Part shown: one piece after another, positions 1 through 64,000 of the stretch
Layout: the number at the start of each line of letters is the position of its first letter
Numbering within the stretch: position 1 is the stretch's first letter
Origin: Flavobacteriales bacterium
Lineage (GTDB): Bacteria > Bacteroidota > Bacteroidia > Flavobacteriales_D > Sanyastnellaceae
Assembly: GCA_044338665.1 (NCBI GenBank)
Contig: JBIIWZ010000010.1
Span: 4,447 to 68,446, forward strand
Length of the DNA: 64,000 nucleotides
Reading direction: 5' to 3'
Notes under the pieces: generated by a model
What the model saw: only the letters and a program-made list of their open reading frames with translations
What the model was told of the DNA's origin: nothing
Database searches by the model: none
Made by a program: the position numbers and the translations under genes

Positions 1-439
1 TGTAAAAACGATAGATACCGGTCGCAGTGCATGTCCAGGGAATACCATTACTACTACTAACACCAATAACTCCCACCAACGGTGCAAAACCATCATTGTC
101 GACTGTAATATAATCCGTTGTGACTGAACTTTTAAACGTATATGTATTACCTGCAACTAGATTAACATTTGAATATTCACTGGCATAACCAGCAGTCGTG
201 ATATTTGCAAACACACCATTGCAAGCTGGTGTGAACGTAGTTGAGGGCCACAAACCATTTGTTGCTGTATAACATTGAGCATGTGAACTTTCAACTAGAA
301 CTAGTTGAACCAGAATTCCCGCAGTGAGAAGGATAAATTTCTTAAATAAACTTTCAGATTGGTTCGTTGCGGTTGATACGCTCAACTTAACGTTCGACGC
401 GTTATTTGCGCGAGATAAAAAAGAATACAATGACTTCAT
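1..439 (-). CDS. hypothetical secreted protein, N-terminal part (C-terminus lies beyond the window edge)
   Basis: Hand translation of the minus strand from ATG at 439: MKSLYSFLSRANNASNVKLSVSTATNQSESLFKKFILLTAGILVQLVLVESSHAQCYTATNG... It stays open to position 1 and has a signal-peptide-like hydrophobic stretch. Not in the ORF track because it is truncated. Confidence 0.45.
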   Translation of the reverse strand, partial: MKSLYSFLSRANNASNVKLSVSTATNQSESLFKKFILLTAGILVQLVLVESSHAQCYTATNGLWPSTTFTPACNGVFANITTAGYASEYSNVNLVAGNTYTFKSSVTTDYITVDNDGFAPLVGVIGVSSSNGIPWTCTATGIYRFY

Positions 440-610
440 GCCAGTTGCGATTTAGTTAAGAATTTTAGTTATCGGTATGTGACAATTTCGAGAAAGTGTT
501 TGCTTTCAAAAAATCGCTGTATTCCAAATATAGAAAGAAAATGAGAAAACCAAATTCTTTTTAACAAAAAAAGTTGTGATTCGGAGTAAGATTAAATTCG
601 GTTTCCAGAT

Positions 611-654
611 CTTCCAACGGACCTTTCGAAGAACCTTTCGAAGAATCTACGAAG
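611..654. repeat. backbone AAGGT/ACCTT repeat family, short ACCTT-arm copy (E1)
   Basis: cttccaacggacctttcgaagaacctttcgaagaatctacgaag. It shares the terminal motif CTTTCGAAGAATC with copies E6 and E7 and overlaps the pgk stop codon. Confidence 0.6.
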
Positions 655-1837
655 TAATAGCTCTAACCCCCGGCAATTCAATACCCTCCAGGGATTCCAA
701 CATAGCACCACCGCCGGTGCTGACGTATGAGACGTCGTTGGCTAATCCAAACTGATTAATCGCGGCCACTGAATCGCCGCCGCCGACTAAGGTGAATGAT
801 CCGTTTTTGGTGGCTTCAACCAAGGCGTTAGCAACGGCAATTGTCCCCGCTGCAAAGGCCTCCATTTCAAACACACCCATGGGGCCGTTCCATAATACTG
901 TTTTAGACTGAGCAATAATCGCAGCGAAATGCTCGCGCGATTTCACACCAATATCCAATCCCATCCATCCCGATGGAATGTTCGCAATGCTGCACTCCTT
1001 GTGATTCGCATCGGCTGAAAAAGCGTCCGCAATAATCGCATCGGTAGGCAAATACAAATTCACATTCTTGTTGCGTGCCATCTCCATAAGTTCCAACGCC
1101 AAGGCTAACTTGTCGTCTTCCACCAATGAATTTCCAACTTTACCCTTCTGCGCTTTAATGAACGTGAACGCCATGCCACCACCAATGATGATGTTGTCTA
1201 CGGCATTCATTAAATTTTCCAAAATAGCAATCTTGCTGCTGACTTTGCTTCCGCCAATAATAGCGGTAACCGGAGAAGCATTGCCGTTCAAGACACGATC
1301 AATACTTTTCACTTCGTCTTCCATTAAATAACCGAAATATTTATCGGTTGGAAAAAATTTCGCTATCACAGCCGTCGATGCGTGCGCGCGATGTGCCGTG
1401 CCGAAGGCATCGTTCACATACACATCTCCCAACTCAGCCAACTGTCCGGCGAAGAATTCATCTCCACCTTCTTCTTCCTTATAGAAACGTAAATTTTCCA
1501 ACAACAGAATTTCTCCTGCCTTCATTTTTTCTACCGCATGCTTTGCTTCTTCACCCACACAATTTCCAGAAAATGTAACGGGCTTCCCCAACACATTTGA
1601 GACTTCTTGTTGAATGTGCTTCAACGAAAATTTATCTTCTGGACCTCCCTTTGGACGGCCCAAATGCGACATCAAAATCACCTTCGCTCCGTCTGAAGAC
1701 AACTTCAAAATGGTTTTCGCTGCTGCTCGAATACGCGTGTTATCAGTTACTTCGAATTTTTCATTCAAAGGAACATTGAAGTCTACGCGCACAAGCACCG
1801 CTTTGTTCGCGAAGGTGTGTTGATCTAATTGATACAT
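647..1837 (-). CDS. pgk: phosphoglycerate kinase
   Basis: 396 aa. N-terminal [11 protein letters not shown], then MSHLGRPKG and a C-terminal STGGGA motif, all typical of PGK. Confidence 0.97.
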
Positions 1838-1839
1838 GC

Positions 1840-2406
1840 TTATTTCTTAACGCGCTCGTGATAATGTCCGGTTGAAGTGTCAATGCGAATCTTGTCGCCC
1901 ACTTCAATAAACAATGGAACACGCACTTCAACATTCACATCGAGCATTGCTTTCTTCATAGCATTTGTTGCAGTGTCTCCGCGCAAACCTGGCTCGGTAT
2001 ACGTAATTTCATATTCAACCAATGTTGGAAGGTCGCACGTCATAGGCGCTTCGTCTTCCGCATTGAACATAACCATACACACCATTCCTTCTTTCAAGAA
2101 TTTCGGTGCGTTAATCATGGTTGCAGGAATAGTGATTTGCTCGAAATCTTCCGTGTTCATGAAGTTGTACTCATCGTCTTGAAACAAGAACTGATACTCG
2201 CGTGTTTCAATTCGAACCACATCCATCTTCACTCCAGAGTTAAACGTATGGTCAACGATTTTTCCGTTGTTCAAATTTTTGATTTTCGTTCTTACGAAAG
2301 CCGGACCTTTTCCTGGTTTAACGTGTAAGAATTCAATGATTTTCCAGATGTGTGAATCCATTCTGAAACACATTCCGTTGTGAATGTCTGCGGTAGTTGA
2401 TGCCAT
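1840..2406 (-). CDS. efp: elongation factor P
   Basis: 188 aa. The [18 protein letters not shown] loop is characteristic of EF-P. Confidence 0.97.
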
Positions 2407-2420
2407 GATTATTTTTTATA

Positions 2421-2572
2421 AAGGTGTGTTACAAGGTTCTGCGAAAGGTGTGTTACAAGGTGTGTTTCAAGGTTCTGCGAAAGGTGTGTTACAAGGTTCT
2501 GCGAAAGGTGCTTTGCAAGGACGCTTCGCGTAGCGACCTTCCGTAGGACCTTCCATGGGACCTAACGAAGTT
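2421..2572 (+). repeat. backbone AAGGT/ACCTT hairpin repeat (E2)
   Basis: 24-nt units aaggtgtgttacaaggttctgcga, followed by the core gcaaggacgcttcgcgtagcgaccttcc and then ACCTT-type arms. Confidence 0.8.
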
Positions 2573-2576
2573 AACG

Positions 2577-3557
2577 CTAGTAAGCCCACTTCACATAAAT
2601 AGCTCCCCACGTGAATCCACCGCCAAATGCGGCTAGTACGAGGTTGTCTCCTTTTTTCAATTGAGATTCCCAATCGCAAAGACAAAGTGGAATGGTTGCG
2701 CTAGTAGTGTTTCCGTATTTGTGAATGTTTATCATTACCTTCTCGCTGCCTACTCCCATGCGGCGTGCAGTAGCGTCGATAATTCTGAGGTTCGCTTGAT
2801 GAGGAACCAACCACGCCACATCGTCTGATGTAAGGTTGTTCTTCTCCATGATTTCAGCAGACACATCGGCCATTCCCATTACCGCAGCTTTGAAAACGGG
2901 TTGACCGTCTTGGGTAATGAAATGTTCGCGGTTGGCAACGGTTTCAGCGGTAGACGGATTAACCGAACCGCCTGACTTCTGATATAAATAGTGTCTTCCG
3001 TGTCCGTCTGTTTTCAGTATGCTATCCATGATTCCGTTGTCGTCTTCTGTTGGTTCAAGAAGCACAGCTCCCGCGCCATCTCCGAATAGCACACATGTAG
3101 CGCGATCGGTGTAGTCTACGATGCTCGACATTTTGTCTGCACCTACAACAACAACCTTTTTACACTTTCCTGTTTCAATGAATTGTGAACCGGTTGCTAC
3201 GGCAAAAAGAAAACCTGAACAAGCAGCACCGAGGTCATATCCCCAAGCGTTTTTCGCTCCAATTTTATCGCAAATAATATTTGCAGTAGCGGGAAATAAA
3301 TGGTCTGGAGTTACGGTTGCGCAAATGAGCAAATCAATGTCCATCGGTGAAATCCCACGCTTTTCGCAAAGCACCTTCACGGCTTCCACCGCCATGTCGC
3401 TAGTGCCTAATCCTTCGCCTTTCAGTATATGACGTTCTGAAATACCTGTTCGCGAGCGAATCCACTCGTCGTTGGTATCTACCATTTTCTCTAAATCGGC
3501 GTTTGTAAGAAGGTCGGGGGGAAGGTAACCGCCTATTGCGGTAATGGCTGCTCTCAT
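2577..3557 (-). CDS. fabH: beta-ketoacyl-ACP synthase III
   Basis: 326 aa. [15 protein letters not shown], active-site AACSGF, and a C-terminal GGGFTWGA motif. Confidence 0.95.
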
Positions 3558-3570
3558 GTGGTATTAGATT

Positions 3571-3760
3571 GAAGATGCGAAGATAGGCAATTCTTTGAAA
3601 GATGCGAAGCAAGGTCCGGAGGAAGGTGCTGCGCAAGGTCCGGGGGAAGAGAAGTATACCAAACACAAAAACCTCCGATTGGAGGTTTGAAAAAATACTG
3701 TATTAACTACCGACAGGTCCTACCGAAGGTCCTATTGGAAGATACTACCGAAAGTCTTTG
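3571..3760. repeat. degenerate AAGGT-type repeat copies flanking a hairpin (E3)
   Basis: gatgcgaagcaaggtccggaggaaggtgctgcgcaaggtcc and caggtcctaccgaaggtcctattggaag. No CGCTTCGCGTAGCG core is present. Confidence 0.45.
3669..3688 (-). terminator. hairpin with T-run on the minus strand, between rpmF and fabH
   Basis: aaacctcc-gatt-ggaggttt. On the minus strand it is followed by TTTTGTGTTT. Confidence 0.4.
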
Positions 3761-3764
3761 AGCG

Positions 3765-3950
3765 TTAGGCTTCTTTCTCTATTAGAACTTTTCCTTTGTA
3801 GTACAACTTCCCTTCGTACCAGTGTGCGTGGTGGAAAAGGTGTGGTTGACCAGTAGTAGTACAAGTAGAAACGTTAGGTGTTTCTAATTTGTAGTGTGTT
3901 CTACGCTTCGCTTGACGCGTTTGGGAAATCCTGTGTTTGGGATGTGCCAT
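3765..3950 (-). CDS. rpmF: 50S ribosomal protein L32
   Basis: 61 aa beginning [19 protein letters not shown]. Confidence 0.95.
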
Positions 3951-3968
3951 GGGTTCTTATTTAAAAAG

Positions 3969-4499
3969 TTATTCTTCCTCGTCGGAAGGATCAAATTCAT
4001 CGGTATCAAAATCTTTCAAGTCTTTCCAGATGCTGTCTGCGTTTTCTTCTACTCGGTATGTATTCAAGGCTCCTAAAACAACTGGGTTACAGTCGGCTTC
4101 TTTGTTATGTATTCTTCTTGAAGGAAGAGATAACAATGCCATTTCAAACATACGTCGTTTAATATCCAATTGGTATTCACTTGGTCCAAGTGTCCAAACA
4201 TCGTCTTCGTCGGTGTTTGTCTTGTCTCCAAATTTCACTAAAAGGTGATCAACGTTTTCAACGTGAATCCAAGTGTCTTCGGCACATCTGTCGCAGGGCA
4301 ATAAGACTTCTCCTTCCACCTGCAAATCGAGGATAAGCATGTTTTGTTTTTTGTCTAAAGTGCCTGTGACATTCAGTTTTGATTCTTGAATTTCACTGTC
4401 GGGAAAGTCTGCAAAGAACGTTTTATCCAGTTGGAATTCTAACTCATGCGTTCCAATTTTCCAGCCTGAAAAGTTCAGGATATAAAGTGAATCTTGCAT
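3969..4499 (-). CDS. YceD/DUF177 family protein
   Basis: Trimmed to MQDSLYILNF (cat at 4497-4499). It has the CDRC motif and an acidic tail, and sits in the conserved position upstream of rpmF. The 86 extra N-terminal residues of the tracked ORF translate the repeat E4. Confidence 0.85.
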   Translation of the reverse strand: MQDSLYILNFSGWKIGTHELEFQLDKTFFADFPDSEIQESKLNVTGTLDKKQNMLILDLQVEGEVLLPCDRCAEDTWIHVENVDHLLVKFGDKTNTDEDDVWTLGPSEYQLDIKRRMFEMALLSLPSRRIHNKEADCNPVVLGALNTYRVEENADSIWKDLKDFDTDEFDPSDEEE

Positions 4500-4560
4500 A
4501 GATAGATTTTCAAAAGGACGGCAAAGATACGTTTCTTTTTTGGAAAAACAACATGCGGAG

Positions 4561-4750
4561 CAAGATTCTTCGAAAGGTGCTTTGCAAGGTCCTACAGAAG
4601 GTTCTTCGAAAGGTGCTTTGCAAGGTCCTACAGAAGGTTCTTCGAAAGGTGCTTCGCGTAGCGACCTTCTAAAAGACCTTGCATTGCATCTTGAAACAGG
4701 TCCTGCGGAAGGTGTTTCACAAGGTCTGACGAAGGTGGGTAGCAAGGGAA
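4561..4750 (+). repeat. backbone AAGGT/ACCTT hairpin repeat (E4)
   Basis: Units ttcgaaaggtgctttgcaaggtcctacagaagg, core cttcgcgtagcgacc at 4652-4666, then ACCTT arms. Confidence 0.8.
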
Positions 4751-4873
4751 AGTGCATTTAAATAAAGGAATTTATGCTTCTGGAAGTAAGCACTGACAAG
4801 GGCTGTAGAGAAATGTAGGAATAAGTGTTTGTAGAGGTGAAAGGAATAAAGTCACATTTTTGAAAGAAAAAAG

Positions 4874-5230
4874 ATGAAAAAATCAGTTTATAAAAAGTCA
4901 GAAGAGCTTGCACTTGAAATAATGGCAATAACAAAAGACATAAGGAATGTGAAAAAAGATTATTACATGGCCGATCAAATATTCCGAAGTTCAACATCTG
5001 TGGCAGCCAACTTAAGAGAGGCAAAGTTTTCAAACACTGATAAAATGTATCTACATAAATTATCAATTTCCATTCGGGAAGCCGACGAGACTAATTATTG
5101 GATAAGTGTTATGAAATTCAAAGATTATATAACCCAAGAAGTGCACGACGAACTATCAAACAAGTCCAGAGAAATACTAAATGAACTCTATGCCTTATCG
5201 CGGTTTGTAAAAAATAAAGCGAATAAATAA
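4874..5230 (+). CDS. four-helix-bundle protein (23S rRNA intervening-sequence protein / Avd-like family)
   Basis: 118 aa. The pattern SSTSVAANLREA...READETNYWI is typical of this family. Confidence 0.85.
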   Translation: MKKSVYKKSEELALEIMAITKDIRNVKKDYYMADQIFRSSTSVAANLREAKFSNTDKMYLHKLSISIREADETNYWISVMKFKDYITQEVHDELSNKSREILNELYALSRFVKNKANK

Positions 5231-5235
5231 ACCTC

Positions 5236-5390
5236 CCCTTGCGAAGAACCTGTTTCAAAATGCATTGTAAGGTCTTTCAGAAGGTGCTTAGCAAGGTCCG
5301 ATGTAAGGTCCCGAGGAAGGTCGCTACGCGAAGTCTACTTGCGAAGCACCTTGCATAGCACCTTCGTAAGACCTTTCATCGAAACTTCCA
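5236..5390 (-). repeat. backbone AAGGT/ACCTT hairpin repeat, inverted orientation (E5)
   Basis: Core ggtcgctacgcgaag at 5319-5333 is the exact reverse complement of 4652-4666. Segment 5247-5286 is an inverted repeat of 4663-4702 (34/40 by hand). Confidence 0.8.
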
Positions 5391-5418
5391 TTTTTCTCAA
5401 AAACGAACCAAAAAGCTA

Positions 5419-5426
5419 TATATTTG
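5419..5426 (+). promoter_or_regulatory. candidate Bacteroidota -7 box (TATATTTG) upstream of accB
   Basis: Matches the TAnnTTTG consensus and lies 32 nt upstream of the accB ATG. Confidence 0.3.
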
Positions 5427-5457
5427 CCCTCAATTCAAACGAAAAATTCAAAAAACG

Positions 5458-5943
5458 ATGAATATTACTCAAATTCAAGATCTAATCAAGTTCGTTGCGA
5501 AAAGTGGCGTAAGTGAGGTGGAAATCGAGCAAAAAGATTTCAAAATCACCATTAAGACTCCTGGAAAAGGAAAACAAGAATTCGTTCAAGTGGCTTCTGC
5601 GCCAATGATGGCTGCACCTGCCCCAATGGCTATGCCAGCTGCTGCGCCTGTGGCATCTGCTGCTCCGGTGGCTCCGGTGGCTGAAGCTCCAGTTGCTTCG
5701 AATCTTATTGAGATTAGAAGCCCAATGATTGGGACGTTCTACCGTTCTGCTTCTCCAGAGAAACCTGCATTCGTTGAGGTGGGTTCTGAAATTAAAGTTG
5801 GAGATAAAGTTTGTATCGTTGAAGCGATGAAATTGTTCAACGACATTGAATCTGAAGTTTCAGGTAGAATCGTGAAGATTTTGGTGAACGACATGTCCCC
5901 GATTGAATTTGATCAACCATTATTTTTGGTTGAACCAGCATAA
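5458..5943 (+). CDS. accB: acetyl-CoA carboxylase biotin carboxyl carrier protein
   Basis: 161 aa. Ala/Pro-rich linker and the EAMKLFN biotinylation motif. Confidence 0.95.
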   Translation: MNITQIQDLIKFVAKSGVSEVEIEQKDFKITIKTPGKGKQEFVQVASAPMMAAPAPMAMPAAAPVASAAPVAPVAEAPVASNLIEIRSPMIGTFYRSASPEKPAFVEVGSEIKVGDKVCIVEAMKLFNDIESEVSGRIVKILVNDMSPIEFDQPLFLVEPA

Positions 5944-5964
5944 TTGCACTTAAACACTACTTCC

Positions 5965-7299
5965 ATGTTTAACAAAATATTAATTGCCAATCGCGGCGAA
6001 ATTGCGCTACGTGTTATTCGTACGTGCAAAGAAATGGGTATTAAAACGGTTGCTGTTTATTCAACAGCCGACCGCGATAGCCTTCATGTGCGCTTTGCAG
6101 ATGAGGCCGTATGTATAGGACCCCCTTCTAGTAAAGAGTCCTATTTAAAGATTTCAAGCATTATTGCTGCTGCTGAAATCACCAATGCAGATGCGATTCA
6201 CCCAGGATACGGATTCCTTTCTGAAAATGCTACCTTCTCTAAGGTATGTAAAGAGAATGGAATCAAATTCATAGGCGCTTCTCCTGAGATGATCGACTCT
6301 ATGGGCGATAAGTCTTCAGCAAAGCAAACCATGCGCGATGCTGGAGTTCCTACCATTCCGGGTAGCGATGGGTTAATTGAAAGTCTTGAGCACGCGAAGG
6401 AATTGGCTGTTGGAATTGTGTATCCTGTAATCTTGAAAGCTACCGCAGGCGGTGGTGGAAAAGGTATGCGTGTGGTGAACAGCGAAGACGAAATGGAAAG
6501 CGCTTGGGAAATGGTGAGACGCGAAGCCGGTGCTGCCTTCGGAAACGACGGTATTTACATGGAGAAATTCGTAGTTGAACCGCGTCACATTGAAATTCAA
6601 ATTGCAGGTGACCAATACGGAAAAGCTTGTCACCTTTCAGAACGCGATTGCTCTATTCAAAGAAGACATCAGAAATTGGTTGAGGAAACTCCTTCTCCAT
6701 ACATGACTCCGGAATTGCGCGAGCGCATGGGTGAGGCCGCTATTAAAGCTGCTCTTGCTGTCGGATACGAAGGCGTTGGAACAGTAGAATTCTTGGTCGA
6801 CAAAGACCGCAATTTCTACTTCATGGAAATGAATACACGTATTCAAGTAGAGCATACCATAACCGAAGAAGTTATAGACTACGACTTGGTGAAGGAACAA
6901 ATTAAATTGGCTGCAGGTGAGCCTATTTCAGGAAGAAATTACTATCCGACTATGCATGCCATTCAGTGTCGTATTAACGCTGAAGACCCCTACAAAAACT
7001 TCATGCCTTCTCCAGGCAAAATCACCGACTACCATTGTCCTGGCGGCCACGGTGTTCGCATAGATGCTCACGCCTATGCTGGATACGTGATTCCCCCGTT
7101 CTATGATTCTATGATTTCGAAATTGATTACCGTTGCTCAAACACGTGAAGAAGCCATTGCGAAAATGCAACGCGCTTTAGACGAGTATATCATTGAAGGA
7201 ATTAAGACCACGATTCCTTTCCACCAAAAACTCATGAAAGACGAGAAGTTCCGTTCAGGGGATTTCACGACGAAGTTTTTGGAAGATTGGACGATGTAA
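5965..7299 (+). CDS. accC: acetyl-CoA carboxylase biotin carboxylase subunit
   Basis: ATG at 5965 gives [17 protein letters not shown]-grasp motifs GGGGKGMR and [10 protein letters not shown] are present. Confidence 0.97.
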
Positions 7300-7316
7300 T
7301 CAGACGGAGTCTGAGT

Positions 7317-9107
7317 TTAGCTATTCAGCTTAAGCACCGCCAAAAACGCTGCCTGTGGAACTTCTACAGAACCAACTTGTCGCATGCGTTTCTTTCCTTC
7401 TTTTTGCTTTTCAAGAAGCTTGCGCTTACGCGAGATATCACCGCCGTAACACTTTGCAGTAACGTCTTTACGCAAGGCGTTAATGGTTTCGCGGGCAATG
7501 ATTTTGGCGCCAATGGCAGCTTGAAGTGCTATTAAGAACTGTTGTCTTGGGATCAACTCACGCAATTTCATGCAGATTTTCTTACCCAATTCGTATGCGT
7601 GGTCTTTGTGAATAAGAGCACTTAGAGCATCTACTTGATCTCCGTTTAAGAGTATATCTAATTTCACTAACAAACTTTGTTGGTAGCCAATTCTGAAATA
7701 ATCGAACGAGGCATAGCCTTTCGAAATGGTCTTTAAACGATCGTAGAAATCGAATACGATTTCAGCCAAAGGCATTTCAAATGTTAACTCTATGCGGTCT
7801 GTTGTTAGGTAAAGTTGGTTTTGCAGCATCCCTCGTTTTTCAATACACAAGGTCATAATTGCGCCAATGTACTCGGTCTTGGTTATGATTTGCGCTTTGA
7901 TAAACGGTTCTTCAACATAGTCTATTAAGTTCTGTTCTGGCAGTTCCGATGGATTGTTAATCTCTAACTTCTCTCCCTTCGTGGTGTAACAGATGTAGCT
8001 AACGTTCGGAACAGTCGTAATAACAGTCATGTTGAACTCGCGTTCCAAGCGTTCTTGAATAATCTCCATGTGCAACATTCCTAAGAATCCGCAACGGAAA
8101 CCGAATCCAAGCGCCGCCGAACTTTCCGGTTCGAACACCAAAGACGCATCGTTCAACTGAAGCTTTTCCATACTCGCGCGAAGCTCTTCGTACTCGTCTG
8201 TATCTACCGGATAAATTCCCGCGAATACCATGGGCTTAACATCTTCAAAACCTTGAAGAGCTTCAGGAGAAGGGTTAGCAAGGGTTGTTATGGTATCACC
8301 AACTTTTACTTCGGTAGCAGTTTTAATTCCAGAAATAATATATCCAACATCGCCAGCAGCAACAAAGTCGCGCGGCTTCAAATCCATTCCCAAAACACCT
8401 ACTTCATCTGCATAGTACTCTTTTCCTGTGCTCATGAATTTCACTTTGTCTCCTTTACGAAGAACACCGTTCTTAATTCGGAAGTAAGCGATAATTCCAC
8501 GGAATGAATTGAACACTGAGTCGAAAACCATTGCCTGCAATGGTGCGTCAACGGTTCCAACCGGACCTGGAATGCGCGCGCAAATAGCATCTAAAATTTC
8601 AAGAACGCCCTCACCTGTTTTTCCGCTTGCGGCTAAAATTTCATCACGTTCGCAACCGATTAAATCTACAATCTGATCTTTCACCAACTCAGGGTCGGCG
8701 TTCGGAAGATCTATTTTATTCAAAATTGGAATGATTGTCAAATCATTTTCCAATGCTAAGTACAAGTTTGAAATCGTTTGCGCTTGAATTCCTTGAGAAG
8801 CGTCTACAATAAGAATGGCGCCTTCGCAAGAAGCAATGGCGCGAGAAACTTCATAAGAAAAGTCTACGTGACCGGGAGTGTCGATCAAATTCAACACGAA
8901 TTGTTCGTTGCCAATTTTGTGCAACATTTGAATCGCGTGCGCCTTGATGGTAATTCCTTTCTCACGCTCAAGATCCATGTCGTCTAGCGCTTGCGCTACC
9001 ATCTTACGATCTTCAATGGTCTTGGTAATTTGCAACATTCTGTCTGCAAGGGTCGATTTCCCGTGATCAATGTGCGCAATGATGCAAAAATTTCGAATAT
9101 TTTTCAT
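7317..9107 (-). CDS. lepA: translation elongation factor 4
   Basis: Trimmed to [23 protein letters not shown] (cat at 9105-9107). GTPase G1-G4 motifs and a LepA C-terminal domain. Confidence 0.97.
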
Positions 9108-9218
9108 GTTCTTTCTAAGACCTACAAAGTTACATCGAAAGCTAGGTATAAAACAATGAAAAGAAAATACTCCGAAAACAAAATTGTTCAAGCCAACATT
9201 CGTTTATTTTTGTTACCC

Positions 9219-11300
9219 ATGAAAATTTTGAAATCTCTTTTAGTGGTTGCTCTTGGAATTGCAAGCACAGGAATATTTGCTCAGGAAGAGCACTTGTATT
9301 GTGGCGAGCGTGAAAATCGCGTGCGCATGTTCGGCATGTATCCTGAAGCCGAAGGAATCGCCCGTCGTGCAGGAGAAGCCCTTGAAACTTACACCGAAAA
9401 TTTCGTTGATAATGCGCCCGAGCGAGGGTCACAAACCATTTATACCATTCCTGTTGTATTTCATGTCATTCATAACAATGGAACAGAAAACATCTCTGAC
9501 GATCAGATTTTAAACGGTCTTTCGATTTTAAATCGCGATTACGCTATGTTGAACTCCGATATTAGCTTAGTTGTAACCGCATTTGAAAACATAACTGCCG
9601 ATATAGGTATTGAATTCGTGTTGGCAACCAAAGACCCTAATGGCAATTGCACACGAGGAATAAACAGAATTGTTTCACCTCTTACCTCTGATGGTGGACA
9701 AGACATGAAGGATCTCATTATTTGGCCGCGAAATAAATATTTAAATATTTGGATTTGCCTAGATGCTGCTGGGGCTGCTGGTTATACCAATTTACCAGGT
9801 GACGTTGCTGGATTTTGGGGAGCTGGTACAGATGGTATAGTGGTGCGCTCTGACTATGTGGGAGCTATCGGAACAAGCACTTCCCAACGCAGTCGAACCC
9901 TCACGCATGAAGTGGGACATTGGTTGAACTTATACCACACATGGGGTCCTGGTAACTCTCCTGGAGTTTCTACGAATTGCAATCAAGATGATAATGTAAC
10001 GGATACGCCAAACACAATCGGTTGGACCAGTTGTTCACTGACCGGAAGTTCATGCGGAAATACCGTGGACAACGTTCAGAATTACATGGAGTATTCTTAC
10101 TGTTCACGCATGTTTACCCAAGGGCAGCGCACACGCATGCGTGCTGCGATTACGAGTAGCGTTGCTCAACGCAGTAGTCTAATTACAGCTTCAAATTTAT
10201 TGGCTACAGGGGTAACAAATCCTGCACTTTGTGTTGCCGATTTCGAATTCGATAAAAATATTTTATGCGATGGAGACAGCGTGTCTTTCACCGACATCTC
10301 ATACCACGGAATAACATCTTGGAATTGGAATTTCGGAGACGGTGTAACACTTGTGGGCAGCGATCCCGCTGTTCATCAAAATCCAATACACACCTACAAC
10401 ACACCTGGAACTTTCACTGTTACACTTACGGTTAGCAACGGAGCTGATCAACTTTCAAAAACGTATTCAAACGTTATTACTGTTTTGGGTGGTGCAGGAA
10501 TGAACACACCATTGATGGAAGGATTTGAAGGGACTTGGCCTGGCAACAACTGGTTCGTGAACAACCCAGATTTGGACGAAACATGGCAAGTGGTTAATAC
10601 CAATTACAGCGGCGCTAAAGGATTGAAACTTGCTAATTTCACCAGCGAATCTGGACACGTAGACGAATTCATTTCGAACACCTTCGACATGAGCGCTATG
10701 GATACCATTTTCGTGAGCTACAAATGGGCTTACGCAAGTAGAGTTTCGGTAACCGATGATCGCCTTCGCGTTAGTGCATCAGGAGATTGCGGAACTTCAT
10801 GGACCCTTGCTAGAATTCGCAAAGGAACAACCAACTTACCAACCGGAACAGCGACTAACCTTGCCTTCACTCCGAGTTCAACAGCTCAATGGAGCGGTGA
10901 AACGCTTACGCTAACCGCGCAAAATTACATGACCGATCACTTCCAATTGAAATATGAATTCATAAGTTACGGTGGAAATAATCTATACCTTGACGATATC
11001 AATATCACAGTTGTAGACACGCTTGGAAATTATATTGAAATGACAGAGTCTCCTCTAGAAGTTTCGCTTTATCCAAATCCAACAAGCGATGCAGCAACGC
11101 TCGTTCTTGGAAGCGCTGCTCACAAGAAAACCAGCGTTGTCTTGTTTAACAGTGCAGGGGAAATCGTTGACCAGATTTACAACGGAAATCTAAGTGTGGG
11201 AACACATACATTTTCAATTCCGAAACATGCTGCTGGTTTCTACATTGTTCAAATTCAAAGTGGAAACTCGGTAACACACCGAAAACTTATTTTCGAGTAA
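9219..11300 (+). CDS. secreted M43-type zinc metalloprotease with PKD domain and T9SS C-terminal sorting domain
   Basis: Start MKILKSLLVVALGIASTGIFAQ (signal peptide). HEVGHWLNLYHTW zinc site, PKD-like WNWNFGDG...TFTVTLTVSNG, and a C-terminal LYPNP...GFYIVQIQ T9SS CTD. Confidence 0.85.
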   Translation: MKILKSLLVVALGIASTGIFAQEEHLYCGERENRVRMFGMYPEAEGIARRAGEALETYTENFVDNAPERGSQTIYTIPVVFHVIHNNGTENISDDQILNGLSILNRDYAMLNSDISLVVTAFENITADIGIEFVLATKDPNGNCTRGINRIVSPLTSDGGQDMKDLIIWPRNKYLNIWICLDAAGAAGYTNLPGDVAGFWGAGTDGIVVRSDYVGAIGTSTSQRSRTLTHEVGHWLNLYHTWGPGNSPGVSTNCNQDDNVTDTPNTIGWTSCSLTGSSCGNTVDNVQNYMEYSYCSRMFTQGQRTRMRAAITSSVAQRSSLITASNLLATGVTNPALCVADFEFDKNILCDGDSVSFTDISYHGITSWNWNFGDGVTLVGSDPAVHQNPIHTYNTPGTFTVTLTVSNGADQLSKTYSNVITVLGGAGMNTPLMEGFEGTWPGNNWFVNNPDLDETWQVVNTNYSGAKGLKLANFTSESGHVDEFISNTFDMSAMDTIFVSYKWAYASRVSVTDDRLRVSASGDCGTSWTLARIRKGTTNLPTGTATNLAFTPSSTAQWSGETLTLTAQNYMTDHFQLKYEFISYGGNNLYLDDINITVVDTLGNYIEMTESPLEVSLYPNPTSDAATLVLGSAAHKKTSVVLFNSAGEIVDQIYNGNLSVGTHTFSIPKHAAGFYIVQIQSGNSVTHRKLIFE

Positions 11301-11345
11301 GTTTCCTTGAACAAACTTGGCTTGTAGTTGTTAACTTTGTTTAAT

Positions 11346-13283
11346 ATGTCGACATTCACTCCAGGCCCTCTACTCGCTCAATTCGATAATCCCATTGCCC
11401 TTCGCAATGGCTTAAAAGACGAGCAACTCAAACAATTGTGTACAGAACTTCGTCAGTACATTGTTGACATTGTTTCTGAAAAAGGCGGACACTTCGGAGC
11501 AAGTTTAGGTGTGGTTGAAATGACCGTTGCTCTTCATTACGTTTTCGAAACACCCTACGATCAATTGATTTGGGACGTTGGGCACCAGGCATACGGACAT
11601 AAAATCTTAACGGGAAGAAGAGACAATTTCCACACAAATAGAATTTACAAAGGTCTTTCGGGTTTCCCGAAAAGAAGCGAAAGCGAATACGATACGTTTG
11701 GAGTTGGACACAGTTCCACTTCAATCTCTGCAGCCATTGGAATGGCAGTTGCTAGCAAAGTGAAAGAAGAAAAAGACCGCCAAGTTATTGCCGTTATTGG
11801 CGATGGAGCCATGACTGCAGGTCTCGCCTTCGAAGGTCTGAACCACGGTTCTACAGCGGATTGCAACGTGCTTGTTGTGTTGAACGACAATTGCATGAGC
11901 ATTGACCCGAATGTGGGTGCGTTGAAAGAATACTTAACAGACATCACTACTTCACACACGTACAATAAAGTGAAAGACGATGTGTGGCAGTTGTTGGGAA
12001 AGGTTTCGAAATTCGGACCGAACGCGCAACACATTGCACACAAAATTTCTGAAGCACTGAAAGGCACGTTAATCAAAGAAAGTAATTATTTCGAATCGTT
12101 GAAGTGGAGATACTTCGGTCCAATTGACGGGCACGATGTGGACTATATGGTGAAGGTGATGCGCGATTTGAAAGACATTCCTGGTCCAAAAATTTTGCAC
12201 TGTGTTACGAAGAAAGGAAAAGGCTACGCTCCAGCAGAGGCGGGCTCTCCAACGAAGTGGCACGCACCTGGACTCTTCAACAAAGAGACCGGAGAAATTG
12301 TAAAAGTGGTTCCGAAAAATCCACAACCGCCGTTGTACCAAGATGTATTCGGACATACCATTATTGAATTAGCAGAGAAGAACGAAAAGATAGTAGGGGT
12401 TACTCCTGCCATGCCAAGTGGTTGTTCATTGAAACTGATGATGGAGGCTATGCCGAAGCGTGCCTTCGACGTAGGAATTGCAGAGCAGCACGCGGTTACT
12501 TTTTCTGCGGGAATGGCTACGCAAGGACTTGTTCCTTTCTGTAATATTTATTCAAGCTTCATGCAACGCGCCTATGACCAAGTCATTCATGACGTTGCCA
12601 TTCAAAAATTAAATGTAGTTTTCTGTTTAGATCGCGGTGGATTGGTTGGTGCCGATGGCCCTACACACCACGGAGCCTATGACCTTGCTTACATGCGCTG
12701 CATTCCAAACATGGTCGTTTCAAGCCCAATGAACGAAAGTGAATTGCGCGATTTGATGTTCACCGGACAGCTTCCAGACCAAGGTCCGTTTAGCATTCGT
12801 TATCCGAGAGGTAACGGTGTTCTAACCGACTGGAAAACACCTATGAAAGAAATTAAAGTAGGTACTGGAAGGAAGATAAAATCAGGAGACGACGTTGCTA
12901 TTTTAACGATAGGTCCAATTGGAAATTATGCTGTGAAGGCATGCGAAGCATTAGCAGATCAAGGCATTTCAGCAGCACATTACGACATGCGTTTCGCGAA
13001 ACCAATTGATGAATTAATGCTTCATGAAGTCTTCGGAAAATTCAAACATGTGATTACCGTAGAAGACGGATGTGTTCAAGGTGGAATGGGCAGTGCAGTA
13101 ATTGAATTCATGGCCGATAACGGTTACACCTCTCAAGTGAAGCGTCTGGGAATTCCTGATCAATACATAGAACACGGAACACAAGATCAGCTCTATGCAG
13201 AATGCGGTTACGATGTAGCTGGAATGGTTCGCACAGCAGTGGAATTGGTTGGAAAAGAAGCAGCACAATCTTTAGGAGCGTGA
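11346..13283 (+). CDS. dxs: 1-deoxy-D-xylulose-5-phosphate synthase
   Basis: ATG at 11346. Contains [19 protein letters not shown] (ThDP motif) and [13 protein letters not shown]. Confidence 0.97.
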
Positions 13284-14089
13284 TAAATTCTTCCAACGAA
13301 CAAATTCTTCATTACTCTATTTTCAATCACGACAGCTCGAATGAATGGGTAACCTTCATTCACGGAGCCGGCGGTAGCAGTGCCATCTGGTTCAAACAGA
13401 TTCGCGCATTTCAAAAACACTTCAACGTTTTACTCATCGATCTACGCGGTCACGGACAATCGAAAAATGTTCGTCCGCTTAAAAAAGAAAAATATAACTT
13501 CGAAGAAATAGGCAACGAAGTCATTGAAGTGCTTGAACATTTGAAAATCAAATGCACCCACTTCGTTGGAATTTCCATGGGAACCATTGTCATTCGTGAC
13601 ATTAGCGAACGCGCAACAACACTCGTGAAATCAATGATACTGGCCGGAGCTACCATGAAGTTGAATGTTCGCGGACAGTTTCTCATGCGATTTGGCGACA
13701 CTTTCAAGTCGCTAATTCCTTATCTCATCCTTTACAGACTTTTCGCCTTCATTATTATGCCGAAAAAAAGCAATTCGGAAGCGCGAAACTTATTCATTCA
13801 AGAAGCGAAAAAACTCGAGCAAACCGAATTCAAAAAGTGGTTCGGATTAGTTACTCAAGTGAATCCGCTCCTTTCTTCCTTCCGAAAAAAAGAAACCACC
13901 GCAAAGACGCTCTACGTCATGGGCGCAGAAGACCATATGTTTCTTCCTTCCATAAAAAAACTCGCTTTGCGATTCTCTTCCTCTGAACTCATCGTTGTTC
14001 CCAACAGCGGTCATGTGGTGAATATTGAGAAGCCGGTGGAGTTTAATGAAATCTGTATTTCGTTTTTGAGTAATAACTCAAAGATCTAA
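13280..14089 (+). CDS. alpha/beta hydrolase
   Basis: HGAGGSS, GISMGT nucleophile elbow, and a SGH catalytic His region. The start is placed at a GTG that overlaps the dxs stop (GTGA); the start is uncertain. Confidence 0.75.
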
Positions 14090-14346
14090 CGAAGGTGTTT
14101 TACAAGGTTCTTCGAAAGGTCTACGAAGGTGTTTTACAAGGTTCTTCGAAAGGTCTACGAAGGTGTTTTACAAGGTCTTTCAGAAGGTCTACGAAGGTGT
14201 TTTACAAGGTCTTTCAGAAGGTCTACGAAGGTGTTTTACAAGGTCTTTCAGAAGGTCTACGAAGGTGCGTTGCAAGGACGCTTCGCGTAGCGACCTTCCT
14301 CAGGACCTTTCGTAGAACCTTGTAACGCGCCTTCGAAGAATCTTCC
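14089..14346 (+). repeat. backbone AAGGT/ACCTT hairpin repeat with 5 tandem 34-bp units (E6)
   Basis: gaaggtgttttacaaggt(t/c)(c/t)ttc(g/a)(a/g)aaggtctac starts at 14091, 14125, 14159, 14193 and 14227 (period 34). It is followed by the core gcaaggacgcttcgcgtagcgacctt, an ACCTT arm, and the end motif cttcgaagaatc. Confidence 0.85.
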
Positions 14347-14358
14347 TATATTTGAAAA

Positions 14359-16671
14359 ATGCGCTTCCGCCTTATCCTTCTCTTAACAATTCTTGCGACT
14401 TCGCTTTCAGCGCAGACATTAAAAATTCGCATTTTCGACGAAACCTCTCGTGAGCCCTTGCCCGGTGCAATGGTGTTCTCGAAGAAAGTTACCATTGGCG
14501 TTACAGATCTTTCAGGGACTACTAAATTGAATAAAGCCGATATTCTCGATTCAATTACCATTCGTCACATTGGTCATGCAGACAGCACATTGGCCATTAC
14601 AAATGCAATGTATGAAGCGGGTTTGAGCATCTTTTTGAAAGCACAAAGCTCTTCCACAGGAACGGTTGTTATTGGTTCATCACGCTACTTACAAGCGCTC
14701 GAATTGCAAACCCTAAGCATAGATGTCATTAAATCTACCGAACTCATTCAGCGTATTACTCCGGATTTAGCGAAGGCGGTTGAACGTTTGCCAGGATTGA
14801 CCATTATTGATGGACAAGCGAGTATTCGCGGGGGAAGTGGGTATGCCTTCGGTGCAGGGACGCGCGTGTTGCTTATCGTAGACAATCAGCCACTCATAAC
14901 AGCAGATCGCAACGACATTAAATGGAATTATGTTCCGCTCGAATTGGCCGAACAAATTGAAGTGGTGAAAGGCGCGTCGTCTGTGCAATACGGAAGTGCT
15001 GCATTGAACGGAGTGATTCATGTGCGCACTGCCTATCCCGGAAAAGAACCGGAAACATTTGTTTCAACCTTCGGAACCACCTACGACAAACCGCGCGATG
15101 CATCTATGGCTTGGTGGACGGGCAATCGCATTCCTTATCAAAGTGGATTGCAATTCCGTCACAAAGAGCGTTTGAAGAATGGAATTGATTTGGTTGTAGG
15201 TGGAAATGTATTGCGCAGTGTGGGCTGGTTGAACGGCGAATACGAAGACCGCGAACGTATCTCCTTCCGTACACGAAAAATTTGGAAGAACGGAAGAAGA
15301 AGCGCGGGTATAGATGGAAATGTCATGCATCAAAAACAAGGATTCTTTTTTATGTGGAAAGGAACCGGTGCCGACTCTTATTTACCCTACAGCGAAACCA
15401 CTTTGCTTAAGTTGAACGACCTGTGGGCCAACATAGATCCGTGGTTCACGGCCTTCGATAAAAAAGCAAACAAACACACGCTTCGCGGTAGATATTATTA
15501 CACCCTTCAAGTAGGCGGAAAAGACTGGTATCCGGCTACGAACTTGATAAGCGCCGATTACCAATTTCAACACAATACCCAATCGAAAGGAACCTTGGTT
15601 GCTGGATTGAGTGCTTCGCAATTCTTCTTCGACGATGGAAGTTTTGGTGGAAGACACGACGGGAATTTCGCGGGCACGTATGTTCAGTTCGATCAGCCGT
15701 GGAAGAAATTTCAGTTTAGCGCAGGGGCACGCATGGAGTTGTTTCGTTTGGATGCCATGGTTGTGCGTTCGCTTCCAGTGGGAAGAGCAGGCATAAACTA
15801 CGAAGCGGGTAAAAACACATTTCTTCGCGCTTCGTTCGGACAAGGATTTCGTTTCCCTTCTCCGGCCGAGCGATTCGTGAATACCAACCTTGATATTATT
15901 CGCGTTTATCCAAACCCAAATCTTCTGCCAGAACAGGGATGGGGTGCGGAAATTGGCGTGAAGCAAAAAATAAAAATTGGTGAGTGGAGCGCATCTGCAG
16001 ATGCTGCTCTTTTCTTAACACGATACAAAAATTTACTTGAGTTTTCTTTTGGTCTATGGGGCACTGAAAACGATCCGCTTATAGGATACGGATTCAAGAG
16101 CATTAACATTACCGAAGCGCAAATTGGAGGTATTGAACTTTCACTCAATGGCGACAGTTACATTGGAGATTGGAAGGTCAATCTCGGCGGAGGTTACACC
16201 TATATCTCTCCGGTTGACTTGGACATTGCACCTGAATTGAAATCGCTTATGCCCTATACGAAATACGCCATTCAATCTTTTGCTGCCGACGAACGCGGGC
16301 CAGAAACGCCTATCTTGAAATACCGTTACCGCCACATGGGCAAGTTCAACATAGACGCAGAATCGCCCGAAGGATTCACCATTGGTGCGGGAGTGCGGGC
16401 CTACAGCTATATGGAGAAAGTTGACTCTGTGTTCGTTGTGTTCGTCCCTGGATTGGCTCAATACAGAAAAGAAAATGGCGGGCCTTCAACCATACTAGAC
16501 ATCCGCGGAGGATACATGAAAAACGGACATCGCTTTACCCTTCAAATTACCAATCTTACGAATGCATTTGTAACCATTCGTCCTGCGAAGCCAGAGGCTC
16601 CGAGAGGGTTTATGATTCAATATGCCTTAACGCTCTCTAGAAAAAAGTCAAGATCAGAAATTGGTACGTGA
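14359..16671 (+). CDS. TonB-dependent receptor (carboxypeptidase-regulatory-like N-domain plus plug and barrel)
   Basis: 770 aa. Signal peptide MRFRLILLLTILATSLSAQ, plug motifs (IRGGSG, VVKGASSVQYGS), and a C-terminal aromatic-rich barrel. Confidence 0.85.
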   Translation: MRFRLILLLTILATSLSAQTLKIRIFDETSREPLPGAMVFSKKVTIGVTDLSGTTKLNKADILDSITIRHIGHADSTLAITNAMYEAGLSIFLKAQSSSTGTVVIGSSRYLQALELQTLSIDVIKSTELIQRITPDLAKAVERLPGLTIIDGQASIRGGSGYAFGAGTRVLLIVDNQPLITADRNDIKWNYVPLELAEQIEVVKGASSVQYGSAALNGVIHVRTAYPGKEPETFVSTFGTTYDKPRDASMAWWTGNRIPYQSGLQFRHKERLKNGIDLVVGGNVLRSVGWLNGEYEDRERISFRTRKIWKNGRRSAGIDGNVMHQKQGFFFMWKGTGADSYLPYSETTLLKLNDLWANIDPWFTAFDKKANKHTLRGRYYYTLQVGGKDWYPATNLISADYQFQHNTQSKGTLVAGLSASQFFFDDGSFGGRHDGNFAGTYVQFDQPWKKFQFSAGARMELFRLDAMVVRSLPVGRAGINYEAGKNTFLRASFGQGFRFPSPAERFVNTNLDIIRVYPNPNLLPEQGWGAEIGVKQKIKIGEWSASADAALFLTRYKNLLEFSFGLWGTENDPLIGYGFKSINITEAQIGGIELSLNGDSYIGDWKVNLGGGYTYISPVDLDIAPELKSLMPYTKYAIQSFAADERGPETPILKYRYRHMGKFNIDAESPEGFTIGAGVRAYSYMEKVDSVFVVFVPGLAQYRKENGGPSTILDIRGGYMKNGHRFTLQITNLTNAFVTIRPAKPEAPRGFMIQYALTLSRKKSRSEIGT

Positions 16672-16685
16672 GCGTTAGATGTTGC

Positions 16686-16873
16686 ACAAGGTCCTGTGGA
16701 AGGTGTGTTACAAGGTTCTTCGAAAGGTGTATCACAAGGTTCTTCGAAAGGTGCTTTGCAAGGACGCTTCGCGTAGCGACCTTCATCTGACCTTGCGTAG
16801 CACCTTCTGAAAGACCTTCATAGAACTTCGTAGACCTTCTGCAAGATCTTGTAACACACCTTTCGAAGAATCC
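16686..16873 (+). repeat. backbone AAGGT/ACCTT hairpin repeat (E7)
   Basis: The left arm has 24-nt units (aggtgtgttacaaggttcttcgaa). Core gcaaggacgcttcgcgtagcgaccttc. The right arm is roughly the reverse complement of the left, and the copy ends in ctttcgaagaatc. Confidence 0.85.
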
Positions 16874-16888
16874 TTATCTTTGAATCCC

Positions 16889-17464
16889 ATGTTTTTAGAA
16901 AACACCGTAAATAGAGGAAGAAGCGCCGGCTGGATTGAAGTCGTATGCGGATCTATGTTTTCTGGAAAAACCGAAGAATTGATTCGACGTTTAAAGCGTG
17001 CGGAATTTGCGAAGATGAACGTTGAAATTTTCAAACCGAAATTCGATATTCGCTACAGTGAAGAAGAAGTGGTGAGTCATGTAGGAACAACTATTCGCTC
17101 TACTCCTGTTGAACATTCCTCTCAAATATTATTGCTTGCTTCGACAGCAGAAGTGATTGGAATTGACGAAGCACAATTCTTCGACGATGGACTTCCGGAA
17201 GTGTGCAATCAATTGGCGAATATGGGTGTTCGAGTTATTGTCGCCGGATTGGATATGGATTACACAGGCAAGCCATTCGGGCCTATGCCGCATTTATTGG
17301 CCATTGCAGAATATGTAACGAAAGTTCATGCGATATGTGTTGAAACAGGGCAGCTTGCGCACTATTCGCATCGCATTATAGATGGGGACAAACAGGTGCA
17401 GCTCGGAGAAAAAGAATCTTATGCTCCGCTATCGAGAGCCGCGTTTGTGAAAAAGCAGAAATAA
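16889..17464 (+). CDS. tdk: thymidine kinase
   Basis: ATG at 16889. P-loop [20 protein letters not shown], and a C-terminal Zn-ribbon-like region. Confidence 0.95.
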
Positions 17465-17465
17465 A

Positions 17466-17489
17466 AAAGGGTCTCCGAAGAGACCCTTT
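17466..17489. terminator. bidirectional rho-independent terminator between convergent genes
   Basis: aaagggtctc-cgaa-gagacccttt with A/T runs on both sides. Confidence 0.6.
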
Positions 17490-17508
17490 CAAAATATTAA
17501 TTGAAATA

Positions 17509-17943
17509 TTATTTCGCCGAGTAGTGTACTTCGTAAGTTCCTCCGTTAGAATCTGACTGCTCTAACCACAATTCTTTGTTCGTTAAACGTAAGATTTTAG
17601 AAGAATCCATTTGGCCACTTCCATCGGTAACTTCTAAAGACGATTTGTCACTTGAGAAAGCCCATGTACCGCTAATAGATCCGTTTGTTGGAAATCCTAA
17701 GATTACAAAATCGTAAGAATACGTGTATGCACCATCCTTATCGAATATAAGGTCAACAGTTCCTCCGTTTGTAAGGCTAGTTGTGATATTTGTAGAACCT
17801 TGAAATGCCTCTGTCACTGTCCATGAACCAACTAAACGTGAAGTCTTAGAACGAAGTGAAAATCCAGGACCGTCTTCATATTTTCCACATGAAGCTAAAA
17901 AGACAACTGCAAATGCAGCGAAAAGAATTGATAGTTTTTTCAT
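17509..17943 (-). CDS. lipocalin-like lipoprotein, function unknown
   Basis: Lipobox FLASC. The beta-rich sequence with GSWTV resembles lipocalin-like domain proteins. Confidence 0.55.
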   Translation of the reverse strand: MKKLSILFAAFAVVFLASCGKYEDGPGFSLRSKTSRLVGSWTVTEAFQGSTNITTSLTNGGTVDLIFDKDGAYTYSYDFVILGFPTNGSISGTWAFSSDKSSLEVTDGSGQMDSSKILRLTNKELWLEQSDSNGGTYEVHYSAK

Positions 17944-17961
17944 TTTTCTAGTTATTAGTAA

Positions 17962-20574
17962 TTAGTGCGAATTTAATACAAAGTCGTTTGCCATTTGCAT
18001 AACTGCTGGCAATCCAGATTCATCGCTTCCTCCGGCCGTTGCGAAGAACGGTTGTCCGCCGCCGCCGCCTTTAATGGCCTTCGCCCATTCACGAACCAGC
18101 TGACCAGCATTCCATTTCTTATCGTTCACCAACGAATCGCTTAATGCTAATGATATGGTTGGCTTTCCGCCTTGCACATTCGCCAATAAAATAAATGCAT
18201 TTGGAATTTCCGATTTCAATTGGAAACAAATATCCTTGATCGCATTCGCGTCTAAATCTACTTGATCAATCAAGATATTCATTCCATTTTTCTCTTCGAA
18301 CTTCTCTTTCAACACGCCTTTCATTTGCATGGCTTTCTCGTGCTTCAGAGCGTCCAATTCTTTTTCCAACAAAGAAAATTTGCTTAACAAATCTTCTACT
18401 GCTTTGCTTGCGTTTTTGTTCTTCACCAACGAACGAACTGCTTCCAATTCGTTGCGCTCTTCTTCCAACAATGCATCTACCGCATCGGCTGTAATGGCTT
18501 CAATTCTTCGAATACCCGCAGCAACTGCAGCTTCCGATGTTATCTGGAATGAACGAATGTCGCTGGTCTTTTGAACGTGCGTTCCTCCACATAATTCAAC
18601 ACTGTTTCCGAATTGAATCACACGAACCGTTGATCCATATTTTTCACCAAACAACATCATGGCACCTTGTGCTTTCGCCTCGTCCATGGTTGCGTTTCTA
18701 TTTTCATTCAGTGGGAAAGCTGCGCGAATGCGGCTGTTCACCAATTGCTCCACTTGCTTCAATTCTTCATCTGTCATTTTCGCGAAATGCGAAAAGTCGA
18801 AACGCAAATAATCTGCATTCACCAACGATCCTTTTTGCTCTACGTGTGTTCCCAACACTTCACGCAATGCCTCGTGTAGCAAGTGCGTTACGCTGTGATT
18901 GCGTTGTGAGCTTTCGCGCTTCGTGCGATCTACAACCGCAGTAAAAGTTGCATTCACATTTTCCGGAAGTTGCTCTACAAAATGAACACTCAAGTTGTTT
19001 TCTTTCTTCGTGTCTATAACAGCAATACTCTCGTTAATGGTTTTCAAAACACCGGTGTCTCCCACTTGTCCGCCGCCTTCCGCATAGAAAGGCGTGTTGC
19101 TCAACACCAATTGAAAACTCTCTTTTCCTTTTGCTTTAATCTTTCTGTATTTCAGAATTTTCGTTTCGCATTCCAACGAATCGTATCCAACAAATGTTGG
19201 ATCTCCTGCTTGCAATTCAACCCAGTCGTCGGTCTCTAATTTAGTAGCGCTGCGACTGCGCTCTTTTTGCTTGGCGAGTTCTTCTTCGAATCCTGCAGCA
19301 TCCACGCCCACGACTTTTTCAGAAGCAATCAACGAGGTTAAATCGAAGGGAAATCCGAAAGTATCGTACAATTCAAAAACTGTTTTTCCATCTAACACTT
19401 CCGCACCTTTGCTCAGGTGATCGTCTAACAGTTGAATGCCTTTGTCGAGTGTGCGCAAGAAGCTTTCTTCTTCCTCGCGAATCACACGCTTCACTAAATC
19501 TTTGTTTGAAATAATTTCAGGGAAGAAACCGCCCATCTCTGCTGCAAGAACATCTACCAATTCAAAAATGAAAGGATCTTTTCTATTCAAGAAACTATAT
19601 CCATAACGAATGGCTCTGCGTAAGATTCTTCGAATCACATATCCCGCTCCACCGCTTGCAGGAAGTTGTCCGTCTGCAATAGAAAAAGAAACAGCGCGCA
19701 CGTGGTCTGCAATCACACGAATAGCAATGTCTTGTTTCGAATCGGTGCGCGTATAAGCAACACCAGATATTTTCGAAATACGCTCAATCAAAGGCGAGAA
19801 CACATCGGTGTCGTAGTTCGATTGTTTGCCTTGAAGGGCAACGCACAAACGCTCGAAGCCCATTCCAGTATCTACGTGTTTGTTTGGAAGGGGTTCTAGT
19901 TCTCCGCTCGATTTGCGATTGAATTGCATGAACACGTTGTTCCAAATTTCAATCACCTGCGGATGGCTATCGTTCACCAATATTTTTCCATCGACTTTCG
20001 CACGATCTTCGTCAGAGCGAATGTCAATGTGAATTTCGCTACACGGACCGCATGGACCCGTTTCGCCCATTTCCCAAAAATTGTCTTTTTTATTTCCTTT
20101 TAAAATTCTGTCTTCCGCAATGCAGCGTTTCCAGATGTCGAAAGCCTCTTGATCGAATTCCAACCCTTCTTTTTCATCGCCTTCGAAAACTGTTACGTAC
20201 AATCTGTCTTTTGGAAGTTTGTATACTTCAGTCAATAATTCCCATGCCCACGTGATAGCCTCTTCCTTGAAGTAATCTCCGAACGACCAGTTGCCTAACA
20301 TTTCGAACATGGTGTGGTGGTAGGTATCTACTCCAACCTCTTCCAAGTCGTTGTGCTTTCCGCTAACACGAAGACACTTCTGAGAGTTCGCAATTCGCTT
20401 GTGCTCTATTGTTCCGTGTCCAAGAAATAAATCTTTGAACTGATTCATTCCTGCGTTGGTGAACATAAGCGTAGGATCGCCCTTCACCACAATGGGTGCC
20501 GACGAAACAATGTGGTGACCTTTCGATTTGAAAAAGTCTAAAAAAGTTTGGCGAATCTCTTGAGCTGTCATCAT
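17962..20574 (-). CDS. alaS: alanine--tRNA ligase
   Basis: Trimmed to MMTAQEIRQTFLDFFKSKGH. Class II motifs are present, along with editing-domain HxxxH (HSVTHLLH) and CGGTH. Confidence 0.97.
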   Translation of the reverse strand: MMTAQEIRQTFLDFFKSKGHHIVSSAPIVVKGDPTLMFTNAGMNQFKDLFLGHGTIEHKRIANSQKCLRVSGKHNDLEEVGVDTYHHTMFEMLGNWSFGDYFKEEAITWAWELLTEVYKLPKDRLYVTVFEGDEKEGLEFDQEAFDIWKRCIAEDRILKGNKKDNFWEMGETGPCGPCSEIHIDIRSDEDRAKVDGKILVNDSHPQVIEIWNNVFMQFNRKSSGELEPLPNKHVDTGMGFERLCVALQGKQSNYDTDVFSPLIERISKISGVAYTRTDSKQDIAIRVIADHVRAVSFSIADGQLPASGGAGYVIRRILRRAIRYGYSFLNRKDPFIFELVDVLAAEMGGFFPEIISNKDLVKRVIREEEESFLRTLDKGIQLLDDHLSKGAEVLDGKTVFELYDTFGFPFDLTSLIASEKVVGVDAAGFEEELAKQKERSRSATKLETDDWVELQAGDPTFVGYDSLECETKILKYRKIKAKGKESFQLVLSNTPFYAEGGGQVGDTGVLKTINESIAVIDTKKENNLSVHFVEQLPENVNATFTAVVDRTKRESSQRNHSVTHLLHEALREVLGTHVEQKGSLVNADYLRFDFSHFAKMTDEELKQVEQLVNSRIRAAFPLNENRNATMDEAKAQGAMMLFGEKYGSTVRVIQFGNSVELCGGTHVQKTSDIRSFQITSEAAVAAGIRRIEAITADAVDALLEEERNELEAVRSLVKNKNASKAVEDLLSKFSLLEKELDALKHEKAMQMKGVLKEKFEEKNGMNILIDQVDLDANAIKDICFQLKSEIPNAFILLANVQGGKPTISLALSDSLVNDKKWNAGQLVREWAKAIKGGGGGQPFFATAGGSDESGLPAVMQMANDFVLNSH

Positions 20575-20638
20575 GCGCGCAAATTTACATCTCACAAGGG
20601 AAGAAGCGATTAAAAAAAGTGACGTAAATTCGCAAAGC

Positions 20639-21598
20639 ATGAAGAAATTCAAGTACAAATACTTTTTCAATCCGAATACCCTCAATTACGAGGCAATTAC
20701 GTATACCATTCGCGACTACGCATGGATTGTCACGCGCTATGTTTTGGCCGGTGTAGTTTTAGGCGGAATAGGAATTGTGCTTTACGCATCGTTCTTCAAA
20801 GACCCTGAAACCAATCAGCTCGAGAAAAAAATAAAATACCTCGAAACGCAAATTGAAACGTTCAATACTAAAATAGATACGCTTGAATTATTTGCAACTG
20901 ACTTAGAGCGCAGAGATGAAATGGTTTACAGATCCATCTTCGGCGCGGAGCCGTATGTGCGCAAATTCTCAGGATTATCTTCGAAAACGAATAATGATTT
21001 CGCATCTGACAATGATGTTCAAGAAACGATGTTCCGTATCAGGAAGCTGCAAGAAATGTTTGTGAGTCAGAGCAAGTCTTACGAAGAGATTTATTCATTG
21101 GCTCGCGGACAGGACGCTATGCTTCAGAGTATACCCGCTATTCAGCCTGTTTCGAACAAAGACTTGGAGCGCATTTCATCGGGATTTGGATATCGCATAC
21201 ACCCGATATATAAAGTTGCAAAACTTCACGCCGGTTTAGATTTCGCAGCTGATATCGGCACCGAAATTTATGCCACCGGAGACGGAATTGTTGAAAAAAC
21301 AGAAAGTGCATTAACGGGTTATGGAAATAGCGTTGTAATTGAGCATGGATACGGGTTTCAGACTCGATATGGACACATGAGCAAAATTATTATCGGTCAA
21401 GGGCAAAAAGTTAGAAGAGGCCAATTGATAGGGCTTGTGGGGAATACGGGGTCGTCTACCGGTCCTCACCTCCATTATGAAGTTATTAGAAATGGTGAAA
21501 AGGTAGATCCTGCGTTTTATTTTTACAACGATATTACGCCGGAGCAATACGAAGAGGTATTGCAGCGTGCTGCCAACGCCAACCAAAGTTTCGACTAA
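20639..21598 (+). CDS. M23 family peptidase with N-terminal membrane anchor and coiled coil
   Basis: Start at MKKFKYKYFFNP. Contains HAGLDFAA and GPHLHYEV motifs. Confidence 0.85.
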   Translation: MKKFKYKYFFNPNTLNYEAITYTIRDYAWIVTRYVLAGVVLGGIGIVLYASFFKDPETNQLEKKIKYLETQIETFNTKIDTLELFATDLERRDEMVYRSIFGAEPYVRKFSGLSSKTNNDFASDNDVQETMFRIRKLQEMFVSQSKSYEEIYSLARGQDAMLQSIPAIQPVSNKDLERISSGFGYRIHPIYKVAKLHAGLDFAADIGTEIYATGDGIVEKTESALTGYGNSVVIEHGYGFQTRYGHMSKIIIGQGQKVRRGQLIGLVGNTGSSTGPHLHYEVIRNGEKVDPAFYFYNDITPEQYEEVLQRAANANQSFD

Positions 21599-21600
21599 TT

Positions 21601-21930
21601 ATGTCTAAGACCTTCGAAATAGAAAAAATATATTACAGCATCTCTGAAGTTGCTGAAATGTTTGATGTGAACGCTTCTCTTTTACGTTTTTGGGAAAAAG
21701 AATTTCCGCAATTGCAACCGCGCAAGAACAGCAAGGGCAATCGCATGTATTCGAAGAAAGACATTGAGTTGTTCAAGAAGATTCACGAGTTGGTGCGTGT
21801 GCAAGGATTCACGCTGGAAGGCGCCAAGAACGCGCTTCGTCAGAAAGTAAGCGAGACCGATGGCGCAGCTATTCAAGCGCGTTTAATTCGCGTTCGTTCC
21901 GAGTTAGTTAGCATTTTAAGCAGTTTGTAA
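21601..21930 (+). CDS. MerR family transcriptional regulator
   Basis: YYSISEVAEMFDVNASLLRFWEKEF HTH. 109 aa with no effector domain. Confidence 0.85.
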   Translation: MSKTFEIEKIYYSISEVAEMFDVNASLLRFWEKEFPQLQPRKNSKGNRMYSKKDIELFKKIHELVRVQGFTLEGAKNALRQKVSETDGAAIQARLIRVRSELVSILSSL

Positions 21931-21962
21931 AAACAAACGAACGCGTGGCTTGTTTCTAAGTC

Positions 21963-22244
21963 ATGTTATCTGAAACAGACATTGATCGAATCATTGAAAT
22001 GGCGTGGGAAGACCGCACGCCATTCGACGCTATTACCGCGCAGTTCGGCGTTAGCGAAGCAGAAGTTATTGCGCTTATGCGCAAAGAAATGAAGGCCACT
22101 TCCTTCCGCATGTGGCGTGCCCGCGTGCAAGGAAGAGCCACGAAGCATGTGATGCTGCGCACGGAATCGCTGAACGACGACAGTCGCTTTAAATGCACCC
22201 GCCAGCGAAGCGTTTCCAACAATAAAATTTCCAAAAGGAAATGA
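21963..22244 (+). CDS. TIGR03643/DUF2805 family protein
   Basis: IIEMAWEDRTPFDAI...FRMWR pattern. Overlaps the downstream photolyase-family gene, as is usual for this family. Confidence 0.7.
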   Translation: MLSETDIDRIIEMAWEDRTPFDAITAQFGVSEAEVIALMRKEMKATSFRMWRARVQGRATKHVMLRTESLNDDSRFKCTRQRSVSNNKISKRK

Positions 22245-23695
22245 AGATCGGCTTGGTATTTCCGCACCAACTGTTCGAAGAGCACGAACTCTTCCGTTCG
22301 TGCGATTGTCTTTTGCTTATTGAAGAACCCTTGTTCTTTTCCCAATACCCCTTCCATAAGAAAAAAATAATCTTGCATCGCGCAAGCATGAAAGCCTTTC
22401 TGGAAGAGCAATCCAGAACTTCTTCCAACTGGAATTACCTGTCACACGACGAAGCTTCTTCCCTTCAAATTGAAAATGAATTGAAGTCTTTGGGAGCGAA
22501 GGAATTGTTGTGGATCGACACGGTTGATTTCAACCTAGAAAAAAAAATAAACAAGTGGGCGCAACGATTAAGTCTTGCGACCAAGCGATTCGATTCTCCG
22601 AATTTTTACAACACAGAAGAAGAATTGAAGGCGTACTTCAACAAGAAAAAATTCTTCTTGAATGACTTTTACATTCACGAAAGAAAGAAGCGTCAGGTGC
22701 TGTTAGAGCCTTCTGGAGAGCCTGTTGGCGGAAAGTGGACCTTTGATACCGAGAACCGCGCGAAAGCTCCAAAGGGCATGGAATTTCCTGCTCCGTATTC
22801 TTCAACACGAAATGAATTTGTGGTTGAAGCAACGGCTTACGTAGAAGCGCATTTCGCAAAGCATGTGGGCACTTCCGAGAACTTCATTTACGCCGTTACA
22901 AGAGACGAAGCAAAAGCCGCTTTGCAGTATTTCATTCAACATAAAATAAATGAATACGGAACGTATCAAGATGCCATTGTGCCGCAAGAATCGTGGCTGT
23001 TTCACTCGGTCATTTCTCCGTATTTAAACATAGGCTTGCTCACTCCGCAAGAGTGCGTTCAAGCGGCTTTGGACTCCCATGCTGAAATGAATAATGTGGA
23101 AGGATTCGTGCGGCAGATCTTGGGATGGCGCGAGTTTATTCGTGCGGTGTATGTGTTGAAGGGTGTGGAAGAGCGCACTTCGAATTTCTTTCAACACGAT
23201 CGAAAATTACCGAACGGATTTTGGGATGCGACGACCGGTATTCGTCCGATTGACGATTGTTTGGAAGGGCTTCTTAAGAATGCCTATTCACATCACATAG
23301 AGCGTTTGATGATCTTGGGGAATTTCATGCTGTTGAGCGAAGTTCATCCGCATGAAGTGTACGAGTGGTTCATGACTTTTTACATAGATGCATACGACTG
23401 GGTAATGGTTCCGAATGTTTATGGAATGTCGCAATTCGCTGACGGCGGACTCATGAGCACGAAGCCATATATGAGTGGTTCAAATTACATTTATAAAATG
23501 AGCAATTACAAAAAGGGCGAGCCGTGGGAGAAAATCTGGGATGCTCTTTTTTGGAATTTCATTGAACGAAACACCCCCTTTCTTTCGCGGAACTATCGGT
23601 TGAGTATGATGGTTGCTTTGCTAAACAAAATGGACGAGCAAAAAAAACAAGGGCACATGGCCCTTGCTCAATCTTTTTTGAATAAAGAAGCTTAA
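22241..23695 (+). CDS. cryptochrome/photolyase family protein (COG3046, photolyase-related)
   Basis: 484 aa. Contains GWREFIR, YSHHIERLMILGNF and WFMTFYIDAYDWVMVPNVYGMSQFADGG. Confidence 0.85.
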   Translation: MKIGLVFPHQLFEEHELFRSCDCLLLIEEPLFFSQYPFHKKKIILHRASMKAFLEEQSRTSSNWNYLSHDEASSLQIENELKSLGAKELLWIDTVDFNLEKKINKWAQRLSLATKRFDSPNFYNTEEELKAYFNKKKFFLNDFYIHERKKRQVLLEPSGEPVGGKWTFDTENRAKAPKGMEFPAPYSSTRNEFVVEATAYVEAHFAKHVGTSENFIYAVTRDEAKAALQYFIQHKINEYGTYQDAIVPQESWLFHSVISPYLNIGLLTPQECVQAALDSHAEMNNVEGFVRQILGWREFIRAVYVLKGVEERTSNFFQHDRKLPNGFWDATTGIRPIDDCLEGLLKNAYSHHIERLMILGNFMLLSEVHPHEVYEWFMTFYIDAYDWVMVPNVYGMSQFADGGLMSTKPYMSGSNYIYKMSNYKKGEPWEKIWDALFWNFIERNTPFLSRNYRLSMMVALLNKMDEQKKQGHMALAQSFLNKEA

Positions 23696-23847
23696 GATCC
23701 GCAGTAAAGACAGCCATCGTCAGCGTCTTCCAATTGGCCCGCGCCGCTTACTTGGCGCTTCACTTCGTTTTCTACATCTGCTTCAGACCAGGTAGGGTTT
23801 ACCGCCTTAATGCGTGCTTTTAAAAATAGGTATTCGTTCGATTCCAT
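23692..23847 (-). CDS. small hypothetical protein ending in C-x-x-C-G-S
   Basis: 51 aa: MESNEYLFLKARIKAVNPTWSEADVENEVKRQVSGAGQLEDADDGCLYCGS. ATG at 23847. Its stop overlaps the stop of the convergent photolyase-family gene. Confidence 0.35.
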   Translation of the reverse strand: MESNEYLFLKARIKAVNPTWSEADVENEVKRQVSGAGQLEDADDGCLYCGS

Positions 23848-23942
23848 AAGAGTGTTGTTTTGGTAAAAGGAAGTTACAAAGGTGAATATGAAGCCCACAT
23901 TAAGTTGAATTGACTTACTAACAGCCACCCGTTCACGAGCAT

Positions 23943-25091
23943 TTATCGGCTGATTATCAAGGAAAAAACCCGTGGATAATCCTTTATGGAAATGAAATAC
24001 CTGCCATTCGGCAAGTCGGAAACATCGAGGTCTGAATGGCTTCGAATCCGAGTCTTCAAAACCAGCTTTCCCTCGCCATTCCTCATTTCCAGACACAAGG
24101 ACTTGTTCGGAGATTGAATGTGAACGGTGTCTTTCGCCGGATTGGGATAGATGCGAATTTCCGAAGACTCGGAATCAATGTTGTTTCCCGAAAGGTATTC
24201 TCCGAGAACAGGAGTCAAATCGAACTTGTGCAACTTCTGCTGATTCGTAATAAAGCTTTGGCTAAAGTATTCATTGGTTAGATACACGTCTATTCCGTTG
24301 GTGGTTGATACGCCTTCCACCTGGTGAAAATTCAAAGACAAATTTATTTTTTGTTGGAAGGAAGAGAAGAAATCTGTTCCTTCAAAATCGAAAAGCAAAT
24401 ACATGAATGGCTGAAGCAAAGAAGAGTAACCAGAGAGAATGACTAACTTTTTTGAAGGAATAAATGTCGCTCCGGTTATTAATCCATTTACATCTGAAGA
24501 GTCTTTTCGATGTGCCAAATAATTCCCTGGGATTTTAGGTAAACTGTAACAAACAGTGGTTTGATTGTCCCAATTCTTTGTGAAAAGAAATAGGCTGTCG
24601 GTTCCGGCTATGAAGGCCTCGCAATCGAAGGCCGTATTTTGGTTGGAAGGCGTGAAGTCTATTTGATCTTCGTAAGCGAAGGCAATGGTGTCTATTGCAG
24701 GCGTGCCTTCAAGAAGAGAAGATTTTTCAATTCGAAGAATATGCAAATCTGTTCTGTTTCCAGCGTTGTTTCCGAAATCTCCGACATACAAATACAAGCT
24801 GTCTTGGGCGATTTCTTCCCAATCGAAATTGGAAGTTCCAAGTAGTGCAAAGGTTTGAAGAATTGCACCATTCAAGGTGTCGATCACATATAAATTCTCA
24901 TCTGAATTATCGTTGTGTGTTAGCAATCCCTGTTGAAAAAAAACGAGTCCCGATGTTTCAGATATTTCCGATGAAAGTTGCACGGAATAAACGGGCGAAA
25001 GGGTAACGGTTGGAAGGTTGGGTTGGGCGAAAACTCCCACACAAATACTTTGCAATAAAAAGATGAGAAAAATTCTTGCAAGAGCCTTCAT
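23943..25091 (-). CDS. secreted protein with T9SS C-terminal sorting domain
   Basis: Signal peptide MKALARIFLIFLLQSICVGVFAQ. C-terminal IRIYPNPAKDTVHIQ...GRYFISI. Confidence 0.75.
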   Translation of the reverse strand: MKALARIFLIFLLQSICVGVFAQPNLPTVTLSPVYSVQLSSEISETSGLVFFQQGLLTHNDNSDENLYVIDTLNGAILQTFALLGTSNFDWEEIAQDSLYLYVGDFGNNAGNRTDLHILRIEKSSLLEGTPAIDTIAFAYEDQIDFTPSNQNTAFDCEAFIAGTDSLFLFTKNWDNQTTVCYSLPKIPGNYLAHRKDSSDVNGLITGATFIPSKKLVILSGYSSLLQPFMYLLFDFEGTDFFSSFQQKINLSLNFHQVEGVSTTNGIDVYLTNEYFSQSFITNQQKLHKFDLTPVLGEYLSGNNIDSESSEIRIYPNPAKDTVHIQSPNKSLCLEMRNGEGKLVLKTRIRSHSDLDVSDLPNGRYFISIKDYPRVFSLIISR

Positions 25092-25147
25092 GAATCAAAG
25101 TTAAGTTAAAAGCAATGATGTAACTTGGAACTTCAAAATAGACGACT

Positions 25148-27094
25148 ATGAAACGAATTGAATCGTTTGAAGAATATAAATCGGTGTACGCGGAAAGCAT
25201 TGCTAATCCTAATAAATTCTGGGGTGAAATAGCTGAATCTTTTTCTTGGAAAAAGAAATGGGACACTGTTCTATCGGGAACCTTCGCCGATGCAAAAACC
25301 CGATGGTTCGACGGAGGTGAATTGAACATTACTGAAAATTTACTCGACAGACATTTGGCTGAAAAAGGAAATGAAACTGCACTCATTTGGGAACCGAATG
25401 AACGTTCGGTTCAGGTGCGTTCATTCACGTATACTGAACTTCATAAAGAAGTTTGTATCGCTGCTGAAATGCTTCGCACGATGGGTGTTCAAAAAGGAGA
25501 TCGTGTTTGTATTTACATGAGCATGGTGCCTGAGTTGGTGTTCAGTGTGCTCGCCTGCGCGCGCATTGGGGCGGTGCATTCTGTTATTTTCGGCGGATTC
25601 AGCGCACGAAGCATTGCAGATCGCGTAGACGATGCTGAAGCAGACTTCGTGATAACCATGGACGGGGGACTTCGCGGAAACAAGATTATTCCATTGAAGT
25701 CGGTGGTGGATGAAGCATTGAATTCAACAAGAAAAATAAAAAATGTTTTGGTCTTCAACTACCTCAACCTTCCAACCGAAAAAAAAGAAGTAGATATCGA
25801 TTGGAAGAAATTGAAAGGAAAAGTTCTTTCCTCCAATAATTATATGAAGCCCGGAGCGACGCTTCAATCGGAAGATCCTTCGTTCATCTTGTACACCAGC
25901 GGATCAACGGGCAAACCGAAAGGCGTTGTGCACAGCACTGCGGGTTACATGGTATGGACGGCCTATACTTTTTTGAATGTGTTTCAATACGAAAAAGGAG
26001 ATATTCATTTTTGTACTGCCGATATTGGATGGGTTACAGGGCACAGTTATTTGATCTATGGACCTTTGCTGAACGGTGCTACTTCATTGATGTTTGAAGG
26101 CATTCCAACTTATCCCGATGCTGGAAGATTTTGGGACATTGTAGCGAAGCACAAAGTGAGTATTTTCTACACGGCTCCAACGGCCATTCGCAGTTTAATG
26201 TCGGCCGGAGATGAATTTTTAGAAGGAAAAGATTTGTCTTCGTTGCGCATACTCGGAAGCGTTGGCGAACCCATTAACGAAGAAGCTTGGAATTGGTACC
26301 ACGATAAAATTGGAAAAGGAAATTGTCCGGTTGTCGATACTTTTTGGCAAACGGAAACAGGCGGTGTTATGATCTCGAGTTTAGCCGGAGTAACGCCATC
26401 GAAACCGGTGTTTGCTACGTTGCCTATGCCGGGGGTTCTTCCTGTTTTGTTGGATGATAAAGGGAATGAAATTCTTGAAAACGATTTAACCGGAAACCTG
26501 TGTTTCAAACAGTCGTGGCCTTCTATGATTCGCACCACGTATGGCGACCACGAGCGTTGTATTTTGAATTACTTCAGCACATATAAAAATTATTACTTCA
26601 CCGGTGACGGCGCTTACCGTGACGAGAAAGGAATGTATCGTTTAGCAGGAAGGGTTGACGATGTGTTGAATGTTAGCGGACACCGTATAGGCACTGCTGA
26701 AGTGGAGAACGCGATTAATCATACGCACGGTGTTATTGAAAGCGCTGTAGTTGGGTATCCGCATGACATTAAGGGGCAAGGAATCTATGCGTTTGTGATT
26801 TGTGCAGAGCAAGGTGGTGAACAAGATGCGATGCAAGGTCCTACGGAAGGTGCTTCGCAAGGGTTTGAGCAGGAGATGGTTTATTCCATTACCAAAACAG
26901 TGAGTGAGCAGATTGGGGCGATTGCGAAACCGGATAAAATCGTAATTGTAAGCGGTCTTCCGAAAACGAGAAGTGGAAAGATTATGCGTCGCATTTTAAG
27001 GAAAATTGCTGAAGGGGAATTCGATGCTATTGGCGATACGACTACCTTACTTGATCCGAGTGTGGTTAAAGAAATTATTGACAAAGCGAAATAA
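25148..27094 (+). CDS. acs: acetyl-CoA synthetase
   Basis: 648 aa. Contains YTSGSTGKPKG, WQTETGG and LPKTRSGKIMRRILRKIA. Confidence 0.97.
   Translation: MKRIESFEEYKSVYAESIANPNKFWGEIAESFSWKKKWDTVLSGTFADAKTRWFDGGELNITENLLDRHLAEKGNETALIWEPNERSVQVRSFTYTELHKEVCIAAEMLRTMGVQKGDRVCIYMSMVPELVFSVLACARIGAVHSVIFGGFSARSIADRVDDAEADFVITMDGGLRGNKIIPLKSVVDEALNSTRKIKNVLVFNYLNLPTEKKEVDIDWKKLKGKVLSSNNYMKPGATLQSEDPSFILYTSGSTGKPKGVVHSTAGYMVWTAYTFLNVFQYEKGDIHFCTADIGWVTGHSYLIYGPLLNGATSLMFEGIPTYPDAGRFWDIVAKHKVSIFYTAPTAIRSLMSAGDEFLEGKDLSSLRILGSVGEPINEEAWNWYHDKIGKGNCPVVDTFWQTETGGVMISSLAGVTPSKPVFATLPMPGVLPVLLDDKGNEILENDLTGNLCFKQSWPSMIRTTYGDHERCILNYFSTYKNYYFTGDGAYRDEKGMYRLAGRVDDVLNVSGHRIGTAEVENAINHTHGVIESAVVGYPHDIKGQGIYAFVICAEQGGEQDAMQGPTEGASQGFEQEMVYSITKTVSEQIGAIAKPDKIVIVSGLPKTRSGKIMRRILRKIAEGEFDAIGDTTTLLDPSVVKEIIDKAK
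26810..26869 (+). repeat. in-frame 12-nt-periodic AAGGT repeat copy inside acs (E8)
   Basis: caaggtggtgaa caagatgcgatg caaggtcctacg gaaggtgcttcg caagggtttgag encodes QGGEQDAMQGPTEGASQGFE. The segment gcaaggtcctacggaaggtgcttcgc nearly matches intergenic copy E4 (ttgcaaggtcctacagaaggt ... ggtgcttcgcg). Confidence 0.75.
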
Positions 27095-27132
27095 TTATTT
27101 GCCTACTTTCTTTTTTTAAGTAATTTCACTTT

Positions 27133-28545
27133 ATGAGGCGAAAGATATTTTCAACAGATAAAAAGATCAGTTCTTTCTTAATTATCGGTGCGCTTATTCC
27201 TAGTTCGGGATTGTTTGTCGTAAACAGTCTTTTCGCAAGTTCTGGCAGTCACAGCGAATTACTTGTCCTTTATTTTCAATCGGTTTTAGCCGTTGTTTTC
27301 GGGGCTATCTTTTTTGCACCGGCTTGGGGGCGCATGCCTTTGAAAACGGAAGGTGAGCTCATTCCATATCGATTTATTGGGAAAGGCGCCGTTTCGCTAG
27401 CCAGGTTTAGAGGGCTTTATTTAGGATTCCTTATCCTGCCATTGGCTATCGCTGTGAGTATTCAGCCGTTATCTGAATACCTCTTTCCTGATACAAGCAG
27501 CCAGCATAAATTTACGGTTTTCACTTTGGTTGTTTTGTCGGTTAATGTATTTTTCAATACACTGTACAACCGAATTCGAATTGATGCAATCCTAGGGTAT
27601 TTGACATTTGCTGTTGCCATTTTCTATTTAGTTGTGCAGCTCTCAACCGGAACTGGTTATTCCACTCCCCCTGAAAATCATTTAGCTTCTTGGGCAGACC
27701 ATTTAAATCTCAAAACCATTCTGTTCTCTATAACCTTGCTTTGGTGGTTCGCTACCATTGTGGATTTACCGGACATGAGAGGGCAGCTGTTATTGACACT
27801 CAAAAACGGAAATGAATCGAGAAGAAATATGATTTTCTCCTTTCTCATAGCGTATTTCATTCAAGGAATTCTTCTCACCTTTCCTTTGATTTATCATTCA
27901 ACAACTGATTGGAGTTGGATTAACAGTTTGTTTATTGCATTTATTATTTTGAATGCCTTTCAGGCTATGTTCAGTGCGAACCACTGGGGCGCTAGCTTAA
28001 TTTATGCAGGAGTCATACGTCCAATGTTATCGAACGACAACAATGAGAAAGCGTATGGCTTTGGAACCATGGTCCTCGCGATAGGAATATCCGCTCTTTG
28101 GTTGCTTGTTGGAAAAACAACTGCGGAACTATTCGCTACCATTTTTCTTTTTACTGCAGGCGTAGGACCTGTGTTTATTGCGCGTTGGTTATGGTCGAAG
28201 GTGAATGCACAGACTGTCTTGTCGGCCATGATAGGCGCACCAATCATTTGGATCTTATGGTTGTTGCTGAAGCAAACTTCAATCTATCCTTTTTTAATGA
28301 ACACACTTGGTATCTCCGAAACCTTTATAGATATTTTAATTCCGGGAATATTGAATACGCTTGTGTGGTTAACGACACTTCTCATTAGTCAAAACAAAGA
28401 AGAAGAACTTCATGCTAAGCAATGGATTCAAGAGGTTGGTGTGTTAAGGGAATTCAATAGTAAAAGAAACTGGATTCTCTTCGTTGGATTGTCTATACTT
28501 TCTGGATTGATTTTATTTGGGCCTTCGCTGGTTTTTGGAAAATAA
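27133..28545 (+). CDS. multi-pass membrane protein, possibly a distant sodium:solute symporter-like transporter
   Basis: 470 aa with about 12 hydrophobic segments. The TEGELIPYRF segment after TM2 resembles the SSS family. The family assignment is weak. Confidence 0.55.
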   Translation: MRRKIFSTDKKISSFLIIGALIPSSGLFVVNSLFASSGSHSELLVLYFQSVLAVVFGAIFFAPAWGRMPLKTEGELIPYRFIGKGAVSLARFRGLYLGFLILPLAIAVSIQPLSEYLFPDTSSQHKFTVFTLVVLSVNVFFNTLYNRIRIDAILGYLTFAVAIFYLVVQLSTGTGYSTPPENHLASWADHLNLKTILFSITLLWWFATIVDLPDMRGQLLLTLKNGNESRRNMIFSFLIAYFIQGILLTFPLIYHSTTDWSWINSLFIAFIILNAFQAMFSANHWGASLIYAGVIRPMLSNDNNEKAYGFGTMVLAIGISALWLLVGKTTAELFATIFLFTAGVGPVFIARWLWSKVNAQTVLSAMIGAPIIWILWLLLKQTSIYPFLMNTLGISETFIDILIPGILNTLVWLTTLLISQNKEEELHAKQWIQEVGVLREFNSKRNWILFVGLSILSGLILFGPSLVFGK

Positions 28546-28550
28546 AAAAA

Positions 28551-28569
28551 CCAACGATGAAATCGTTGG
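28551..28569 (-). terminator. hairpin plus T-run (minus strand) immediately 3-prime of the tRNA-like fragment
   Basis: ccaacgat-gaa-atcgttgg preceded on the plus strand by aaaaaaa, which is a T-run on the minus strand. Confidence 0.45.
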
Positions 28570-28578
28570 CTTAATGGG

Positions 28579-28606
28579 TGGCGGAGAGAGAGGGATTCGA
28601 ACCTTC
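28579..28606 (-). pseudogene. 3-prime fragment of a tRNA-Ser-like gene (T-arm, acceptor 3-prime strand, discriminator G, CCA)
   Basis: The minus strand reads GAAGG TTCGAAT CCCTC TCTCTCC G CCA. I could not draw a complementary 5-prime acceptor strand (GGAGAGA), a D-arm or an anticodon stem in the next ~70 nt. Confidence 0.5.
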
Positions 28607-28661
28607 ACTAAAAACCCTTTGTTTTCAAGTGTTTCAGAAGACCCTTAATCCCTGACGCTCC
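28592..28661 (+). repeat. island-bounding direct repeat, copy 1 (att-like)
   Basis: gggattcgaaccttcactaaaaaccctttgttttcaagtgtttcagaagacccttaatccctgacgctcc. It matches 60975-61044 at 63/70 positions with no gaps (hand alignment). Confidence 0.8.
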
Positions 28662-28755
28662 GATTACGCTCGTCTTTTCATTTTCAATTAGAACGAAGGT
28701 AATAATTTTTTCGTCAACTTAAAAATGAGTCAAATGAATTTTCAACACTACATAA

Positions 28756-29340
28756 TTAAAGGTCTCTGTCTAAATTTATAAGAATAAGGCAAAAATCATT
28801 GGGGTTCTCACGTTTAAGTTTAGTGATATTTTTCAGGATGTGCTTTGAGAAATAACCGGTGTATTTCGCCCAATAGAGCACGACGGTTTTGGGGTAATTT
28901 TTCGCTTGACTTCGGACTTGTTGCTTCTCCTCTTCACTGATTTTCAGAAGTTCAAGTTCGTGTTCGAACTTTAAATCTGTGTTTATGTATGGATGAGACT
29001 TTTTTTCAGGAGGAAAAGTAGCGAACGGCTTTTTCGCAACGAAATCCCCTGTGCACTGAGAGAATCCTGTATATAATTCACCATTTGAATCGTAGATCCG
29101 CAATTGAACAGCCGAGAACAGCTTTTCATTGTCTAGAAAGAGCATATGTCTTTTTGAATACAAATCTTTATGCAGCGTATCTACAACCTCAAAACTAAAA
29201 TCGCATATGTATTTTCCGTTGGAAAGAAACAGTTCTTGCTCTTGCTCTGTTGTATTCCTCTGCTCCGAAATACTTAGGATATGAACAAAGTTGCAAGATT
29301 GAAGAAAAACAAAAGAAAGAACCAAATAACAATATTTCAT
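28756..29340 (-). CDS. hypothetical lipoprotein
   Basis: Trimmed to MKYCYLVLSFVFLQSC (lipobox). The tracked N-terminal extension runs through a repeat. Confidence 0.55.
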   Translation of the reverse strand: MKYCYLVLSFVFLQSCNFVHILSISEQRNTTEQEQELFLSNGKYICDFSFEVVDTLHKDLYSKRHMLFLDNEKLFSAVQLRIYDSNGELYTGFSQCTGDFVAKKPFATFPPEKKSHPYINTDLKFEHELELLKISEEEKQQVRSQAKNYPKTVVLYWAKYTGYFSKHILKNITKLKRENPNDFCLILINLDRDL

Positions 29341-29397
29341 GAAGTATGTGCTTAGTGAACGATTTACTTTTTTAGGACGAGACGATGTTTCAATTAC

Positions 29398-29450
29398 GAT
29401 CCCGATAGCTATCGGGAGCATAATTCCAATTCGTAATTGGAACTTCGTTG
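29398..29450 (-). repeat. cassette 3-prime repeat, subfamily b (CCCGATAGCTATCGGG hairpin plus CCAATT-N3-AATTGG)
   Basis: tcccgatagctatcgggagcataattccaattcgtaattggaacttcgttg. Its paralog is at 34153-34210. It lies 3-prime of the stop of 29494..30048. Confidence 0.7.
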
Positions 29451-29493
29451 CTCAGAGATGTCATTGCGATTTGTAGTGCTCATTCAAGAAATC

Positions 29494-30048
29494 CTACATC
29501 TGTCCGTCTGGCCGGTTATATACTATTGTCATTTTTTTTTCAAAAGCTGAAGTAGAAATTTCTAATTCCCAAGATTTGTCAATTGTCGGAAGTGCTTTTT
29601 TAGAATGGTCTAAAAACCTAAACCAACCCCGTGTCTCCTCTGTTATCTTAAAGCTCTGGTTGTTGTCACAAAATACGTCTAAGCAAATATTGTCAGTGAC
29701 ATAGTGGTCCTCTTTATATCCATGCATTGATATAATTTCTGTCCACTGAATCGATTGTACACCCTCGTTTGTTTTTATTGAAAAGCCTAAGTCGCTGAAG
29801 GTGAAAATACCGTTATCTGTGTAAATTTCTTTAAAATTCTTTTCGTTTTGATCTTTATAACCTGTGATATTTTGGTCAGAAATCTCAACTCTTCTGATGG
29901 TTGATCTGAAGAATTTTATAATGAAAAAGATTGTTCCGCCACCAAAAAAGATAGTCCCAACCCAACTAAATGCCAAGCCTCTTGAAATACCCCAAGCAGA
30001 TAAACTGGTCATCATAAGTCCAATTAATATGTTTCTTCTTGCTTTCAT
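29494..30048 (-). CDS. hypothetical membrane-anchored protein (two N-terminal TM helices)
   Basis: 184 aa. Hydrophobic N-terminus ILIGLMMTSLSAWG and WVGTIFFGGGTIFFIIKFF. Its start overlaps the stop of the upstream gene by 4 nt. Confidence 0.55.
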   Translation of the reverse strand: MKARRNILIGLMMTSLSAWGISRGLAFSWVGTIFFGGGTIFFIIKFFRSTIRRVEISDQNITGYKDQNEKNFKEIYTDNGIFTFSDLGFSIKTNEGVQSIQWTEIISMHGYKEDHYVTDNICLDVFCDNNQSFKITEETRGWFRFLDHSKKALPTIDKSWELEISTSAFEKKMTIVYNRPDGQM

Positions 30049-30485
30049 TTTCCGTGAGTTATTCTAATAACCTTGCTGTCTCGACCGTCAATAATTATTG
30101 AAAACGTCCCGCCCTTCATACCCGAAGGAAGTGTTCCTTCAATTAACCAATAATTGTCTTTGAAGTAAATTTCGTAAGGTCGTTGATTTATTATGTTTTC
30201 TTTGCCGTAAATACTGAAGAGGATTGGTTCGGCTACATTTATTGCAGTTACACTGTCTTTAATAATTGCAGTATTGTTGTGAATTAAGTTGTGCTTTGAG
30301 CTGTCGACAAGGGAAGATTGAAGTTCCTGCTCTGCTTGAACTTGTGAAGTTGTCGGCTTAAATCCTTTGCCATTGTCACAGGTGTCACTTTCGAAAACAA
30401 CAAAGTCTTGAACATGCTTTCTTTCTGAGTCGTTACAACTAACCAAAAATAATATGATCAATTTAGAGATTGTTCGTCTTATCAT
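30045..30485 (-). CDS. NTF2-fold immunity protein-like lipoprotein
   Basis: Start MIRRTISKLIILFLVSC (lipobox). The C-terminal AINVAEPILFSIYGKENIINQRPYEIYFKDNYWLIEGTLPSGMKGGTFSIIIDGRDSKVIRITHGK matches, from memory, the pattern of the Imm-NTF2-2 family of polymorphic-toxin immunity proteins. Confidence 0.5.
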   Translation of the reverse strand: MIRRTISKLIILFLVSCNDSERKHVQDFVVFESDTCDNGKGFKPTTSQVQAEQELQSSLVDSSKHNLIHNNTAIIKDSVTAINVAEPILFSIYGKENIINQRPYEIYFKDNYWLIEGTLPSGMKGGTFSIIIDGRDSKVIRITHGK

Positions 30486-30522
30486 AACAGCCACTTTTGC
30501 CAAACTGATGCTGGGAGTAGAT

Positions 30523-31365
30523 TTACTCTGCGTTACATCCATATTCTCTGTCTTTTGGCGATTTCAAACAATGTCCACTAAAGAATAAATCTAAAGTTGG
30601 TGGATTATATCTTTCGTGAGTTACTTTCATTAATTTCGGATAATTAGCTAATGCGATTTTTGCTTTTTTCAGAACAATTTCTTCCATTAAATCAGGTGCT
30701 TCCGAATTAAAAATCATTTCAACTTTGTCTATTTTTCCATTTTTTTTGAAAGTAACATTTACTATGCATGAGCTTTCTTCATCAAATTGATTTCTTTCAT
30801 CTATTGTAATTTCTTGCAGTATTAATTTTTTAATGGAGTCGGACAATCTTCTTTCTGCTGGAAATATCTGTTTGTCATTGTACTTAACATATTCTTTTAT
30901 TTCCGTATTTTTAATTTTACCATTTTCAAATTTGTAATAAATTTCTTTCTCATAAATAGACATATAGCCCATATGGACGTATTGAATTAGTTGTCCTTTT
31001 GGTTGTATAATGGTGTGATTAACCCAATTAGCAAAGACGTTTGAAGTTCCAAATTCTATTTTAACATCCAAATCAATAGGGTTTTTACCACAATAATCTG
31101 TTTGTATTCTGACTAAAAACAAACTGTCATTTTGCAACTTCCAAGTTGCGACATATCCTCTCCATAGTGCCGTGCAACTACCTTGCATTTCCTCGCCATT
31201 TATAGTCCGCGTACCTTTTCTATCAAAGTATCCCTCTAACGGATTTGAATTGATCTCAAATGTGTCTTTCGAAATAATTAAGAGGTCGCCAAACTGGGCA
31301 GTCCCCAATACCTCAGTGATTTGCGTTAGGGTAAAAAAAATAAGTATTAAAGTTCTAAGGTTCAT
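30523..31365 (-). CDS. hypothetical secreted protein
   Basis: Trimmed to MNLRTLILIFFTLTQITEVLGTAQ (signal peptide). 280 aa. Confidence 0.55.
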   Translation of the reverse strand: MNLRTLILIFFTLTQITEVLGTAQFGDLLIISKDTFEINSNPLEGYFDRKGTRTINGEEMQGSCTALWRGYVATWKLQNDSLFLVRIQTDYCGKNPIDLDVKIEFGTSNVFANWVNHTIIQPKGQLIQYVHMGYMSIYEKEIYYKFENGKIKNTEIKEYVKYNDKQIFPAERRLSDSIKKLILQEITIDERNQFDEESSCIVNVTFKKNGKIDKVEMIFNSEAPDLMEEIVLKKAKIALANYPKLMKVTHERYNPPTLDLFFSGHCLKSPKDREYGCNAE

Positions 31366-31468
31366 AATGTCTATATCTGTTCTTTTTTGAAAATTACTGC
31401 CAACGGTTTGGCGTTTGGTGAAGAGGCCGATTTCGAAGCACTTCACTGTCAACTAAGCACAAAGCTTT

Positions 31469-31490
31469 AATTAACCACTGAACCGCCACT
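31469..31490 (-). repeat. cassette 3-prime repeat, subfamily a core
   Basis: The minus strand reads AAGTGGCGGTTCAGTGGTTAA. It lies about 30 nt 3-prime of the stop of 31522..32034. Confidence 0.65.
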
Positions 31491-31521
31491 TTTAGGTAGG
31501 TGCTGTTATAGCCAGTTATTC

Positions 31522-32034
31522 TCATTCTCGTCCGTATGTTTTTAAATTGTCAACAGGTAATAAACAACCGTCCCAACAAGTATCATATTCTCCTTTGTTG
31601 TTCTCAAGTCCTTTGTTACCTTGGAGTTTTATTGCAGGTTTTTTAAAGTAAAACATAGCAGTGCTGCCAGTAAATCCAGGAGACCAAAATCTATAATTGT
31701 CATCTTGTTTGTGTGCAAAAAGTGATATGTAACCATTCTGTCCCACAACAATGAGAACTTTGTCCCCCTGTACAGGCCAATATCCTGTTGTGTGCTTGTC
31801 AAATTTTTGTCCTTGAACAACAGCTCCCCGAATTTTTGCTGTCAAAACTTTGTTGCTGTCAATGGTCTTAAATATAATTGTTGTGTCTGTATAATTTACT
31901 ATTTCAACATATTCGGTTAGCAAGGCTTCTTTCAGTTCTTTGTCAAGATAAACAGAACGTGGTTTTGCATTCAGGCCTGTTGTCAACAGAACGAAAAAAA
32001 GTAATGTGAGAATATTTTTACTGTCTCGTGTCAT
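31522..32034 (-). CDS. hypothetical secreted protein
   Basis: Trimmed to MTRDSKNILTLLFFVLLTTGLNAKP. Confidence 0.55.
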   Translation of the reverse strand: MTRDSKNILTLLFFVLLTTGLNAKPRSVYLDKELKEALLTEYVEIVNYTDTTIIFKTIDSNKVLTAKIRGAVVQGQKFDKHTTGYWPVQGDKVLIVVGQNGYISLFAHKQDDNYRFWSPGFTGSTAMFYFKKPAIKLQGNKGLENNKGEYDTCWDGCLLPVDNLKTYGRE

Positions 32035-32135
32035 ACTATAATTGGCTATAACGTTTTGTGGGTTTAAGAAGTTGGCGATTTCGGAGTACAAAACCGTCTG
32101 CCAGCATCGAACTTGATACGAAGCACAAAACTTCA

Positions 32136-32184
32136 TTTAACCACTGAACCGCCAATTTCTTAAACCCGCTGTTAGCGGTTCGGG
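32136..32184 (-). repeat. cassette 3-prime repeat, subfamily a
   Basis: The minus strand reads CCCGAACCGCTAACAGCGGGTTTAAGAAATTGGCGGTTCAGTGGTTAAA. It lies about 30 nt 3-prime of the stop of 32215..32799. Confidence 0.7.
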
Positions 32185-32214
32185 CTTCTGTCTGTCCGTT
32201 GTCGTGTATCACTC

Positions 32215-32799
32215 TCATTTTAGTGTCAAATAAGAATAAAGTTTTTTAGCAATGTCAGCTAGTTTGTTGTCCGTTTCAAATTTATAGTCGTTGTCAGAAT
32301 ACTGAATTGATAAAGTATAAATGTAACCGCTTTGTGCTTTGTCTGAATAAACAACTAAGTCAAAACGGCTTTGATTAAGTCCTTTAGATTGTCTGTAAAA
32401 ACGAGTGTTTAGCAAATATGCGTCCTGTCCCGAAGCAAGTTTTATTTTCTCTTGACCGTCTTTGAATTTTTTAGGAAATTCTCTGTCGGAGTTTGCTCTG
32501 TAACCGCTTAAACACTTGTCTTTGCAGTCGTCAAGATTTTTACCGTCTTGCTTAACATAAAAAATTGTCACCATAACAGGCGAGCCGTTAAACGAAGCAG
32601 GAAGTGCAAGTCCGCTGGCTTCTAAAAGTTGTTCTGGTCCTTGTCCACCAGTTGGCATTTGTCGCCACTTGTATGGAAATTTAAATTCATAGTTGTCTGT
32701 CGAAACCGTTTTTAAGCTGTCCCAAACTGTTGGGTCAACTTGTCCAAAAGCGGTCATTGTAAATAACGTTACTGTCAAAATTGTCAAGAGTTTTTTCAT
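32215..32799 (-). CDS. hypothetical secreted protein
   Basis: Signal peptide MKKLLTILTVTLFTMTAFGQ. 194 aa. Confidence 0.6.
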   Translation of the reverse strand: MKKLLTILTVTLFTMTAFGQVDPTVWDSLKTVSTDNYEFKFPYKWRQMPTGGQGPEQLLEASGLALPASFNGSPVMVTIFYVKQDGKNLDDCKDKCLSGYRANSDREFPKKFKDGQEKIKLASGQDAYLLNTRFYRQSKGLNQSRFDLVVYSDKAQSGYIYTLSIQYSDNDYKFETDNKLADIAKKLYSYLTLK

Positions 32800-32937
32800 T
32801 GTCTATTTGTTTGGCGTTTGTTTATTTTTTGCACTACTGTTTTGGTTTAGCACGGTCATCATAGCCTGACCGCTAACTTACTTATACGCGCTACGAACCT
32901 ACCTAATACATCCCAGCGCAGTATGTTCGATGAGGTT

Positions 32938-32970
32938 AAATTACGCATATTTTAGAGTACTTCAATTCAC
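32938..32970 (-). repeat. fragment of the leader-module 3-prime end
   Basis: aaattacgcatattttagagtacttcaattcac is the reverse complement of ...gattgaagtacttttaaaatacgcaatt... from modules A and B. It lies upstream of 32215..32799. Confidence 0.55.
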
Positions 32971-33005
32971 TTTTCATGTCAGCCTAAATTCTATATATTC
33001 TCCAA

Positions 33006-33455
33006 TTACAAATTAATTTGACGCAACTTGGTGAAATCAATGTGCACCCGATTTTCATCTTCCAAACAAGTTAATCTTATGGCCTCGCCTGTCGTATCAA
33101 TTTGAACATTACCCAAAACGGTTCCGTAGTAATCATAAACCGTTACATTGGCCACTTCGGTGGAATCGAACAGGTAGCTATAGTCCGAGAATAATTCTTC
33201 TTTTCCAATGACGTCTACTTGATTTTCTTCCGACGGTTGAAAGAGTTTCAAGTCTAATCTGTGACCATCAAACCCTCCAAAAAGTAATTTAGCTTCCGTG
33301 AAATGGAGCGGACCTTGGTTAGTTTGGATTGATTCACTTTTTGAATCTTCCGAATGATTATTAACTGCACTCTCAACTAACAATATTGCGACTACAATTG
33401 CAACAAAAATTAATACCGGGTAATTAATTGGTGATTTATAATAGAACCAATTCAT
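33006..33455 (-). CDS. hypothetical N-terminally anchored protein
   Basis: 149 aa with a single TM helix, PVLIFVAIVVAILLV. Confidence 0.5.
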   Translation of the reverse strand: MNWFYYKSPINYPVLIFVAIVVAILLVESAVNNHSEDSKSESIQTNQGPLHFTEAKLLFGGFDGHRLDLKLFQPSEENQVDVIGKEELFSDYSYLFDSTEVANVTVYDYYGTVLGNVQIDTTGEAIRLTCLEDENRVHIDFTKLRQINL

Positions 33456-33885
33456 TTTTAGTTTGTGTTGTGTTACGATTAATTTTCGACGATATCAACT
33501 TCAATGAAGAACCTTCTCTCCTAAACTCAAGCATAAGATCTACTTGAAAATCTGACGGAAAATGTCCGTCTAAAATCGAATCCACACGCTCCTTTGCTAA
33601 CGTGCTATTCACAAAGTAGAAAGTCATTTCCTCTGAATTTTCCAATGTTGAATACTGCTTAATAGCATTAACCAAGGAATCAGATTCGTCCATGCTATAT
33701 AATCTCTCATCTATGGTCTCAAAAACCAAGATGCCATTTCGGTGATCTAATAATCTGACATACCTATCGTCTTTGGTAAAGGCCTTATAGATAAGAATGC
33801 CTGCAATTATCACTACAACCAGAATTACCAAAGCTATCACTGTATCGGTAATTTTCAGATAGTTATTTCTTCCGTTTGAATTCAT
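33436..33885 (-). CDS. hypothetical N-terminally anchored protein
   Basis: Start MNSNGRNNYLKITDTVIALVILVVVIIAGILIY. Overlaps the downstream gene by 20 nt. Confidence 0.5.
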   Translation of the reverse strand: MNSNGRNNYLKITDTVIALVILVVVIIAGILIYKAFTKDDRYVRLLDHRNGILVFETIDERLYSMDESDSLVNAIKQYSTLENSEEMTFYFVNSTLAKERVDSILDGHFPSDFQVDLMLEFRREGSSLKLISSKINRNTTQTKNELVLL

Positions 33886-33944
33886 TTCTAAATTTTCGTC
33901 ATTCAATTTCAACACAAAAAAAGAATTACCATTTCTAAAATATT

Positions 33945-34210
33945 AAAAGTACAGAAATATTCTCCCCTACTAACCCCAAACACCATCAATTCTCTTCTTC
34001 CCAAAAAACTGCGCAGTTTTCTCGAGCTTCATTTTTGAAAAAAATCATATTTCACAAGGGGTTTGGCAGATTGGGACCGGAGAAAAATCCGCACAAATAC
34101 CTAGGAACTTCGTAATTGGAAAATCGGAGATTTTATTCCTGCTGCTTAATTCCTCCCGATAGCTATCGGGATCATACTTCCTAATTCATAATTGGAACTA
34201 CGTTGTTGTT
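33945..34210 (-). repeat. leader module copy D (contains the palindrome at 34003-34020)
   Basis: The first ~76 nt are identical to copy C (aaaagtacagaaatattctcccctactaaccccaaacaccatcaattctcttcttcccaaaaaactgcgcagtttt). It also shares aaaaatccgcacaaatacctaggaacttcgtaattggaaaatcggagattttattcctgct. Confidence 0.8.
34003..34020. promoter_or_regulatory. palindrome AAAAAACTGCGCAGTTTT (copy P1)
   Basis: Perfect 16-bp palindrome at 34005-34020 within module D. Confidence 0.5.
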
Positions 34211-34747
34211 CTTTATTTTTCTGGAATGAAACTGAAATTCTAATCTCAATTCTTTAAAAATTTTCAAACTAGAAAAACTTTTCCAAAGAGAATTACACCA
34301 AAGAACAGTAAACCCGAAAAAAAGAAATAAAAAATAAACGCCTTGCCATCGAAATGAAGCCTTCTTTTTCTCATTAGTTTTAAGAATCTGTTCTTGTAAA
34401 ATATTGAAAAATAGTTAACTATAAAAAAGGTAAGTAAAAAGTTAAAAATCCAGAGAAAGCTGTATTCAAATATTGCCCTGGAAAAAAATCAATTTTTTTA
34501 ATAGCGGATTAAATTTCACAAATGAACCAACTAAAAAATAAATAGACACCAAATTAAAACCTTGGGCTATTGAGAATGCAACTAACAGAGTTATCATTTT
34601 TTCCCTGTTGGATTTTCCACTATTAGTTTTTTTTTGCTTTAGCAATTCCGTCTAACCATATTTCATAATACCAATTCATGTTTTGTACTTGTATCCTAGA
34701 CGATCTATTATTCTCATTTTTATTTTCTGCTTACTTTAACTATCTAT

Positions 34748-34918
34748 TAAAAGATATAAGCGTTGAATATAACAAATAAAACCGCTGTTACTATTCCCGC
34801 CAAAGCCACTGTCTTCATTTGTTTTCTTTTATCAGTATTCTCTTTACTATTTTTTGATTTCATTGAGACGTATTCAAACATCACAATTGTGCAGATCAAA
34901 AACGAAAGAATGAACATG
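34748..34918 (-). pseudogene. truncated paralog of the 36335..36781 membrane protein (last 56 codons only)
   Basis: Encodes MFILSFLICTIVMFEYVSMKSKNSKENTDKRKQMKTVALAGIVTAVLFVIFNAYIF. The C-terminus of 36335..36781 reads MFILSFLICTIIMFVYASYKPTKSNENVAKRKYMKTVALAGIVTAVLFVLFSAFLF. Confidence 0.6.
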
Positions 34919-34963
34919 ACGATTATTATTTAGTTACCTATAAAAATAACTTACTCAAAGGCA

Positions 34964-35167
34964 CTATTCCCAGGGAAATCTATCAATTCTACGAAGAATA
35001 GCCGAGCCTCCCCCATGTTCCGAAGATTCAGGATACTCGTTTATCCATTTTTCGCCTGTCTTTACGTCAACATAGAAAACAACCCAATTCTCTTTGTTGA
35101 CTTCTTTTAACGTTTTTATTTTATCGTAATATAACTTTCCTTCTTCGTATATATCAGTGTCTTTCAT
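34964..35167 (-). CDS. Imm27-like small immunity protein
   Basis: 67 aa. GEKWINEYPESSEHGGGSAILRRI resembles, from memory, the Imm27 motif W-x-L-x-YP-x-S-E-x-HGGGPP-x-L. It is shorter than typical family members. Confidence 0.45.
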   Translation of the reverse strand: MKDTDIYEEGKLYYDKIKTLKEVNKENWVVFYVDVKTGEKWINEYPESSEHGGGSAILRRIDRFPWE

Positions 35168-35229
35168 TATTGAGAAATCGGAGATTTTAATACTAACTTA
35201 TCGTTTAGATTTTGAAACGAGATTCGATT

Positions 35230-35691
35230 CTAGTGGTCCATAGTATTCGCAGATGAACAGTGTGAATTATAGATCTCTAAGAATTCAGTTATAGCCACAA
35301 TAATCAAATAAATCAAAGTGAAACTGATTTTAACTTCAGTATCCTCTTCAAAAAAAGAAATCACAAAATACACCAGTGTGTAACGGATCATTGAAATCAT
35401 TAATACACTCAGATTAGACTCTAATCCTATTCTCTTTGCCAAAAAAATTGAAATTCTTAGCAATACATTACTCAATATAAAAAGAGAAAAAGACAACCAA
35501 GATGCTTTGAAAAGCCAATAAAGTAGCAACAAGACAGCAATAGGAACATCATTATATGGAACGTCACGACTTACGTTGAATTTAAAAAGCATGTAACAAC
35601 AAAATAGAACATTACAAACTATGGCGATAAGAATTTGCCTTATCAGTCGCGATCGAATGTTCTTGTTCAAACAAAAAAAGATGCTTTCCAT
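35230..35691 (-). CDS. hypothetical multi-pass membrane protein
   Basis: 153 aa with 4 hydrophobic segments. Confidence 0.5.
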   Translation of the reverse strand: MESIFFCLNKNIRSRLIRQILIAIVCNVLFCCYMLFKFNVSRDVPYNDVPIAVLLLLYWLFKASWLSFSLFILSNVLLRISIFLAKRIGLESNLSVLMISMIRYTLVYFVISFFEEDTEVKISFTLIYLIIVAITEFLEIYNSHCSSANTMDH

Positions 35692-35713
35692 AAAATTACA
35701 ATTTCTTCAAATA

Positions 35714-36313
35714 CTAAGCGAAATAAAAGAATTCGATCAAAATAGTATCGTCTTTTTTCCAGCGAACCCAACCAAAATTCGTATTTCCGTTGAGTTCCCA
35801 TTCCACTTGTAACCAATCTCCTTCAATTTTTACTGGATGGAAGACGCAGTCCTTATCGAAATTTATAGGTTCAGATTTTTCTGAGGCCTGTTTTCTCGGA
35901 GGATTTTTAGATTCAAATTCAATCGAAAATAAATTGAGTATATGTTCCTCAAAGGTGTTTAAAAGAACTTTACCCGAAGCAACGTCCAAATAACCAACCT
36001 CGCCACTCTCTAATCGGACTTTATAAAACTCTTCTGTTACATCTAAACAGTCCAATGCCAATATCTCATATTCTTCTTTCAGAATAATGAATTGCGCAAT
36101 TTGATTTTTATCGTTGTAAACGACAATTGTATCGCCGAATTTACACTCTGAACTACACACGACAATTCCAATTACCCCTTTAATATTTTTATATTCCGAC
36201 TCAATCTTTGAAATTTCCTCCGTATTCGAATATCTCTCAATGTTATTGCATATCGAACCATTTCCGGCAAGTGCGCATAACCATAGGCTGATAATGAGAA
36301 TAGTATTTTTCAT
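35714..36313 (-). CDS. hypothetical secreted protein with SH3b-like segments
   Basis: Signal peptide MKNTILIISLWLCALAG. GEVGYLDVASGKV and GDWLQVEW...GWVRW resemble bacterial SH3 domains. Confidence 0.5.
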   Translation of the reverse strand: MKNTILIISLWLCALAGNGSICNNIERYSNTEEISKIESEYKNIKGVIGIVVCSSECKFGDTIVVYNDKNQIAQFIILKEEYEILALDCLDVTEEFYKVRLESGEVGYLDVASGKVLLNTFEEHILNLFSIEFESKNPPRKQASEKSEPINFDKDCVFHPVKIEGDWLQVEWELNGNTNFGWVRWKKDDTILIEFFYFA

Positions 36314-36334
36314 TTTTTCAATTTCGTTTATTAA

Positions 36335-36781
36335 TTAGAAAAGAAATGCGCTGAATAAAACAAATAAGACAGCTGTTACTATTCCTGCCAAAGCCACTGT
36401 CTTCATATATTTTCTCTTAGCAACATTCTCATTACTTTTTGTTGGTTTATATGAGGCGTATACAAACATTATAATTGTGCAGATCAAAAACGAAAGAATA
36501 AACATAACCGAAATCCAAGCTTTTCCTTCGGCATCATCAGTACCACCTGCGAAGCATCGGACGAGAATGTCATTGACAAGTAAGAGTCCGTAATTGTATA
36601 TAACTGTCTTTGAAAAACTAGTTTTATAAAGTGGGAAGTTAATGATTGCAATTACGATTGTAAGTACCCAGGGTGTTGCAAGAATTGAAAATGGTGGATT
36701 AGAATTTCCAAGAATATTACTGATTACAATTAAAGCAACTCCTAAAAATACTAATTGAATTTCTCTTGTACTTTCGTTCAT
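36335..36781 (-). CDS. hypothetical 4-TM membrane protein
   Basis: 148 aa. It has a truncated paralog at 34748-34918. Confidence 0.55.
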   Translation of the reverse strand: MNESTREIQLVFLGVALIVISNILGNSNPPFSILATPWVLTIVIAIINFPLYKTSFSKTVIYNYGLLLVNDILVRCFAGGTDDAEGKAWISVMFILSFLICTIIMFVYASYKPTKSNENVAKRKYMKTVALAGIVTAVLFVLFSAFLF

Positions 36782-36888
36782 AATGTTTGTGTTTCGTTAC
36801 TTCCTGTTATTAAATCCCTTCACTATATGAAGGGTTACAACTGTTTGCTGTTGTCTTTGTGATAAACTCAATGCAATATTTCAATATT

Positions 36889-37641
36889 CTAATTCATATG
36901 TATTGTTTCAAATCCCAATTCCTTAATATCGGCCTCAAACATGTCCTTTGAGTTTCTCAATTCCCAACTAAGTTTTTGATTGTTCCATTTGAAAATAACA
37001 GGATAATTCAGCGTAATGGAATCACAACTTGCATTAAGGTACGAATAAAAATTCCCACGCAGAAAATGAGTGTCATCCTGAAAACTAATCAAATTGTATA
37101 AATTATCATATGATTTAAAATCAACAAAATCCTCGCTATAATTAACAATGACATAGTTAATTACTAAGTACCAGTTTTCAAAATTCTTGGTAAAAACTCT
37201 AGGTATTGCAAATCGAAATTCTATATTATCCTCCAAACAATCTACTTTTTCACCCCATTTAACTACATCTCCAAAATGGTTATCATGAAATTCATTAAAA
37301 TCTTTAAGTTGTGACTCAGACAATCCAAAATCATGGTAAGAATAATACTTAAAATGTGTTTCTAAATCCCATACACGATTACCAAATTGCTTTCCTCTTC
37401 TTATGAAACTCGCAGAATATGCATTGCGTTGCTCATCAAATCTCAATTGCTTCTCGCCAAAAACCTTCGGAAAGTAAAATGTATCATTCAACATTTGATT
37501 AAATACACTTTCAAAATTAATATCCACAGTGTCCGCAACAGAAAAATGTTCTTCTCTTGAGGAACAAGATGAAAGGACCATTGTCATGACTGCAAAGAAG
37601 ACAAAGAACTGGTCCTTAATTATTTTATTTGATTTCACCAT
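36889..37641 (-). CDS. hypothetical lipoprotein
   Basis: Lipobox MTMVLSSC. 250 aa. Confidence 0.55.
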   Translation of the reverse strand: MVKSNKIIKDQFFVFFAVMTMVLSSCSSREEHFSVADTVDINFESVFNQMLNDTFYFPKVFGEKQLRFDEQRNAYSASFIRRGKQFGNRVWDLETHFKYYSYHDFGLSESQLKDFNEFHDNHFGDVVKWGEKVDCLEDNIEFRFAIPRVFTKNFENWYLVINYVIVNYSEDFVDFKSYDNLYNLISFQDDTHFLRGNFYSYLNASCDSITLNYPVIFKWNNQKLSWELRNSKDMFEADIKELGFETIHMN

Positions 37642-37677
37642 TAATTTTCAATCTCAATTAGGTGTGATTTTCTTCTG

Positions 37678-37917
37678 TTAGTTTAAAAACTCGTTAGAGT
37701 ATGTCATTTCATAAACAATCCAAAACCCAATTATGATAATGGGCAAAATAACTGCCCACTTCCATGAGATATCAATTGGATACTTTTGGAAAATCTCGGG
37801 CTGGATGTAATTAAAAAGGATGATTAGGATTAATGTCAAAACGAATAGCAATGCAAAACCAACACCTAAAACCAGGAGCAGAAAAGGCATACCCATCATT
37901 GCTTGTAGCAAGATCAT
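37678..37917 (-). CDS. small 2-TM membrane protein
   Basis: 79 aa with two hydrophobic helices. Confidence 0.45.
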   Translation of the reverse strand: MILLQAMMGMPFLLLVLGVGFALLFVLTLILIILFNYIQPEIFQKYPIDISWKWAVILPIIIIGFWIVYEMTYSNEFLN

Positions 37918-37991
37918 AGTTGTTGATTTGGTTTGTTCTTTTTCTATTTCATTTTTAAAATTGAAATGCTTTCAATCTTTTCATTTCGAAA

Positions 37992-38558
37992 TCATCTTGT
38001 AAAATGAAAACTTCGTGGATCCATTAACTTCCACTGATCATGAAAATCGAATGGAGTTAAGCTTAGAACATAATGCTTACGACCTATGGAAAAATACAAC
38101 TTCATATCGGCGCGAGTATGTGCCTGAGGCGCAACTTCAAAATCTTTAGATGCCGGCCATAAAACTTCCATGTCGGGCCCATCTATCTTTGGAATTATAT
38201 AATTGTAAGTAATACTATCTAAAATCGCTTTTGACCAATTTATCTTTCCTAGATCTTGTATTTCCTCATTAAAATTTAATATGAATTCATTTCTCAATTG
38301 ATTGTATACTTCAGCAGAGATACTTTCTTGCTCTACTCTTTTCACAAGCTCGCCTTGAACCCCTCTGGCCTTCATCTCGTCTAAAATCGCTATTTTCAAT
38401 TGCTCCTGAGAAACATAGAGGTAATCTATTAATTTCTCAGATTGCTGTGATTGTAATCTGCGAAAAACTTCTTGTGCCCAAATTATTGGATTCATCGCGT
38501 AGCTCGCTGATATTGAATTCAGCGAAATTGTGAAAAGAACTAGTGTTTTCAATCTCAT
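37992..38558 (-). CDS. hypothetical secreted protein
   Basis: Signal peptide MRLKTLVLFTISLNSISASYA. Confidence 0.55.
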   Translation of the reverse strand: MRLKTLVLFTISLNSISASYAMNPIIWAQEVFRRLQSQQSEKLIDYLYVSQEQLKIAILDEMKARGVQGELVKRVEQESISAEVYNQLRNEFILNFNEEIQDLGKINWSKAILDSITYNYIIPKIDGPDMEVLWPASKDFEVAPQAHTRADMKLYFSIGRKHYVLSLTPFDFHDQWKLMDPRSFHFTR

Positions 38559-38562
38559 ATTT

Positions 38563-39237
38563 TCATTCCATTTCTACATCTAAATAAACAGATAAATCTG
38601 GTGAATTACTTTTCAGTAGAGTCTTTTTCATTTTCTCTAAAGACAAGTGAACGTTTTTATTGCGATTGTTTATCCAAATAGTTCCTGTAACGTTTTTTAT
38701 TGAAGACAAATCTGGTTCATTTTCGAAATACCCATAGATGTTTAAAAAATCAACTGAACTTAACGATGAGATTATACCAGGAATACCATTCGAATCACAC
38801 TCCAACGTTAACGTTCCTAATTTCTTATCCTTCAAAAAATTTGAATCGTCCACATTCAAATAGCTTAATCCTATATCCTTTAAATCGCGACTTATTATAC
38901 TGCCTTTTAATTCCGCGTAACGTGTGGCATATAAACGCAAACTAACTAAACCTTCTATTTCAATATTCTCATTTATTATTAAGGAATCGGTTAATATCTC
39001 CAAATGTTTGACTTTGGTCTTCCCTATTGACTTTAGAATGATTGAAAGCATTTTACTTTCAGCAGGATAAATATTCAACAAAAAAATAGAGTCGACATTT
39101 TCAAGGTACTTCAAATCGTATAAACTTTCCAAACTGCAAAAAGTATAGTAGTTAAGTTCAGGCTGATTGCTCTGAGGCTCTGGTTGATTGCAAGCGAAAA
39201 GAAGTATGGAAAGGAATATTACACAACATTTTTGCAT
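38563..39237 (-). CDS. hypothetical lipoprotein with leucine-rich-repeat-like segments
   Basis: Trimmed to MQKCCVIFLSILLFAC. Repeated L-x-x-L-x-L/I-x-x-N-like stretches. The tracked N-terminal extension enters leader module C. Confidence 0.5.
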   Translation of the reverse strand: MQKCCVIFLSILLFACNQPEPQSNQPELNYYTFCSLESLYDLKYLENVDSIFLLNIYPAESKMLSIILKSIGKTKVKHLEILTDSLIINENIEIEGLVSLRLYATRYAELKGSIISRDLKDIGLSYLNVDDSNFLKDKKLGTLTLECDSNGIPGIISSLSSVDFLNIYGYFENEPDLSSIKNVTGTIWINNRNKNVHLSLEKMKKTLLKSNSPDLSVYLDVEME

Positions 39238-39291
39238 TCGATTTCGACTAATCAAAATGTGAAGTAATAAAATCAATTGTTTCATTAAATT

Positions 39292-39622
39292 AAAAGTACA
39301 GAAATATTCTCCCCTACTAACCCCAAACACCATCAATTCTCTTCTTCCCAAAAAACTGCGCAGTTTTTTCGGCCTTCATTTTTGAATATTTTCAGATTTA
39401 ACAAGAGATACAGAAGATTTGGAGTAAATAAAAATCCGCACAAATACCTAGGAACTTCGTAATTAGAAAATCGGAGATTTTATTCCTGCTTAGTAATTAA
39501 AACTGCGTTGTTGGAACTATGTTGTTTGAACTTCGTTGTTAAAATCGTCGAAGACATTCGCGAAGCATTCGCACAAAGTGCATTCGTCCGTAGGACATTC
39601 GCCTCCGGCATTTGTTCCTACG
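39292..39622 (-). repeat. leader module copy C (full length, with GAATG array and the palindrome at 39350-39369)
   Basis: It shares both conserved blocks with copy D. Segment 39533-39622 is the reverse complement of the GAATG array at 41938-42022. Confidence 0.8.
39350..39369. promoter_or_regulatory. perfect 20-bp palindrome AAAAAACTGCGCAGTTTTTT (copy P2)
   Basis: Read directly from the sequence. Confidence 0.55.
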
Positions 39623-39638
39623 GAACATTTTGCCCTTC

Positions 39639-39750
39639 AAAAAAAACTGCACAGTTTTTTACACCAGGCTTCTTTCATTTTTCCATAAAAATCAATACTT
39701 TCAACGATTTTGACTTCCTGAAAAATCCGTAGAAATACCTAGAAAAAAAA
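39639..39750 (-). repeat. partial second leader module with a variant palindrome (AAAAAAAACTGCACAGTTTTTT, P3)
   Basis: aaaaaaaactgcacagtttttt at 39639-39660, followed by ...cctgaaaaatccgtagaaatacctag, which resembles module C. Confidence 0.55.
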
Positions 39751-39873
39751 TTCAATCTAAAAAAGAACAACACCCTAGATTTCAGCAGTTTAGATTTGAT
39801 ATGAAAATAGAATGGTAATTTATAAAAATCTCTGAAATTCTTAGGATGTTGGAATTGTGCTATTTTCGGTGAT

Positions 39874-40524
39874 ATGACAACTTACGAATACGCGGTAGTC
39901 TTAACGAGCGCAACAGAAATTGTTGCTGTTGCTGCCGCTATTTTCTACAAAGTGTATAAAACCAAATTCGGTTTCATTCTGTTCTTGTTTCCGCTTAGTT
40001 CACTCATTGCCGACTCAATGATTATCTATAACAACTACGGCTATATGCCCATTGGTATGATTTATCACGTGTTTTCACTGTTCAACTCATGGGTGTTATT
40101 CAAAGCTATTCAAGTGTTTTCAAGAAAAGAATTGAAGCTTATTCTGCTTGCCATCGTTATCTTCAGTTGCTTCATTGTTCATATCGTTGTAAAAACTTTC
40201 CAAACCCAGACGCCACACCCCGATGTATTTCAAGGCATTTCCTCCATTTTCATTGCCTTTCTTGGAACTATTGGAACCTTCAGATTAATTAAAAAAGCCG
40301 ATTCGAAAAAAAACGGAATCTCTTACTATTTCCAAGCAATTGTGAGTGTCACGATTTTCTATTTCATTATGTTCACCCCACTTATAGGTTTTCATCTCAT
40401 ATACTACAATCAAATTGATGCAAGCCTTTGTTCATACCTATTGATCTGGTGCCCCTTGGCTAACATTTTTAGAAACATTATACTCATACGTCTCTTCTTT
40501 GTAGGCCGACAAGCCATGCTATGA
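39874..40524 (+). CDS. 7-TM membrane protein, translationally coupled to the histidine kinase
   Basis: 216 aa with seven hydrophobic segments. ATGA stop/start overlap with 40521. Confidence 0.6.
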   Translation: MTTYEYAVVLTSATEIVAVAAAIFYKVYKTKFGFILFLFPLSSLIADSMIIYNNYGYMPIGMIYHVFSLFNSWVLFKAIQVFSRKELKLILLAIVIFSCFIVHIVVKTFQTQTPHPDVFQGISSIFIAFLGTIGTFRLIKKADSKKNGISYYFQAIVSVTIFYFIMFTPLIGFHLIYYNQIDASLCSYLLIWCPLANIFRNIILIRLFFVGRQAML

Positions 40525-41303
40525 ACCCAGTTGAATTCGCCATCCTTGCAGGAATTGTAATTGCCGCGCTAGCACTATTGCTAGTAGGTATACTTTTCTT
40601 TGCTATGCGCAAGGTTATTCAAAACTCGAGACAAGAAGAGTTTCACAAAACAGAACTTCAAAAAGCCATTATTGCCACACAAGAATCGGAACGCGAAGAA
40701 ATGGCCAACAACCTTCACGACGACATTGGCCCACAATTGAACATTCTTGCACACAAGCTTATTGAACAAGACTCTAACCTCTACCGCACTTCCTTCCAAC
40801 GTGAAGAAATGAACGAGATTCAAGACATTGTGGAAACACTTACCCTTGATCTGCGCAGATACACCACGGCTATCTTCCCGCATGTGGTGCGCACGCAAGG
40901 ACTTATTGCTGCCCTTCGAATTACCCTTCAACACTTTCAACCGCAATGGGAAATAACTTTTCAGTCGACCATGTCTGAAGATAAGGTATTCCCCGACTCG
41001 TTCGCCCTTCCTGTCTTTCGCATCTACAACGAACTGCTAAACAACCTGGCGAAACACGCCAAACCCGGACAAGTAGATGTTGAACTATATTTCAACTACA
41101 ACCAATTCATTGTTCACATAGATCACAACGGAGATGGACTTAAACAAGAAGAATTCATGCACCACGCTCAACAAGCCAAAGGACGCGGTTGCTCTTCCAT
41201 ACTGAATAGAATAGACCAATTGCACGGCACCATTCACTTTTGGAACAACATAGAAATTTCGAAAATAACCATTGACATTCCGTATGAGCAGCCCAAAAAT
41301 TAA
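40521..41303 (+). CDS. intramembrane-type sensor histidine kinase (HisKA_3 / NarX-LiaS class)
   Basis: A single N-terminal TM helix and no extracytoplasmic domain. H-box NNLHDDIGPQL, N-box YNELLNNLAKHA, and G-boxes DHNGDG and GRGCSSI. Confidence 0.8.
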   Translation: MNPVEFAILAGIVIAALALLLVGILFFAMRKVIQNSRQEEFHKTELQKAIIATQESEREEMANNLHDDIGPQLNILAHKLIEQDSNLYRTSFQREEMNEIQDIVETLTLDLRRYTTAIFPHVVRTQGLIAALRITLQHFQPQWEITFQSTMSEDKVFPDSFALPVFRIYNELLNNLAKHAKPGQVDVELYFNYNQFIVHIDHNGDGLKQEEFMHHAQQAKGRGCSSILNRIDQLHGTIHFWNNIEISKITIDIPYEQPKN

Positions 41304-41931
41304 AGTCGTCTTGGTCGACGACCATACCATTTTGCGAAACGGTATAAAAAGCATTTTATCGAAAGACTATAAAAAGCGCTTCGACATTGTGGCTGAATAT
41401 TCCAATGGAAAAGAATTCTTGAACGATTTAGAAAATGTCATATTTGATGTGGTGCTGCTCGATTTAAACATGCCGGTGAAAGGTGGAGAAAACACATTGG
41501 AAATACTTCAGCTTTCTCATCCGAATGTAAGATCCATTGTCCTTACCCAGCTAAGTATGGACTACATGGTTGAATCGTGCGCGCGTCTGGGTGCGCGGGC
41601 TTTTCTTCCAAAAGAAGTAAAACCGTTGGAACTGAAACGCGCCATTGAAACCGTGCATGCCGATGGTTATTATTTCAATCAATTGTTTTCGGAAGAAACG
41701 TTGCAGAATTTGTCTTTTCGGAAAAAGAAAAACGAGCAATTGACCCTTCAGGAAAAGCGCGTGTTGCGACACATTGTTAACGGATCTACATCACACGAGA
41801 TTGCAGATTTACTCGGACTAAGCGAAAGCACCATTAAGAGCCATCGCGAGAACATTCATCGAAAACTTAACACATCCAATCCGTATGAATTGGCGACTTA
41901 TTGCATTCGAAATGGGATTGTTGTGGAATGA
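41284..41931 (+). CDS. LuxR/NarL-family response regulator
   Basis: Start MSSPKIKVVLVDDH. Receiver domain with VLLDLNMP. C-terminal HTH LTLQEKRVLRHIVNGSTSHEIADLLGLSESTIKSHRENIHRKL. Confidence 0.85.
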   Translation: MSSPKIKVVLVDDHTILRNGIKSILSKDYKKRFDIVAEYSNGKEFLNDLENVIFDVVLLDLNMPVKGGENTLEILQLSHPNVRSIVLTQLSMDYMVESCARLGARAFLPKEVKPLELKRAIETVHADGYYFNQLFSEETLQNLSFRKKKNEQLTLQEKRVLRHIVNGSTSHEIADLLGLSESTIKSHRENIHRKLNTSNPYELATYCIRNGIVVE

Positions 41932-41937
41932 ACCATT

Positions 41938-42022
41938 GCGAAGCAAGAATGCCCGAAGGGCGAATGTCCTATGGACGAATGCACTTCGTGCGAATGCTTC
42001 GCGAATGTCTGCGACGATTTTA
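41938..42022 (+). repeat. GAATG-periodic array (spacing 15, 15, 15, 11 nt)
   Basis: gaatgcccgaagggc gaatgtcctatggac gaatgcacttcgtgc gaatgcttcgc gaatgtctgcgacgatttt. It is an inverted copy of 39533-39622. Confidence 0.75.
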
Positions 42023-42103
42023 TTTAAGAAGCATCAACTATCATCTTCGGTGAGCAATACCGAGGATGAATTGAAAATTGATAATTAAACAAGAACGAAT
42101 ACC

Positions 42104-42763
42104 ATGAAATTTCAATTTCAAATCTTTTACTTTCTTGTTCGAATCATAACCATTGGCTTGTTGCTTCGAAACAGAAAAACGGCTGGTTTAAGAATTTGGC
42201 CTTTAACTATTTTCCTATTCGCATCTCTGATCTCAGATGCTTTAGGCTTAACCCTGTGCCAAAATAATATCGAAAACACTTTCGTTATTAATATCTATAC
42301 CGTCTTCGAACTTCTTTTCATTACTTTTTATTGTTTAGGACTGGTAGAGCTGAATCGTAACGTTAAGCTTGTTTTTAAGATCTTTTCAATTGCAATTTCC
42401 GCTATACTACTCTTTGAAATTCTCTACTTTAAAAGGAATATATACAAAGAGTTTATATCGGGATACTGTATTATATTTCAAAGCATTGTAGTATTTGTTT
42501 GCTGTCTTTCTATGATAGGGCGTTCGAAACCAAAAAACACTTCTATTCCAATAGAACTAATTGTTTTGTTTGGGCTTTTTATTTATTCTTGTTTGTGCAT
42601 TTTGCCTACCATTGCCTACACCTTGTATTTCGATTGTAACTACAAATCTACTTTTGCGCAATTCGCCTATGCCTCTGTGAGTATTGGAAATATTATTCGA
42701 GACATTTGTTTTGGGTGGTTCGGAGTTATTTTGTACCGTAATAATCGCAATGCGATTAATTGA
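42104..42763 (+). CDS. 7-TM membrane protein (same architecture as 39874..40524)
   Basis: 219 aa with seven hydrophobic segments. Confidence 0.55.
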   Translation: MKFQFQIFYFLVRIITIGLLLRNRKTAGLRIWPLTIFLFASLISDALGLTLCQNNIENTFVINIYTVFELLFITFYCLGLVELNRNVKLVFKIFSIAISAILLFEILYFKRNIYKEFISGYCIIFQSIVVFVCCLSMIGRSKPKNTSIPIELIVLFGLFIYSCLCILPTIAYTLYFDCNYKSTFAQFAYASVSIGNIIRDICFGWFGVILYRNNRNAIN

Positions 42764-42765
42764 GA

Positions 42766-43022
42766 AGGCGAATGAGCAAGCGGACGAATGCACTTCGTGC
42801 GAAAGCTTTGCGAATGTCTTCGACGATTTTAACAAAGAAGTTCCCTAGGTATTTATACGGATTTTTTCTACCCTCCCTTCTCCTCTATTGCCTGTAAAAC
42901 CTGAAATACTTCAGAAAACCACCCCTAAAAAACTGCGCAGTTTTTTAGACCGGCGAAAATTGACCGAATCTAGGGTGAAATGAATTAGGGATTGAAGTAC
43001 TTTTAAAATACGCAATTAGTCT
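42766..43022 (+). repeat. leader module copy A (GAATG array, palindrome, 3-prime block)
   Basis: Roughly 95 percent identical by eye to copy B over about 240 bp (42783-43022 versus 54510-54752). Confidence 0.85.
42926..42947. promoter_or_regulatory. perfect 22-bp palindrome TAAAAAACTGCGCAGTTTTTTA (copy P4)
   Basis: Read directly from the sequence. Confidence 0.55.
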
Positions 43023-43081
43023 TCGCCATTGATTCCAAATGAGAATATATAGAGGAGATCATTTGCAAATACAATCAAGTT

Positions 43082-43450
43082 ATGTGGCGGCTTAAAAGAT
43101 CAACAACCTTGACCATTAGAACTATATTCATATTGGGATTACTATTAACGATTGAAAACGTGTCGTTTGGGCAATCTGACTCCTCTTCCATTGGAAAAAA
43201 CCATGATAAAACTTTAAATCAAAGCAGCCAAGCTGACTCAGCAACAGTTTTTGTCTCCTTCACTGTGGAAACCAATGGTAAAATAACGAATGTGCAGGTT
43301 TCTAAAATAACGTGTAAAAAATGCAGCAAAGAATTTAAGGAAAAACTAAAATCAGAATCAATAAAAACTATCCAATCAATGTCTGATTTTGACCCACAAA
43401 AGGAGAGAATGAATTACACTCTACCCATTAAATTTGAATTAACAGATTAA
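43082..43450 (+). CDS. small secreted protein with a TonB C-terminal-like domain
   Basis: Signal peptide present. ATVFVSFTVETNGKITNVQV ... YTLPIKFEL resembles the TonB_C fold signature. Confidence 0.45.
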   Translation: MWRLKRSTTLTIRTIFILGLLLTIENVSFGQSDSSSIGKNHDKTLNQSSQADSATVFVSFTVETNGKITNVQVSKITCKKCSKEFKEKLKSESIKTIQSMSDFDPQKERMNYTLPIKFELTD

Positions 43451-43544
43451 AAAAATAACGTTGAACTCAACTTTTAATGTTGATCCAATTCCGATTTTTT
43501 GACTTCGAAAAAAAGCTGTTGCAATCATCATGACACTCATCAAA

Positions 43545-44408
43545 ATGAACAAAACATTGACATTATTCCTAACACTTTTTGCGTTGAGTGTATTGGGACA
43601 AAAAAATCCGACAGCCGAAGCGCAATCAATAGTAGCGGAAGGTAAACTTCTGTATAAATCAGAAATGGCTTCGTGGTATGGAACAGATTTGTTTTTGGAA
43701 AATTATAAAAACAGAGAAAACATTGGTGGTTACTTTTCCTATACAGACCAAGACATTGTAAAATGTATTTTCTTCTCGAAAGCAGAAAGTCCAAAAGTAA
43801 TTGGGACAATTTCTTTTGACAGCACCTTCAATGTTAAAACAGCAAAAACCGACTTGACTGAAAGAGATTATACACAAGCTGAAAACGATTTGTATCAAAT
43901 CAGAAAAATTGCATCAGACGAATTGAATACAAACAAGGACGGACTATTCAAGTTTTACAAGAACACAAGCCCCAATATAATCCCGCTGATAAACGGACAA
44001 GAAAAGAAAGTATACATATTGACTGGACCGCAACAAAGTGGTGTTATAATTTTTGGTAACGACTATTTGCTGACATTTGATAACAACAACAAACTACTAA
44101 CGAAGAAACAGCTTCATAAAAACATAATACCAACGGAATACGGAAAGTCAGAAGATGGGAAAGAAGTTGTTGGGGCAATGCACAGTCACTTACCAGAAAC
44201 AGGTGACTTTATTACAGCTACAGACATTTGCACATTAATGCTTTATGAAAAGTTTGCAAATTGGAAAACCTATAATGTCGTTTCCGAAAAATATTTGAAT
44301 ACTTGGAATTGCGAGACAGACCAACTGACTGTAATACCCATGAAAACTGTTGAAAAGATCAACAAAGACCAAGAAAAGAGAAATAGAAAAAAGAAAAAAG
44401 ACGAGTAA
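43545..44408 (+). CDS. hypothetical secreted protein with a Lys-rich tail
   Basis: Start MNKTLTLFLTLFALSVLGQ. An alternative ATG lies at 43530. Confidence 0.55.
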   Translation: MNKTLTLFLTLFALSVLGQKNPTAEAQSIVAEGKLLYKSEMASWYGTDLFLENYKNRENIGGYFSYTDQDIVKCIFFSKAESPKVIGTISFDSTFNVKTAKTDLTERDYTQAENDLYQIRKIASDELNTNKDGLFKFYKNTSPNIIPLINGQEKKVYILTGPQQSGVIIFGNDYLLTFDNNNKLLTKKQLHKNIIPTEYGKSEDGKEVVGAMHSHLPETGDFITATDICTLMLYEKFANWKTYNVVSEKYLNTWNCETDQLTVIPMKTVEKINKDQEKRNRKKKKDE

Positions 44409-44498
44409 ATAGTATTGATCATTTGGTCAGTACTCAACTTCCCAAAATAAAAATTGCATTAAACCGCTTTATCCCGTGATATCTAGATAATACATAAC

Positions 44499-45059
44499 AT
44501 GAAAAAAATACTTCTCGCGATCTTGACTATTCTGTTTGTGCAACAAACTTTCGGACAATCGAAAATGATTGTAGGAGAAAAACACACAATTTTCGTGGAG
44601 ATTCCTCGCAATTGGATTCAAGCAGAAAATGAACAACTTCCTTTTTTTTTAAAACCTGATTATTCCACTATCAACAACAAAACTGATGTTAGGTATGTCA
44701 GTCCGAACAGCTATATGTATGTCTACGGAATCGATTACAAGGGAAAACCCGATATGATTGCATGGATAAACGCTGAAAATGACTATCTGCTTCGTGAGCA
44801 TCCCGATTTAGTCATTGACACATTAAACCTGACATTAGACAATATCTTTCCAGATGACTACTCAACTGGGAACTATAAAATATTAACATACGAATACATA
44901 TCAGGAAGGCAAGAAGCTATGATTGTTGTGGAATGTGAATCCACGATTGTTACTGCTGTCTTATCGACTGAAAAAAGTATGATGCCTCATTTTTCACCTG
45001 CATTCATTGAATTGTGTAAATCAATAAAAATAATGGGAAGTACATTGAATGACGATTGA
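44499..45059 (+). CDS. hypothetical secreted protein
   Basis: Signal peptide MKKILLAILTILFVQQTFGQ. Confidence 0.55.
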   Translation: MKKILLAILTILFVQQTFGQSKMIVGEKHTIFVEIPRNWIQAENEQLPFFLKPDYSTINNKTDVRYVSPNSYMYVYGIDYKGKPDMIAWINAENDYLLREHPDLVIDTLNLTLDNIFPDDYSTGNYKILTYEYISGRQEAMIVVECESTIVTAVLSTEKSMMPHFSPAFIELCKSIKIMGSTLNDD

Positions 45060-45184
45060 AGCGATTTTGAATTTTTAGAATGGGCATAAATTCAGCCTTC
45101 GACGAAAGGGATTACTGCTGAGAAAAAGCCTAAAAGAAACAATGGAAACGGAGACTCCTAAAACACGAATATTGTAAATTACAT

Positions 45185-47248
45185 ATGAATTTAGATAAAC
45201 AGATTTCTACTTCAACCTACAACTGGGAAATCGTAAAATCGTTGCTGACCATTGCACTTTTCTTGTTCGTTTACATTTCTATTGGAATTATTACACTTGG
45301 ACTAACCTACTCCGCCATTTGGTTTCTCTTTTTCGCTTTTACTACTTCGGGCGTGCATTTTCTAATTGTTTTTGCTCTGGGATTTCTCTTGCTTTCGTTA
45401 GCCATAACCATTTTTGTTTTTAAGTTTCTGTTCAAGAAAAATTCAAATTATACCGGTGAACAAATAGAAATTACGAAAGAAACAAACCCTAAGCTTTTCC
45501 AATTAATAGAGGAAACGGCGAAGAAAGTGGGAACGAACTTTCCAAGTAGAATATACATTGACGGGAGTAACAATGCTTTTGTAAAATCTCCGAATAGCTT
45601 TATTGGAACATTTTTTTCGAACAAACTCGAATTAACTCTAGGCATTGGCCTTATCAATTCGGTTACAGTGCTTGAGCTAAAAGCCATTGTTGCACATGAA
45701 TTCGGCCACTTCTCGCAAAAATCGTTAAAGATTAAAACGCTTGCCTATCAATTAAACAGAGCCATCTCGGATATGCTTTATGACAATGAAAAATATGACG
45801 AATGGGTAACTAAATGGTTCGACAGAGGCATTTACGCCGTGTTTATCTATGTTGCTACTAAGTATAACAATTGTGTGAAAGCAATACTTACATTTTTCTC
45901 GAAACTCGTTACTCTTAATTTTCTTGCCCTTTCGAGACAACTCGAATTTCACGCAGATGAAATTTCAGCAACCGTATGTGGCCCCGCACCTTTGATAAAT
46001 TTTTTGTTAAGATCTGAATATTCCAATCAATGTCTAGATCTTATTCAAAGCTATTACGAGTACGAGGAGAAAGCTGAAAAAAAAATATTGGGTCGTAATA
46101 TCTATAGAGACCATTTTTCATACATGCAAGCCTTGTCACAATGGAATGAAATACCATTAGAGAATGATCTTCCTTTGATTTCAAAAGACATCTATGGACA
46201 ATTCACAAATTCAAAATTGGTCCTTAATAATCAATGGTCTAGTCATCCTGAAGTGATTCAACGCATTTCCAACATTGAATCGAAATTTGAACAACGAGAA
46301 AAAGAAATTGACTATCCGGCTTTTACAATCTTAGAAAATCACGAGGAAATTGAATTGCACTTCACTGAATTATTTAACCAGAATATTTGGTGGGACGAAA
46401 CTCCCGAATTTATTGAAACTGACAAATTAATTAGCGATCTGAAACTTGACTTTGAAAAACAAGAATTCAACAAAGCCTATAGAGGGTATTACAGGGACAG
46501 AGGCTTTAGTCGATTCTTTGAAGAATCTGAAGTACAAAAGAATTATCAGACTTCGTTCAATGATCTTTTCAGAGAGCAAATAATTCAAATGGTCCGCGAA
46601 GAGCGCACTTTGAGAAATGACCTGTCAACCCTTCACGCAATTGCAAATGGCGGGATAAACATTAGATCCTTTGATTATGAAGGCCAGCGATATTCAAAGA
46701 AAAAATTAAGCACTCTTTTTTCTCAATTACAGCAAAAGCAACAAAAGCTTTCGATAATCCTTGAGGAATCTGATTTGAAAATTCTATCTTATTTCGTTGG
46801 ATTAGAGACCAAACTGAACCTATCGCCTTATCTCCTCAAAGGGTATAATCAGCTTCACGAATTCGAGCTGGAAAATAAAGAAGAAAACAACATTCACAAT
46901 CGAATGCTTCGTGCATTTCAATTTATGAATGAAACGGTTTATCATTTTGACATTAAATCTAATCTATTAGGGACTCTAAAGCTTGAGCGTGAATTTAAAA
47001 ATGCCTTTCAAGATCTTCTATCAGACCCTAGGGTTAATGCTGAACTTGAAAATTACGACATCGAAAAAATTACAACCTATCTCAAGGGTGAACTAGAATA
47101 TTTCGTCAAAAACACCTACGTTGAAAAGAACGTAATCATTCTCAATACAGCAATTTACACCTATAGAGCATTGATCAACTTCAAATACCACATTATGAAG
47201 CAGGACATTTTAAACTACCAGATAGAGCTTTATAATAAAGCTTCATAG
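45185..47248 (+). CDS. M48-like membrane zinc metalloprotease with a long C-terminal helical extension
   Basis: N-terminal TM helices. HEFGH at AIVAHEFGHFSQ, and the downstream SRQLEFHADEISA (E-x-x-AD motif of the HtpX/BlaR1-type M48/M56 families). Confidence 0.65.
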   Translation: MNLDKQISTSTYNWEIVKSLLTIALFLFVYISIGIITLGLTYSAIWFLFFAFTTSGVHFLIVFALGFLLLSLAITIFVFKFLFKKNSNYTGEQIEITKETNPKLFQLIEETAKKVGTNFPSRIYIDGSNNAFVKSPNSFIGTFFSNKLELTLGIGLINSVTVLELKAIVAHEFGHFSQKSLKIKTLAYQLNRAISDMLYDNEKYDEWVTKWFDRGIYAVFIYVATKYNNCVKAILTFFSKLVTLNFLALSRQLEFHADEISATVCGPAPLINFLLRSEYSNQCLDLIQSYYEYEEKAEKKILGRNIYRDHFSYMQALSQWNEIPLENDLPLISKDIYGQFTNSKLVLNNQWSSHPEVIQRISNIESKFEQREKEIDYPAFTILENHEEIELHFTELFNQNIWWDETPEFIETDKLISDLKLDFEKQEFNKAYRGYYRDRGFSRFFEESEVQKNYQTSFNDLFREQIIQMVREERTLRNDLSTLHAIANGGINIRSFDYEGQRYSKKKLSTLFSQLQQKQQKLSIILEESDLKILSYFVGLETKLNLSPYLLKGYNQLHEFELENKEENNIHNRMLRAFQFMNETVYHFDIKSNLLGTLKLEREFKNAFQDLLSDPRVNAELENYDIEKITTYLKGELEYFVKNTYVEKNVIILNTAIYTYRALINFKYHIMKQDILNYQIELYNKAS

Positions 47249-47268
47249 CCATTAAACAGAATAAACAG

Positions 47269-47755
47269 ATGACTCCTGAAAAACTCATACAACGCATTGG
47301 AATACTGCTCATCCTTACTTTTCTTTTTGAAGTAATACGAAGTTTTCAAATGCTCGAGGTTGTTCTTTTAAGTTTAAAGGAGGAATTCAAGTTCAACCTT
47401 GTTCTTTCCGTATTTGTAACGCTGCTCCTACCTGTTGCTGGAGTTCTAATGTGGTATAAGAAAAAATTGGGTTGGACATTAATCTGCAGTATATCTCCTA
47501 ATTACTGTCGCAGGTGCTGTGTGGTTTATGTTTATTGAATTTATAACTCCCGAACCTGAAGACGGATTTATCACCTCAATTGCCCCAGTAGATAACACCA
47601 GCGGACATCTATTCTCCATCCTATTCAATGGTGCCATACTTTATCTTCTTTTCAAGAAAAGCATTCGCGATGTTCTACAAATAGATCAAAAGACCATAAT
47701 GAATGCTGGAATCATAAGTGCTGCCGTTCTATTAATCTTGATAAGTGGGATATGA
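47269..47755 (+). pseudogene. membrane protein gene apparently split by a frameshift near 47478-47483
   Basis: ORF 47269..47538 ends in the non-membrane-like string SPNYCRRCCVVYVY. The frame of ORF 47519..47755 reads upstream as SAVYLLITVAGAVWFMF (TM-like) back to a stop at 47480. Confidence 0.45.
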
Positions 47756-48357
47756 AAAATAGAAACACCTATTTTCTGAGTATAATCATTTCAGCCTGCC
47801 TTTTCTATGGATGTGCAATTCAAGAGAAATCAGCACGGAACGTGCGATTGAGTGAATACAATGGATATGTCATCACTCATATGAAACGAGATTACTCCAA
47901 TCCGAATAGCGATCTAAGATTATCAGATCAATTTCATGAAGACTATTCCATTCTTTGTAAAGACTTTCAAGATTTAGAAACTTATTTAGCTGACCCAGTG
48001 AAGCTCATGTCTTTCTCTGCAGATGAACTATCCACTCAAATTGAAAATCAGCACTATCAAATATTCTCTAATTTGGATATGCTAGATTTTGACTATCGAC
48101 TTGACACCATTGTGTCAAGTCCAAATGCTGTCGTAAACACCATAAATTTTCCTACTTCGTTAAGTGGTCTAATAGACAAAAAAATAGATGAAATCTATTA
48201 TATAAAGAAGGTCAGTTTTGAGGGAATTCGAGGCGACAAAATTATTGAATCAGGATTGTTCGCGAACTCGAGATCACATGATTTGAAGAAGATTATTATT
48301 TATGACCCGAAGTCACTAAAAGTTTTTTCGGACTACTACTTATTGAAAGCCAGTTAA
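47752..48357 (+). CDS. hypothetical lipoprotein
   Basis: Lipobox LFYGC. 4-nt overlap with the upstream ORF. Confidence 0.55.
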   Translation: MKNRNTYFLSIIISACLFYGCAIQEKSARNVRLSEYNGYVITHMKRDYSNPNSDLRLSDQFHEDYSILCKDFQDLETYLADPVKLMSFSADELSTQIENQHYQIFSNLDMLDFDYRLDTIVSSPNAVVNTINFPTSLSGLIDKKIDEIYYIKKVSFEGIRGDKIIESGLFANSRSHDLKKIIIYDPKSLKVFSDYYLLKAS

Positions 48358-48360
48358 TAA

Positions 48361-49257
48361 ATGAAAACAATCCAACGCCTAATATTTTACGCATTGATCA
48401 TAGGGTTTGTTTCTTGTGGACAGACAAGCGAGAATATAGAAAACACCAGTGAATCAACAGATATTTTTCAAAACCCTTTTAATCTCGAAGAAAGTATACG
48501 TCTAAGAAAAAGAAGGGAGATTGAAGAACAGGATAGCGCCTACAAGCTGCAACTTGATAAAGTATTAGAAGATGCGCTTGTAATCGCAAACCAAAATTTC
48601 AATAAAGACCAATTTATTTCGGAATACAAAGCCAATGTTTCATTGGCTTCGAATGAAAATATTCCGATAAGCGTTGAAATAAACTTAGATTTTCACTTTT
48701 CAAAAAACAACCCTCATCTCTTTATAACGCGACACGAGCCGAATTCTATTTATTTTGACATCTACAAAAAAGGTGAGAACAAATTTGAAAAAGTAATCGC
48801 ACATGAAGAATGGTTGATGACGTATGTGAACGACACTATCCGAGACATTAATGGTGACGGTTTAAATGATTTCGTTGTGAACTGGTATGGCTCAGTTGGT
48901 TGTTGTTTAAAGGCATTTAGCAATGTCTATCTTTTAAGAGAAGATAGAAAAGCATTTTCAGAAGATTTCGAATTTATAAATCCTACGTTTTCCCCAAAAG
49001 AGAAAATAATCAGAGGCGTTTGTTATGGACACCCTACTGAAACCGAAATATATAAATACAAATGGAATGGAGAAAAAGTGGATACAATTGAATACGTTTC
49101 TTATGAACGAGATGAAAACGGACTTACAGGCAAAATCCTAATTGCAACTGGAGAAGGCTGGGAAAGCAATTACAAAATATTAAAAAGATTAAATTCTGTT
49201 CCCGCTGAATATAGAAAAATTGAAGGCTATGATTGGTTTACAGGTAATTTCAAATAA
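48361..49257 (+). CDS. hypothetical lipoprotein with an FG-GAP/VCBS-like motif
   Basis: Lipobox GFVSC. Contains DINGDGLNDFV. Confidence 0.55.
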   Translation: MKTIQRLIFYALIIGFVSCGQTSENIENTSESTDIFQNPFNLEESIRLRKRREIEEQDSAYKLQLDKVLEDALVIANQNFNKDQFISEYKANVSLASNENIPISVEINLDFHFSKNNPHLFITRHEPNSIYFDIYKKGENKFEKVIAHEEWLMTYVNDTIRDINGDGLNDFVVNWYGSVGCCLKAFSNVYLLREDRKAFSEDFEFINPTFSPKEKIIRGVCYGHPTETEIYKYKWNGEKVDTIEYVSYERDENGLTGKILIATGEGWESNYKILKRLNSVPAEYRKIEGYDWFTGNFK

Positions 49258-49335
49258 GATTCTTGAGTATTCAGTATTTCTGCACAGACCAATTCGATTG
49301 ACCGAATTTATCAATTTCGAAATATAAAATTAAAT

Positions 49336-50085
49336 ATGAGACCAATTCACATACTTGCCACACTTCTTGTTTTAACCACAAGTTGCGGTAATTCGCAAAC
49401 GCTACAAGAGCAAAAAGCGTTAACTGGAGACATCGAGACTGACGTGAATAACTTATTACCTCGCGGCAAAAAAACAGTTGATGTAATGGATGGTATAATG
49501 CAAACTAAGCGTCAAGAAGAATTGACCATAAAGTTTCAAGAAGCAATTAAACAAAATTATGACTGGTTTATAGATTATTCACAAACTAAGCCTGCGGGGC
49601 AGCCTATGGCCTATCATCCCAACACAGGTTTAACAGAAAAAGAATTCGAAGAATTAATGAGTTACGCGGTTAACATCGAGCTTGTTTCCACGGGTAAAAA
49701 GGAAATGGAAATAACTAACATAAGCAATATAATTGAATTTCAAACCAATGAAGAAAAGCTAAAGTTGCTTGAATCTGTTCAAATTGATTTATCCAGAAAT
49801 ATTGTGTATTTGGGCGAATACCAATTATCATTCTCCGACTCAATAAATGCTGCTGACAATACAAATGCATTAAAAAGCAAATGGAAAGGATATTCTTGGA
49901 AATATGAGGAGCCTGGTAACCACGATATAAATGCTTTTAAAAACAAAGAGAGAATGAATGTTAAGAAGTATGAATTTAGAATAGGTCGGTTAGAAAAAAA
50001 TGAGAAGACATACTTATCCATTAAGGGTCTAGAAATTGAAAACGGTGTCAAGAAAGTTGAATTTGATTTACCTATTATATTTTAA
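49336..50085 (+). CDS. hypothetical lipoprotein
   Basis: Lipobox LTTSC. Confidence 0.55.
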   Translation: MRPIHILATLLVLTTSCGNSQTLQEQKALTGDIETDVNNLLPRGKKTVDVMDGIMQTKRQEELTIKFQEAIKQNYDWFIDYSQTKPAGQPMAYHPNTGLTEKEFEELMSYAVNIELVSTGKKEMEITNISNIIEFQTNEEKLKLLESVQIDLSRNIVYLGEYQLSFSDSINAADNTNALKSKWKGYSWKYEEPGNHDINAFKNKERMNVKKYEFRIGRLEKNEKTYLSIKGLEIENGVKKVEFDLPIIF

Positions 50086-50142
50086 TTTCATTGTGCATCA
50101 AATTCAATTCAAACAGAGAATAAATCGAACTAAAAACTATTT

Positions 50143-50487
50143 ATGAAGCCTAAATTCAAACTTGTAATATTCGTTTTCGTTTGCATACTTTTTATCCCTT
50201 TTTTTTCTCAAACGTTTCGTAGATCACTCTCAAGCACATTAGGAAGTTGGATTTCACCAATCGACAATCAATATATAATTGCAGAAGCTGAGTGGTTAAG
50301 CGAATCGGGGGGAATAATAAGATTTGATAATGGCTTTTCATTATTGAGAAACGACACTATTTATTCTGAAGGAGAACCAAAGCGCGTGGTTATAAATTTA
50401 AATAAATACTTTAATGAAATGACGACAAGAGATCTCAAAACAAACGAGATCAGGAAATATACTAGCACGCGTGAATTCGTGAAGTAG
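50143..50487 (+). CDS. hypothetical small secreted or anchored protein
   Basis: N-terminal hydrophobic segment LVIFVFVCILFIPFF. Confidence 0.45.
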   Translation: MKPKFKLVIFVFVCILFIPFFSQTFRRSLSSTLGSWISPIDNQYIIAEAEWLSESGGIIRFDNGFSLLRNDTIYSEGEPKRVVINLNKYFNEMTTRDLKTNEIRKYTSTREFVK

Positions 50488-50510
50488 TTGCAAAACCAAA
50501 TACTCTACAT

Positions 50511-50699
50511 ATGCCCTCTCATAAAAACAAAAGGATAGCAGTTATCTTACTTTCAATCATTGGTGGAATCACTTTTGCCGCATTTGCACTTTATAATCAA
50601 AGCGGAAAAATTGGCAATACTGAAGTTATTTCTTTAGCATTGACTGCTATCATAGGAATAGTTATTTCAATCATTATTATTAAAAAATCTGACAAATGA
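50511..50699 (+). CDS. small 2-TM membrane protein
   Basis: 62 aa. Overlaps the next gene by 4 nt. Confidence 0.45.
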   Translation: MPSHKNKRIAVILLSIIGGITFAAFALYNQSGKIGNTEVISLALTAIIGIVISIIIIKKSDK

Positions 50700-58256: not shown

Positions 58257-58868
58257 ATGAAAAAGACATTACTCGGATTACTTTTTACTCTACTCGTTTC
58301 ATCAGTATTATTTGCGCAAGACAGCGAAATACAAAACGGTGATCTCATTTTTCAGACTTCACTTTCAGAACAGAGTAAGGCCATTCAGCTGGCAACAAAA
58401 TCTGAATATTCACACTGCGGGATTATATTTAATGAAGGCAACGACTATTATGTTTTTGAAGCCATTCAACCCGTAAAGCGCACACCCCTCGACAAATGGA
58501 TCGCTCGAGGTAAAAATGGTGAATACGCTATCAAGCGACTTAAAAACGCAGCACAAGTTTTAACTCCAACGACAATAGCAAAAATGAAACAGGTTGGTGA
58601 CGAATTTCGCGGTAAAAATTACGACTTGACTTTCGATTGGAGTGACGATAAAATTTATTGCTCTGAACTAATTTGGAAGATCTATCAGCGTGCAACAGGA
58701 ATTGAAATAGGCAAACTTGAAAAATTGAGCGACTTCGATTTGACCAGCGATGCGGTGAAGAAAAAAATGAACGAACGTTATGGCAATAAAATTCCTCTAA
58801 ACGAAATAGTCATTTCTCCTGCTTCCATTTTTAACAGCGAATTGCTCGTTACGGTAAAATCGAATTGA
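58257..58868 (+). CDS. secreted YiiX/YaeF-like permuted papain-fold (NlpC/P60-related) hydrolase
   Basis: Signal peptide present. GDLIFQ...SEYSHCGIIF...VFEA...YCSELIW follows the pattern of the C92 YiiX family. Confidence 0.6.
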   Translation: MKKTLLGLLFTLLVSSVLFAQDSEIQNGDLIFQTSLSEQSKAIQLATKSEYSHCGIIFNEGNDYYVFEAIQPVKRTPLDKWIARGKNGEYAIKRLKNAAQVLTPTTIAKMKQVGDEFRGKNYDLTFDWSDDKIYCSELIWKIYQRATGIEIGKLEKLSDFDLTSDAVKKKMNERYGNKIPLNEIVISPASIFNSELLVTVKSN

Positions 58869-58869
58869 A

Positions 58870-58917
58870 GGATTTAGGTTGAAATGAAATGGGGATTGAA
58901 GTTTTTGACGAATTTGG
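58870..58917 (+). repeat. orphan fragment of the leader-module 3-prime block
   Basis: ggatttaggttgaaatgaaatggggattgaagtttttgacgaatttgg compared with module A tctagggtgaaatgaattagggattgaagtactttt. No ORF follows it. Confidence 0.55.
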
Positions 58918-59274
58918 TGTTCCCTTAAATTCTTGGATTGCAAAACCAGAATAAAATCAAATGAAAAAATTTGGGGAAAAGCAAAACTAAAAATGGTAGG
59001 ACAAACCACGACAAAAGCACAACACAATGAAGGACCTACCCGAAACGTAATTCGACCACTACATCCGAGATCCCACGTAAACGACGTAAGTAATTCAGGC
59101 GATTTTCGTTTTACGGCGTAAAACGACGTTCAACGGCGTAAAAAAATGAAACGTTTCGATTTTTATAGGCATCTAGTCAGATAGCGCGAATTTCACCTTG
59201 TACGCTTTCGGCTATTTCGATTAATAAGAAAACTATTTTGAAAAATGCTAATCCTATTGATTACGATAATTGTT

Positions 59275-59351
59275 CTTGCCCCATTCTTTCCAATTTACCA
59301 GATACCACAAGCCGAGACAATGACTTTCGAATTGCCGTTGAAGCGCGCAAT
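59275..59351 (-). pseudogene. remnant of an abiEi antitoxin gene (about 27 codons)
   Basis: 71/77 nt identical (hand alignment) to 62595-62671 inside the intact abiEi. Encodes LRASTAIRKSLSRLVVSGKLERMGQEQLS-stop. Confidence 0.7.
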
Positions 59352-59354
59352 ACG

Positions 59355-60842
59355 TTAATTAAAGCGTGGTGAAATTTTCAAAATGCCATCTGAATCTTCC
59401 ATAAATGCTTTGCATGAAGTTAAATACTCTTGCATATTCTCCATGCTTTCATCATATACATTGGCACTGAACTGATGTGCTCTTTGGAGCATTTTAATGT
59501 AGGTGTCGCACTTTCCCTGCTTCGTGAATTTCTTCAATGCTCCCATATAGTCTTCACGGTAAACGGTTGGAATGATAATTTTCGATTGCTCGGCTTTTAC
59601 CAATTCGGCATTCATCATCACACGCGCTATACGACCGTTGCCATCCAAGAAAGGATGCACCTCACTCATCACAAACATTATATAGGCAGCTTTTGCGAAA
59701 GGATGATCCAAGGCTGAATAAAATCCAAAGCTCTGTTCCAATGTTCCCCTCACCAAATTAAAATCCACAAAGGCTGTACTTCCAGCAAAATTATTCTTGT
59801 CCTTAAAAAGACCTGGATTTTTATCTACCCTAGCACGGAGCAATATCGAATGTCGTAACGATATTATTTTCAAAAACTCCTCTGGCGATGAAGGTGTAAC
59901 CTCCATTTCCTTTTTATTTGATACAATCTGATATGTACCCAACACATCATGACTATCATCGTTTCTTGCAGGAATTGGCTTATTGGATTGAATGATTTGT
60001 TTTGCTTCTTCAATTTCAAAAACAGTTCCCTCAATGTAATTTGAAAAATAGCTTTCAAAAAAAGCGAAGTTCCGGAATGATGTAGGTGTTGTATTTTTCT
60101 CTTCCCTGAACGGGAATTCTGTTTGCTTTAATTCACGAAACAACGTTTCAAATAATTCTAGCCTTGCAGGATCATAAGGCTTTCCAAATGCCCTCGCTTT
60201 TGCCAAAGGAGAACTAAGAATTTTAGATGTTTTCGTTGTCAGCAATGCGCTAATCAAACGATTTAATCTTTCAAATTCTTCAGGCATCTCCAACTTATCG
60301 GCAAGGTCTCTAGCTCGATCTCTCAACTTGTTGATTTCAACCTCGCCATTCACTCGTATTATTTGCTCTAAACGCTCCTCTATTTCGGGTAAACTCAAAC
60401 ACTTTGATTCACTACCTAATTTCCTGGATGCTTGCAAATTTTCCAGAAAAGCACGTGCTTTCTGAGAAGCGTGCAATTCACCAGAAAATTTATTGTCCCC
60501 TTCTATCGGTGAAGGGCCATTGAGAAATTGGATAGTAATTCCAGGAAGTTTTACTTTTTTAGTGTAGCTCGTAGTTAAAAATATCTTCCCCGTTTTAGTT
60601 GGCTGAAATTCAAAAGCAGAGCGATGGCTAAGCATTGTTCCTGGGTAGAGCGTTCCTAAAATATGAAAGAGATTTCTTCGGATAATGCCTTCAATTGGTT
60701 CTTCTAAATTTGAAGAATACACCCTTGGTGCAATTTTTCTAATGACCCCAGCCGATAACAATTTTGTTATTTGTTTAGAAATCTTAGAATCCTGCGAACT
60801 GCAGATTACCTCTTGCAAGTGAATTGGGCGATTTTTTTCCAT
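59355..60842 (-). CDS. Fic family protein with an AbiEi-like N-terminal winged-helix module
   Basis: Fic motif HPFLDGNGRIARVMMN. N-terminal ISKQITKLLSAGVIRKIAPRVYSS ... KIFLTTSYTKKVKLPGITIQFLNG parallels AbiEi IRKSLSRIVVSGKLERMGQGIYVV ... KLVYLTSGHSKRIQIGKSAIVFKS. Confidence 0.8.
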   Translation of the reverse strand: MEKNRPIHLQEVICSSQDSKISKQITKLLSAGVIRKIAPRVYSSNLEEPIEGIIRRNLFHILGTLYPGTMLSHRSAFEFQPTKTGKIFLTTSYTKKVKLPGITIQFLNGPSPIEGDNKFSGELHASQKARAFLENLQASRKLGSESKCLSLPEIEERLEQIIRVNGEVEINKLRDRARDLADKLEMPEEFERLNRLISALLTTKTSKILSSPLAKARAFGKPYDPARLELFETLFRELKQTEFPFREEKNTTPTSFRNFAFFESYFSNYIEGTVFEIEEAKQIIQSNKPIPARNDDSHDVLGTYQIVSNKKEMEVTPSSPEEFLKIISLRHSILLRARVDKNPGLFKDKNNFAGSTAFVDFNLVRGTLEQSFGFYSALDHPFAKAAYIMFVMSEVHPFLDGNGRIARVMMNAELVKAEQSKIIIPTVYREDYMGALKKFTKQGKCDTYIKMLQRAHQFSANVYDESMENMQEYLTSCKAFMEDSDGILKISPRFN

Positions 60843-60974
60843 TATTCATCAGATCTGACACAAGATTAGCTAAATTTTTCCACTATAAAGCCATTTTGGG
60901 AAAATATTTTCCAGTAAGAAGATTGCGTTAATTAGTAGGTTTCTCAAAATATTAGCAACCCATAAAGGTGAATT

Positions 60975-61044
60975 GGGATTCGAATCTTTACTAAAAACCT
61001 TGTGTTTCCATGTGTTTCAGAAGACCCTTAATCCTTGACGCTCC
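60975..61044 (+). repeat. island-bounding direct repeat, copy 2 (att-like)
   Basis: gggattcgaatctttactaaaaaccttgtgtttccatgtgtttcagaagacccttaatccttgacgctcc. It matches copy 1 at 63/70 positions. It has no acceptor/CCA sequence to its left. Confidence 0.8.
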
Positions 61045-61130
61045 AAAGAAATACTCTGCTACGATTTCGCCAATCCCTGGTAATTAAAAAATCCCGTTTC
61101 GAGCGAATATGTGAGGACCGAAGATTGAGG

Positions 61131-62162
61131 TTATTCCTTTCCGTTGAACTTATCCTCGAGCAGTTTTGCAGCTAGCATAATCTCCTCGAATGTTGGTGCA
61201 TTACCATAGATCATCTCTGAACGCATAACTTCATAGTCATTCTTCAGTGCGTGAAGAATTTCATTATCCGGCACAATTGAAATGCTTCCGGGAATCAACG
61301 AGGTGTAATCGAAACGTTTCAATCTTGAATAAAACTTTCGATGCTCAATTACTTCGTTGATAAAAATTTCGTTGTTCATTGTGTCGGATGAAAAATCTTG
61401 TCTTCCCAAATGAAACAAATCGTAATAATGTCTAGACATACGTTCTGTTCGCATCTTATCTCGCTCATCGCGATTGTACTCTTCGTGTAGCAATAAAATC
61501 TTTTCCACCAGTGTTCTTTGCGGATGAATGGTAAGTACTTCAACGTCTTCTTCAACGTAGTTCGAATTCGGGAAATATGTGACCAAAAGAGATTTCATAC
61601 TTCGCATAACACTCGGTTCTCTCATCGAACGAACACTGAATTCTATTTTCACACTGTCTCGCAGATAGGGATTCGGATCGAATAACGAAATGAAATTCAC
61701 ATAAATACTCTGCGGATCGGTATCGGGCATATCCGCTCGCACCGGCTCCGCCTCTATCGAGTACAAATTTTCGGGAACTTGTGATTCAACAAATTTAGAT
61801 TTTAATGCCTCTAGCAGCTGATTTGAAGTAAACGCACATCCTGCTCTTCGCAATTGTTCAACATAGTTTTTAGTAGGTGTTTGCTTATACGTCATTCCAA
61901 CTGCTTCGGAGCTTAGCGATATATCAATATCTTCAGAAAAACGATCAATTAAATGCCAGCCTTTACTCAATGAAGTCCCCCCCTTAAAGGCGAAATAATT
62001 GGCATACTTCGTTTCGAACAATAGCTTTATTGAAAGTGTGACCCACCAATCTTTTTCAATTGCCTTTGCCGGTATTCCTGAAATTCGAGACGCTTCGTTT
62101 ATTGACGCCAATCGTGAAGCATCGCTTAAGTTCTTTAACCAACCAATCATTCTACCTGGCAT
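61131..62162 (-). CDS. AbiEii/AbiGii family nucleotidyltransferase toxin
   Basis: AIEKDWWVT and FKGGTSLSKGW..IDRFSEDIDI motifs. Overlaps abiEi by 11 nt. Confidence 0.85.
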   Translation of the reverse strand: MPGRMIGWLKNLSDASRLASINEASRISGIPAKAIEKDWWVTLSIKLLFETKYANYFAFKGGTSLSKGWHLIDRFSEDIDISLSSEAVGMTYKQTPTKNYVEQLRRAGCAFTSNQLLEALKSKFVESQVPENLYSIEAEPVRADMPDTDPQSIYVNFISLFDPNPYLRDSVKIEFSVRSMREPSVMRSMKSLLVTYFPNSNYVEEDVEVLTIHPQRTLVEKILLLHEEYNRDERDKMRTERMSRHYYDLFHLGRQDFSSDTMNNEIFINEVIEHRKFYSRLKRFDYTSLIPGSISIVPDNEILHALKNDYEVMRSEMIYGNAPTFEEIMLAAKLLEDKFNGKE

Positions 62163-62757
62163 TTAAGATTTTTACAATGAAGTCACTCACCTTCGTTTGA
62201 GTTAGTCGTAAATCATGCTTCAAATTTTCTGGACTCTCTTTCTTCAATAACTGAATTATTCTATCCCTCTGCCCGACCGACAACTTCTCTAAATCTAATT
62301 CCTCCAAAGCCAAAAACAACAAACTTGTTATGTCACCTTTCATGGAAAGCCTTTTGGCTGTTGTTGACTTAAAAACTATAGCGCTTTTTCCAATCTGAAT
62401 TCTCTTTGAATGACCACTAGTTAGATACACTAGCTTCATTGGAACTTGGGTAGATAGACCAACTTTGTTCAATGCATATTGCCCAGAAGGTTTTATTTTA
62501 ACGTGCTCCTTCCGCGATAGCACTTCCGCCAATTCTTCTAAAGAAGGCAACACTTTACCGAAAACCCTATCAACTTTAGGCACCACATATATCCCTTGCC
62601 CCATTCTTTCCAATTTACCGGATACCACAATTCTAGACAATGACTTTCGAATTGCCGTTGAAGCGCCCATTGCCTTAAAATCAGAAGGTAAAAAGACACT
62701 CCCAGGCTTTGCCTTCCTGATTTTCAATTCAATAATTTGATTAACCGACTCTTTCAT
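62152..62757 (-). CDS. type IV toxin-antitoxin system AbiEi family antitoxin
   Basis: N-terminal wHTH IRKSLSRIVVSGKLERMGQGIYVVP. Operon position is upstream of abiEii. Confidence 0.8.
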   Translation of the reverse strand: MKESVNQIIELKIRKAKPGSVFLPSDFKAMGASTAIRKSLSRIVVSGKLERMGQGIYVVPKVDRVFGKVLPSLEELAEVLSRKEHVKIKPSGQYALNKVGLSTQVPMKLVYLTSGHSKRIQIGKSAIVFKSTTAKRLSMKGDITSLLFLALEELDLEKLSVGQRDRIIQLLKKESPENLKHDLRLTQTKVSDFIVKILNAR

Positions 62758-62982
62758 GTCACAAATATATAAAAAATTGTGACATACTACTGACTTAAAA
62801 TTAAGGGTGTTTTTTGATTAAAACATCTGTTGACGAGATGAATAGCTTAGCATTAAACATAAAAGCTCCTCCACTAGAAATTATTCTTGAAACTAGCTCC
62901 TGCTCTTACAATCGTGCTCCAACAAACTGATTTTCTCGTAACAAAATAGCCCTACAAATTGTTACGAAAAATCGCCCTGTAT

Positions 62983-63453
62983 TTAAGGGCCATATCGCCC
63001 TTTCCTCTTAATTCGTTTATTGGAAACCTCTTCTTTCATTCTGCGAAAAATGCGTTTACCACTTCTTGTGTATTCGGTTATTTCAACTAAGTCCGTATCG
63101 TTTTGCTTCAGAATAGAATAACAATATTTGAAAAGCACAAATACGGTTTTGTCCATTCGGGTATCAACTCTTGTATGCAAATCTTGACGGAAACCATCGG
63201 ACACCAATTCTTTCATTTCGTAAAAAACACTTCTTCCGGCCGACCTCCTGAAATAATTACCCAAGATCTTTTCGTTCCGTTCCAATTGATTTTGAATCTT
63301 CCGAACTTCATTGCCTTTCAATTTCCGTGTGGTGTTGTTGTAATGAAAATCTGAATGCTGCTTGTTCAAGTAAATTTGATTCGAACGATTGGGTTGAAAA
63401 AAGTACCCACATCCACAAGGACATTGGCGACTCTGCAGTGGATGTGGATTCAT
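62983..63453 (-). CDS. hypothetical Zn-ribbon protein of integrative elements
   Basis: CPCGCGYFFQPNRSNQIYLNKQHSDFHYNN. 4-nt overlap with the upstream HTH gene. Confidence 0.55.
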   Translation of the reverse strand: MNPHPLQSRQCPCGCGYFFQPNRSNQIYLNKQHSDFHYNNTTRKLKGNEVRKIQNQLERNEKILGNYFRRSAGRSVFYEMKELVSDGFRQDLHTRVDTRMDKTVFVLFKYCYSILKQNDTDLVEITEYTRSGKRIFRRMKEEVSNKRIKRKGRYGP

Positions 63454-63677
63454 GCTGATTTGTCATTCGTTTTCGTAAATCGGGACATCAAATGCATTGC
63501 GCTATTTTGAATCGCTTCGTCGATTTGTTCTATGTTGAACAAAATTTTTCCACCCAATCTATGGGATATGAATAGTCCCTTCTTGACATAATTTTCAATC
63601 GAGCGAAGAGAGATGGGGAGGTAACGAGTCAAGTCTTTTTTCGTTAGCCATTTGCTTTGGTTTTGGTATTCAGTCAT
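63450..63677 (-). CDS. excisionase-like helix-turn-helix DNA-binding protein
   Basis: Trimmed to MTEYQNQSKWLTKKDLTRYLPISLRSIENYVKKGLFISHRLGGKILF (HTH_17/MerR-like excisionase pattern). Confidence 0.7.
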   Translation of the reverse strand: MTEYQNQSKWLTKKDLTRYLPISLRSIENYVKKGLFISHRLGGKILFNIEQIDEAIQNSAMHLMSRFTKTNDKSA

Positions 63678-63759
63678 ATAATCTGTTTTCGCAAATTTTC
63701 CGAAAAAACCGTTCAATAAACGAATAAACAGCCCTGCACTTACGCAACTTCTAGGCAAC

Positions 63760-63999
63760 CCTATTTACCATTTAAAGCACTCAGTCTACTCTGAAGTTTC
63801 TGCATATCTTCTTCCAATTTTTTATCGACCATCTTCGCATAATGTTGCGTAGTAGCAATGCGTTTATGCCCCAGCATAGACGACACACTTTCAATGGGAA
63901 CACCGTTGGTTAACAAAACCGTTGTCGCAAATGAGTGGCGAGCTAAATGGAAATGCAGGCTCTTCGTTATTCCACAATGAAGCGCAATGATCTTCAGGT
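63760..63999 (-). CDS. tyrosine-type site-specific integrase, C-terminal part (N-terminus lies beyond the window)
   Basis: Hand translation: ...HFHLARHSFATTVLLTNGVPIESVSSMLGHKRIATTQHYAKMVDKKLEEDMQKLQSRLSALNGK-stop. It shows the catalytic R, H and Y context typical of Bacteroidota integrases. Not in the ORF track because it is truncated. Confidence 0.85.
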
Positions 64000-64000
64000 A

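Follow-up and report, generated by a model that had tools for sequence, protein, structure and literature searches.

Within the window (the whole 64-kb stretch of DNA analysed here), short 12-nt repeats are found both inside acs, the gene for an AMP-forming acetyl-CoA synthetase, and in a series of intergenic gaps. The relevant features are listed below by their coordinates in the window.

602..645, minus strand: short array just 3′ of pgk, with the common terminal unit AGATTCTTCGAA at its end
2421..2564, unstranded: array between efp and fabH, with nine plus-strand units, a central palindrome at 2517-2540 and a short inverted arm
3599..3740, unstranded: array between fabH and rpmF/yceD, in which 3599-3638 matches the acs insert best at the nucleotide level (35/40)
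4562..4724, unstranded: array upstream of yceD, with a 36-nt higher-order repeat holding an acs-like 25-mer (two mismatches)
5269..5364, unstranded: array upstream of accB, in which 5317-5333 forms a variant core
14081..14343, unstranded: array flanked by genes for an alpha/beta hydrolase and a TonB-dependent receptor, with a 34-nt higher-order repeat, a core at 14274-14297 and an inverted arm
16678..16872, unstranded: array in the gap from the TonB-dependent receptor gene to tdk, forming a long, imperfect palindrome (core at 16760-16783)
25148..27094, plus strand: acs, the host gene, 648 aa (ORF list, Pfam, match to PDB 2P20)
26804..26887, plus strand: full acs segment differing from repeat-free alleles, AEQGGEQDAMQGPTEGASQGFEQEMVYS (allele comparison at the DNA and protein levels)
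26810..26869, plus strand: five 12-nt repeat units in the acs frame, encoding QGGEQDAMQGPTEGASQGFE (sequence, alignment)

The host gene was identified by its precomputed Pfam domains, PF16177, PF00501 and PF13193 (ACAS_N, AMP-binding and AMP-binding_C, respectively), by the presence of LPKTRSGKIMRR as the A10 motif (PKTRSGK), and by the similarity of the C-terminal 214 aa of its product to Acs of S. enterica (PDB 2P20, E=2.9e-56). The in-frame translation of five successive 12-nt units proposed in the original prediction was confirmed in the sequence; these units are, in order, caaggtggtgaa, caagatgcgatg, caaggtcctacg, gaaggtgcttcg and caagggtttgag, with four AAGG anchors and one AAGA anchor (about 26810-26870). 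The full segment comprises 28 codons vs 14 in repeat-free alleles (NPHHHLEDQEQIHA), a net gain of 42 nt. It lies between the strand ..IYAYVTL and the helix PELYAEV.. and is 15 residues longer than its counterpart in S. enterica Acs, in agreement with the excess of about 15 residues foreseen for exactly this linker. In the AlphaFold2 model, which is of moderate confidence (mean pLDDT 72), residues 553-568 form a coil with pLDDT <50 that is preceded by a strand (546-552) and followed by a helix (569-588). The surface loop expected in the C-terminal domain thus has its counterpart in a predicted disordered loop, and the view of the insert as a tolerated segment of this kind appears to be largely right. 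The RNA fold of the insert region is no better than that of shuffled sequences (z = -0.07), and the acs insert has no RNA-structure role.

The intergenic AAGGT family occupies seven gaps between 0.6 and 17 kb of the window. In its 12-nt unit, a 7-nt spacer follows the anchor AAGGT or AAGAT, the whole reading as a 3-bp mini-hairpin. Units are assembled into a direct arm, a GC-rich central palindrome (AAGGACGCTTCGCGTAGCGACCTT) and an inverted arm, the two arms being inverted copies of each other, and the unit AGATTCTTCGAA caps one outer end in four of the seven elements. As RNA, the array at 16678..16872 folds with -80.5 kcal/mol (z = -6.8). The fabH-efp spacer is empty in L154 (19 nt), contains a G-type (AAGGT) array in the window and L147 (170 or 242 nt), and contains an A-type (AAGAT) array in L152 and L155 (163 or 389 nt), with an unrelated spacer at this site in some other relatives. 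This spacer therefore shows the presence/absence polymorphism at an orthologous site that is used as a criterion for MITEs. No target-site duplication is evident at the single intergenic empty/filled pair examined, nor at acs, where a candidate duplication of ~21 nt (EQEMVYS vs EQIHA) was judged unconvincing at about 50–60% nucleotide identity. A Pfam scan of 52 window ORFs revealed no transposase domain, no partner IS was found, and neither a RAYT gene nor a Y1 transposase was seen in the window. The repeat has no Rfam match at gathering or E-value thresholds. A contig scan with AAGGT(N7)x3-AAGGT returned, among the matches listed, unrelated 6-/12-nt tandem repeats from all phyla, none with the core palindrome, and of the viral-contig probes, one had no match and the other gave isolated single matches only, with no arrays. 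Since no account of it was found in Rfam or literature searches, we regard the family as undescribed.

Membership of the acs units in this family is supported by several comparisons. The 25-mer GCAAGGTCCTACGGAAGGTGCTTCG (26833-26857) recurs with two mismatches at 4584-4608 and 4620-4644 (no match in 100 shuffles), which bears out the near-match to the intergenic repeat at 4590-4660 that had been noticed earlier. The periodic pattern AAGGT-N7-AAGGT-N7-AAGG with at most one mismatch occurs 41 times in the 64-kb window vs 0.03 expected, all of these matches falling in the seven intergenic clusters and acs. Local alignment of the insert with the intergenic arrays gave a score of 27.5, with 35 of 40 positions identical to 3599-3638; the highest control scores were 13 for 1,497 random 60-mers from the window (mean 8.6, sd 1.1), 14 for 1,000 shuffles of the insert and 26.5 for 1,000 synonymous recodings of its peptide. 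None of the ~3,500 controls reached the observed score, so the nucleotide similarity holds above chance in a proper alignment, as had been claimed. The acs units belong to the 12-nt AAGGT/AAGAT intergenic family, with a similarity far above chance. Across acs alleles, 13 of the 25 unit types, representing 94 of the 118 unit instances, also occur in intergenic arrays, and the alleles of relatives contain runs that resemble intergenic arrays, e.g., caaggtgcattgcaaggttcttcgaaaggtcctgcggaagg.

The direction of this relationship could in principle be reversed, with the repeat growing inside acs by slippage from a unit-like stretch of codons already there, and its intergenic likeness being convergent or acs having seeded the intergenic family. 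The empty allele has gaagatcatgaacaa (E-D-H-E-Q), which resembles one unit and from which the first unit of the window, aaggtggtgaac, could derive, and both aaggtggtgaac and aagggtttgagc are present in acs and absent from the intergenic arrays sampled. However, the spacer types of 80% of the unit instances in acs recur in intergenic arrays, and sharing of at least ten different 7-nt spacer types makes convergence implausible. Moreover, the intergenic arrays, at seven loci in 17 kb, greatly outnumber the acs copy, they possess a central palindrome and an inverted arm that are absent from acs, and genomes with an empty acs (L158 and L165) nonetheless carry them. We consider such an origin within acs very improbable. 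The acs alleles contain no minus-oriented units and no intact core palindrome, only caagacgcttcgcga as a possible half-core; lacking both the intact core and the inverted arm, the acs copy is a fragment and not a whole element.

Among relatives with 89–93% Acs protein identity, the insert is either absent (634 aa) or adds 10–46 residues, the observed Acs lengths being 634, 644, 648, 664, 666, 668 and 680 aa. The fetched loci include five empty and 17 distinct filled linker alleles of 22 to 68 residues, in which the net inserts amount to 30–138 nt and are built of direct units only. Some orthologs at 81–93% identity lack the repeat and have a linker of 22 residues, and the repeat is also absent from all of the more distant Chitinophagaceae Acs that were checked. 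The insert is lineage-specific and polymorphic, in line with the earlier reading of the extra residues as an insertion. The 12-nt period preserves the frame in every allele seen, as also anticipated, and none of the 17 filled alleles is frameshifted. The frame is intact in 21 of the 23 loci fetched via neighbouring genes, a sample that is unbiased with respect to the acs frame. Outside the linker, dN/dS is 0.04–0.07 between filled alleles, about the same as the 0.036 between empty ones (dS 0.4–0.7), showing that the rest of acs is under strong purifying selection and that its function is kept.

The right end reads (Q/K)G(F/Y)(E/D)(Q/K)EM(V/I)YS in every filled allele vs ...EQI(H/Q)A in every empty one, and this shared end points to a single origin of the filled alleles. 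The left junctions vary (AEQG, GEQG, VEQG, DAHVMSLKAK, DPHLMNQIFA and SEEGTSKNTT), which would allow for more than one event or for heavy later remodelling. In an acs tree computed with the linker left out, filled alleles are scattered among empty ones. Over 1,600 nt, the filled L002 and the empty L010 scarcely differ, but in the two 100-nt blocks at and after the linker site they have 9 and 4 mismatches per 100 nt. The filled and empty versions have been moved by homologous recombination. The breakpoints of an inversion in L161 lie outside the array: one follows IGAIAKP in acs, and the other falls within a lipocalin gene.

All allele data come from metagenome assemblies, in which repeats can cause chimeric joins, and the array family indeed breaks or mis-joins such assemblies and leads gene callers to over-extend ORFs. 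An assembly artefact, in which reads joined through the repeat create a false in-frame segment, would be consistent with the runs of N inside the arrays of L146 and L155 and with L017, where the N-terminal part of a phosphoglucomutase (PGM) is joined to the 3′ end of acs exactly at the array. Against this, the exact Acs protein of the window is recorded on 24 contigs, in-frame filled alleles with both acs flanks are found on many independent JGI, ENA and NCBI contigs, and some of these contigs exceed 60 kb and have conserved synteny, leaving an artefact hardly credible. L017 itself is probably chimeric or rearranged, and PGM was rejected as a second host. In L179 and L180, the PGM ORF stops (TAA) inside or beside the array, and contig L179 then runs on into what appears to be another gene start; this is a truncated PGM fragment next to an intergenic array and not an intact gene with an insert. 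No other affected gene was found in the window, and the translated-repeat protein search returned only Acs fragments and small ORFs without domains, although it missed known full-length filled Acs. Within the window and this search, acs is the only intact host gene found.

Taken together, it is highly likely that a fragment of an intergenic repeat joined the loop-coding region of acs and then became a coding minisatellite in an enzyme that stayed functional. The fragment would have entered in the ancestor of one freshwater Sediminibacterium-like (Chitinophagaceae) clade as a single arm of direct units, its inverted counterpart missing, and would have replaced about 14 codons. Its survival can be explained by three properties: a unit of four codons, with which unit gain or loss always keeps the frame; the frame x'AA-GGT/GAT-xyn-nny', which would give a stop-free hydrophilic [Q/E/K]-[G/D]-x-x peptide; and a disordered surface loop as the site of entry. 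Units and higher-order blocks, e.g., a 36-nt block encoding GGEQGAMQGPAE, may have been gained and lost afterwards, presumably by slippage or unequal exchange in a loop that is likely to be neutral. Exchange of filled and empty versions between lineages by homologous recombination would let both persist in the population. With only one arm and no intact central palindrome, the acs copy shows no clear sign that a complete element transposed in the ordinary way, and the ancestral acs sequence contains GAAGATCATGAACAA, which resembles one unit and makes microhomology-templated copying or in situ growth possible. The locus provides a natural experiment in which non-coding repeat DNA has turned into protein sequence of a central metabolic enzyme, with the ancestral (empty), derived (filled) and many length variants coexisting in wild populations. 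As a possible rule, such an insertion may persist in a gene when its period is divisible by three, its reading frame is hydrophilic and free of stops, and its site is a surface loop. The apparently undescribed repeat family turns over quickly in freshwater Chitinophagaceae.

Among known repeats, the REP/BIME elements include GTAG- and CGTC-tagged REPs that are mobilised by RAYT transposases; REPs are 20–40 nt palindromes and are extragenic by definition. Similar to REPs, the present family has very short hairpin-forming units in intergenic gaps near gene ends at high copy number, and the central palindrome of its arrays contains GTAG (CGCGTAGCG); however, its units are only 12 nt long, with 3-bp stems, and are arranged in two inverted arms. 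In coding VNTRs of bacterial surface and contingency genes, the repeats usually originate inside the gene itself, and the proteins affected are surface proteins. The acs repeat shares with them the in-frame gain and loss of units that leads to protein length polymorphism between strains, but its units belong to a genome-wide intergenic family and it resides in a core metabolic enzyme of the cytosol. In-frame fusions are also created by intragenic ERIC and BOX elements and cyanobacterial MITEs (PMC10969869). These likewise represent intergenic families that occasionally occur inside ORFs and add peptide, but they are single whole-element insertions, none of which is described in PMC10969869 as a frame-neutral coding array of varying length. 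BrickBuilt, a minisatellite-containing MITE of Porphyromonas gingivalis with 23-nt units, is reported as always intergenic (PMC4596501). Both are Bacteroidota elements with short head-to-tail units without spacers, inverted end pieces, many intergenic copies and a variable unit number, whereas the 23-nt unit is not a multiple of three, and the present family has 12-nt units, forms a long, imperfect palindrome around a GC-rich centre and includes one coding copy.

The Rickettsia palindromic elements (Ogata et al. 2000, as summarised in PMC10969869) occur in an obligate intracellular alphaproteobacterium, where dozens of unrelated genes carry complete palindromic elements of ~150 bp whose length is roughly fixed. 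The original prediction drew on them as an analogy, which is apt in so far as a small, also intergenic repeat family lies in frame within a housekeeping enzyme gene as a translated surface segment tolerated by the fold. The analogy does not extend further: acs carries a one-armed 12-nt array of net 30–138 nt with no significant fold, its copy number varies between strains in a minisatellite-like manner with filled and empty alleles segregating, and acs is the only intact host gene found, in a free-living freshwater member of the Bacteroidota. The two were compared by description, and no sequence relationship is expected.

A further question is whether the repeat loop is selected, i.e., whether a hypervariable acidic loop tunes the regulation or interactions of Acs under balancing or diversifying selection. 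This question concerns the consequence of the insertion and not its origin, and a selected loop would be compatible with entry of an intergenic fragment. Filled and empty alleles coexist in lineages whose separation amounts to a dS of about 0.5, recombination reshuffles them, the 17 filled alleles all keep the frame, and many coding units encode Asp (AAGAT) rather than Gly. However, AAGAT units also build intergenic arrays (L146, L152 and L166), so that the Gly-to-Asp difference needs no protein-level selection; the type in acs is uncorrelated with that of the adjacent intergenic array; and the length variation is as expected of a neutral minisatellite located in a tolerant loop. Selection on the loop is accordingly rated as improbable, and selection in acs as the driver of the G-to-A difference, an idea prompted by L002, which combines a G-type intergenic array with an A-type acs insert, was rejected on the first two of these grounds. 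The AAGGT/AAGAT difference runs through all units of orthologous arrays in lineages that are 3–9% diverged. A single G or A type per genome was likewise rejected, with four A-type loci and one G-type locus in L152. A more speculative proposal, to which we give little credence, is that the arrays form a family that is frame-neutral by design (four-codon unit, stop-free hydrophilic frame and mini-hairpins) and thereby able to enter coding sequences, that the acs loop dimorphism (filled/empty, G/A) is maintained by balancing or diversifying selection, and that the AAGGT/AAGAT shift results from an active process. Such a process could be co-evolution with a protein that binds or mobilises the arrays in trans, or a methylation-driven C-to-T hotspot on the complementary ACCTT.

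The acetyl-CoA synthetase gene (acs) of the window carries five 12-nt units within its reading frame, as the original prediction had claimed, and units of the same period recur between neighboring genes. The features concerned are as follows.

Window 25148-27094, + strand: acs, an open reading frame of 648 aa
Window 26810-26869, inside acs: the insert, with units caaggtggtgaa, caagatgcgatg, caaggtcctacg, gaaggtgcttcg and caagggtttgag, translated in the acs frame as QGGEQDAMQGPTEGASQGFE
Window 602-645, 2421-2564, 3599-3740, 4562-4724, 5269-5364, 14081-14343 and 16678-16872: matches to the periodic pattern, which is also matched in acs

The near match to the intergenic repeat around 4590-4660 was recovered with a 25-mer of the insert (26833-26857), which differs at two positions from each of its copies at 4584-4608 and 4620-4644 and was matched by none of 100 shuffles. 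The pattern AAGGT-N7-AAGGT-N7-AAGG, with at most one mismatch, occurs 41 times in the window against 0.03 expected. Local alignment of the insert with all intergenic arrays yielded a score of 27.5 (35 of 40 positions are identical to 3599-3638), compared with 8.6 +/- 1.1 and a maximum of 13 for random 60-mers of the window, at most 14 for the shuffled insert, and at most 26.5 for synonymous recodings of its peptide, none of which equalled the observed score in 1,000 trials. Since the recodings and the other controls fall below 27.5, this above-chance similarity lies in the DNA itself rather than following from the encoded peptide. The insert is a real feature of acs.

The intergenic copies sit between housekeeping genes (pgk, efp, fabH, yceD, accB, a hydrolase gene, a TonB-dependent receptor gene and tdk) and in the window occupy nearly the whole gaps between them. 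A typical element has three parts, namely a direct arm of 12-nt units, a GC-rich palindrome (AAGGACGCTTCGCGTAGCGACCTT, with exact copies at 2517, 14274 and 16760) and an arm of inverted units. The symmetric element at 16672-16880 folds into a single long hairpin (-80.5 kcal/mol, z = -6.8), whereas the fold of the asymmetric element at 2407-2576 is not significantly better than those of shuffles (z = -1.9). Read directly from the units, each consists of AGG followed by T-x-y-n-n-n-y'-x'-A, i.e., a 3-bp mini-hairpin. One frame, x'AA-GGT-xyn-nny', encodes [Q/E/K]-G-x-x and is free of stops except where x = A. A second subfamily has the anchor AAGAT (A-type) in place of AAGGT (G-type). The family has no match in Rfam, and no description of it was found in the literature.

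Both subfamilies share the same spacer repertoire, and orthologous intergenic sites can be G-type or A-type in lineages just 3-9% diverged, as seen for window 2421-2564 versus relatives' loci L147, L152, L154 and L155 (fabH-efp) and for L157-L166 (TonB receptor-tdk); L152 has both types on the same contig. Viewed on the complementary ACCTT, the difference is a C-to-T change in each of the units, for which methylation-driven mutation and co-evolution with a binding protein are offered only as ideas. The array at 14081-14267 shows a higher-order periodicity of 34 nt (5.5 copies with 96% matches) and includes a 10-nt unit, aaggtctacg, out of the 12-nt register, which would not be frame-neutral if coding. 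Open frames of the arrays also inflate ORF calls. The longest yceD ORF (window 3969-4757, - strand; 262 aa) extends across the array at 4562-4724, with its Pfam match confined to residues 143-250 and a 176-aa call in relatives, and many database ORFs of 60-100 aa are translated arrays only (P0122, P0125, P0127 and others).

Among Acs proteins with 89-93% identity to that of the window, lengths are 634, 644, 648, 664, 666, 668 and 680 aa, and all differences lie within the linker around the insert. The linker of the empty form, without the repeat, reads VIC-N(P/T)HHHLED(Q/H)EQIHA-ITKTVSEQ and is nearly the same in three relatives with 81-84% identity (P0013, P0014 and P0016); none of the more distant Chitinophagaceae Acs checked has the repeat. 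This makes the empty state ancestral and the extra residues lineage-specific, as predicted. Filled forms encode 4-residue periodic peptides, e.g., QGPAEGGEQGAMQGPAEG or QDSSKDVTQDASRD. Of the linker variants at the fetched loci, which range from 22 to 68 residues, 5 are empty and 17 filled, and further variants were found among proteins from a translated-repeat search. The DNA of filled alleles contains runs resembling intergenic arrays, and 94 of 118 coding unit instances belong to 12-mer types also present in those arrays. The left-hand junction is variable; the right-hand junction, (Q/K)G(F/Y)(E/D)(Q/K)EM(V/I)YS, is common to all filled alleles, which argues for a single original insertion event.

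On an acs tree computed without the linker, filled and empty alleles are interspersed. Pairwise mismatch profiles are mosaics in which identical blocks alternate with blocks of 6-14% divergence. The filled L002 and empty L010 alleles are nearly identical across 1,600 nt, but mismatches rise to 9 and 4 per 100 nt in the two 100-nt blocks including and following the linker site; the presence or absence of the insert thus rides on a recombined patch. In 23 loci retrieved via neighboring genes, and so unbiased for the acs reading frame, the frame is intact in 21, with about 15 filled and 8 empty alleles. L158 and L165 have an empty acs, yet intergenic arrays are present, and the subtype of the insert is uncorrelated with that of the nearest intergenic array. 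The intergenic arrays themselves turn over fast. Strains with identical EF-P and 91-97% nucleotide identity in efp and pgk have four forms of the fabH-efp spacer: empty (19 nt), a G-type array (170 or 242 nt), an A-type array (163 or 389 nt) and an unrelated 101-nt sequence. The last (L148-L151, L153, L156) occupies the site of the 12-nt array of other strains, contains two small palindromes, cccgcgacgcgg and cacaacaagttgtg, and could represent a different small repeat or else a terminator.

The linker, expected to be longer than that of E. coli Acs, has 15 extra residues relative to S. enterica Acs (PDB 2P20), with the strand ..AIYAYVTL on one side and the helix PELYAEVRNWV on the other. An AlphaFold2 model (37 sequences, mean pLDDT 72) places a strand at 546-552, coil at 553-568 and a helix at 569-588, with pLDDT below 50 over residues 556-569, consistent with the anticipated loop of the C-terminal domain, which would be disordered. 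RNA folding of the insert region is unremarkable. Outside the linker, filled alleles have dN/dS of 0.04-0.07 at dS of 0.4-0.7, about the same dN/dS as empty alleles (0.036). Insert-bearing acs genes are therefore functional, and they did not gain the insert recently.

We propose a single entry into the loop-coding region of acs by a one-armed fragment of the intergenic family. The fragment would have been tolerated because of its 4-codon period, open hydrophilic frame and surface location, and would thereafter have behaved as a coding minisatellite shuffled by recombination. No target duplication was seen at acs or at the fabH-efp intergenic site, and none of the scanned window ORFs contained a transposase domain. 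In the ancestral state, the codons GAAGATCATGAACAA already resemble a single repeat unit, which would make microhomology-templated copying as plausible as transposition.

These results support the original interpretation. Its comparison with Rickettsia palindromic elements holds only as an analogy; these, along with other intragenic MITE, ERIC and BOX insertions, are the closest analogues, and the BrickBuilt minisatellite MITE of Porphyromonas is closest in architecture. The acs case belongs to none of these groups. It differs in that the gene contains only one arm of the element, length can change without loss of frame owing to the 12-nt module, the population segregates filled and empty alleles, and no intact host gene other than acs was found in the window or in a translated-repeat protein search. 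Phosphoglucomutase was rejected as a second host, being a truncated ORF that ends in an array. This phospho-sugar mutase ORF stops after ~190 residues inside or beside an A-type array (L017 1-1560, L179 560-829, L180 1320-1410). In L017, a 3-kb contig, it runs in frame into the 3' end of acs, probably because the gene is truncated and the repeat led to a chimeric assembly or a rearrangement.

Downstream of acs and its 470-aa membrane-protein neighbor, relatives have a periplasmic-binding-protein gene at the site where the window has what looks like a strain-specific island.

Window 28756-58900: ~30 kb made up largely of small ORFs that match nothing in Pfam, with no repeat arrays; also encoded are an Imm-NTF2-2 immunity protein (30048-30542), a two-component pair (40521-41928), and M48 and PrsW proteases
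Window 59358-62757, - strand: a Fic-domain protein and an AbiEii/AbiEi toxin-antitoxin pair

L166 likewise has an AbiEii gene beside its acs neighborhood. In L161 (2020-2520; 11280-11700), the segment from alaS to the 5' part of acs is inverted, with breakpoints outside the repeat, after IGAIAKP in acs and within a lipocalin-like gene, so that both genes are truncated; this is either a real inversion or a misassembly. In some relatives the calls for accB (biotin carboxyl carrier protein) are 196 aa (L148 988-1578) and 246 aa (L150 988-1728), versus 161 aa, which may reflect either a real N-terminal or linker difference or an over-extended start. The T9SS-tail (Por_Secre_tail) gene directly upstream of acs (window 23943-25091) is missing in L004, L005, L158, L162 and L165 and is a further presence/absence polymorphism beside acs.

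Follow-up and report, generated by a model that had tools for sequence, protein, structure and literature searches.

Genes and features of the locus

The window is a 64,000-nucleotide stretch of DNA in which a chromosomal backbone adjoins a low-GC gene block, a Fic gene and a module that contains an AbiE pair and the end of a tyrosine integrase gene (Table 1). A gap-free direct repeat of 70 bp (repeat family D7) occurs twice, and its copies are identical at 63 of 70 positions (90%), as an earlier note on this DNA had counted. Copy 1 overlaps the remains of a tRNA gene. On the minus strand, 28579-28608 is GAAGG-TTCGAAT-CCCTC-TCTCTCC-G-CCA, and all 23 bases at 28581-28603 are identical to the 3′ end of an intact tRNA-Ser(GGA) that the same genome has in contig L026. 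The same hairpin is found 3′ of the intact tRNA-Ser in three contigs of related species (L011, L012 and L013), and this terminator is chromosomal DNA from the B′ side of the attachment site. ARAGORN found no intact tRNA in the whole window, and an Rfam search for one gave no match at gathering thresholds; at relaxed thresholds, the sole match was to tRNA-Sec (16.7 bits against a cut-off of 47, E = 2.1). The interrupted tRNA-Ser with its hairpin and T-run, which the earlier note had recognized, is confirmed.

Table 1. Positions of the features in window coordinates
Feature	Position	Strand	Remarks
Native intrinsic terminator of the tRNA-Ser gene	28544..28572	-	hairpin CCAACGAT/ATCGTTGG, then T-run
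3′ fragment of tRNA-Ser(GGA)	28579..28603	-	23/23 identity to L026 6892-6914; att alignment
att core, 23 bp	28581-28603	-	GGTTCGAATCCCTCTCTCTCCGC; left direct repeat of the whole island (attR)
70-bp repeat, copy 1	28592..28661		T-loop part of the core and 58 bp of the element-side P arm
S, conserved 43-bp extension of the P arm	28662..28704		second ACGCTC motif and imperfect inverted repeat
Variable low-GC cargo, ~36 unrelated ORFs	28705..59073		28.7-39.3 kb on minus strand, 39.9-58.9 kb on plus strand
NTF2-fold immunity protein family (Imm-NTF2-2), orphan gene	30045..30542	-	Pfam PF15631, E = 2.9e-24
Regulatory operon: polytopic membrane protein, histidine kinase, LuxR/GerE-type response regulator	39874..41931	+	island-encoded
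Lipoprotein, XAC2610-related domain	48361..49257	+	NCBIfam NF047539, E = 1.3e-9, 38.4 bits against a cut-off of 35
AbiEi gene remnant, 84 bp (repeat D6)	59275..59358	-	90% identical to 62595-62678
Fic-domain protein, 495 aa, SoFic-like	59355..60842	-	Pfam Fic E = 2.7e-12; PADLOC SoFic E = 1.7e-18
f, 5′ flank of Fic	60843..60972		in the window, ends exactly at copy 2
70-bp repeat, copy 2	60975..61044		P arm and only TTCGAATCCC of the 23-bp core
AbiEii toxin	61131-62162	-	pair with AbiEi
AbiEi/DUF6088 antitoxin	62152-62757	-	pair with AbiEii
156-aa protein, function unassigned	62983-63453	-	conserved in L009, L027, L033
HTH_17 protein, excisionase/AlpA type	63450-63677	-	conserved in L009, L027, L033
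Tyrosine integrase, last 79 codons of 411 aa	63761..64000	-	remainder past the window end

The region between the repeats has a GC content of 0.351-0.352; the backbone has 0.431-0.432, and the DNA beyond copy 2 on the right has 0.389. In tetranucleotide usage, the two halves of the backbone correlate at 0.96 and those of the island at 0.98, and the backbone correlates with the island at 0.80. The AT-rich character noted earlier is real, but the GC step, from 43% to 35%, occurs at the left boundary only; across copy 2, GC is flat (0.38-0.39). Tandem AAGGT arrays with a 12-nt period are confined to the backbone, as had been stated, at 2421-2563, 4562-4656, 14081-14267 and 16686-16772, all before 28579; the private repeat families that had been described in the island are also real.

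A hydrophobic N-terminus (a signal peptide, lipoprotein or membrane segment) is predicted in 34 of the 36 cargo ORFs, and the cargo varies between strains by cassette-sized insertions and deletions. Most cargo proteins gave no recognizable family. The cargo consists mostly of genes for exported or membrane proteins, with at least two members of immunity-protein families and a two-component regulator of its own. XAC2610 is an immunity protein against a Xanthomonas T4SS peptidoglycan-hydrolase effector.

No ORF of at least 80 aa between the repeats contains a recombinase domain, in agreement with the earlier note. The integrase that the note had placed in the module right of copy 2 does lie on that side, but further right; the ORFs directly beyond copy 2 are AbiEii and AbiEi, which together (61131..62757) form a type IV toxin-antitoxin or abortive-infection pair. 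AbiE and Fic probably act in stabilization or defense. The AbiEi remnant beside Fic occupies the place of a full-length AbiEi gene in contig L033. The 156-aa and HTH_17 genes are conserved backbone genes of the element, and the integrase has Arm-DNA-bind_5, Phage_int_SAM_5 and Phage_integrase domains (Pfam, on the L033 orthologue).

Attachment sites and extent of the island

Where does the island end? The same genome can be followed past the window end in a 255-kb contig, where the gene of the 411-aa tyrosine integrase is succeeded by an arm of 250 bp, an intact tRNA-Ser(GGA) and tRNA-Phe. L026, which is 100% identical to window positions 51131-64000, shows these features beyond the window. 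The intact tRNA-Ser lies ~1.25 kb past the window end and is the actual right boundary, so that the integrase is inside the island. The island can accordingly be placed at 28,581 to ~65,271 (~36.7 kb), with the 23-bp core as its boundary on both sides; the partner of the left core is located outside the window at ~65249-65271. The earlier proposal that the 70-bp repeats bound the island does not hold.

The same 23-bp core is found in attB (L011), attL (L026), attR (the window) and a P′-core-P junction (L031), and the flanks are exchanged as predicted for integrative recombination. L011, a related species whose flank protein is 93% identical, provides the empty site that was to be sought in related genomes: a 470-aa gene, the terminator, tRNA-Ser and tRNA-Phe follow one another there, and next comes a right backbone that is collinear with L026. 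This four-way comparison, the empty site and the integrase adjoining the intact tRNA substantiate the suggested site-specific integration at the tRNA-Ser 3′ end.

What is the 70-bp repeat, if not a boundary? It is the element-side arm (P) of the attachment site together with the T-loop part of the core. The arm, comprising the repeat and S, is 92-97% conserved across six other contigs with unrelated cargo. One arm-bearing contig belongs to a species whose flank gene is merely 72-79% identical, and in L030 the arm is joined at GGGATTCGAACC to the 3′ end of another tRNA. TGAAACACTTG is common to both arms, and ACGCTC is a further short motif. The P arm presumably carries putative binding sites for integrase and excisionase, a role for which the arm's conservation and these short shared motifs are the basis. 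S follows the single repeat copy in L001, L009, L029, L031 and L033. Copy 2 lacks S, the acceptor-strand part of the core and the P′ arm, although the canonical tandem junction of this element family (L031) has a P′ arm of ~250 bp. Copy 2 is thus best described as an internal, truncated att site rather than a complete one.

Origin of the 32-kb block

L033 carries a complete single element, with a lone repeat copy followed by S, 9 kb of different cargo, AbiEi, Fic, f, a 152-aa gene, an HTH gene, integrase and tRNA-Ser. The 32-kb block (element A) matches this element at both of its ends, with identities of 94% (28479-28921), 95.6% (59074-59278) and 96.6% (59347-60970). The right end of the block, Fic and its flank, runs in L033 directly into the 152-aa/HTH/integrase module, with 66 bp (h) following f. 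Because both block ends match L033 and its Fic end is continuous there with an integrase module, the block is most likely what remains of a second element that lacks an integrase and has become cargo next to a small AbiE-integrase element (element B). Element B occurs alone beside the backbone in L009, at 96.4% identity and without the 32 kb. The AbiEi remnant in A and AbiEi in B are 90% identical, like the two repeat copies, which suggests two lineages rather than a fresh duplication. The 255-kb contig, an independent assembly, shows this arrangement too: backbone, copy 1, a variant of A, copy 2, B and tRNA. Tandem arrays and decay occur in this family: in L031, an element that has decayed to f, h and P′ precedes the canonical P′-core-arm junction.

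Thus, we propose as the probable explanation a composite island of ~36.7 kb in the tRNA-Ser(GGA) 3′ end, most of it inside the window, in which two related elements stand in tandem, A decayed and B complete. The 411-aa integrase with its arm-binding domain would have recombined the P-core-P′ of the element with the tRNA, probably assisted by the adjacent HTH_17 excisionase-like protein. The shared core begins in the T-stem, spans the T-loop and ends with the first C of CCA, with the crossover probably at the T-loop. Integration left an intact tRNA by the integrase at the right end and, at the left end, the chromosomal 3′ fragment, displaced but still followed by its terminator. The two repeat copies would stem from the tandem joining of two related elements that were ~10% diverged. 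Element B, tRNA-proximal and ~4.3 kb long, has the P arm, AbiEii/AbiEi, the 156-aa protein, HTH_17, integrase and P′ arm. Element A, tRNA-distal and of the L033 type, corresponds to the 32.4-kb block; it would have shed the 156-aa/HTH/integrase/P′ module that it once had, as well as the internal core's outer half, and is now integrase-less cargo. If anything still moves, it would be the whole composite via the outer 23-bp cores. A point against this explanation is that the deletion of A's integrase module must have stopped precisely where the internal core has its T-loop.

This difficulty does not arise if the AbiE element, bringing the copy 2 arm, inserted at a secondary f/h site within an L033-type element and recombination then removed one integrase module. 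No illegitimate deletion is required, the window differs from L033 by exactly copy 2, g, AbiEii, AbiEi and x in place of the 66-bp h, and a one-sided core at the junction is the expected product of secondary-site integration. However, the f/h sequence of L033, GGTGCATATATCGTGG, bears no resemblance to the core, and an intermediate with two integrase modules was not found; we consider this route unlikely. The recombination it invokes would be homologous, between 156-aa/HTH/integrase modules that are ~93% identical, and the end product would be the same as for accretion and deletion, with another history.

The earlier note suggested a tandem array in which the block is either a trans-mobilized satellite or a fixed remnant. 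The array and the remnant fit the data. The satellite, a separate integrase-less CIME that is mobilizable in cis or trans through two functional att sites and the neighbor's integrase, is improbable, although both copies begin at the same T-loop core with a conserved P arm, the block is present or absent across strains of the same backbone, and tandem accretion of decayed and incoming elements has been documented (PMC5704250). Of the 23 core bases, no more than 10-12 are present in copy 2, whose 3′ side (CCCAATTCACC) corresponds to neither T-stem nor acceptor strand, and a block integrating alone would destroy the tRNA. In strains that lack the 32 kb (L001 and L009), the breakpoint is at 28704/61045 and not at the core, and the copy-1-type arm, S and an 18-bp filler are retained. 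These strains are not simple excision products, and the composite reading, too, must assume extra insertions, deletions or recombination for them. Moreover, the right end of the block, f, is internal sequence in the complete element of L033 and lies beside B in all 7 contigs with its Fic gene. The incomplete copy 2, the off-core breakpoints and the internal right end make two working ends less likely, and the block is probably not an independent satellite. A further point against the composite reading is that no circular form or precise-excision junction was found; the single specific metagenome scan gave 0 matches, in a collection that evidently lacked even the source contig.

An internal duplication or homologous recombination product with no att history, or a chimeric metagenome assembly, is highly improbable. 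The left backbone is 99.7-99.9% identical to contigs without the block, whereas the right part matches, at 100% identity, a contig with only 93-95% identity in its left backbone; the window is consequently a mosaic, produced either biologically or by assembly. However, the two copies are 10% diverged and each lies at a module boundary of the element family, the 255-kb contig and a 133-kb contig each contain both junctions in the same order, and in L004 the backbone-to-A junction is accompanied by a 470-aa flank protein that is exactly that of the window.

Comparison with known systems

The cargo resembles the acquired interbacterial defense clusters (AID and rAID-1) of gut Bacteroidales (bioRxiv 10.1101/471110). 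In both, a mobile element that has a tyrosine recombinase carries a low-GC array of small genes, numerous and unrelated, with repetitive intergenic sequences, whole-gene differences between strains and, in our case, two immunity-family genes. However, recognizable immunity genes number only 2 of ~36 here, the genes form two divergent blocks instead of a single array, all in one direction, downstream of the recombinase, this enzyme is an arm-binding tRNA integrase, and we saw no toxin remnants.

NBU2 and NBU1 of Bacteroides, both integrative mobilizable elements, occupy 3′ ends of tRNA-Ser and tRNA-Leu. They share with the present island a Bacteroidota host, a tyrosine integrase targeting the tRNA-Ser 3′ end and a small element core, but their cargo differs, and the ORFs here revealed neither a MobP relaxase nor an oriT module.

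Accretion of a CIME with an ICE or IME is described for ICESt1/ICESt3 of Streptococcus thermophilus and for the tRNA-Lys islands of S. agalactiae (PMC5704250). As in those systems, two related elements stand in tandem at one tRNA, one of them decayed and devoid of integrase and transfer genes, with an internal chimeric att site and a composite that could move as one unit. By definition, a CIME keeps attL and attR, whereas the internal site here is truncated, with half a core and no P′ arm, so that the decayed part is probably no longer separately mobilizable. A conjugation or mobilization partner was not identified here.

The locus is a mobile island of the ordinary kind, composite and inserted in the tRNA-Ser gene of a freshwater Flavobacteriales/Crocinitomicaceae bacterium. 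Classical tRNA-linked islands and integrative elements driven by a tyrosine integrase target the segment from the T-loop to the 3′ end of a tRNA gene, a sublocation class reportedly described by Williams in 2002. Nothing essential separates the island from them, apart from an uncultured freshwater Flavobacteriales host and the lack of recognizable transfer, mobilization or phage genes in the island. In both, the integrase adjoins the intact tRNA, a direct repeat of the tRNA 3′ end (23 bp here) lies at the far end with the displaced 3′ fragment and its native terminator, the DNA is foreign in composition, the empty site occurs in a relative, and an HTH_17 excisionase-like gene accompanies a toxin-antitoxin module.

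Extent of the island and its att sites

The island continues beyond the right end of the window. Contigs that carry this continuation were located by exact-protein look-ups, and window positions 49355-64000 are 100% identical in L021, L022 and L026, which represent freshwater metagenome contigs of 133 kb and 255 kb. Rightward, these sequences share the order HTH_17, a 411-aa tyrosine integrase, a 252-bp non-coding arm (the P' arm), an intact tRNA-Ser(GGA), tRNA-Phe(GAA) and housekeeping genes. The integrase ORF encodes Arm-DNA-bind_5, Phage_int_SAM_5 and Phage_integrase domains and is separated from the intact tRNA-Ser gene by the arm only.

Alignment identifies a 23-bp core, GGTTCGAATCCCTCTCTCTCCGC, that is common to attB, attL, attR and a tandem junction in contig L031, and the sequences flanking the core are swapped among these four att configurations exactly as integrative recombination predicts. 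Window 28581-28603 and L026 6892-6914 carry the core in identical form. In attL (L026), tRNA-Ser is followed by TGAAACACTTGCGAATAACACC..., and attR (window) reads ...TTTTTAGTGAA, core, CACCCATTAAGCC and terminator. The virgin site is found in L011, a contig of a related species whose flank protein is 93% identical, and consists of the 470-aa gene, the terminator, tRNA-Ser, tRNA-Phe and a right backbone that is collinear with that of L026. L016, L018 and L019 likewise present the flank gene followed by tRNA-Ser and tRNA-Phe. Because both ends share the 23-bp core and their flanks are exchanged, the island spans ~36.7 kb, from 28581 to ~65271, with the integrase inside at its tRNA-proximal end. 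Excision of the whole island would be expected to generate the attP ...GCAAGTGTTTCA-GCGGAGAGAGAGGGATTCGAACC-TTCACTAAAAACCC, comprising the P' arm, the 23-bp core and copy 1 of the 70-bp repeat, and to restore an attB in which tRNA-Ser is followed by CACCCATTAAGCCAACG. A P'-core-P junction was seen solely embedded in the tandem remnant of L031.

The earlier note had proposed site-specific integration at tRNA-Ser, and the four att configurations and the adjacency of integrase and intact tRNA bear this out; the empty site that it suggested seeking in related genomes is present in L011 with conserved flanks on both sides. Its island boundaries, set at the 70-bp repeats, were misplaced. It was right that no integrase lies between the repeats, but the ORFs that adjoin copy 2 on the right, the side on which it placed the integrase in the adjacent module, are AbiEii and AbiEi.

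Coordinates and families of the features discussed (window numbering)
Feature	Coordinates	Remark
Backbone intergenic tandem arrays	2421-2563, 4562-4656, 14081-14267, 16686-16772	outside the island only
70-bp repeat, copy 1	28592-28661	
Upstream module	33916-34200, 39289-39620, 41947-42031, 42764-43081, 54491-54834	immediately 5' of island genes
AbiEi remnant	59275-59358	84 bp
Fic	59355-60842	Fic end of block; similar to SoFic
70-bp repeat, copy 2	60975-61044	
Integrase, last 79 codons	63761-64000	3' end of 411-aa ORF
Intact tRNA-Ser	~65249-65334	
Imm-NTF2-2		cargo; immunity family
XAC2610-related lipoprotein (XAC2610_fam)		cargo; immunity family
TonB_C protein		cargo
M48 peptidase		cargo
PrsW protease		cargo
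DUF6438		cargo
C92 amidase		cargo
Histidine kinase + LuxR-type regulator		cargo

The 70-bp repeat and its truncated second copy

What is the 70-bp repeat? The two copies align as a gap-free direct repeat with 63/70 identical positions (90%). At the left copy, GAAGG-TTCGAAT-CCCTC-TCTCTCC-G-CCA is read on the minus strand of 28579-28608, with a hairpin and a T-run behind it, and the tRNA 3' end matches window 28581-28603 at 23/23 positions. No tRNA was detected in the window by ARAGORN or by Rfam at gathering thresholds, and a relaxed Rfam search of the window returned a tRNA-Sec match of 16.7 bits (cut-off 47) as its sole hit. Copy 1 is composed of the T-loop part of the core and 58 bp from the element. 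Six other metagenome contigs, whose cargo differs, conserve copy 1 and S, the next 43 bp (28662-28704), at 92-97%. Judging from this conservation, the repeat is probably the P arm of attP and contains putative binding sites for integrase and excisionase. The 11-mer TGAAACACTTG occurs in the same orientation in the P arm, ~25 nt before the T-stem, and in the P' arm, where it forms the first bases after the tRNA end (window 28629-28639, minus strand; L026 6915-6925). Copy 2 contains two GAAACAC units (61002-61019, minus strand), and ACGCTC motifs are found in both arms. The TGAAACACTTG/GAAACAC units are possible candidates for integrase binding sites. The arm sequence has no match among the viral contigs of IMG/VR. 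A decayed full-length tRNA (pseudo-tRNA) was also considered as the source of the left repeat and tRNA fragment and of the 70-bp length, and was rejected: the 58-nt arm resembles the 5' part of the tRNA no better than shuffled sequences do (84 to 754 of 2000 shuffles attain the observed score), the arm in L030 is unchanged though the acceptor strand differs, so that covariation is absent, and the Rfam score is far below its cut-off.

Comparison among contigs suggests how the element family moves. In the species of L029/L032, the flank gene is merely 72-79% identical, yet Fic is 97.5% and the AbiE pair 93.6% identical, which indicates horizontal spread. In L030 (~6100-6200), a junction at GGGATTCGAACC connects the arm, comprising repeat and S, with another tRNA's 3' end, ...ATTACATCCGCC; therefore, the family uses more than one tRNA target, the targets sharing the T-loop. 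Element-specific sequence begins directly after GGGATTCGAACC in every variant, which would put the strand exchange within the T-loop or on its 3' side.

Copy 2 is a truncated internal site. Of the 23-bp core it retains TTCGAATCCC alone, followed by AATTCACC... instead of the acceptor strand, and it lacks both the P' arm and S. In the canonical tandem junction of L031, a decayed element that has no integrase and consists of f-like and h-like sequences, as found 5' of Fic in related elements, and a P' arm of 190 bp is followed by the full 23-bp core, the arm and S. This contig keeps a 420-bp gene-free relic (1369-1790, minus strand) between the chromosomal tRNA tail and the full P'-core-arm junction, which shows that tandem arrays of this element family decay to small scars. 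A conspicuous long direct repeat may thus be an internal att arm and not an island boundary, a point of use in annotation.

The DNA between the repeats differs from the backbone in composition, with a GC content of 35.1-35.2% versus 43.1-43.2%; to the right of copy 2 it is 38.9%, and GC is flat across copy 2. Tetranucleotide profiles correlate at r = 0.80 between backbone and island and at 0.96-0.98 within each class. The backbone arrays are built on AAGGTnnnnnnn with a period of 12 nt (also 24, 34 and 36 nt), and the AAGGT pentamer is ~3x denser in the backbone. Thus, apart from the placing of the integrase, what had been read from the sequence by eye holds: the repeats and their 63/70 identity, a tRNA-Ser 3' fragment with no intact tRNA in the window, the AT-richness of the island, in which tetranucleotides separate too, the restriction of the AAGGT arrays to the backbone, and private repeat families, which prove to be non-coding upstream modules. 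The interpretation of copy 2 as an att site was an over-reading.

Origin of the composite island

The island combines block A, the 32.4-kb tRNA-distal part, with element B, a ~4.3-kb tRNA-proximal AbiE and integrase element. A complete 14.6-kb island with one repeat copy is found in L033. After the backbone come the core, the arm and S, and then 9 kb of other cargo, which encodes a 1053-aa sensor kinase, a LytTR regulator and a 1348-aa protein; AbiEi and Fic follow, and next f (the Fic 5' flank, 60843-60972 in the window), a further 66 bp (h), a 152-aa gene, HTH, integrase and tRNA-Ser. Block A matches this island at 28479-28921 (94%), 59074-59278 (95.6%) and 59347-60970 (96.6%), and the match ends at ~60972, where copy 2 starts. 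The AbiEi remnant occupies the place of the whole AbiEi gene in L033. The counterpart of B is found in L009, where a small element (g, a flank of the AbiE pair, then AbiEii, AbiEi, a 156-aa gene and HTH_17) of 96.4% identity lies beside the backbone and the 32 kb is absent. The AbiEi remnant is 90% identical to the AbiEi gene of B and, given that the repeat copies also share 90% identity, A and B are two diverged lineages rather than a fresh duplication. In L033 (10010-12184), Fic is directly followed downstream by a full AbiEi/DUF6088 gene, of which the window keeps the 84 bp; this Fic-AbiEi pairing may be distinct from the usual AbiEi-AbiEii pair.

We propose, as the most economical reading of these alignments, that element A, of the L033 type, and element B, of the L009 type, came into tandem at tRNA-Ser, and that A would then have shed its 156-aa/HTH/integrase/P' module and, of the internal core, the outer half. 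The tandem origin and the 'fixed remnant' option raised in the earlier note fit the data. Alternatively, the same product could result if B integrated at the f|h boundary, used as a secondary site, and the two integrase modules later underwent homologous recombination.

A different explanation would treat the 32-kb block as an independent satellite, whose circle junction would read ...CATAAAGGTGAATT-GGGATTCGAACCTTCAC. However, strains that lack the block (L001, L009, L028) have their breakpoint at 28704 | 61045, filled by 18 bp, and not at the core, the right end of the block is internal sequence of the complete element in L033, a block integrating alone would replace the tRNA acceptor strand, and B adjoins Fic in all seven contigs that carry the block's Fic gene. 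Recombinase, relaxase and T4SS domains are absent from 28705-60972. A product of precise excision, in which the backbone would be joined to copy 2, was sought with an exact copy-2-specific 25-mer, which had no match in metagenome_contigs; the known source contig is missing from that collection too, so that this negative is uninformative. A CIME, strictly defined, keeps att sites at both ends (PMC5704250); the block shares the recombinase-free feature, but it does not keep both attL and attR because its internal att site is truncated, and this assignment was rejected.

Other classes were rejected for the island as a whole. No island ORF of at least 80 aa matches a relaxase family, and no Pfam match to phage structural, packaging or replication genes was found in the island. 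The lack of relaxase, T4SS and phage genes thus argues against an NBU-type IME, which requires a relaxase (MobP)/oriT module, and against a prophage or phage satellite, as does the absence of the arm from IMG/VR. The locus has a recombinase gene by the tRNA, an intact tRNA with a repeat of its 3' end and an empty site, as tRNA-integrated islands do, and is a composite tRNA-linked integrative island of a well-known kind. The mechanism itself is textbook, and the main value of the locus lies in a catalogue entry and in a lead on the function of exported cargo. With all four att configurations resolved, it serves as an example of tRNA-linked island growth in uncultured freshwater Bacteroidota, in which small elements of integrase and toxin-antitoxin genes would accumulate at one tRNA-Ser gene while their neighbours lose the integrase and turn into cargo.

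Strain variation, cargo and comparison with known islands

The left backbone of the window is 99.7-99.9% identical to that of sister strains (L001/L002/L003/L005-L008), which share backbone and site and carry a defence-island variant of the same locus: the AbiE pair and a GerE-type response regulator, followed further downstream by three unknown genes, Thoeris ThsB(TIR)/ThsA(Macro), a STAND NTPase, an HTH_3 protein and a >700-aa gene. Since Thoeris/STAND variants occupy the same site, the locus is a hotspot whose defence and accessory genes vary among strains, with AbiE, Fic, Thoeris and STAND in the sister strains and a large set of secreted ORFans in the window. Against the 255-kb contig Ga0335001_0000002 (regions L035/L026), the identity of window 23099-64000 climbs rightward. 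It starts at 93-95% over the left backbone and the island's first 0.8 kb, reaches 97.6% at 30.4-32.1 kb and 99.8% at 37.9-50.5 kb, and ends with 100% at 51.1-64.0 kb, so that it is 99.8-100% from 37930 onwards. This gradient points to recent recombination or transfer, with a tract that would start inside the island; an assembly mosaic is less likely. The composite architecture is found whole on single contigs of 133 kb and 255 kb. In the 11.8-kb metagenome contig L037, positions 1-2168 carry cargo of window 32042-40935 at 99.9% identity, abutting electron-transfer-flavoprotein genes and a GC-rich stretch and not the 470-aa/tRNA-Ser flank, with the switch at the repeat at ~32.06-32.16 kb; it represents either a second genomic location of the cargo or an assembly join.

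The cargo comprises ~36 ORFs in 30 kb, among whose proteins no paralogues were detected at E <= 1e-3. In a crude hydropathy screen, a hydrophobic N-terminus was found in 34/36 cargo ORFs, many with lipoprotein-like Cys motifs, and in none of the five ORFs of the Fic/AbiE/156-aa/HTH module. Beyond the tabulated families, the cargo proteins have no family match even in relaxed Pfam (E <= 1) and NCBIfam scans, to which XAC2610_fam was the sole addition; four cargo proteins tried against the PDB gave no sequence match, and a PADLOC scan returned nothing beyond Fic, as SoFic. The private repeats are non-coding modules that lie upstream of genes, are common to several of them and are oriented with them. 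Each module of ~250 bp combines CGAATG direct repeats spaced 11-15 nt apart with CCTAGGTATTTGT and the palindrome AAAAAACTGCGCAGTTTTTT, has no Rfam match, and may mark a candidate regulon of the island's kinase/LuxR pair. No one integron-like attC motif recurs throughout the intergenic regions, each motif occurring in ~4 copies only.

L004 and L035 lack 29419-30412 (most of the Imm-NTF2-2 gene) and 32063-37929, with breakpoints at 29418|30413 and 32062|37930. The ends of these cassette-sized indels fall at intergenic repeats, and at the first breakpoint L004 contains 63 bp that repeat the intergenic sequence 34111-34173 in inverted orientation; thus, cassettes appear to be gained and lost at the island repeats.

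A speculative reading, which we regard as unlikely, is that the cargo forms, in a freshwater Flavobacteriales, an acquired interbacterial-defence or envelope-protection island of exported ORFans and orphan immunity genes, with shared upstream modules under its own kinase/LuxR pair and cassette turnover at repeats. In style, with low GC and repetitive upstream modules, the cargo is reminiscent of AID/rAID clusters in gut Bacteroidales (10.1101/471110). The definition of rAID-1 asks for a XerD-like recombinase at the 5' end, with at least 44% identity to BF9343_RS08045, and for two or more co-directional low-GC genes after it (10.1101/471110); the 30-kb cargo is arranged as two divergent blocks and not as one co-directional array. 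An rAID-1 array consists largely of immunity homologues, with repetitive sequence between the genes; two of the ~36 island genes belong to immunity families, and the cargo probably falls outside the AID/rAID definition. If the defence reading were true, the cargo would be an analogue of gut Bacteroidales AID/rAID in another habitat, carried by a tRNA-Ser integrase element.

Follow-up and report, generated by a model that had tools for sequence, protein, structure and literature searches.

Four plus-strand genes within a 64,000-nt stretch of DNA from a Flavobacteriales bacterium (GCA_044338665.1 JBIIWZ010000010.1:4447-68446; hereafter, the window) encode a stand-alone seven-helix (7TM) membrane protein, TM_A, a histidine kinase without a sensor domain, a NarL-type response regulator, and a second seven-helix protein, TM_B (Table 1). 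The 7TM protein, kinase and regulator probably form a three-component sensor that depends on its accessory protein. Two-component systems are usually annotated by the kinase alone, so that a kinase lacking any input domain seems to lead nowhere. In this unit, the input appears to come instead from a separate seven-helix protein, whose family is absent from both Pfam and NCBIfam. A functional pairing would establish a new class of 7TM receptor in bacteria, account for an entire clade of "sensor-less" HisKA_3 kinases, and make signal transfer between separate transmembrane partners accessible in a simple system of two small membrane proteins.

Table 1. Coordinates of the genes, repeats and palindromes of the unit, counted from the first nucleotide of the window.
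Start	End	Strand	Feature	Basis
39350	39369	.	Perfect 20-bp palindrome AAAAAACTGCGCAGTTTTTT, between the operon and the divergent leftward gene	
39531	39603	-	Left GAATG array, one inverted-repeat arm; in the leader of the leftward gene 38563-39351, which consists of array, CTAGG box and palindrome	Repeat search
39641	39660	.	Second palindrome copy AAAAAACTGCACAGTTTTTT, one change, ~215 nt upstream of the TM_A start	
39874	40524	+	TM_A, stand-alone 7-helix membrane protein, 216 aa	ORF, hydropathy, AF2
40521	41303	+	Sensor-less histidine kinase, 260 aa	HATPase_c, weak HisKA_3
41272	41931	+	NarL/LuxR-type response regulator (REC + GerE helix-turn-helix), 219 aa	Pfam
41938	42074	+	Right GAATG array (41938-42031) and 12-bp hairpin (42033-42074); regulator-TM_B spacer, TM_B leader	
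42104	42763	+	TM_B, second stand-alone 7-helix protein, own leader, 219 aa	ORF, AF2
42766	42843	+	Third GAATG array, start of the leader of the TonB_C-like gene 43082-43450	
42926	42946	.	Palindrome copy, leader of the TonB_C-like gene	

All four reading frames are open. The stop of TM_A and the start of the kinase share an ATGA overlap, as an earlier note on this DNA had claimed, and it can be read directly in the sequence (...GCCATGCTATGAACC...). The regulator probably starts at the ATG at 41284 rather than at 41272, overlapping the end of the kinase gene. Many of the genes in the surrounding island encode small secreted proteins or lipoproteins, and one encodes an Imm-NTF2-2 immunity protein.

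Hydropathy analysis of the kinase disclosed a single hydrophobic segment (residues 8-26, about 7-28 overall) with only ~6 outside residues ahead of it, in agreement with the previous description of one TM helix and no periplasmic domain. The kinase is therefore unable to perceive a signal alone. Its helix leads through a coiled linker directly to the H-box (H66), followed by the N-box and G-boxes. The HATPase_c domain scored 27.6 bits against a Pfam cut-off of 26.4, and the HisKA_3 match was weak, at 17.4 bits below a 24-bit cut-off that relatives of the kinase pass. In a 14-member family alignment, H66 within NLHDDIGPQL, N175 and G221/G223 were invariant, and N174 and G204 were invariant or nearly so. 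NCBIfam and PDB matches were all HisKA_3 kinases (MctS, UhpB, LiaS, NarX and DesK), with DesK as the nearest solved structure; the NCBIfam matches to MctS, UhpB and LiaS covered only their last helix and kinase core. The regulator contains Response_reg (E 9.5e-20) and GerE (E 8.3e-16) domains, has MctR, MadR and NarL as its best NCBIfam matches, and is 97% identical to its ortholog in one sister species (G006). With its conserved His, HATPase_c domain and adjoining REC + GerE regulator, the pair is a two-component system of the HisKA_3/NarL class. Mascher's definition of intramembrane-sensing kinases reportedly includes two TM helices, an outside loop shorter than ~25 aa and nothing else as input. 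The kinase, which the earlier note called intramembrane, works like members of that class, yet with one hydrophobic segment only it lies outside the two-helix definition.

Both TM_A and TM_B are seven-helix proteins without any soluble domain. A hydropathy scan found about seven hydrophobic segments in each, and their single-chain AF2 models have seven helices, with low confidence for TM_A (pLDDT 48.6) and good confidence for TM_B (pLDDT 81.9, pTM 0.80). Hydropathy and a positive-inside count predict that the N-terminus of TM_A is outside and its C-terminus inside, with every loop shorter than ~12 residues. A Foldseek comparison of the TM_B model with the PDB gave no match at E <=0.001; the best 50 matches were all GPCRs, and weak (E 0.013-0.25, TM-score 0.42-0.60, rmsd 6-8 Å). 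Seven-helix bundles generally tend to match each other structurally.

The 7TM family is uncatalogued. Searches of Pfam and NCBIfam with TM_A, TM_B and 14 relatives yielded nothing, at thresholds as lax as E 1-10, and no family member matched the Pfam models for 7TMR-DISM, 5TM-LYT or MASE at E up to 10. Alignment of TM_A with TM_B by hhalign (E 0.003, probability 10%) is no more than suggestive of homology within one superfamily. TM_B is homologous (E 4e-13) to P0024, a 7TM protein in the kinase-coupled position elsewhere, in support of a functional unit of kinase and 7TM protein. Polar residues within the helices are conserved across the 7TM subfamilies, namely a D in helix 2 and GN(I/L)xR(N/D) in helix 7.

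The order of 7TM protein, short kinase and NarL-type regulator was preserved in four sister species, with gene order and orientation identical in all five genomes when this one is included. TM_A homologs at the same position in these species share 41-45% protein identity, and TM_B orthologs (63-65% identical) lie downstream of the regulator in the three whose contigs extend that far. Each of the paralogous short kinases inspected in the genus is preceded by a membrane protein of 215-225 aa, with a 4-nt overlap. Overlapping 7TM and kinase genes were also found at two metagenome loci (L016 and L024) and in distant genomes (L021, L023 and L036-L040), with Pfam confirming the domains of both kinase and regulator in the latter. 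A broad 7TM profile matched 57 of 401 Bacteroidota genomes, or about one in seven, from 38 of 180 genera, often with several copies per genome. Beyond this genome there were 91 matches, all stand-alone (209-274 aa, plus one 135-aa fragment with stops), and a coordinate comparison showed that at least 46 of them are immediately followed, on the same strand, by a short HisKA_3 kinase.

No fused 7TM-kinase form of the wider family appeared among these 91 genomic matches, and none of the TM_A type was found among 1.84 billion representative proteins, where six matches were obtained, none longer than 272 aa. The earlier note had viewed the unit as a split version of the 7TM-receptor kinases. The conservation of the coupled order from sister species to distant Bacteroidota upholds the kinase and the 7TM protein as a functional unit; the evolutionary part of that view, a split of the known 7TM-receptor kinases, finds neither a model match nor a fused form behind it. 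A different kind of split would be a fused gene recently broken by a frameshift into TM_A and the kinase. Their frames lie one base apart with a 4-nt overlap, and in NCBIfam the kinase corresponds to the C-terminal half of kinases with multiple helices (UhpB, MctS). Such an origin is extremely improbable given the same split with intact frames in sister species sharing 42-45% protein identity, and a frameshift pseudogene is refuted for practical purposes by the conserved split without any fused form among the 91 matches across the phylum.

Adjacency by itself is equally compatible with a sensor, an inhibitor and an effector that is merely co-expressed. For example, the 7TM proteins could be effectors for membrane immunity or transport that are expressed with the kinase and stand outside the signaling complex, as might be expected from an island rich in small secreted and lipoprotein genes and encoding an immunity protein, from the multi-copy 7TM arrays, and from the location of TM_B after the regulator with its own leader. 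We consider this improbable. The kinase start overlaps the end of the 7TM gene in nearly every instance in the phylum, which is an arrangement of subunits and not of target genes, and the cassette is also found beyond such islands, adjoining housekeeping genes.

A comparison with three sister species (G006, G007 and G013) revealed a contrast within the operon. DNA identity was 91-95% for the kinase and regulator and about 55-57% for TM_A, rising sharply, as a step, at the TM_A/kinase junction. This conserved kinase and regulator next to a highly diverged receptor suggests fast evolution of specificity. Five of the 15 kinase substitutions fall within the first 28 residues, which include the TM helix. 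Several diverged 7TM paralogs serve one kinase: G006 and G007 each carry two TM_A-type copies plus TM_B, and in G013 a 98%-identical kinase has the other TM_A type as its coupled partner. The kinase TM helices of G006 and G013 are near-identical despite their different 7TM partners, indicating that this helix does not simply co-vary with the partner.

This variability bears on whether the 7TM protein senses at all. It could instead be an accessory regulator like LiaF, VraT or SaeQ that holds the kinase in one state (e.g., off), with the stimulus reaching the kinase helix straight from the membrane or via another protein, such as the small Cys-tailed one of paralogous cassettes. In LiaFSR, an upstream membrane protein of the same operon governs kinase activity (PMC3543457). 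TM_A has the same operon position as LiaF; its gene directly precedes, and overlaps, that of a HisKA_3 kinase accompanied by a NarL-type regulator. The 7TM proteins lack a soluble domain, and paralogous cassettes encode an additional protein of ~104 aa with a C-terminal CPxxC motif, which could be the true sensor. We regard an accessory regulator as possible but unlikely. DNA identity is far lower for the 7TM genes than for the kinase (55% vs 91%), and several diverged 7TM copies occur per kinase, a better fit to specificity-determining receptors than to a generic brake, polar residues are conserved within the 7TM helices, and the 7TM proteins have no sequence similarity to LiaF.

The likeness to the cell-envelope stress systems LiaFSR and VraTSR of Firmicutes lies in the HisKA_3 kinase without an extracellular sensor, the NarL-type regulator and the upstream membrane protein; NCBIfam aligned the kinase core to LiaS with E 6e-14. 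In contrast, LiaF has about four helices and a cytoplasmic domain where TM_A is nothing more than a seven-helix bundle, two TM helices are present in LiaS and one in this kinase, and the Bacteroidota unit has several diverged partners per kinase. The lack of a Pfam or NCBIfam match noted above for the 7TM proteins and their relatives extends to the LiaF-like C-terminal domain, and sets the unit apart from the LiaFSR type.

According to the three-component reading that we favor, TM_A would be made in fixed proportion with the kinase through the ATGA overlap, would pack on the kinase membrane helix and would supply its input, possibly a membrane-embedded ligand, an ion or the state of the lipids. 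TM_B probably provides an alternative input as a second such subunit. Any change in a 7TM protein would pass sideways to the kinase helix, then down a continuous helix into the H-box, where the signal would set the phosphorylation level of the regulator, which would then bind DNA. The gene anatomy, the topology, the catalytic motifs, the adjacency kept throughout the phylum and the lack of a fused form are observations, and the physical contact, the sensing role of the 7TM protein and the targets of the regulator are inferred. On a larger scale, it is conceivable, as a tentative extension, that the family represents phylum-wide, GPCR-like stand-alone 7TM receptors that signal to a generic one-helix kinase through lateral contact between helices. 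Several diverged paralogs would share a kinase, and closely related species might swap receptor genes as if they were alleles, with an unchanging kinase and regulator, in a pherotype-like manner.

Kinases of the Bce type belong to the HisKA class, not HisKA_3. BceS and GraS are signaled by contact with a separate polytopic membrane protein, BceAB and VraFG, respectively (bioRxiv 10.1101/2020.02.28.969956). They resemble the unit in that the kinase cannot sense alone and, as proposed here, relies on a membrane partner; however, their partner, an ABC transporter that has a large extracellular domain, is encoded in a target operon of its own, whereas the 216-aa 7TM protein here is tied to its kinase by translational coupling. 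In BtsS, the ligand is bound inside the 7TM domain (PMC10653868). The fused 7TM kinases (BtsS/LytS, 7TMR-DISM and AgrC types) share the seven-helix bundle as the proposed input of a histidine kinase, but there it is part of the kinase polypeptide and here it is always a separate protein with no detectable sequence relation to 5TM-LYT, 7TMR-DISM or any Pfam model. The kinase class also differs, as does the regulator class (LytTR in those systems). The agr loci contain a variable region, and the likeness is that of a hypervariable sensor beside a conserved kinase and regulator. In SaePQRS of Staphylococcus aureus, a kinase lacking a sensor domain is modulated by the small membrane protein SaeQ and the accessory SaeP. 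Paralogous cassettes in the genus resemble this in having four genes, in the order small protein, 7TM protein, kinase and regulator. There is no homology, however, SaeS is a HisKA-type kinase paired with an OmpR-type regulator, SaeQ lacks the 7TM architecture, and the cassette in the window has no small protein.

The regulator had been described as the only recognizable one in the island, which is true at the Pfam level for ORFs of >=110 aa between 28.7 and 58.9 kb, and as the prime candidate for controlling the leaders that bear the palindrome, which has been weakened. GerE-type regulators bind inverted repeats as dimers. Five of the six palindrome copies in the genome (<=1 mismatch) are in the island, at distances of 65-260 nt ahead of a gene start, and an exact copy precedes the operon both here and in each of the four sister species with an orthologous regulator. 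The exact palindrome occurs in 5/5 genomes with the regulator and in 3/21 without it, a hypergeometric p of ~9e-4 that is not an independent test because the genomes are related. Putative control of the island through this palindrome, itself compatible with the three-component reading, is considered unlikely. Physical linkage in one locus could account for the co-occurrence, and G005 (96% complete) and G022 (99%) retain the exact palindrome ~95 nt upstream of an orthologous gene for a 562-566 aa secreted protein, with no regulator homolog at E 1e-15 or better. Similarly, G018 has two palindrome copies and regulator paralogs that are only 37-43% identical.

The flanking inverted repeats of ~85 bp that were reported earlier are a real inverted pair, although shorter: the arms (39531-39603 and 41959-42031) are 73 nt long and 90% complementary. 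The third GAATG array is likewise inverted relative to the left arm (63 nt, 94%), and the repeat core, which gave zero matches in 100 shuffles, has third and fourth copies in the window at 42783-42819 and 54510-54546. The suggestion that the arms, of ~75 nt, bound a mobile or invertible cassette draws on this pair, on gene gain and loss between two such arrays in relatives, and on G009, whose same locus holds a paralogous two-component module with arrays at its borders. It is nevertheless very unlikely. Sixteen copies of the core are present in this incomplete genome, and 24 of 26 genomes in the genus contain it, with or without the operon; there are two right-hand copies and not one; each arm lies inside the leader of a neighboring gene; Pfam detected no recombinase domain in or beside the unit; and, as described above, order and orientation are unchanged across five genomes. 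This negative result matters too, since a genus-wide intergenic repeat can be misread as mobile-element ends and should not be interpreted in that way. The GAATG repeats are leader elements of neighboring genes, outside the signaling device. Gene modules are exchanged at such repeats within the island, and only in this loose sense is the unit cassette-like. The left-arm leader shares its module order with the plus-strand leaders at 42783-43057 and 54510-54784. The sequence that separates the regulator from TM_B is nearly identical to the spacer ahead of TM_B in G006 and folds strongly as RNA (-51.3 kcal/mol, z -5.2).

The unit lies in a window (contig C29, 4447-68446) of a metagenome-assembled genome of 1.75 Mb that is 64% complete and whose nearest public relatives are uncultured freshwater genomes of the Bacteroidota/Flavobacteriales. 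All four open reading frames described in the earlier note were present as described, with TM_A ending and the kinase beginning in a shared ATGA. Topology prediction, which that note had proposed, gave seven helices for each of TM_A and TM_B, the two separate membrane proteins of the unit, and one helix for the kinase. Specifically, a hydropathy scan found approximately seven hydrophobic segments in both membrane proteins, in agreement with the seven helices predicted for each by AlphaFold2; their loops are all about 12 residues or shorter, and the count of Lys and Arg in these loops predicts an outside N-terminus and an inside C-terminus. The single hydrophobic segment of the kinase spans residues 8-26 and is preceded by ~6 residues.

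Window coordinates of the proposed sensor unit and of the 12-nt repeats in the window's more GC-rich part
Feature	Coordinates	Strand	Description
TM_A	39874-40524	+	open frame, 216 aa
Kinase	40521-41303	+	open frame, 260 aa
Regulator	41272-41931	+	219 aa counted from TTG start; ATG also at 41284
TM_B	42104-42763	+	open frame, 219 aa
12-nt AAGGT repeats	2400-2560, 4540-4690, 5240-5360, 14055-14340, 16670-16870, 26800-26870		

After its membrane segment the kinase continues into a helical linker and the H-box NLHDDIGPQL (His-66). Pfam assigned HATPase_c to the kinase, with HisKA_3 below threshold, and Response_reg plus GerE to the regulator; no Pfam or NCBIfam model matched TM_A or TM_B. The NCBIfam models MctS, UhpB, and LiaS aligned with the kinase at its last helix and kinase core only, and the closest solved structure was DesK. 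Within the H-box, HDDIGPQ (residues 66-72, window 40716-40736) carries Pro at the Gln position of the DxxxQ phosphatase motif, where Gln is found in many HisKA_3 kinases and is kept by some cassette relatives of this kinase (HDNIGQ). This Pro may alter phosphatase activity.

The best-supported reading of the unit is a three-component sensor, in which one or both 7TM proteins would feed input to the one-helix HisKA_3 kinase via intramembrane contact; the kinase would then govern the phosphorylation level of the NarL-type regulator. The 7TM protein may serve as a sensor or as a restraint on the kinase. Such a working mode resembles those of LiaFSR/VraTSR (PMC3543457) and BceS-BceAB (10.1101/2020.02.28.969956), and in concept it is akin to BtsS (PMC10653868) and similar kinases with a fused 7TM part. 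The module is not a member of these families: the 7TM partner is unrelated to LiaF, the kinase has one helix rather than two, and the 7TM module was never fused to a kinase among the hits examined. The description of the unit as a split 7TM-sensor kinase is supported for the functional pairing, by the conserved coupled order, and is not supported as a derivation from known 7TM kinases.

Evidence for the pairing came from synteny, derived in other genomes from open reading frame calls and alignments. TM_A homologues occurred in 4 of 23 sister genomes at 41-45% identity, every one a separate frame of ~217 aa. In these four genomes, one or two TM_A-type genes precede the gene for the 260-aa kinase, overlapping it by 4 nt, and the 219-aa regulator comes next; in the three with contigs long enough, the regulator is followed by a gene whose ~290-314 aa product has a T9SS sorting tail, and after that by a TM_B orthologue. 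Kinase paralogues within the genus share 32-39% identity, and all those inspected have a 215-225 aa membrane protein upstream, again with a 4-nt overlap, and a regulator downstream. The 7TM-kinase-regulator triad was also found on two metagenome contigs (L016 and L024), in two distant Bacteroidia genomes (L021 and L023), and in five loci among the best-scoring ones of a phylum-wide search (L036-L040). Pfam confirmed HisKA_3 and HATPase_c in these five loci, and Response_reg and GerE in 3/3 regulator frames scanned. The possibility that TM_A and the kinase are one gene broken by a frameshift was rejected, given the separate intact frames in relatives and no fusion among the profile matches described below.

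Many paralogous and distant cassettes open with a ~104-aa soluble protein (L028:3697-4011, L021:1133-1447, L023:1111-1422, L030:1521-1841). In the three that were inspected at sequence level, a GKN...GC.G.R.Y core is conserved and the C-terminus bears a CPxxC motif; they belong to no Pfam family. The first frame of L030 (106 aa) was assigned to this type from its size and position alone. No gene for such a protein is present in the window's cassette.

 A word-indexed homologue search with TM_A returned its self-match only, and a TM_A profile run against 1.84 billion representative proteins retrieved 6 proteins, none longer than 272 aa. A narrow TM_B profile matched only 3 of 400 class-level genomes and was insufficient to reveal the family, which required a broad profile (A10) built from 17 diverse members; this matched 57 of 401 Bacteroidota genomes in 38 of 180 genera. 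Beyond this genome there were 91 such matches, comprising open frames of 209-274 aa and one 135-aa fragment with stop codons. When a kinase profile was run on the same genome sample and coordinates were compared, at least 46 of the 91 had a short HisKA_3 kinase immediately 3' on the same strand. Ten diverse members had no significant match in Pfam or NCBIfam, nor did the family profile in PDB sequences.

Direct BLASTP found no similarity between TM_A and TM_B (E 0.29), and a profile-profile comparison was weak. Their relationship rests on shared motifs, namely an Asp in helix 2 and GN(I/L)xR(N/D) in helix 7, which are conserved across 7TM subfamilies, and on P0024, the 7TM protein of L016. P0024 is a full-length homologue of TM_B (E 4e-13), and the TM_B type is therefore found in a kinase-coupled position elsewhere. 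The TM_B model from a 15-sequence alignment was confident (pLDDT 81.9, pTM 0.80), with seven helices; the first TM_A model, from 7 sequences, was too poor for use (pLDDT 48.6). The top 50 Foldseek matches of TM_B in the PDB were exclusively GPCRs, all weak (E 0.013-0.25, TM-score 0.42-0.60). We read the TM_B model as a receptor-like seven-helix bundle and the GPCR matches as no evidence of homology.

Comparison with three sister species (G006, G007, and G013) disclosed uneven divergence along the operon. DNA identity was 55-57% in TM_A, 91-92% in the kinase, and 94-95% in the regulator, climbing from 0.71 through 0.81 to 0.94 across the ~180 nt at the start of the kinase gene; a like contrast appears in the proteins, with identities of 42-45% for TM_A, 94% for the kinase, 97% for the regulator, and 63-65% for TM_B. 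Five of the 15 kinase substitutions fall within residues 1-28, a stretch that contains the membrane helix, an enrichment with p ~0.02 by our own binomial estimate. G006 and G013 argue against simple co-variation of the kinase helix with its 7TM partner: their kinases are 98% identical, with nearly the same membrane helix, yet are coupled to different TM_A types, which suggests that several 7TM partners can work with a single kinase. The GC content of the kinase and regulator (0.41-0.43) exceeds that of the surroundings (0.32-0.36). Horizontal transfer of the two genes was considered on this compositional basis and dropped, as most of this difference can be put down to the AT-rich genes for membrane proteins.

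The earlier note had also suggested an inserted or invertible cassette flanked by inverted repeats. The repeats are present, 39531-39603 pairing with 41959-42031 (73 nt, 90% complementary), and consist of GAATG arrays. Two more array copies lie in the window, and BLAST found further copies on many other contigs of the genome. Their core GCGAATGCTTCGCGAATG (up to 2 mismatches) occurs 16 times in this genome and is present in 24 of 26 genus genomes, most of which lack the operon; the reversed control gave 0-1. Leaders show a recurring order of GAATG array, CTAGGTATTT...GGATTTTT box, palindrome, and gene. We therefore read the left arm as part of the leader of the leftward gene at 38563-39351 and the right arm as part of the TM_B leader; their inverted orientation would follow because each arm belongs to a different gene's leader. 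The order and orientation of the unit are identical across all five genomes. The cassette and inversion proposal is not supported.

The arrays look like general recombination substrates between gene modules rather than the two termini of a single invertible cassette. The window lacks the ~290-314 aa gene found between regulator and TM_B in G006, G007, and G012 (41932-42103 versus L013:8750-10005), which in G006 encodes a Por_Secre_tail (T9SS sorting) domain; the junction falls inside the GAATG arrays that border the gene in relatives, and the window's spacer is nearly identical to that ahead of TM_B in G006. This gene is not the window's 292-aa gene, an equivalence that was tried and rejected. 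In G009, a paralogous module (L027, C26:9500-17500) comprises three 7TM genes, a kinase, a further 7TM gene, a second kinase, and a regulator. Its kinases are 35-37% identical to the window's, GAATG arrays border it, and immediately downstream of it come close homologues of the TonB_C-like (43082-43450) and 292-aa (43530-44408) genes of the window. To judge from this gene order, the entire signalling module has been exchanged at a conserved locus.

As RNA, the regulator-TM_B spacer (41932-42075) is predicted to form two strong hairpins (-51.3 kcal/mol, z -5.2), and other array copies fold more weakly (z -0.6 to -2.9); the spacer RNA may be a terminator, attenuator, or stabiliser. An intrinsic-terminator scan was at chance (5 versus 3.1), as was a sigma-70 promoter scan (13 versus 10.7), which does not extend to promoters of Bacteroidota. 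Adjoining the left array is a 14-nt tandem unit (AACTTCGTTGTT-like, 39499-39545); it belongs to a dispersed array family of its own, and contigs C5, C6, C9, C17, C39, and C40 of this genome carry long arrays of it.

The genome has six copies of the 20-bp palindrome AAAACTGCGCAGTTTT: five in the island, all of them 65-260 nt ahead of a gene start, and one elsewhere. All four sister species with the operon have an exact palindrome upstream of it. However, G005 (96% complete) and G022 (99%) carry the exact palindrome ~95 nt upstream of an orthologous gene for a 562-566 aa secreted protein and have no regulator homologue at E <= 1e-15; the palindrome is independent of this regulator. That the regulator acts on the palindrome leaders is a possible but weak candidate link, and we consider it improbable.

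The low-GC island (28700-58900) consists of gene modules, each under a similar leader of GAATG or 14-nt array, CTAGG...GGATTTTT box, and palindrome. Long leader copies are near-identical (33942-34151 and 39289-39498; 42783-43057 and 54510-54784). Its genes encode many small proteins without annotation, an Imm-NTF2-2 immunity protein (30045-30542), a C92 amidase, and proteases of the M48 and PrsW types; an AbiE pair is found at 61.1-62.8 kb. In its make-up the island looks like a series of orphan genes for immunity and defence, with intergenic elements that recur. Segments 38486-39355 and 43101-44056 are 97-98% identical to short separate G007 contigs (C122 and C160), and the G007 operon copy, on another contig, is only 88% identical. 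By these comparisons the island is a mosaic, and assemblies break at its repeats. The higher-GC part of the window has a second repeat dialect of short-period 12-nt units ending in AAGGT, which often meet their own inverted copy to form long imperfect palindromes.

Follow-up and report, generated by a model that had tools for sequence, protein, structure and literature searches.

An AbiEi-fold/Fic fusion gene with operator-like promoter repeats: probably a self-repressing, auto-inhibited single-gene module

The fusion gene, its Fic half and its neighbours

A total of 64,000 nt of DNA from a Flavobacteriales bacterium (hereafter the window) was used for the analysis. The gene under study lies on the minus strand at 59355..60842, ends with the stop codon TAA at 59355-59357 and encodes a 495-amino-acid fusion of an AbiEi-fold module to a Fic domain; this position and length match those given in an earlier note on the same DNA exactly. 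A sequence search found more than 5,800 homologs of equal length. The AlphaFold model of the full-length protein has a pLDDT of 95.2 and a pTM of 0.80, and its lowest pLDDT values (82-88) fall around residues 201-220. Based on predicted secondary structure and pLDDT, residues 206-250 (60093..60227, minus strand) form a helical connector that joins the AbiEi-like part to the Fic domain.

The Fic domain occupies residues 251-495 (59358..60092, minus strand), is of the FICD/SoFic-like class II and was identified by Pfam, PADLOC, a PDB profile search and Foldseek. Pfam Fic (PF02661) matches the protein with an E value of 2.7e-12 (47.8 bits, cut-off 24), and the PADLOC SoFic model PDLC03963 matches residues 257-480 with an E value of 1.7e-18, covering model positions 54-284 of 361; NCBIfam ProtAdlyltaseSoFic gives 24 bits (cut-off 550). 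A profile of the AbiEi-fold/Fic family found C. elegans Fic-1 (8.4e-20) and FICD (5.6e-17) in the PDB. Foldseek analysis of the full-length model confirmed the Fic fold, with FICD (E 5e-10) and also SoFic, BT_2513 and CccR (7xux, E 4.9e-6) as matches of this half. The canonical Fic motif described earlier for the C-terminal half is present as HPFLDGNGRIAR, running from H396 to R407 (59622..59657, minus strand; sequence verified), and satisfies the pattern HxFx(D/E)GNGRxxR. Its positions are conserved in 51-60 of 60 diverse family members, with the histidine in 53, GNGR in 55-57 and R407 in all 60.

A second motif, S267-N-Y-I-E271-G272 ([S/T]xxxE[G/N]; 60027..60044, minus strand, coordinates verified), is found at the end of a predicted helix (residues 253-270) in the same chain, N-terminal to the Fic core, and aligns to TVAIEG of FICD. 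Serine is conserved in 57, glutamic acid in 53 (with aspartic acid in four more) and glycine in 57 of the 60 diverse members. In Fic enzymes of this kind, the class II inhibitory helix is well established as an intramolecular brake. On sequence grounds, residues from about 251 to 495 are identified as a class II Fic domain in which the AMP-transfer motif is intact and which brings its own inhibitory helix. The domain looks catalytically competent, and by analogy with FICD, SoFic and CccR, Glu271 should keep ATP from binding productively. With the SNYIEG brake built into the Fic domain, the AbiEi-like part need not be an antitoxin.

The best sequence and fold matches of the Fic half, FICD/HYPE and C. 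elegans Fic-1, share the aligned inhibitory motif; they are, however, ER enzymes of eukaryotes with TPR and transmembrane regions at the N-terminus, they lack a DNA-binding module and their biology is different. The closest structural relatives, FICD and SoFic, are bifunctional AMPylase/deAMPylases; this counts against the toxin reading, since the protein may serve another role.

A canonical AbiEi/AbiEii pair next to the Fic gene, already recognised in the earlier note, was confirmed by Pfam and PADLOC at 61131..62757 on the minus strand. It consists of AbiEi (62152-62757; DUF6088, E 4.1e-49 in Pfam) and AbiEii (61131-62162; PF08843, E 2.8e-34), and a 58-nt cassette-end repeat (61060-61117) lies beside it. 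Comparison with close relatives revealed that those with 95% identity share the Fic gene but lack the AbiE pair, and in those with 98% identity the pair is bracketed by 58-nt direct repeats. The adjacent AbiEii has its own AbiEi, and the pair is a removable cassette. It is an independently inserted neighbour and not a partner of the Fic fusion, and the view of the adjacent pair as a relative of the fusion is not sustained by these comparisons.

The gene lies at the edge of an island and beside an att-like repeat, as had been described. A 30.6-kb low-GC insertion begins 12 nt past the Fic stop codon, and its first sequence is the relic of a second abiEi gene (repeat D6; 59275..59343, minus strand), which encodes ASTAIRKSLSRLVVSGKLERMGQ (tblastn, 96% amino acid identity, E 1.5e-10). 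The att-like 70-nt repeat D7b (60975..61044, no strand assigned) is located 133 nt upstream of the Fic ATG; it is 90% identical to its partner D7a (28592-28661), and no further copy occurs in the assembly. For D7, an origin as a tRNA-derived att site was considered and rejected: ARAGORN and Rfam at the gathering threshold found nothing, a permissive scan gave only a meaningless tRNA-Sec match (E 0.62), and the fold z-score is only -2.2. D7 remains an att-like two-copy repeat.

The AbiEi-like N-terminal half

Foldseek searches with the whole protein were swamped by the Fic half, and hence the N-terminal domain was folded and searched separately. The AlphaFold model of residues 1-205 alone has a pLDDT of 95 and a pTM of 0.88. 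Its sole PDB match at E<=1e-3 is 6y8q_A, an AbiEi (E 6.5e-4, probability 1.00, TM 0.49/0.51), and the match spans 208 columns against the 195-amino-acid chain. The topology agrees with the published description of the AbiEi C-terminal domain (PMC7319586). The values of the 6Y8Q match, with a TM of 0.5 and an E value of 6.5e-4, are moderate. The earlier proposal of a complete AbiEi-like module fused to Fic is borne out by these predicted structures, in which winged helix, beta row and helical bundle are all present.

The first part of this module, residues 9-66 (60645..60818, minus strand), is an abbreviated winged helix delimited from predicted secondary structure, PADLOC AbiEi, AbiEi HMMs and hhalign. 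AlphaFold secondary structure places the predicted recognition helix at residues 19-30 (SKISKQITKLLS; nt 60753-60788, minus strand) and the beta-hairpin wing after it at residues 35-43; a single helix comes before the wing, compared with three in AbiEi. The second part, residues 67-205 (60228..60644, minus strand), resembles the AbiEi C-terminal domain by Foldseek to 6y8q_A, topology and conservation, and consists of a single helix (74-78), a row of beta-strands (86-125) and a helical bundle (128-203). Its conserved motifs are SHRSAFE (72-78) and R130-A-F-L-E-N, in which R130 is invariant and LEN near-invariant across 60 members.

Profile analysis gave a graded picture. For the window protein itself, PADLOC AbiEi matched residues 16-82 with an E value of 0.0025 and NCBIfam TAA_AbiEi gave an E value of 0.12 (12 bits, cut-off 150); no Pfam AbiEi match was found, and the curated AbiEi-family thresholds of Pfam and NCBIfam were not reached. 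Across 60 diverse family members, AbiEi HMMs matched 20, 16 and 13 proteins, with a best E value of about 1e-6, and Pfam AbiEi_4 matched three (best E 6.6e-5). These sub-threshold matches were the only recurrent non-Fic matches in the 60 proteins. The expected AbiEi profile similarity of the N-terminal region thus stays under the curated thresholds for the single protein but recurs at the level of the family.

The parallel drawn earlier between this region and the neighbouring AbiEi fared in a similar way. Pairwise BLASTP of the N-terminal 193 amino acids against the neighbour gave an E value of 0.65 and did not align the quoted segments, but hhalign of the family N-domain against the neighbour's DUF6088/AbiEi family (E 8.6e-5, probability 60%) aligned exactly those segments in one contiguous block of 90 columns (residues 17-106 against neighbour 32-129). 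The segment ISKQITKLL...RVYSS (residues 21-44) has its counterpart at residues 36-59 of the neighbouring AbiEi, and KIFLTT...ITIQF (86-106) at residues 108-129. As pairwise BLASTP is non-significant, the relationship is visible by profile and structure methods only. Among PDB sequences, neither sequence nor profile searches with the N-domain turned up an AbiEi; they gave weak matches to Hsp70 and Mediator, which were dismissed as noise. Taken together, profile similarity and predicted structure show residues 1-205 in the two-domain fold of an AbiEi antitoxin/repressor.

Operator-like repeats at the promoter

Analysis of the sequence upstream of the Fic gene revealed three direct repeats of a word of about 12 nt with a TGGAAAA core, at -74, at -43 and across the start codon. 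These phased operator-like repeats and the SNYIEG inhibitory helix are two regulatory features that the earlier note overlooked. Repeat A (TACTGGAAAATATT, -74; 60903..60916, minus strand) was found by repeat search with verified coordinates, and the palindrome GGAAAATATTTTCC (60899-60912) is associated with it. The 5' edge of repeat A is the breakpoint of homology to relatives, and the conserved 5' flank of the repeat has been lost in the window at this rearrangement breakpoint. Repeat B (TAGTGGAAAAATTT, -43; 60872..60885, minus strand) is spaced 31 nt from A and covers the presumed -33 promoter region. Repeat C (TAATGGAAAAAAAT; 60831..60844, minus strand) lies 41 nt from B and overlaps the start codon (ATG GAA AAA). 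A candidate Bacteroidota-type -7 box, TAATCTTG (60861-60868), is placed between B and C and reads TAATTTTG in the relative L039. The spacings of 31 and 41 nt correspond to three and four helical turns, so that A, B and C all point to the same side of the double helix. The inverted repeat 60893-60903/60940-60950, also considered as an operator, was rejected because its distal arm falls beyond the block that is conserved in relatives.

The motif [AT]A[AG]TGGAAA[ATC] was observed 18 times against 0.17 expected in 2,080 nt of upstream sequence. Among 38 non-redundant upstream regions of the family, a 9-mer direct repeat at exactly 31 nt was found in 18 and at 41 nt in 13, compared with a mean of 0.78 and a maximum of 6 per spacing in the shuffle control and with 4/159 at each spacing in upstream regions of unrelated genes; these statistics are partly post hoc and some of the 38 loci are related. 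At the threshold used, the 31-nt repeat was absent in about half of the 38 loci, several of which have an unreliable start-codon assignment. De novo detection in the most divergent lineages was mostly non-significant locus by locus, in part owing to mis-set start codons, and the pooled spacing test was therefore used. The repeat array was confirmed in seven of nine plasmid copies outside the discovery set.

The repeat words are lineage-specific and the spacing geometry is conserved across the family: the 31/41-nt geometry is also found in GC-rich Proteobacteria and Actinomycetota with entirely different words. A RAxQRR helix is found with a GCGACA/ACGACA word in Bacteroidota, one betaproteobacterial MAG and Variovorax, and a SKQIxKL helix with the word TGGAAAAT. 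Across lineages the repeat word thus tracks the recognition helix predicted from the protein sequence. The array accompanies the Fic gene into unrelated genomic contexts.

Family distribution, proposed mode of action and alternatives

The AbiEi-fold/Fic family comprises 909 clusters at 50% identity, with thousands of proteins in four phyla and on 21 sequenced plasmids; plasmid carriers include cultured Bacteroides, Phocaeicola, Hymenobacter, Novosphingobium and Variovorax, and pNL1 of Novosphingobium aromaticivorans is one such plasmid. Every member is labelled only as "Fic family protein" in the databases, and Pfam recognises the Fic domain alone. No homologs were found in the phage collection, and the literature searched contained no paper describing this architecture and no defence phenotype or experimental data for it. 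Among short N-domain matches (about 200 amino acids) considered as standalone AbiEi-like proteins, one proved to be a split gene, and another (P0154) may be genuine. No recurrent partner gene was found by phmmer with AbiEi/AbiEii, by the DUF6088 HMM or by all-against-all clustering of neighbours. The fusion is an old, multi-phylum family and not a local derivative of AbiE. The idea of an AbiE system in which the nucleotidyltransferase was swapped for Fic does not fit such a family, whose members occur in unrelated contexts, only exceptionally next to AbiEii and with no recurrent partner; "self-regulated single chain" is a reasonable description.

Several known systems come close to the fusion. 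AbiEi and Rv2827c (COG5340; type IV AbiE; PDB 6Y8Q, 1ZEL), which have the fold of residues 1-205 in common with the fusion, autoregulate via promoter repeats (PMC3985639, PMC7319586), and the repeats described here suggest comparable autoregulation. The fusion differs from them in its covalent Fic enzyme, in having no AbiEii/DUF1814 partner, in its abbreviated winged helix and in a sequence similarity under curated AbiEi thresholds. The class II Fic toxin CccR (Yersinia pseudotuberculosis, PDB 7XUX) shares an N-terminal inhibitory helix with the fusion and represses its own promoter by binding repeats through a fused HTH (PMC9755527); the fusion would likewise combine a DNA-binding module with promoter repeats. 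The HTH of CccR, however, is C-terminal and unrelated to AbiEi, whereas the module of the fusion is N-terminal, and CccR is a secreted T6SS effector, whereas nothing suggests secretion of the fusion. With regard to the sites themselves, those of AbiEi and Rv2827c are paired inverted repeats and that of CccR is a 10-bp inverted repeat, in contrast to the three direct repeats at 31/41-nt spacing found here, a difference that counts against autorepression by analogy.

SoFic (PDB 3EQX, 3ZCN) is a standalone class II Fic AMPylase in defence contexts, which the fusion resembles in sequence over its Fic half. It confers phage defence (bioRxiv 10.1101/2022.05.11.491447; PMC12249575), and an appended domain governs its toxicity (PMC12249575). 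This extra domain is a C-terminal winged helix that is absent in the fusion, whose extra module is N-terminal and AbiEi-shaped, and no conserved small downstream AS1-like antitoxin gene was found at fusion loci. The concept of a toxin and a regulatory or antitoxin domain in one chain, and possibly of one-gene abortive infection, is shared with CapRel(SJ46), a fused toxin-antitoxin defence protein with a RelA/SpoT-type pyrophosphokinase fold. That fold is unrelated to Fic, and nothing points to phage sensing by the fusion.

The best explanation of the data as a whole, to which we assign a probability of roughly 0.65, is a single-polypeptide, doubly self-controlled Fic enzyme, with the AbiE pair independent of it. 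The AbiEi-fold winged helix would bind the repeats at its own promoter and thereby repress its gene, in the manner of AbiEi, Rv2827c and CccR. Less certainly, this repression and/or the Glu271 brake might be relieved, for example by phage infection, element loss or stress; the released Fic domain might then AMPylate an essential host protein and cause growth arrest, which would make the gene a one-gene addiction or abortive-infection device. Precedents for such a target are EF-Tu, GyrB/ParE and FtsZ. In short, the favoured picture is of a single-gene Fic module that represses itself and is auto-inhibited, and that may serve in toxicity or defence.

A further reading, which we offer tentatively and with some doubt, makes the AbiEi-shaped module the sensor and switch of a one-polypeptide abortive-infection or addiction system, with a DNA-bound lock and triggered release. 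The module on three phased operators would shut off transcription and at the same time hold Fic locked. Phage DNA or protein, element loss or titration of the sites might release it from DNA, and the conserved R130/LEN surface in its C-terminal domain and the helical connector might then unlock Glu271, leading to AMPylation of an essential target.

That the fusion is instead a toxin-antitoxin protein derived from AbiE, in which the AbiEi-like module neutralises Fic in place of AbiEii, maybe together with the adjacent pair, is in our judgement unlikely. The AbiEi-like part is complete and includes the C-terminal domain that is sufficient for antitoxicity in AbiEi (PMC3985639), and the invariant Arg130 with the near-invariant LEN suggests a functional site beyond DNA binding. 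AbiEi-type (DUF6088) genes are also found near family members above chance, as in the window, L042/43, H. sublimis, B. fragilis, G210 and G126; in the unbiased sample, about two were observed against 0.2 expected. However, the neighbouring DUF6088 proteins of different lineages are only 25-35% identical and were therefore acquired independently, and DUF6088 is absent within 10 kb in about 33 of 35 genomes carrying the family. AbiEii was not adjacent in 45 + 9 other family loci, the nearest relatives of the window excepted, and the 95%-identical relatives lack the pair. The conserved inhibitory helix of the Fic domain also argues against this explanation, and moving the neutralising role of the AbiEi C-terminal domain onto a Fic domain is speculative.

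It is similarly improbable that the protein is a non-toxic regulator, namely a DNA-bound bifunctional AMPylase/deAMPylase of the FICD/SoFic kind that, in the course of normal regulation, reversibly modifies a cellular or element-encoded target or itself and serves neither addiction nor defence. The inhibitory glutamic acid of FICD-type enzymes supports deAMPylation, and this, together with FICD/Fic-1 as best matches in sequence and structure, favours such a role. According to a 2026 preprint, SoFic constitutively reverses EF-Tu AMPylation (bioRxiv 10.64898/2026.07.09.737422). Some family members are surrounded by housekeeping genes, and the high conservation of the family fits purifying selection for a routine function. 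Against this, occurrence is patchy, with the family in about 40 of 401 genomes from the phylum; it is plasmid- or island-borne, and split or decayed copies exist. Toxin-antitoxin, defence and mobile genes (HipA, ThsB-TIR, HEPN, JetD, VapC, IS21, recombinases) abound in its contexts, a setting characteristic of selfish or defence modules and not of core regulators.

We consider it very improbable that the repeats are promoter or leader elements or sites of another factor, with an N-domain for protein-protein or substrate recognition only: repeat C lies within or over the first codons, so that the signal may partly reflect conserved N-terminal coding (MEK...), and both the repeats and the promoter around them are rich in AT, but the geometry persists with different words in GC-rich phyla, word and recognition helix change together from phylum to phylum, the array moves with the gene and unrelated genes lack it.

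Fic enzymes and AbiE systems are well-known components of toxin and defence systems, and a very common architecture joins both. For annotation, the lesson is that an AbiE system should not be inferred from an AbiEi-like region that adjoins or is fused to another toxin. The operator geometry, which is conserved while its words vary by lineage, would provide a directly testable protein-DNA recognition code, and the fusion would be a ready model for an autoregulated toxin made by one gene. Should the AbiEi-like domain gate Fic as well, the family would open a tractable way into the mechanism by which AbiEi acts as an antitoxin, and might represent a new class of single-gene defence or plasmid addiction. 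If the module is indeed a sensor and switch, the family, which has an antitoxin-like module and an enzyme in one chain and could therefore show what the long-enigmatic AbiEi C-terminal domain does, might also explain why free AbiEi-type genes have repeatedly landed beside it.

Architecture of the Fic fusion protein

The Fic fusion gene occupies positions 59355-60842 on the minus strand; exactly as the earlier note had claimed, it is an ORF of 495 aa that carries the Fic motif (HPFLDGNGRIAR, residues 396-407) and matches Pfam Fic with an E value of 2.7e-12. Sequence, profile and fold searches grouped residues ~251-495 with class II Fic enzymes. Profile matches to FICD/HYPE and C. elegans Fic-1 had E values of 8.4e-20 to 5.6e-17; Foldseek matches to this class reached 5e-10 and also included SoFic, BT_2513 and CccR (7XUX), and the PADLOC SoFic model matched at 1.7e-18. 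The segment SNYIEG (267-272) aligns onto the FICD inhibitory motif TVAIEG. Analysis of 60 family members revealed conservation of the inhibitory residues (S267 in 57/60, E271 in 53/60 with aspartic acid in another four, G272 in 57/60) and of the catalytic residues (H396 in 53/60, GNGR in 55-57/60, R407 in 60/60). Judged by these residues, the Fic fusion looks like an active enzyme, and it carries the intramolecular brake standard for class II Fic proteins, a feature absent from the earlier note. With such a brake in the Fic domain, the AbiEi-like part need not be an "antitoxin".

The N-terminal half gave no significant pairwise BLASTP alignment with the neighbouring AbiEi (E 0.65), and its own matches to AbiEi models were marginal (PADLOC E 0.0025 over residues 16-82; NCBIfam E 0.12), with no AbiEi match in the Pfam scan; hence this domain was analysed at the family level. 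The N-terminal 200 aa as query retrieved 909 clusters at 50% identity, 525 of them at E<=1e-10, and nearly all complete members were proteins of 470-530 aa comprising the N-domain and Fic. When the 60 diverse full-length members of alignment A1 (27-66% identity) were scanned separately, AbiEi models were the only recurrent matches not of the Fic type: PDLC02269 in 20/60, PDLC02225 in 16/60 and PDLC02270 in 13/60, with a best E value of ~1e-6, while Pfam AbiEi_4 matched 3/60 (6.6e-5). When the N-domain alignment was compared, profile to profile, with the DUF6088 family of the neighbour, 90 columns aligned contiguously (Fic fusion residues 17-106 against DUF6088 32-129; E 8.6e-5, probability 60%), and this alignment paired exactly the winged-helix and beta segments that the earlier note had described as parallel, despite the pairwise null.

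AlphaFold models were of very high confidence for the full-length protein (pLDDT 95.2, pTM 0.80) and for residues 1-205 (pLDDT 95.0, pTM 0.88). A PDB structure search with the N-domain alone gave a single significant match, to 6y8q_A, the AbiEi antitoxin of S. agalactiae (E 6.5e-4, probability 1.00, TM 0.49/0.51, 208 columns against a chain of 195 residues). After the winged-helix part, the model predicts one helix (74-78), then strands in a row (86-125), then a bundle of helices (128-203), which is the order published for the AbiEi C-terminal domain, namely helix, strand row and helical bundle (PMC7319586). Taken together, the 6y8q_A match, the confident models, the published topology and the family-level profiles lend structural support to residues 1-205 as a "complete AbiEi-like module", with the qualification that the predicted winged helix is abbreviated, with one helix (19-30) ahead of the wing, and that sequence similarity to AbiEi is below curated thresholds.

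The adjacent AbiE pair and the island edge

The canonical AbiE pair reported beside the Fic fusion gene is present upstream of it on the same minus strand: AbiEii at 61131-62162 (PF08843 E 2.8e-34; PADLOC AbiEii 1.9e-88) and the DUF6088-type AbiEi at 62152-62757 (E 4.1e-49). Still farther upstream, the DNA encodes a 156-aa protein and an excisionase-like HTH_17 protein and contains the 3' end of an integrase gene. Comparison with relatives revealed that the AbiE cassette is a clean presence/absence polymorphism. The order AbiEi-AbiEii-Fic is kept in a 98%-identical homolog (L042/L043), whereas a 95%-identical homolog (L045-L047) shares the upstream response-regulator gene and Fic but has nothing between the two. 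In L042 the AbiE block is flanked by two copies (1266-1323 and ~3053-3110) of a 58-nt direct repeat, identified by blastn as the 3' end of the response-regulator (GerE-type) gene; the distal copy is at 61060-61117 in the window, and L045, which lacks the cassette, has a single copy. This arrangement identifies the AbiE pair as an independently inserted cassette. Homologs of 84-89% identity occur in three unrelated contexts, one adjoining a second Fic gene, one surrounded by HipA modules and one flanked by housekeeping genes; no AbiE pair is present in any of them. The L042 AbiEii is called as two ORFs of 64 and 279 aa (2009-3039), against 339-343 aa in L043 and the window; a frameshift in this toxin gene is the probable cause.

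In phmmer and HMM screens of 45 diverse family loci, AbiEi/AbiEii neighbours appeared in L042 only, and clustering of the 349 neighbouring ORFs gave no family common to independent lineages. By Pfam and record annotations, the neighbours vary from locus to locus: UvrD-like helicase, IS21 IstB, Wadjet JetD, ThsB-TIR, HEPN, HipA, VapC/AbrB, recombinases and ParA. The earlier observation is confirmed. Its interpretation as an AbiE-type system with its toxin replaced by a fused Fic domain finds partial support, for an AbiEi-like module fused to Fic and not for an AbiE system with a swapped toxin; the adjacent pair is a bystander cassette.

DUF6088-type genes are nevertheless commoner near family members than expected by chance: in an unbiased 400-genome sample of the phylum, 2 of ~35 other carriers had one within 10 kb, against ~0.2 expected. 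A DUF6088 gene is found near the B. fragilis family copy and not near the P. vulgatus copy. On a Hymenobacter sublimis plasmid (L133 1972-2818), comparison with a syntenic plasmid (L136) shows a solo DUF6088 gene, with no AbiEii, as a precise insertion of 847 nt flanked by the 8-bp direct repeat GGCCGGTT. The mutual identity of the DUF6088-type proteins near family members is only 25-35%, and we read the excess as co-residence in toxin-antitoxin/defence islets, not as partnership. The L133 insertion ends 183 nt and the L042 cassette 186 nt upstream of the Fic ATG, a similar distance in two unrelated lineages.

On the other side of the gene, the Fic 3' flank of relatives runs straight into the equivalent of window 28704 and below (92-94% identity), which identifies 28705-59343 as an insertion. 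This 30.6-kb block starts 12 nt past the Fic stop, has a GC content of 0.30-0.40 against 0.42-0.47 for the backbone, and is missing from contigs related at 92-98%. It encodes lipoproteins and proteases and has several families of internal repeats (for example 42783-43057 and 54510-54784, 88% identity). Its first 69 nt (59275-59343, minus strand) are a relic of a second abiEi, with ~90% DNA identity over 69-84 nt to 62595-62678 and encoding ASTAIRKSLSRLVVSGKLERMGQ; as the opening sequence of the insertion, it indicates that another AbiE locus was formerly there and was cut short by recombination. At 58257-58868 (plus strand), the insertion's last gene encodes a permuted papain-like amidase of the YiiX/YaeF type with a signal peptide (Peptidase_C92, E 8.3e-33); after it comes a non-coding stretch ending at the relic. 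The description of an island edge beside an att-like repeat was correct: a 70-nt repeat occurs in two copies only in the assembly (28592-28661 and 60975-61044, 90% identical), the latter lying at the border of the integrase/AbiE module, upstream of Fic. Relatives have a single copy, ~110 nt downstream of Fic. The copy at 28577-28662 (minus strand) has a tRNA-like 3' terminus ending in GGTTCGAATCCCTCTCTCTCCGCCA; it was rejected as a tRNA, with no call by ARAGORN or Rfam. With insertions on either side, Fic is a conserved gene between two variable insertions.

Operator-like repeat array

Our analysis found a new feature, an operator-like array of three direct repeats with a TGGAAAA core: repeat A (TACTGGAAAATATT, 60903-60916, at -74), repeat B (TAGTGGAAAAATTT, 60872-60885, at -43) and repeat C (TAATGGAAAAAAAT, 60831-60844, overlapping ATG GAA AAA). 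A candidate Bacteroidota-type -7 box, TAATCTTG, lies between B and C (TAATTTTG in the locus L039). Across 13 family loci, 2,080 nt of same-strand upstream sequence contain 18 copies of the motif [AT]A[AG]TGGAAA[ATC], where the remainder of these loci predicts 0.17; the nominal P of this enrichment is inflated by post hoc motif choice and relatedness of the loci. More telling is a motif-free test for recurrence of any 9-mer (<=1 mismatch) in 38 non-redundant family upstream regions. Recurrence was found at a spacing of exactly 31 nt in 18/38 and 41 nt in 13/38, with 32 nt in 5/38 and 30 nt in 3/38; shuffled controls gave 0.78 per spacing on average and 6 at most, and upstream regions of unrelated genes at the same loci had a repeat at 31 nt in 4/159 and at 41 nt in 4/159. 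The 31- and 41-nt spacings are three and four helical turns.

The repeat word differs by lineage: TAATGGAAAAT in the window group, Chitinophagales, Dyadobacter and others; GAAWATTTAATTTTCGGG in the family locus L008; GCGACA/ACGACA in one Bacteroidota family and a betaproteobacterial MAG; TCTAYAAAATTT in Bacteroidales; AAAAGTC in two Alphaproteobacteria; and CYTAGAGTT in Thermoleophilia. The word also varies with the predicted recognition helix, SKQIxKL occurring with TGGAAAAT and RAxQRR with GCGACA across phyla. The geometry was confirmed in 7/9 plasmid copies from cultured organisms outside the discovery set, and a Variovorax plasmid copy has four AAAACACGACA repeats together with an RTAQRR helix. 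In the simplest reading, the Fic fusion would bind repeats A-C through its own winged helix and repress itself. Such self-repression at the own promoter is documented for AbiEi and Rv2827c (PMC3985639, PMC7319586) and for the Fic toxin CccR (PMC9755527), and by analogy the same is proposed here.

Distribution and nature of the family

Full-length members were found in ~40 of 401 sampled genomes of the phylum, and named genomes include Chitinophagales, Bacteroidales, Dyadobacter, Dongiaceae, Holosporaceae, Caulobacteraceae, Thiobacillaceae, Opitutaceae and Thermoleophilia. The family occurs on 21 plasmids, 19 of these copies being full length; none was found in the phage records searched. A few variants were observed. 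A 201-aa protein (P0154, JGI 3300075153 contig) corresponds to nothing more than the AbiEi-like N-domain, has a convergent gene after it and may represent a genuine standalone form; a 196-aa match (P0136, in L130) was rejected as such since it turned out to be a split Fic gene, and a split copy is also present in Hymenobacter sp. DG25B (L136 3001-3510 and 3459-4469). At L032-L035, an 84%-identical family member is followed, 170 nt downstream, by a second, different Fic gene of 348 aa (L032 7652-8698), whose Fic + HTH_24 layout with the winged helix at the C-terminus resembles SoFic; this second gene adjoins a truncated integrase (Arm-DNA-bind_5).

All members are annotated as "Fic family protein" or "hypothetical", and a full-text literature search for Fic with AbiEi, COG5340, AbiEi_4 or fusion yielded no account of such an architecture. 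SoFic on its own is established as a defence gene (bioRxiv 10.1101/2022.05.11.491447; PMC12249575). The window protein belongs to a large and so far undescribed family of AbiEi-fold/class II Fic fusions, which by sequence comparison carries a co-evolving, phased, putative operator array. The Fic fusion is most likely a self-repressing, auto-inhibited single-gene module of the toxin/addiction/defence type.
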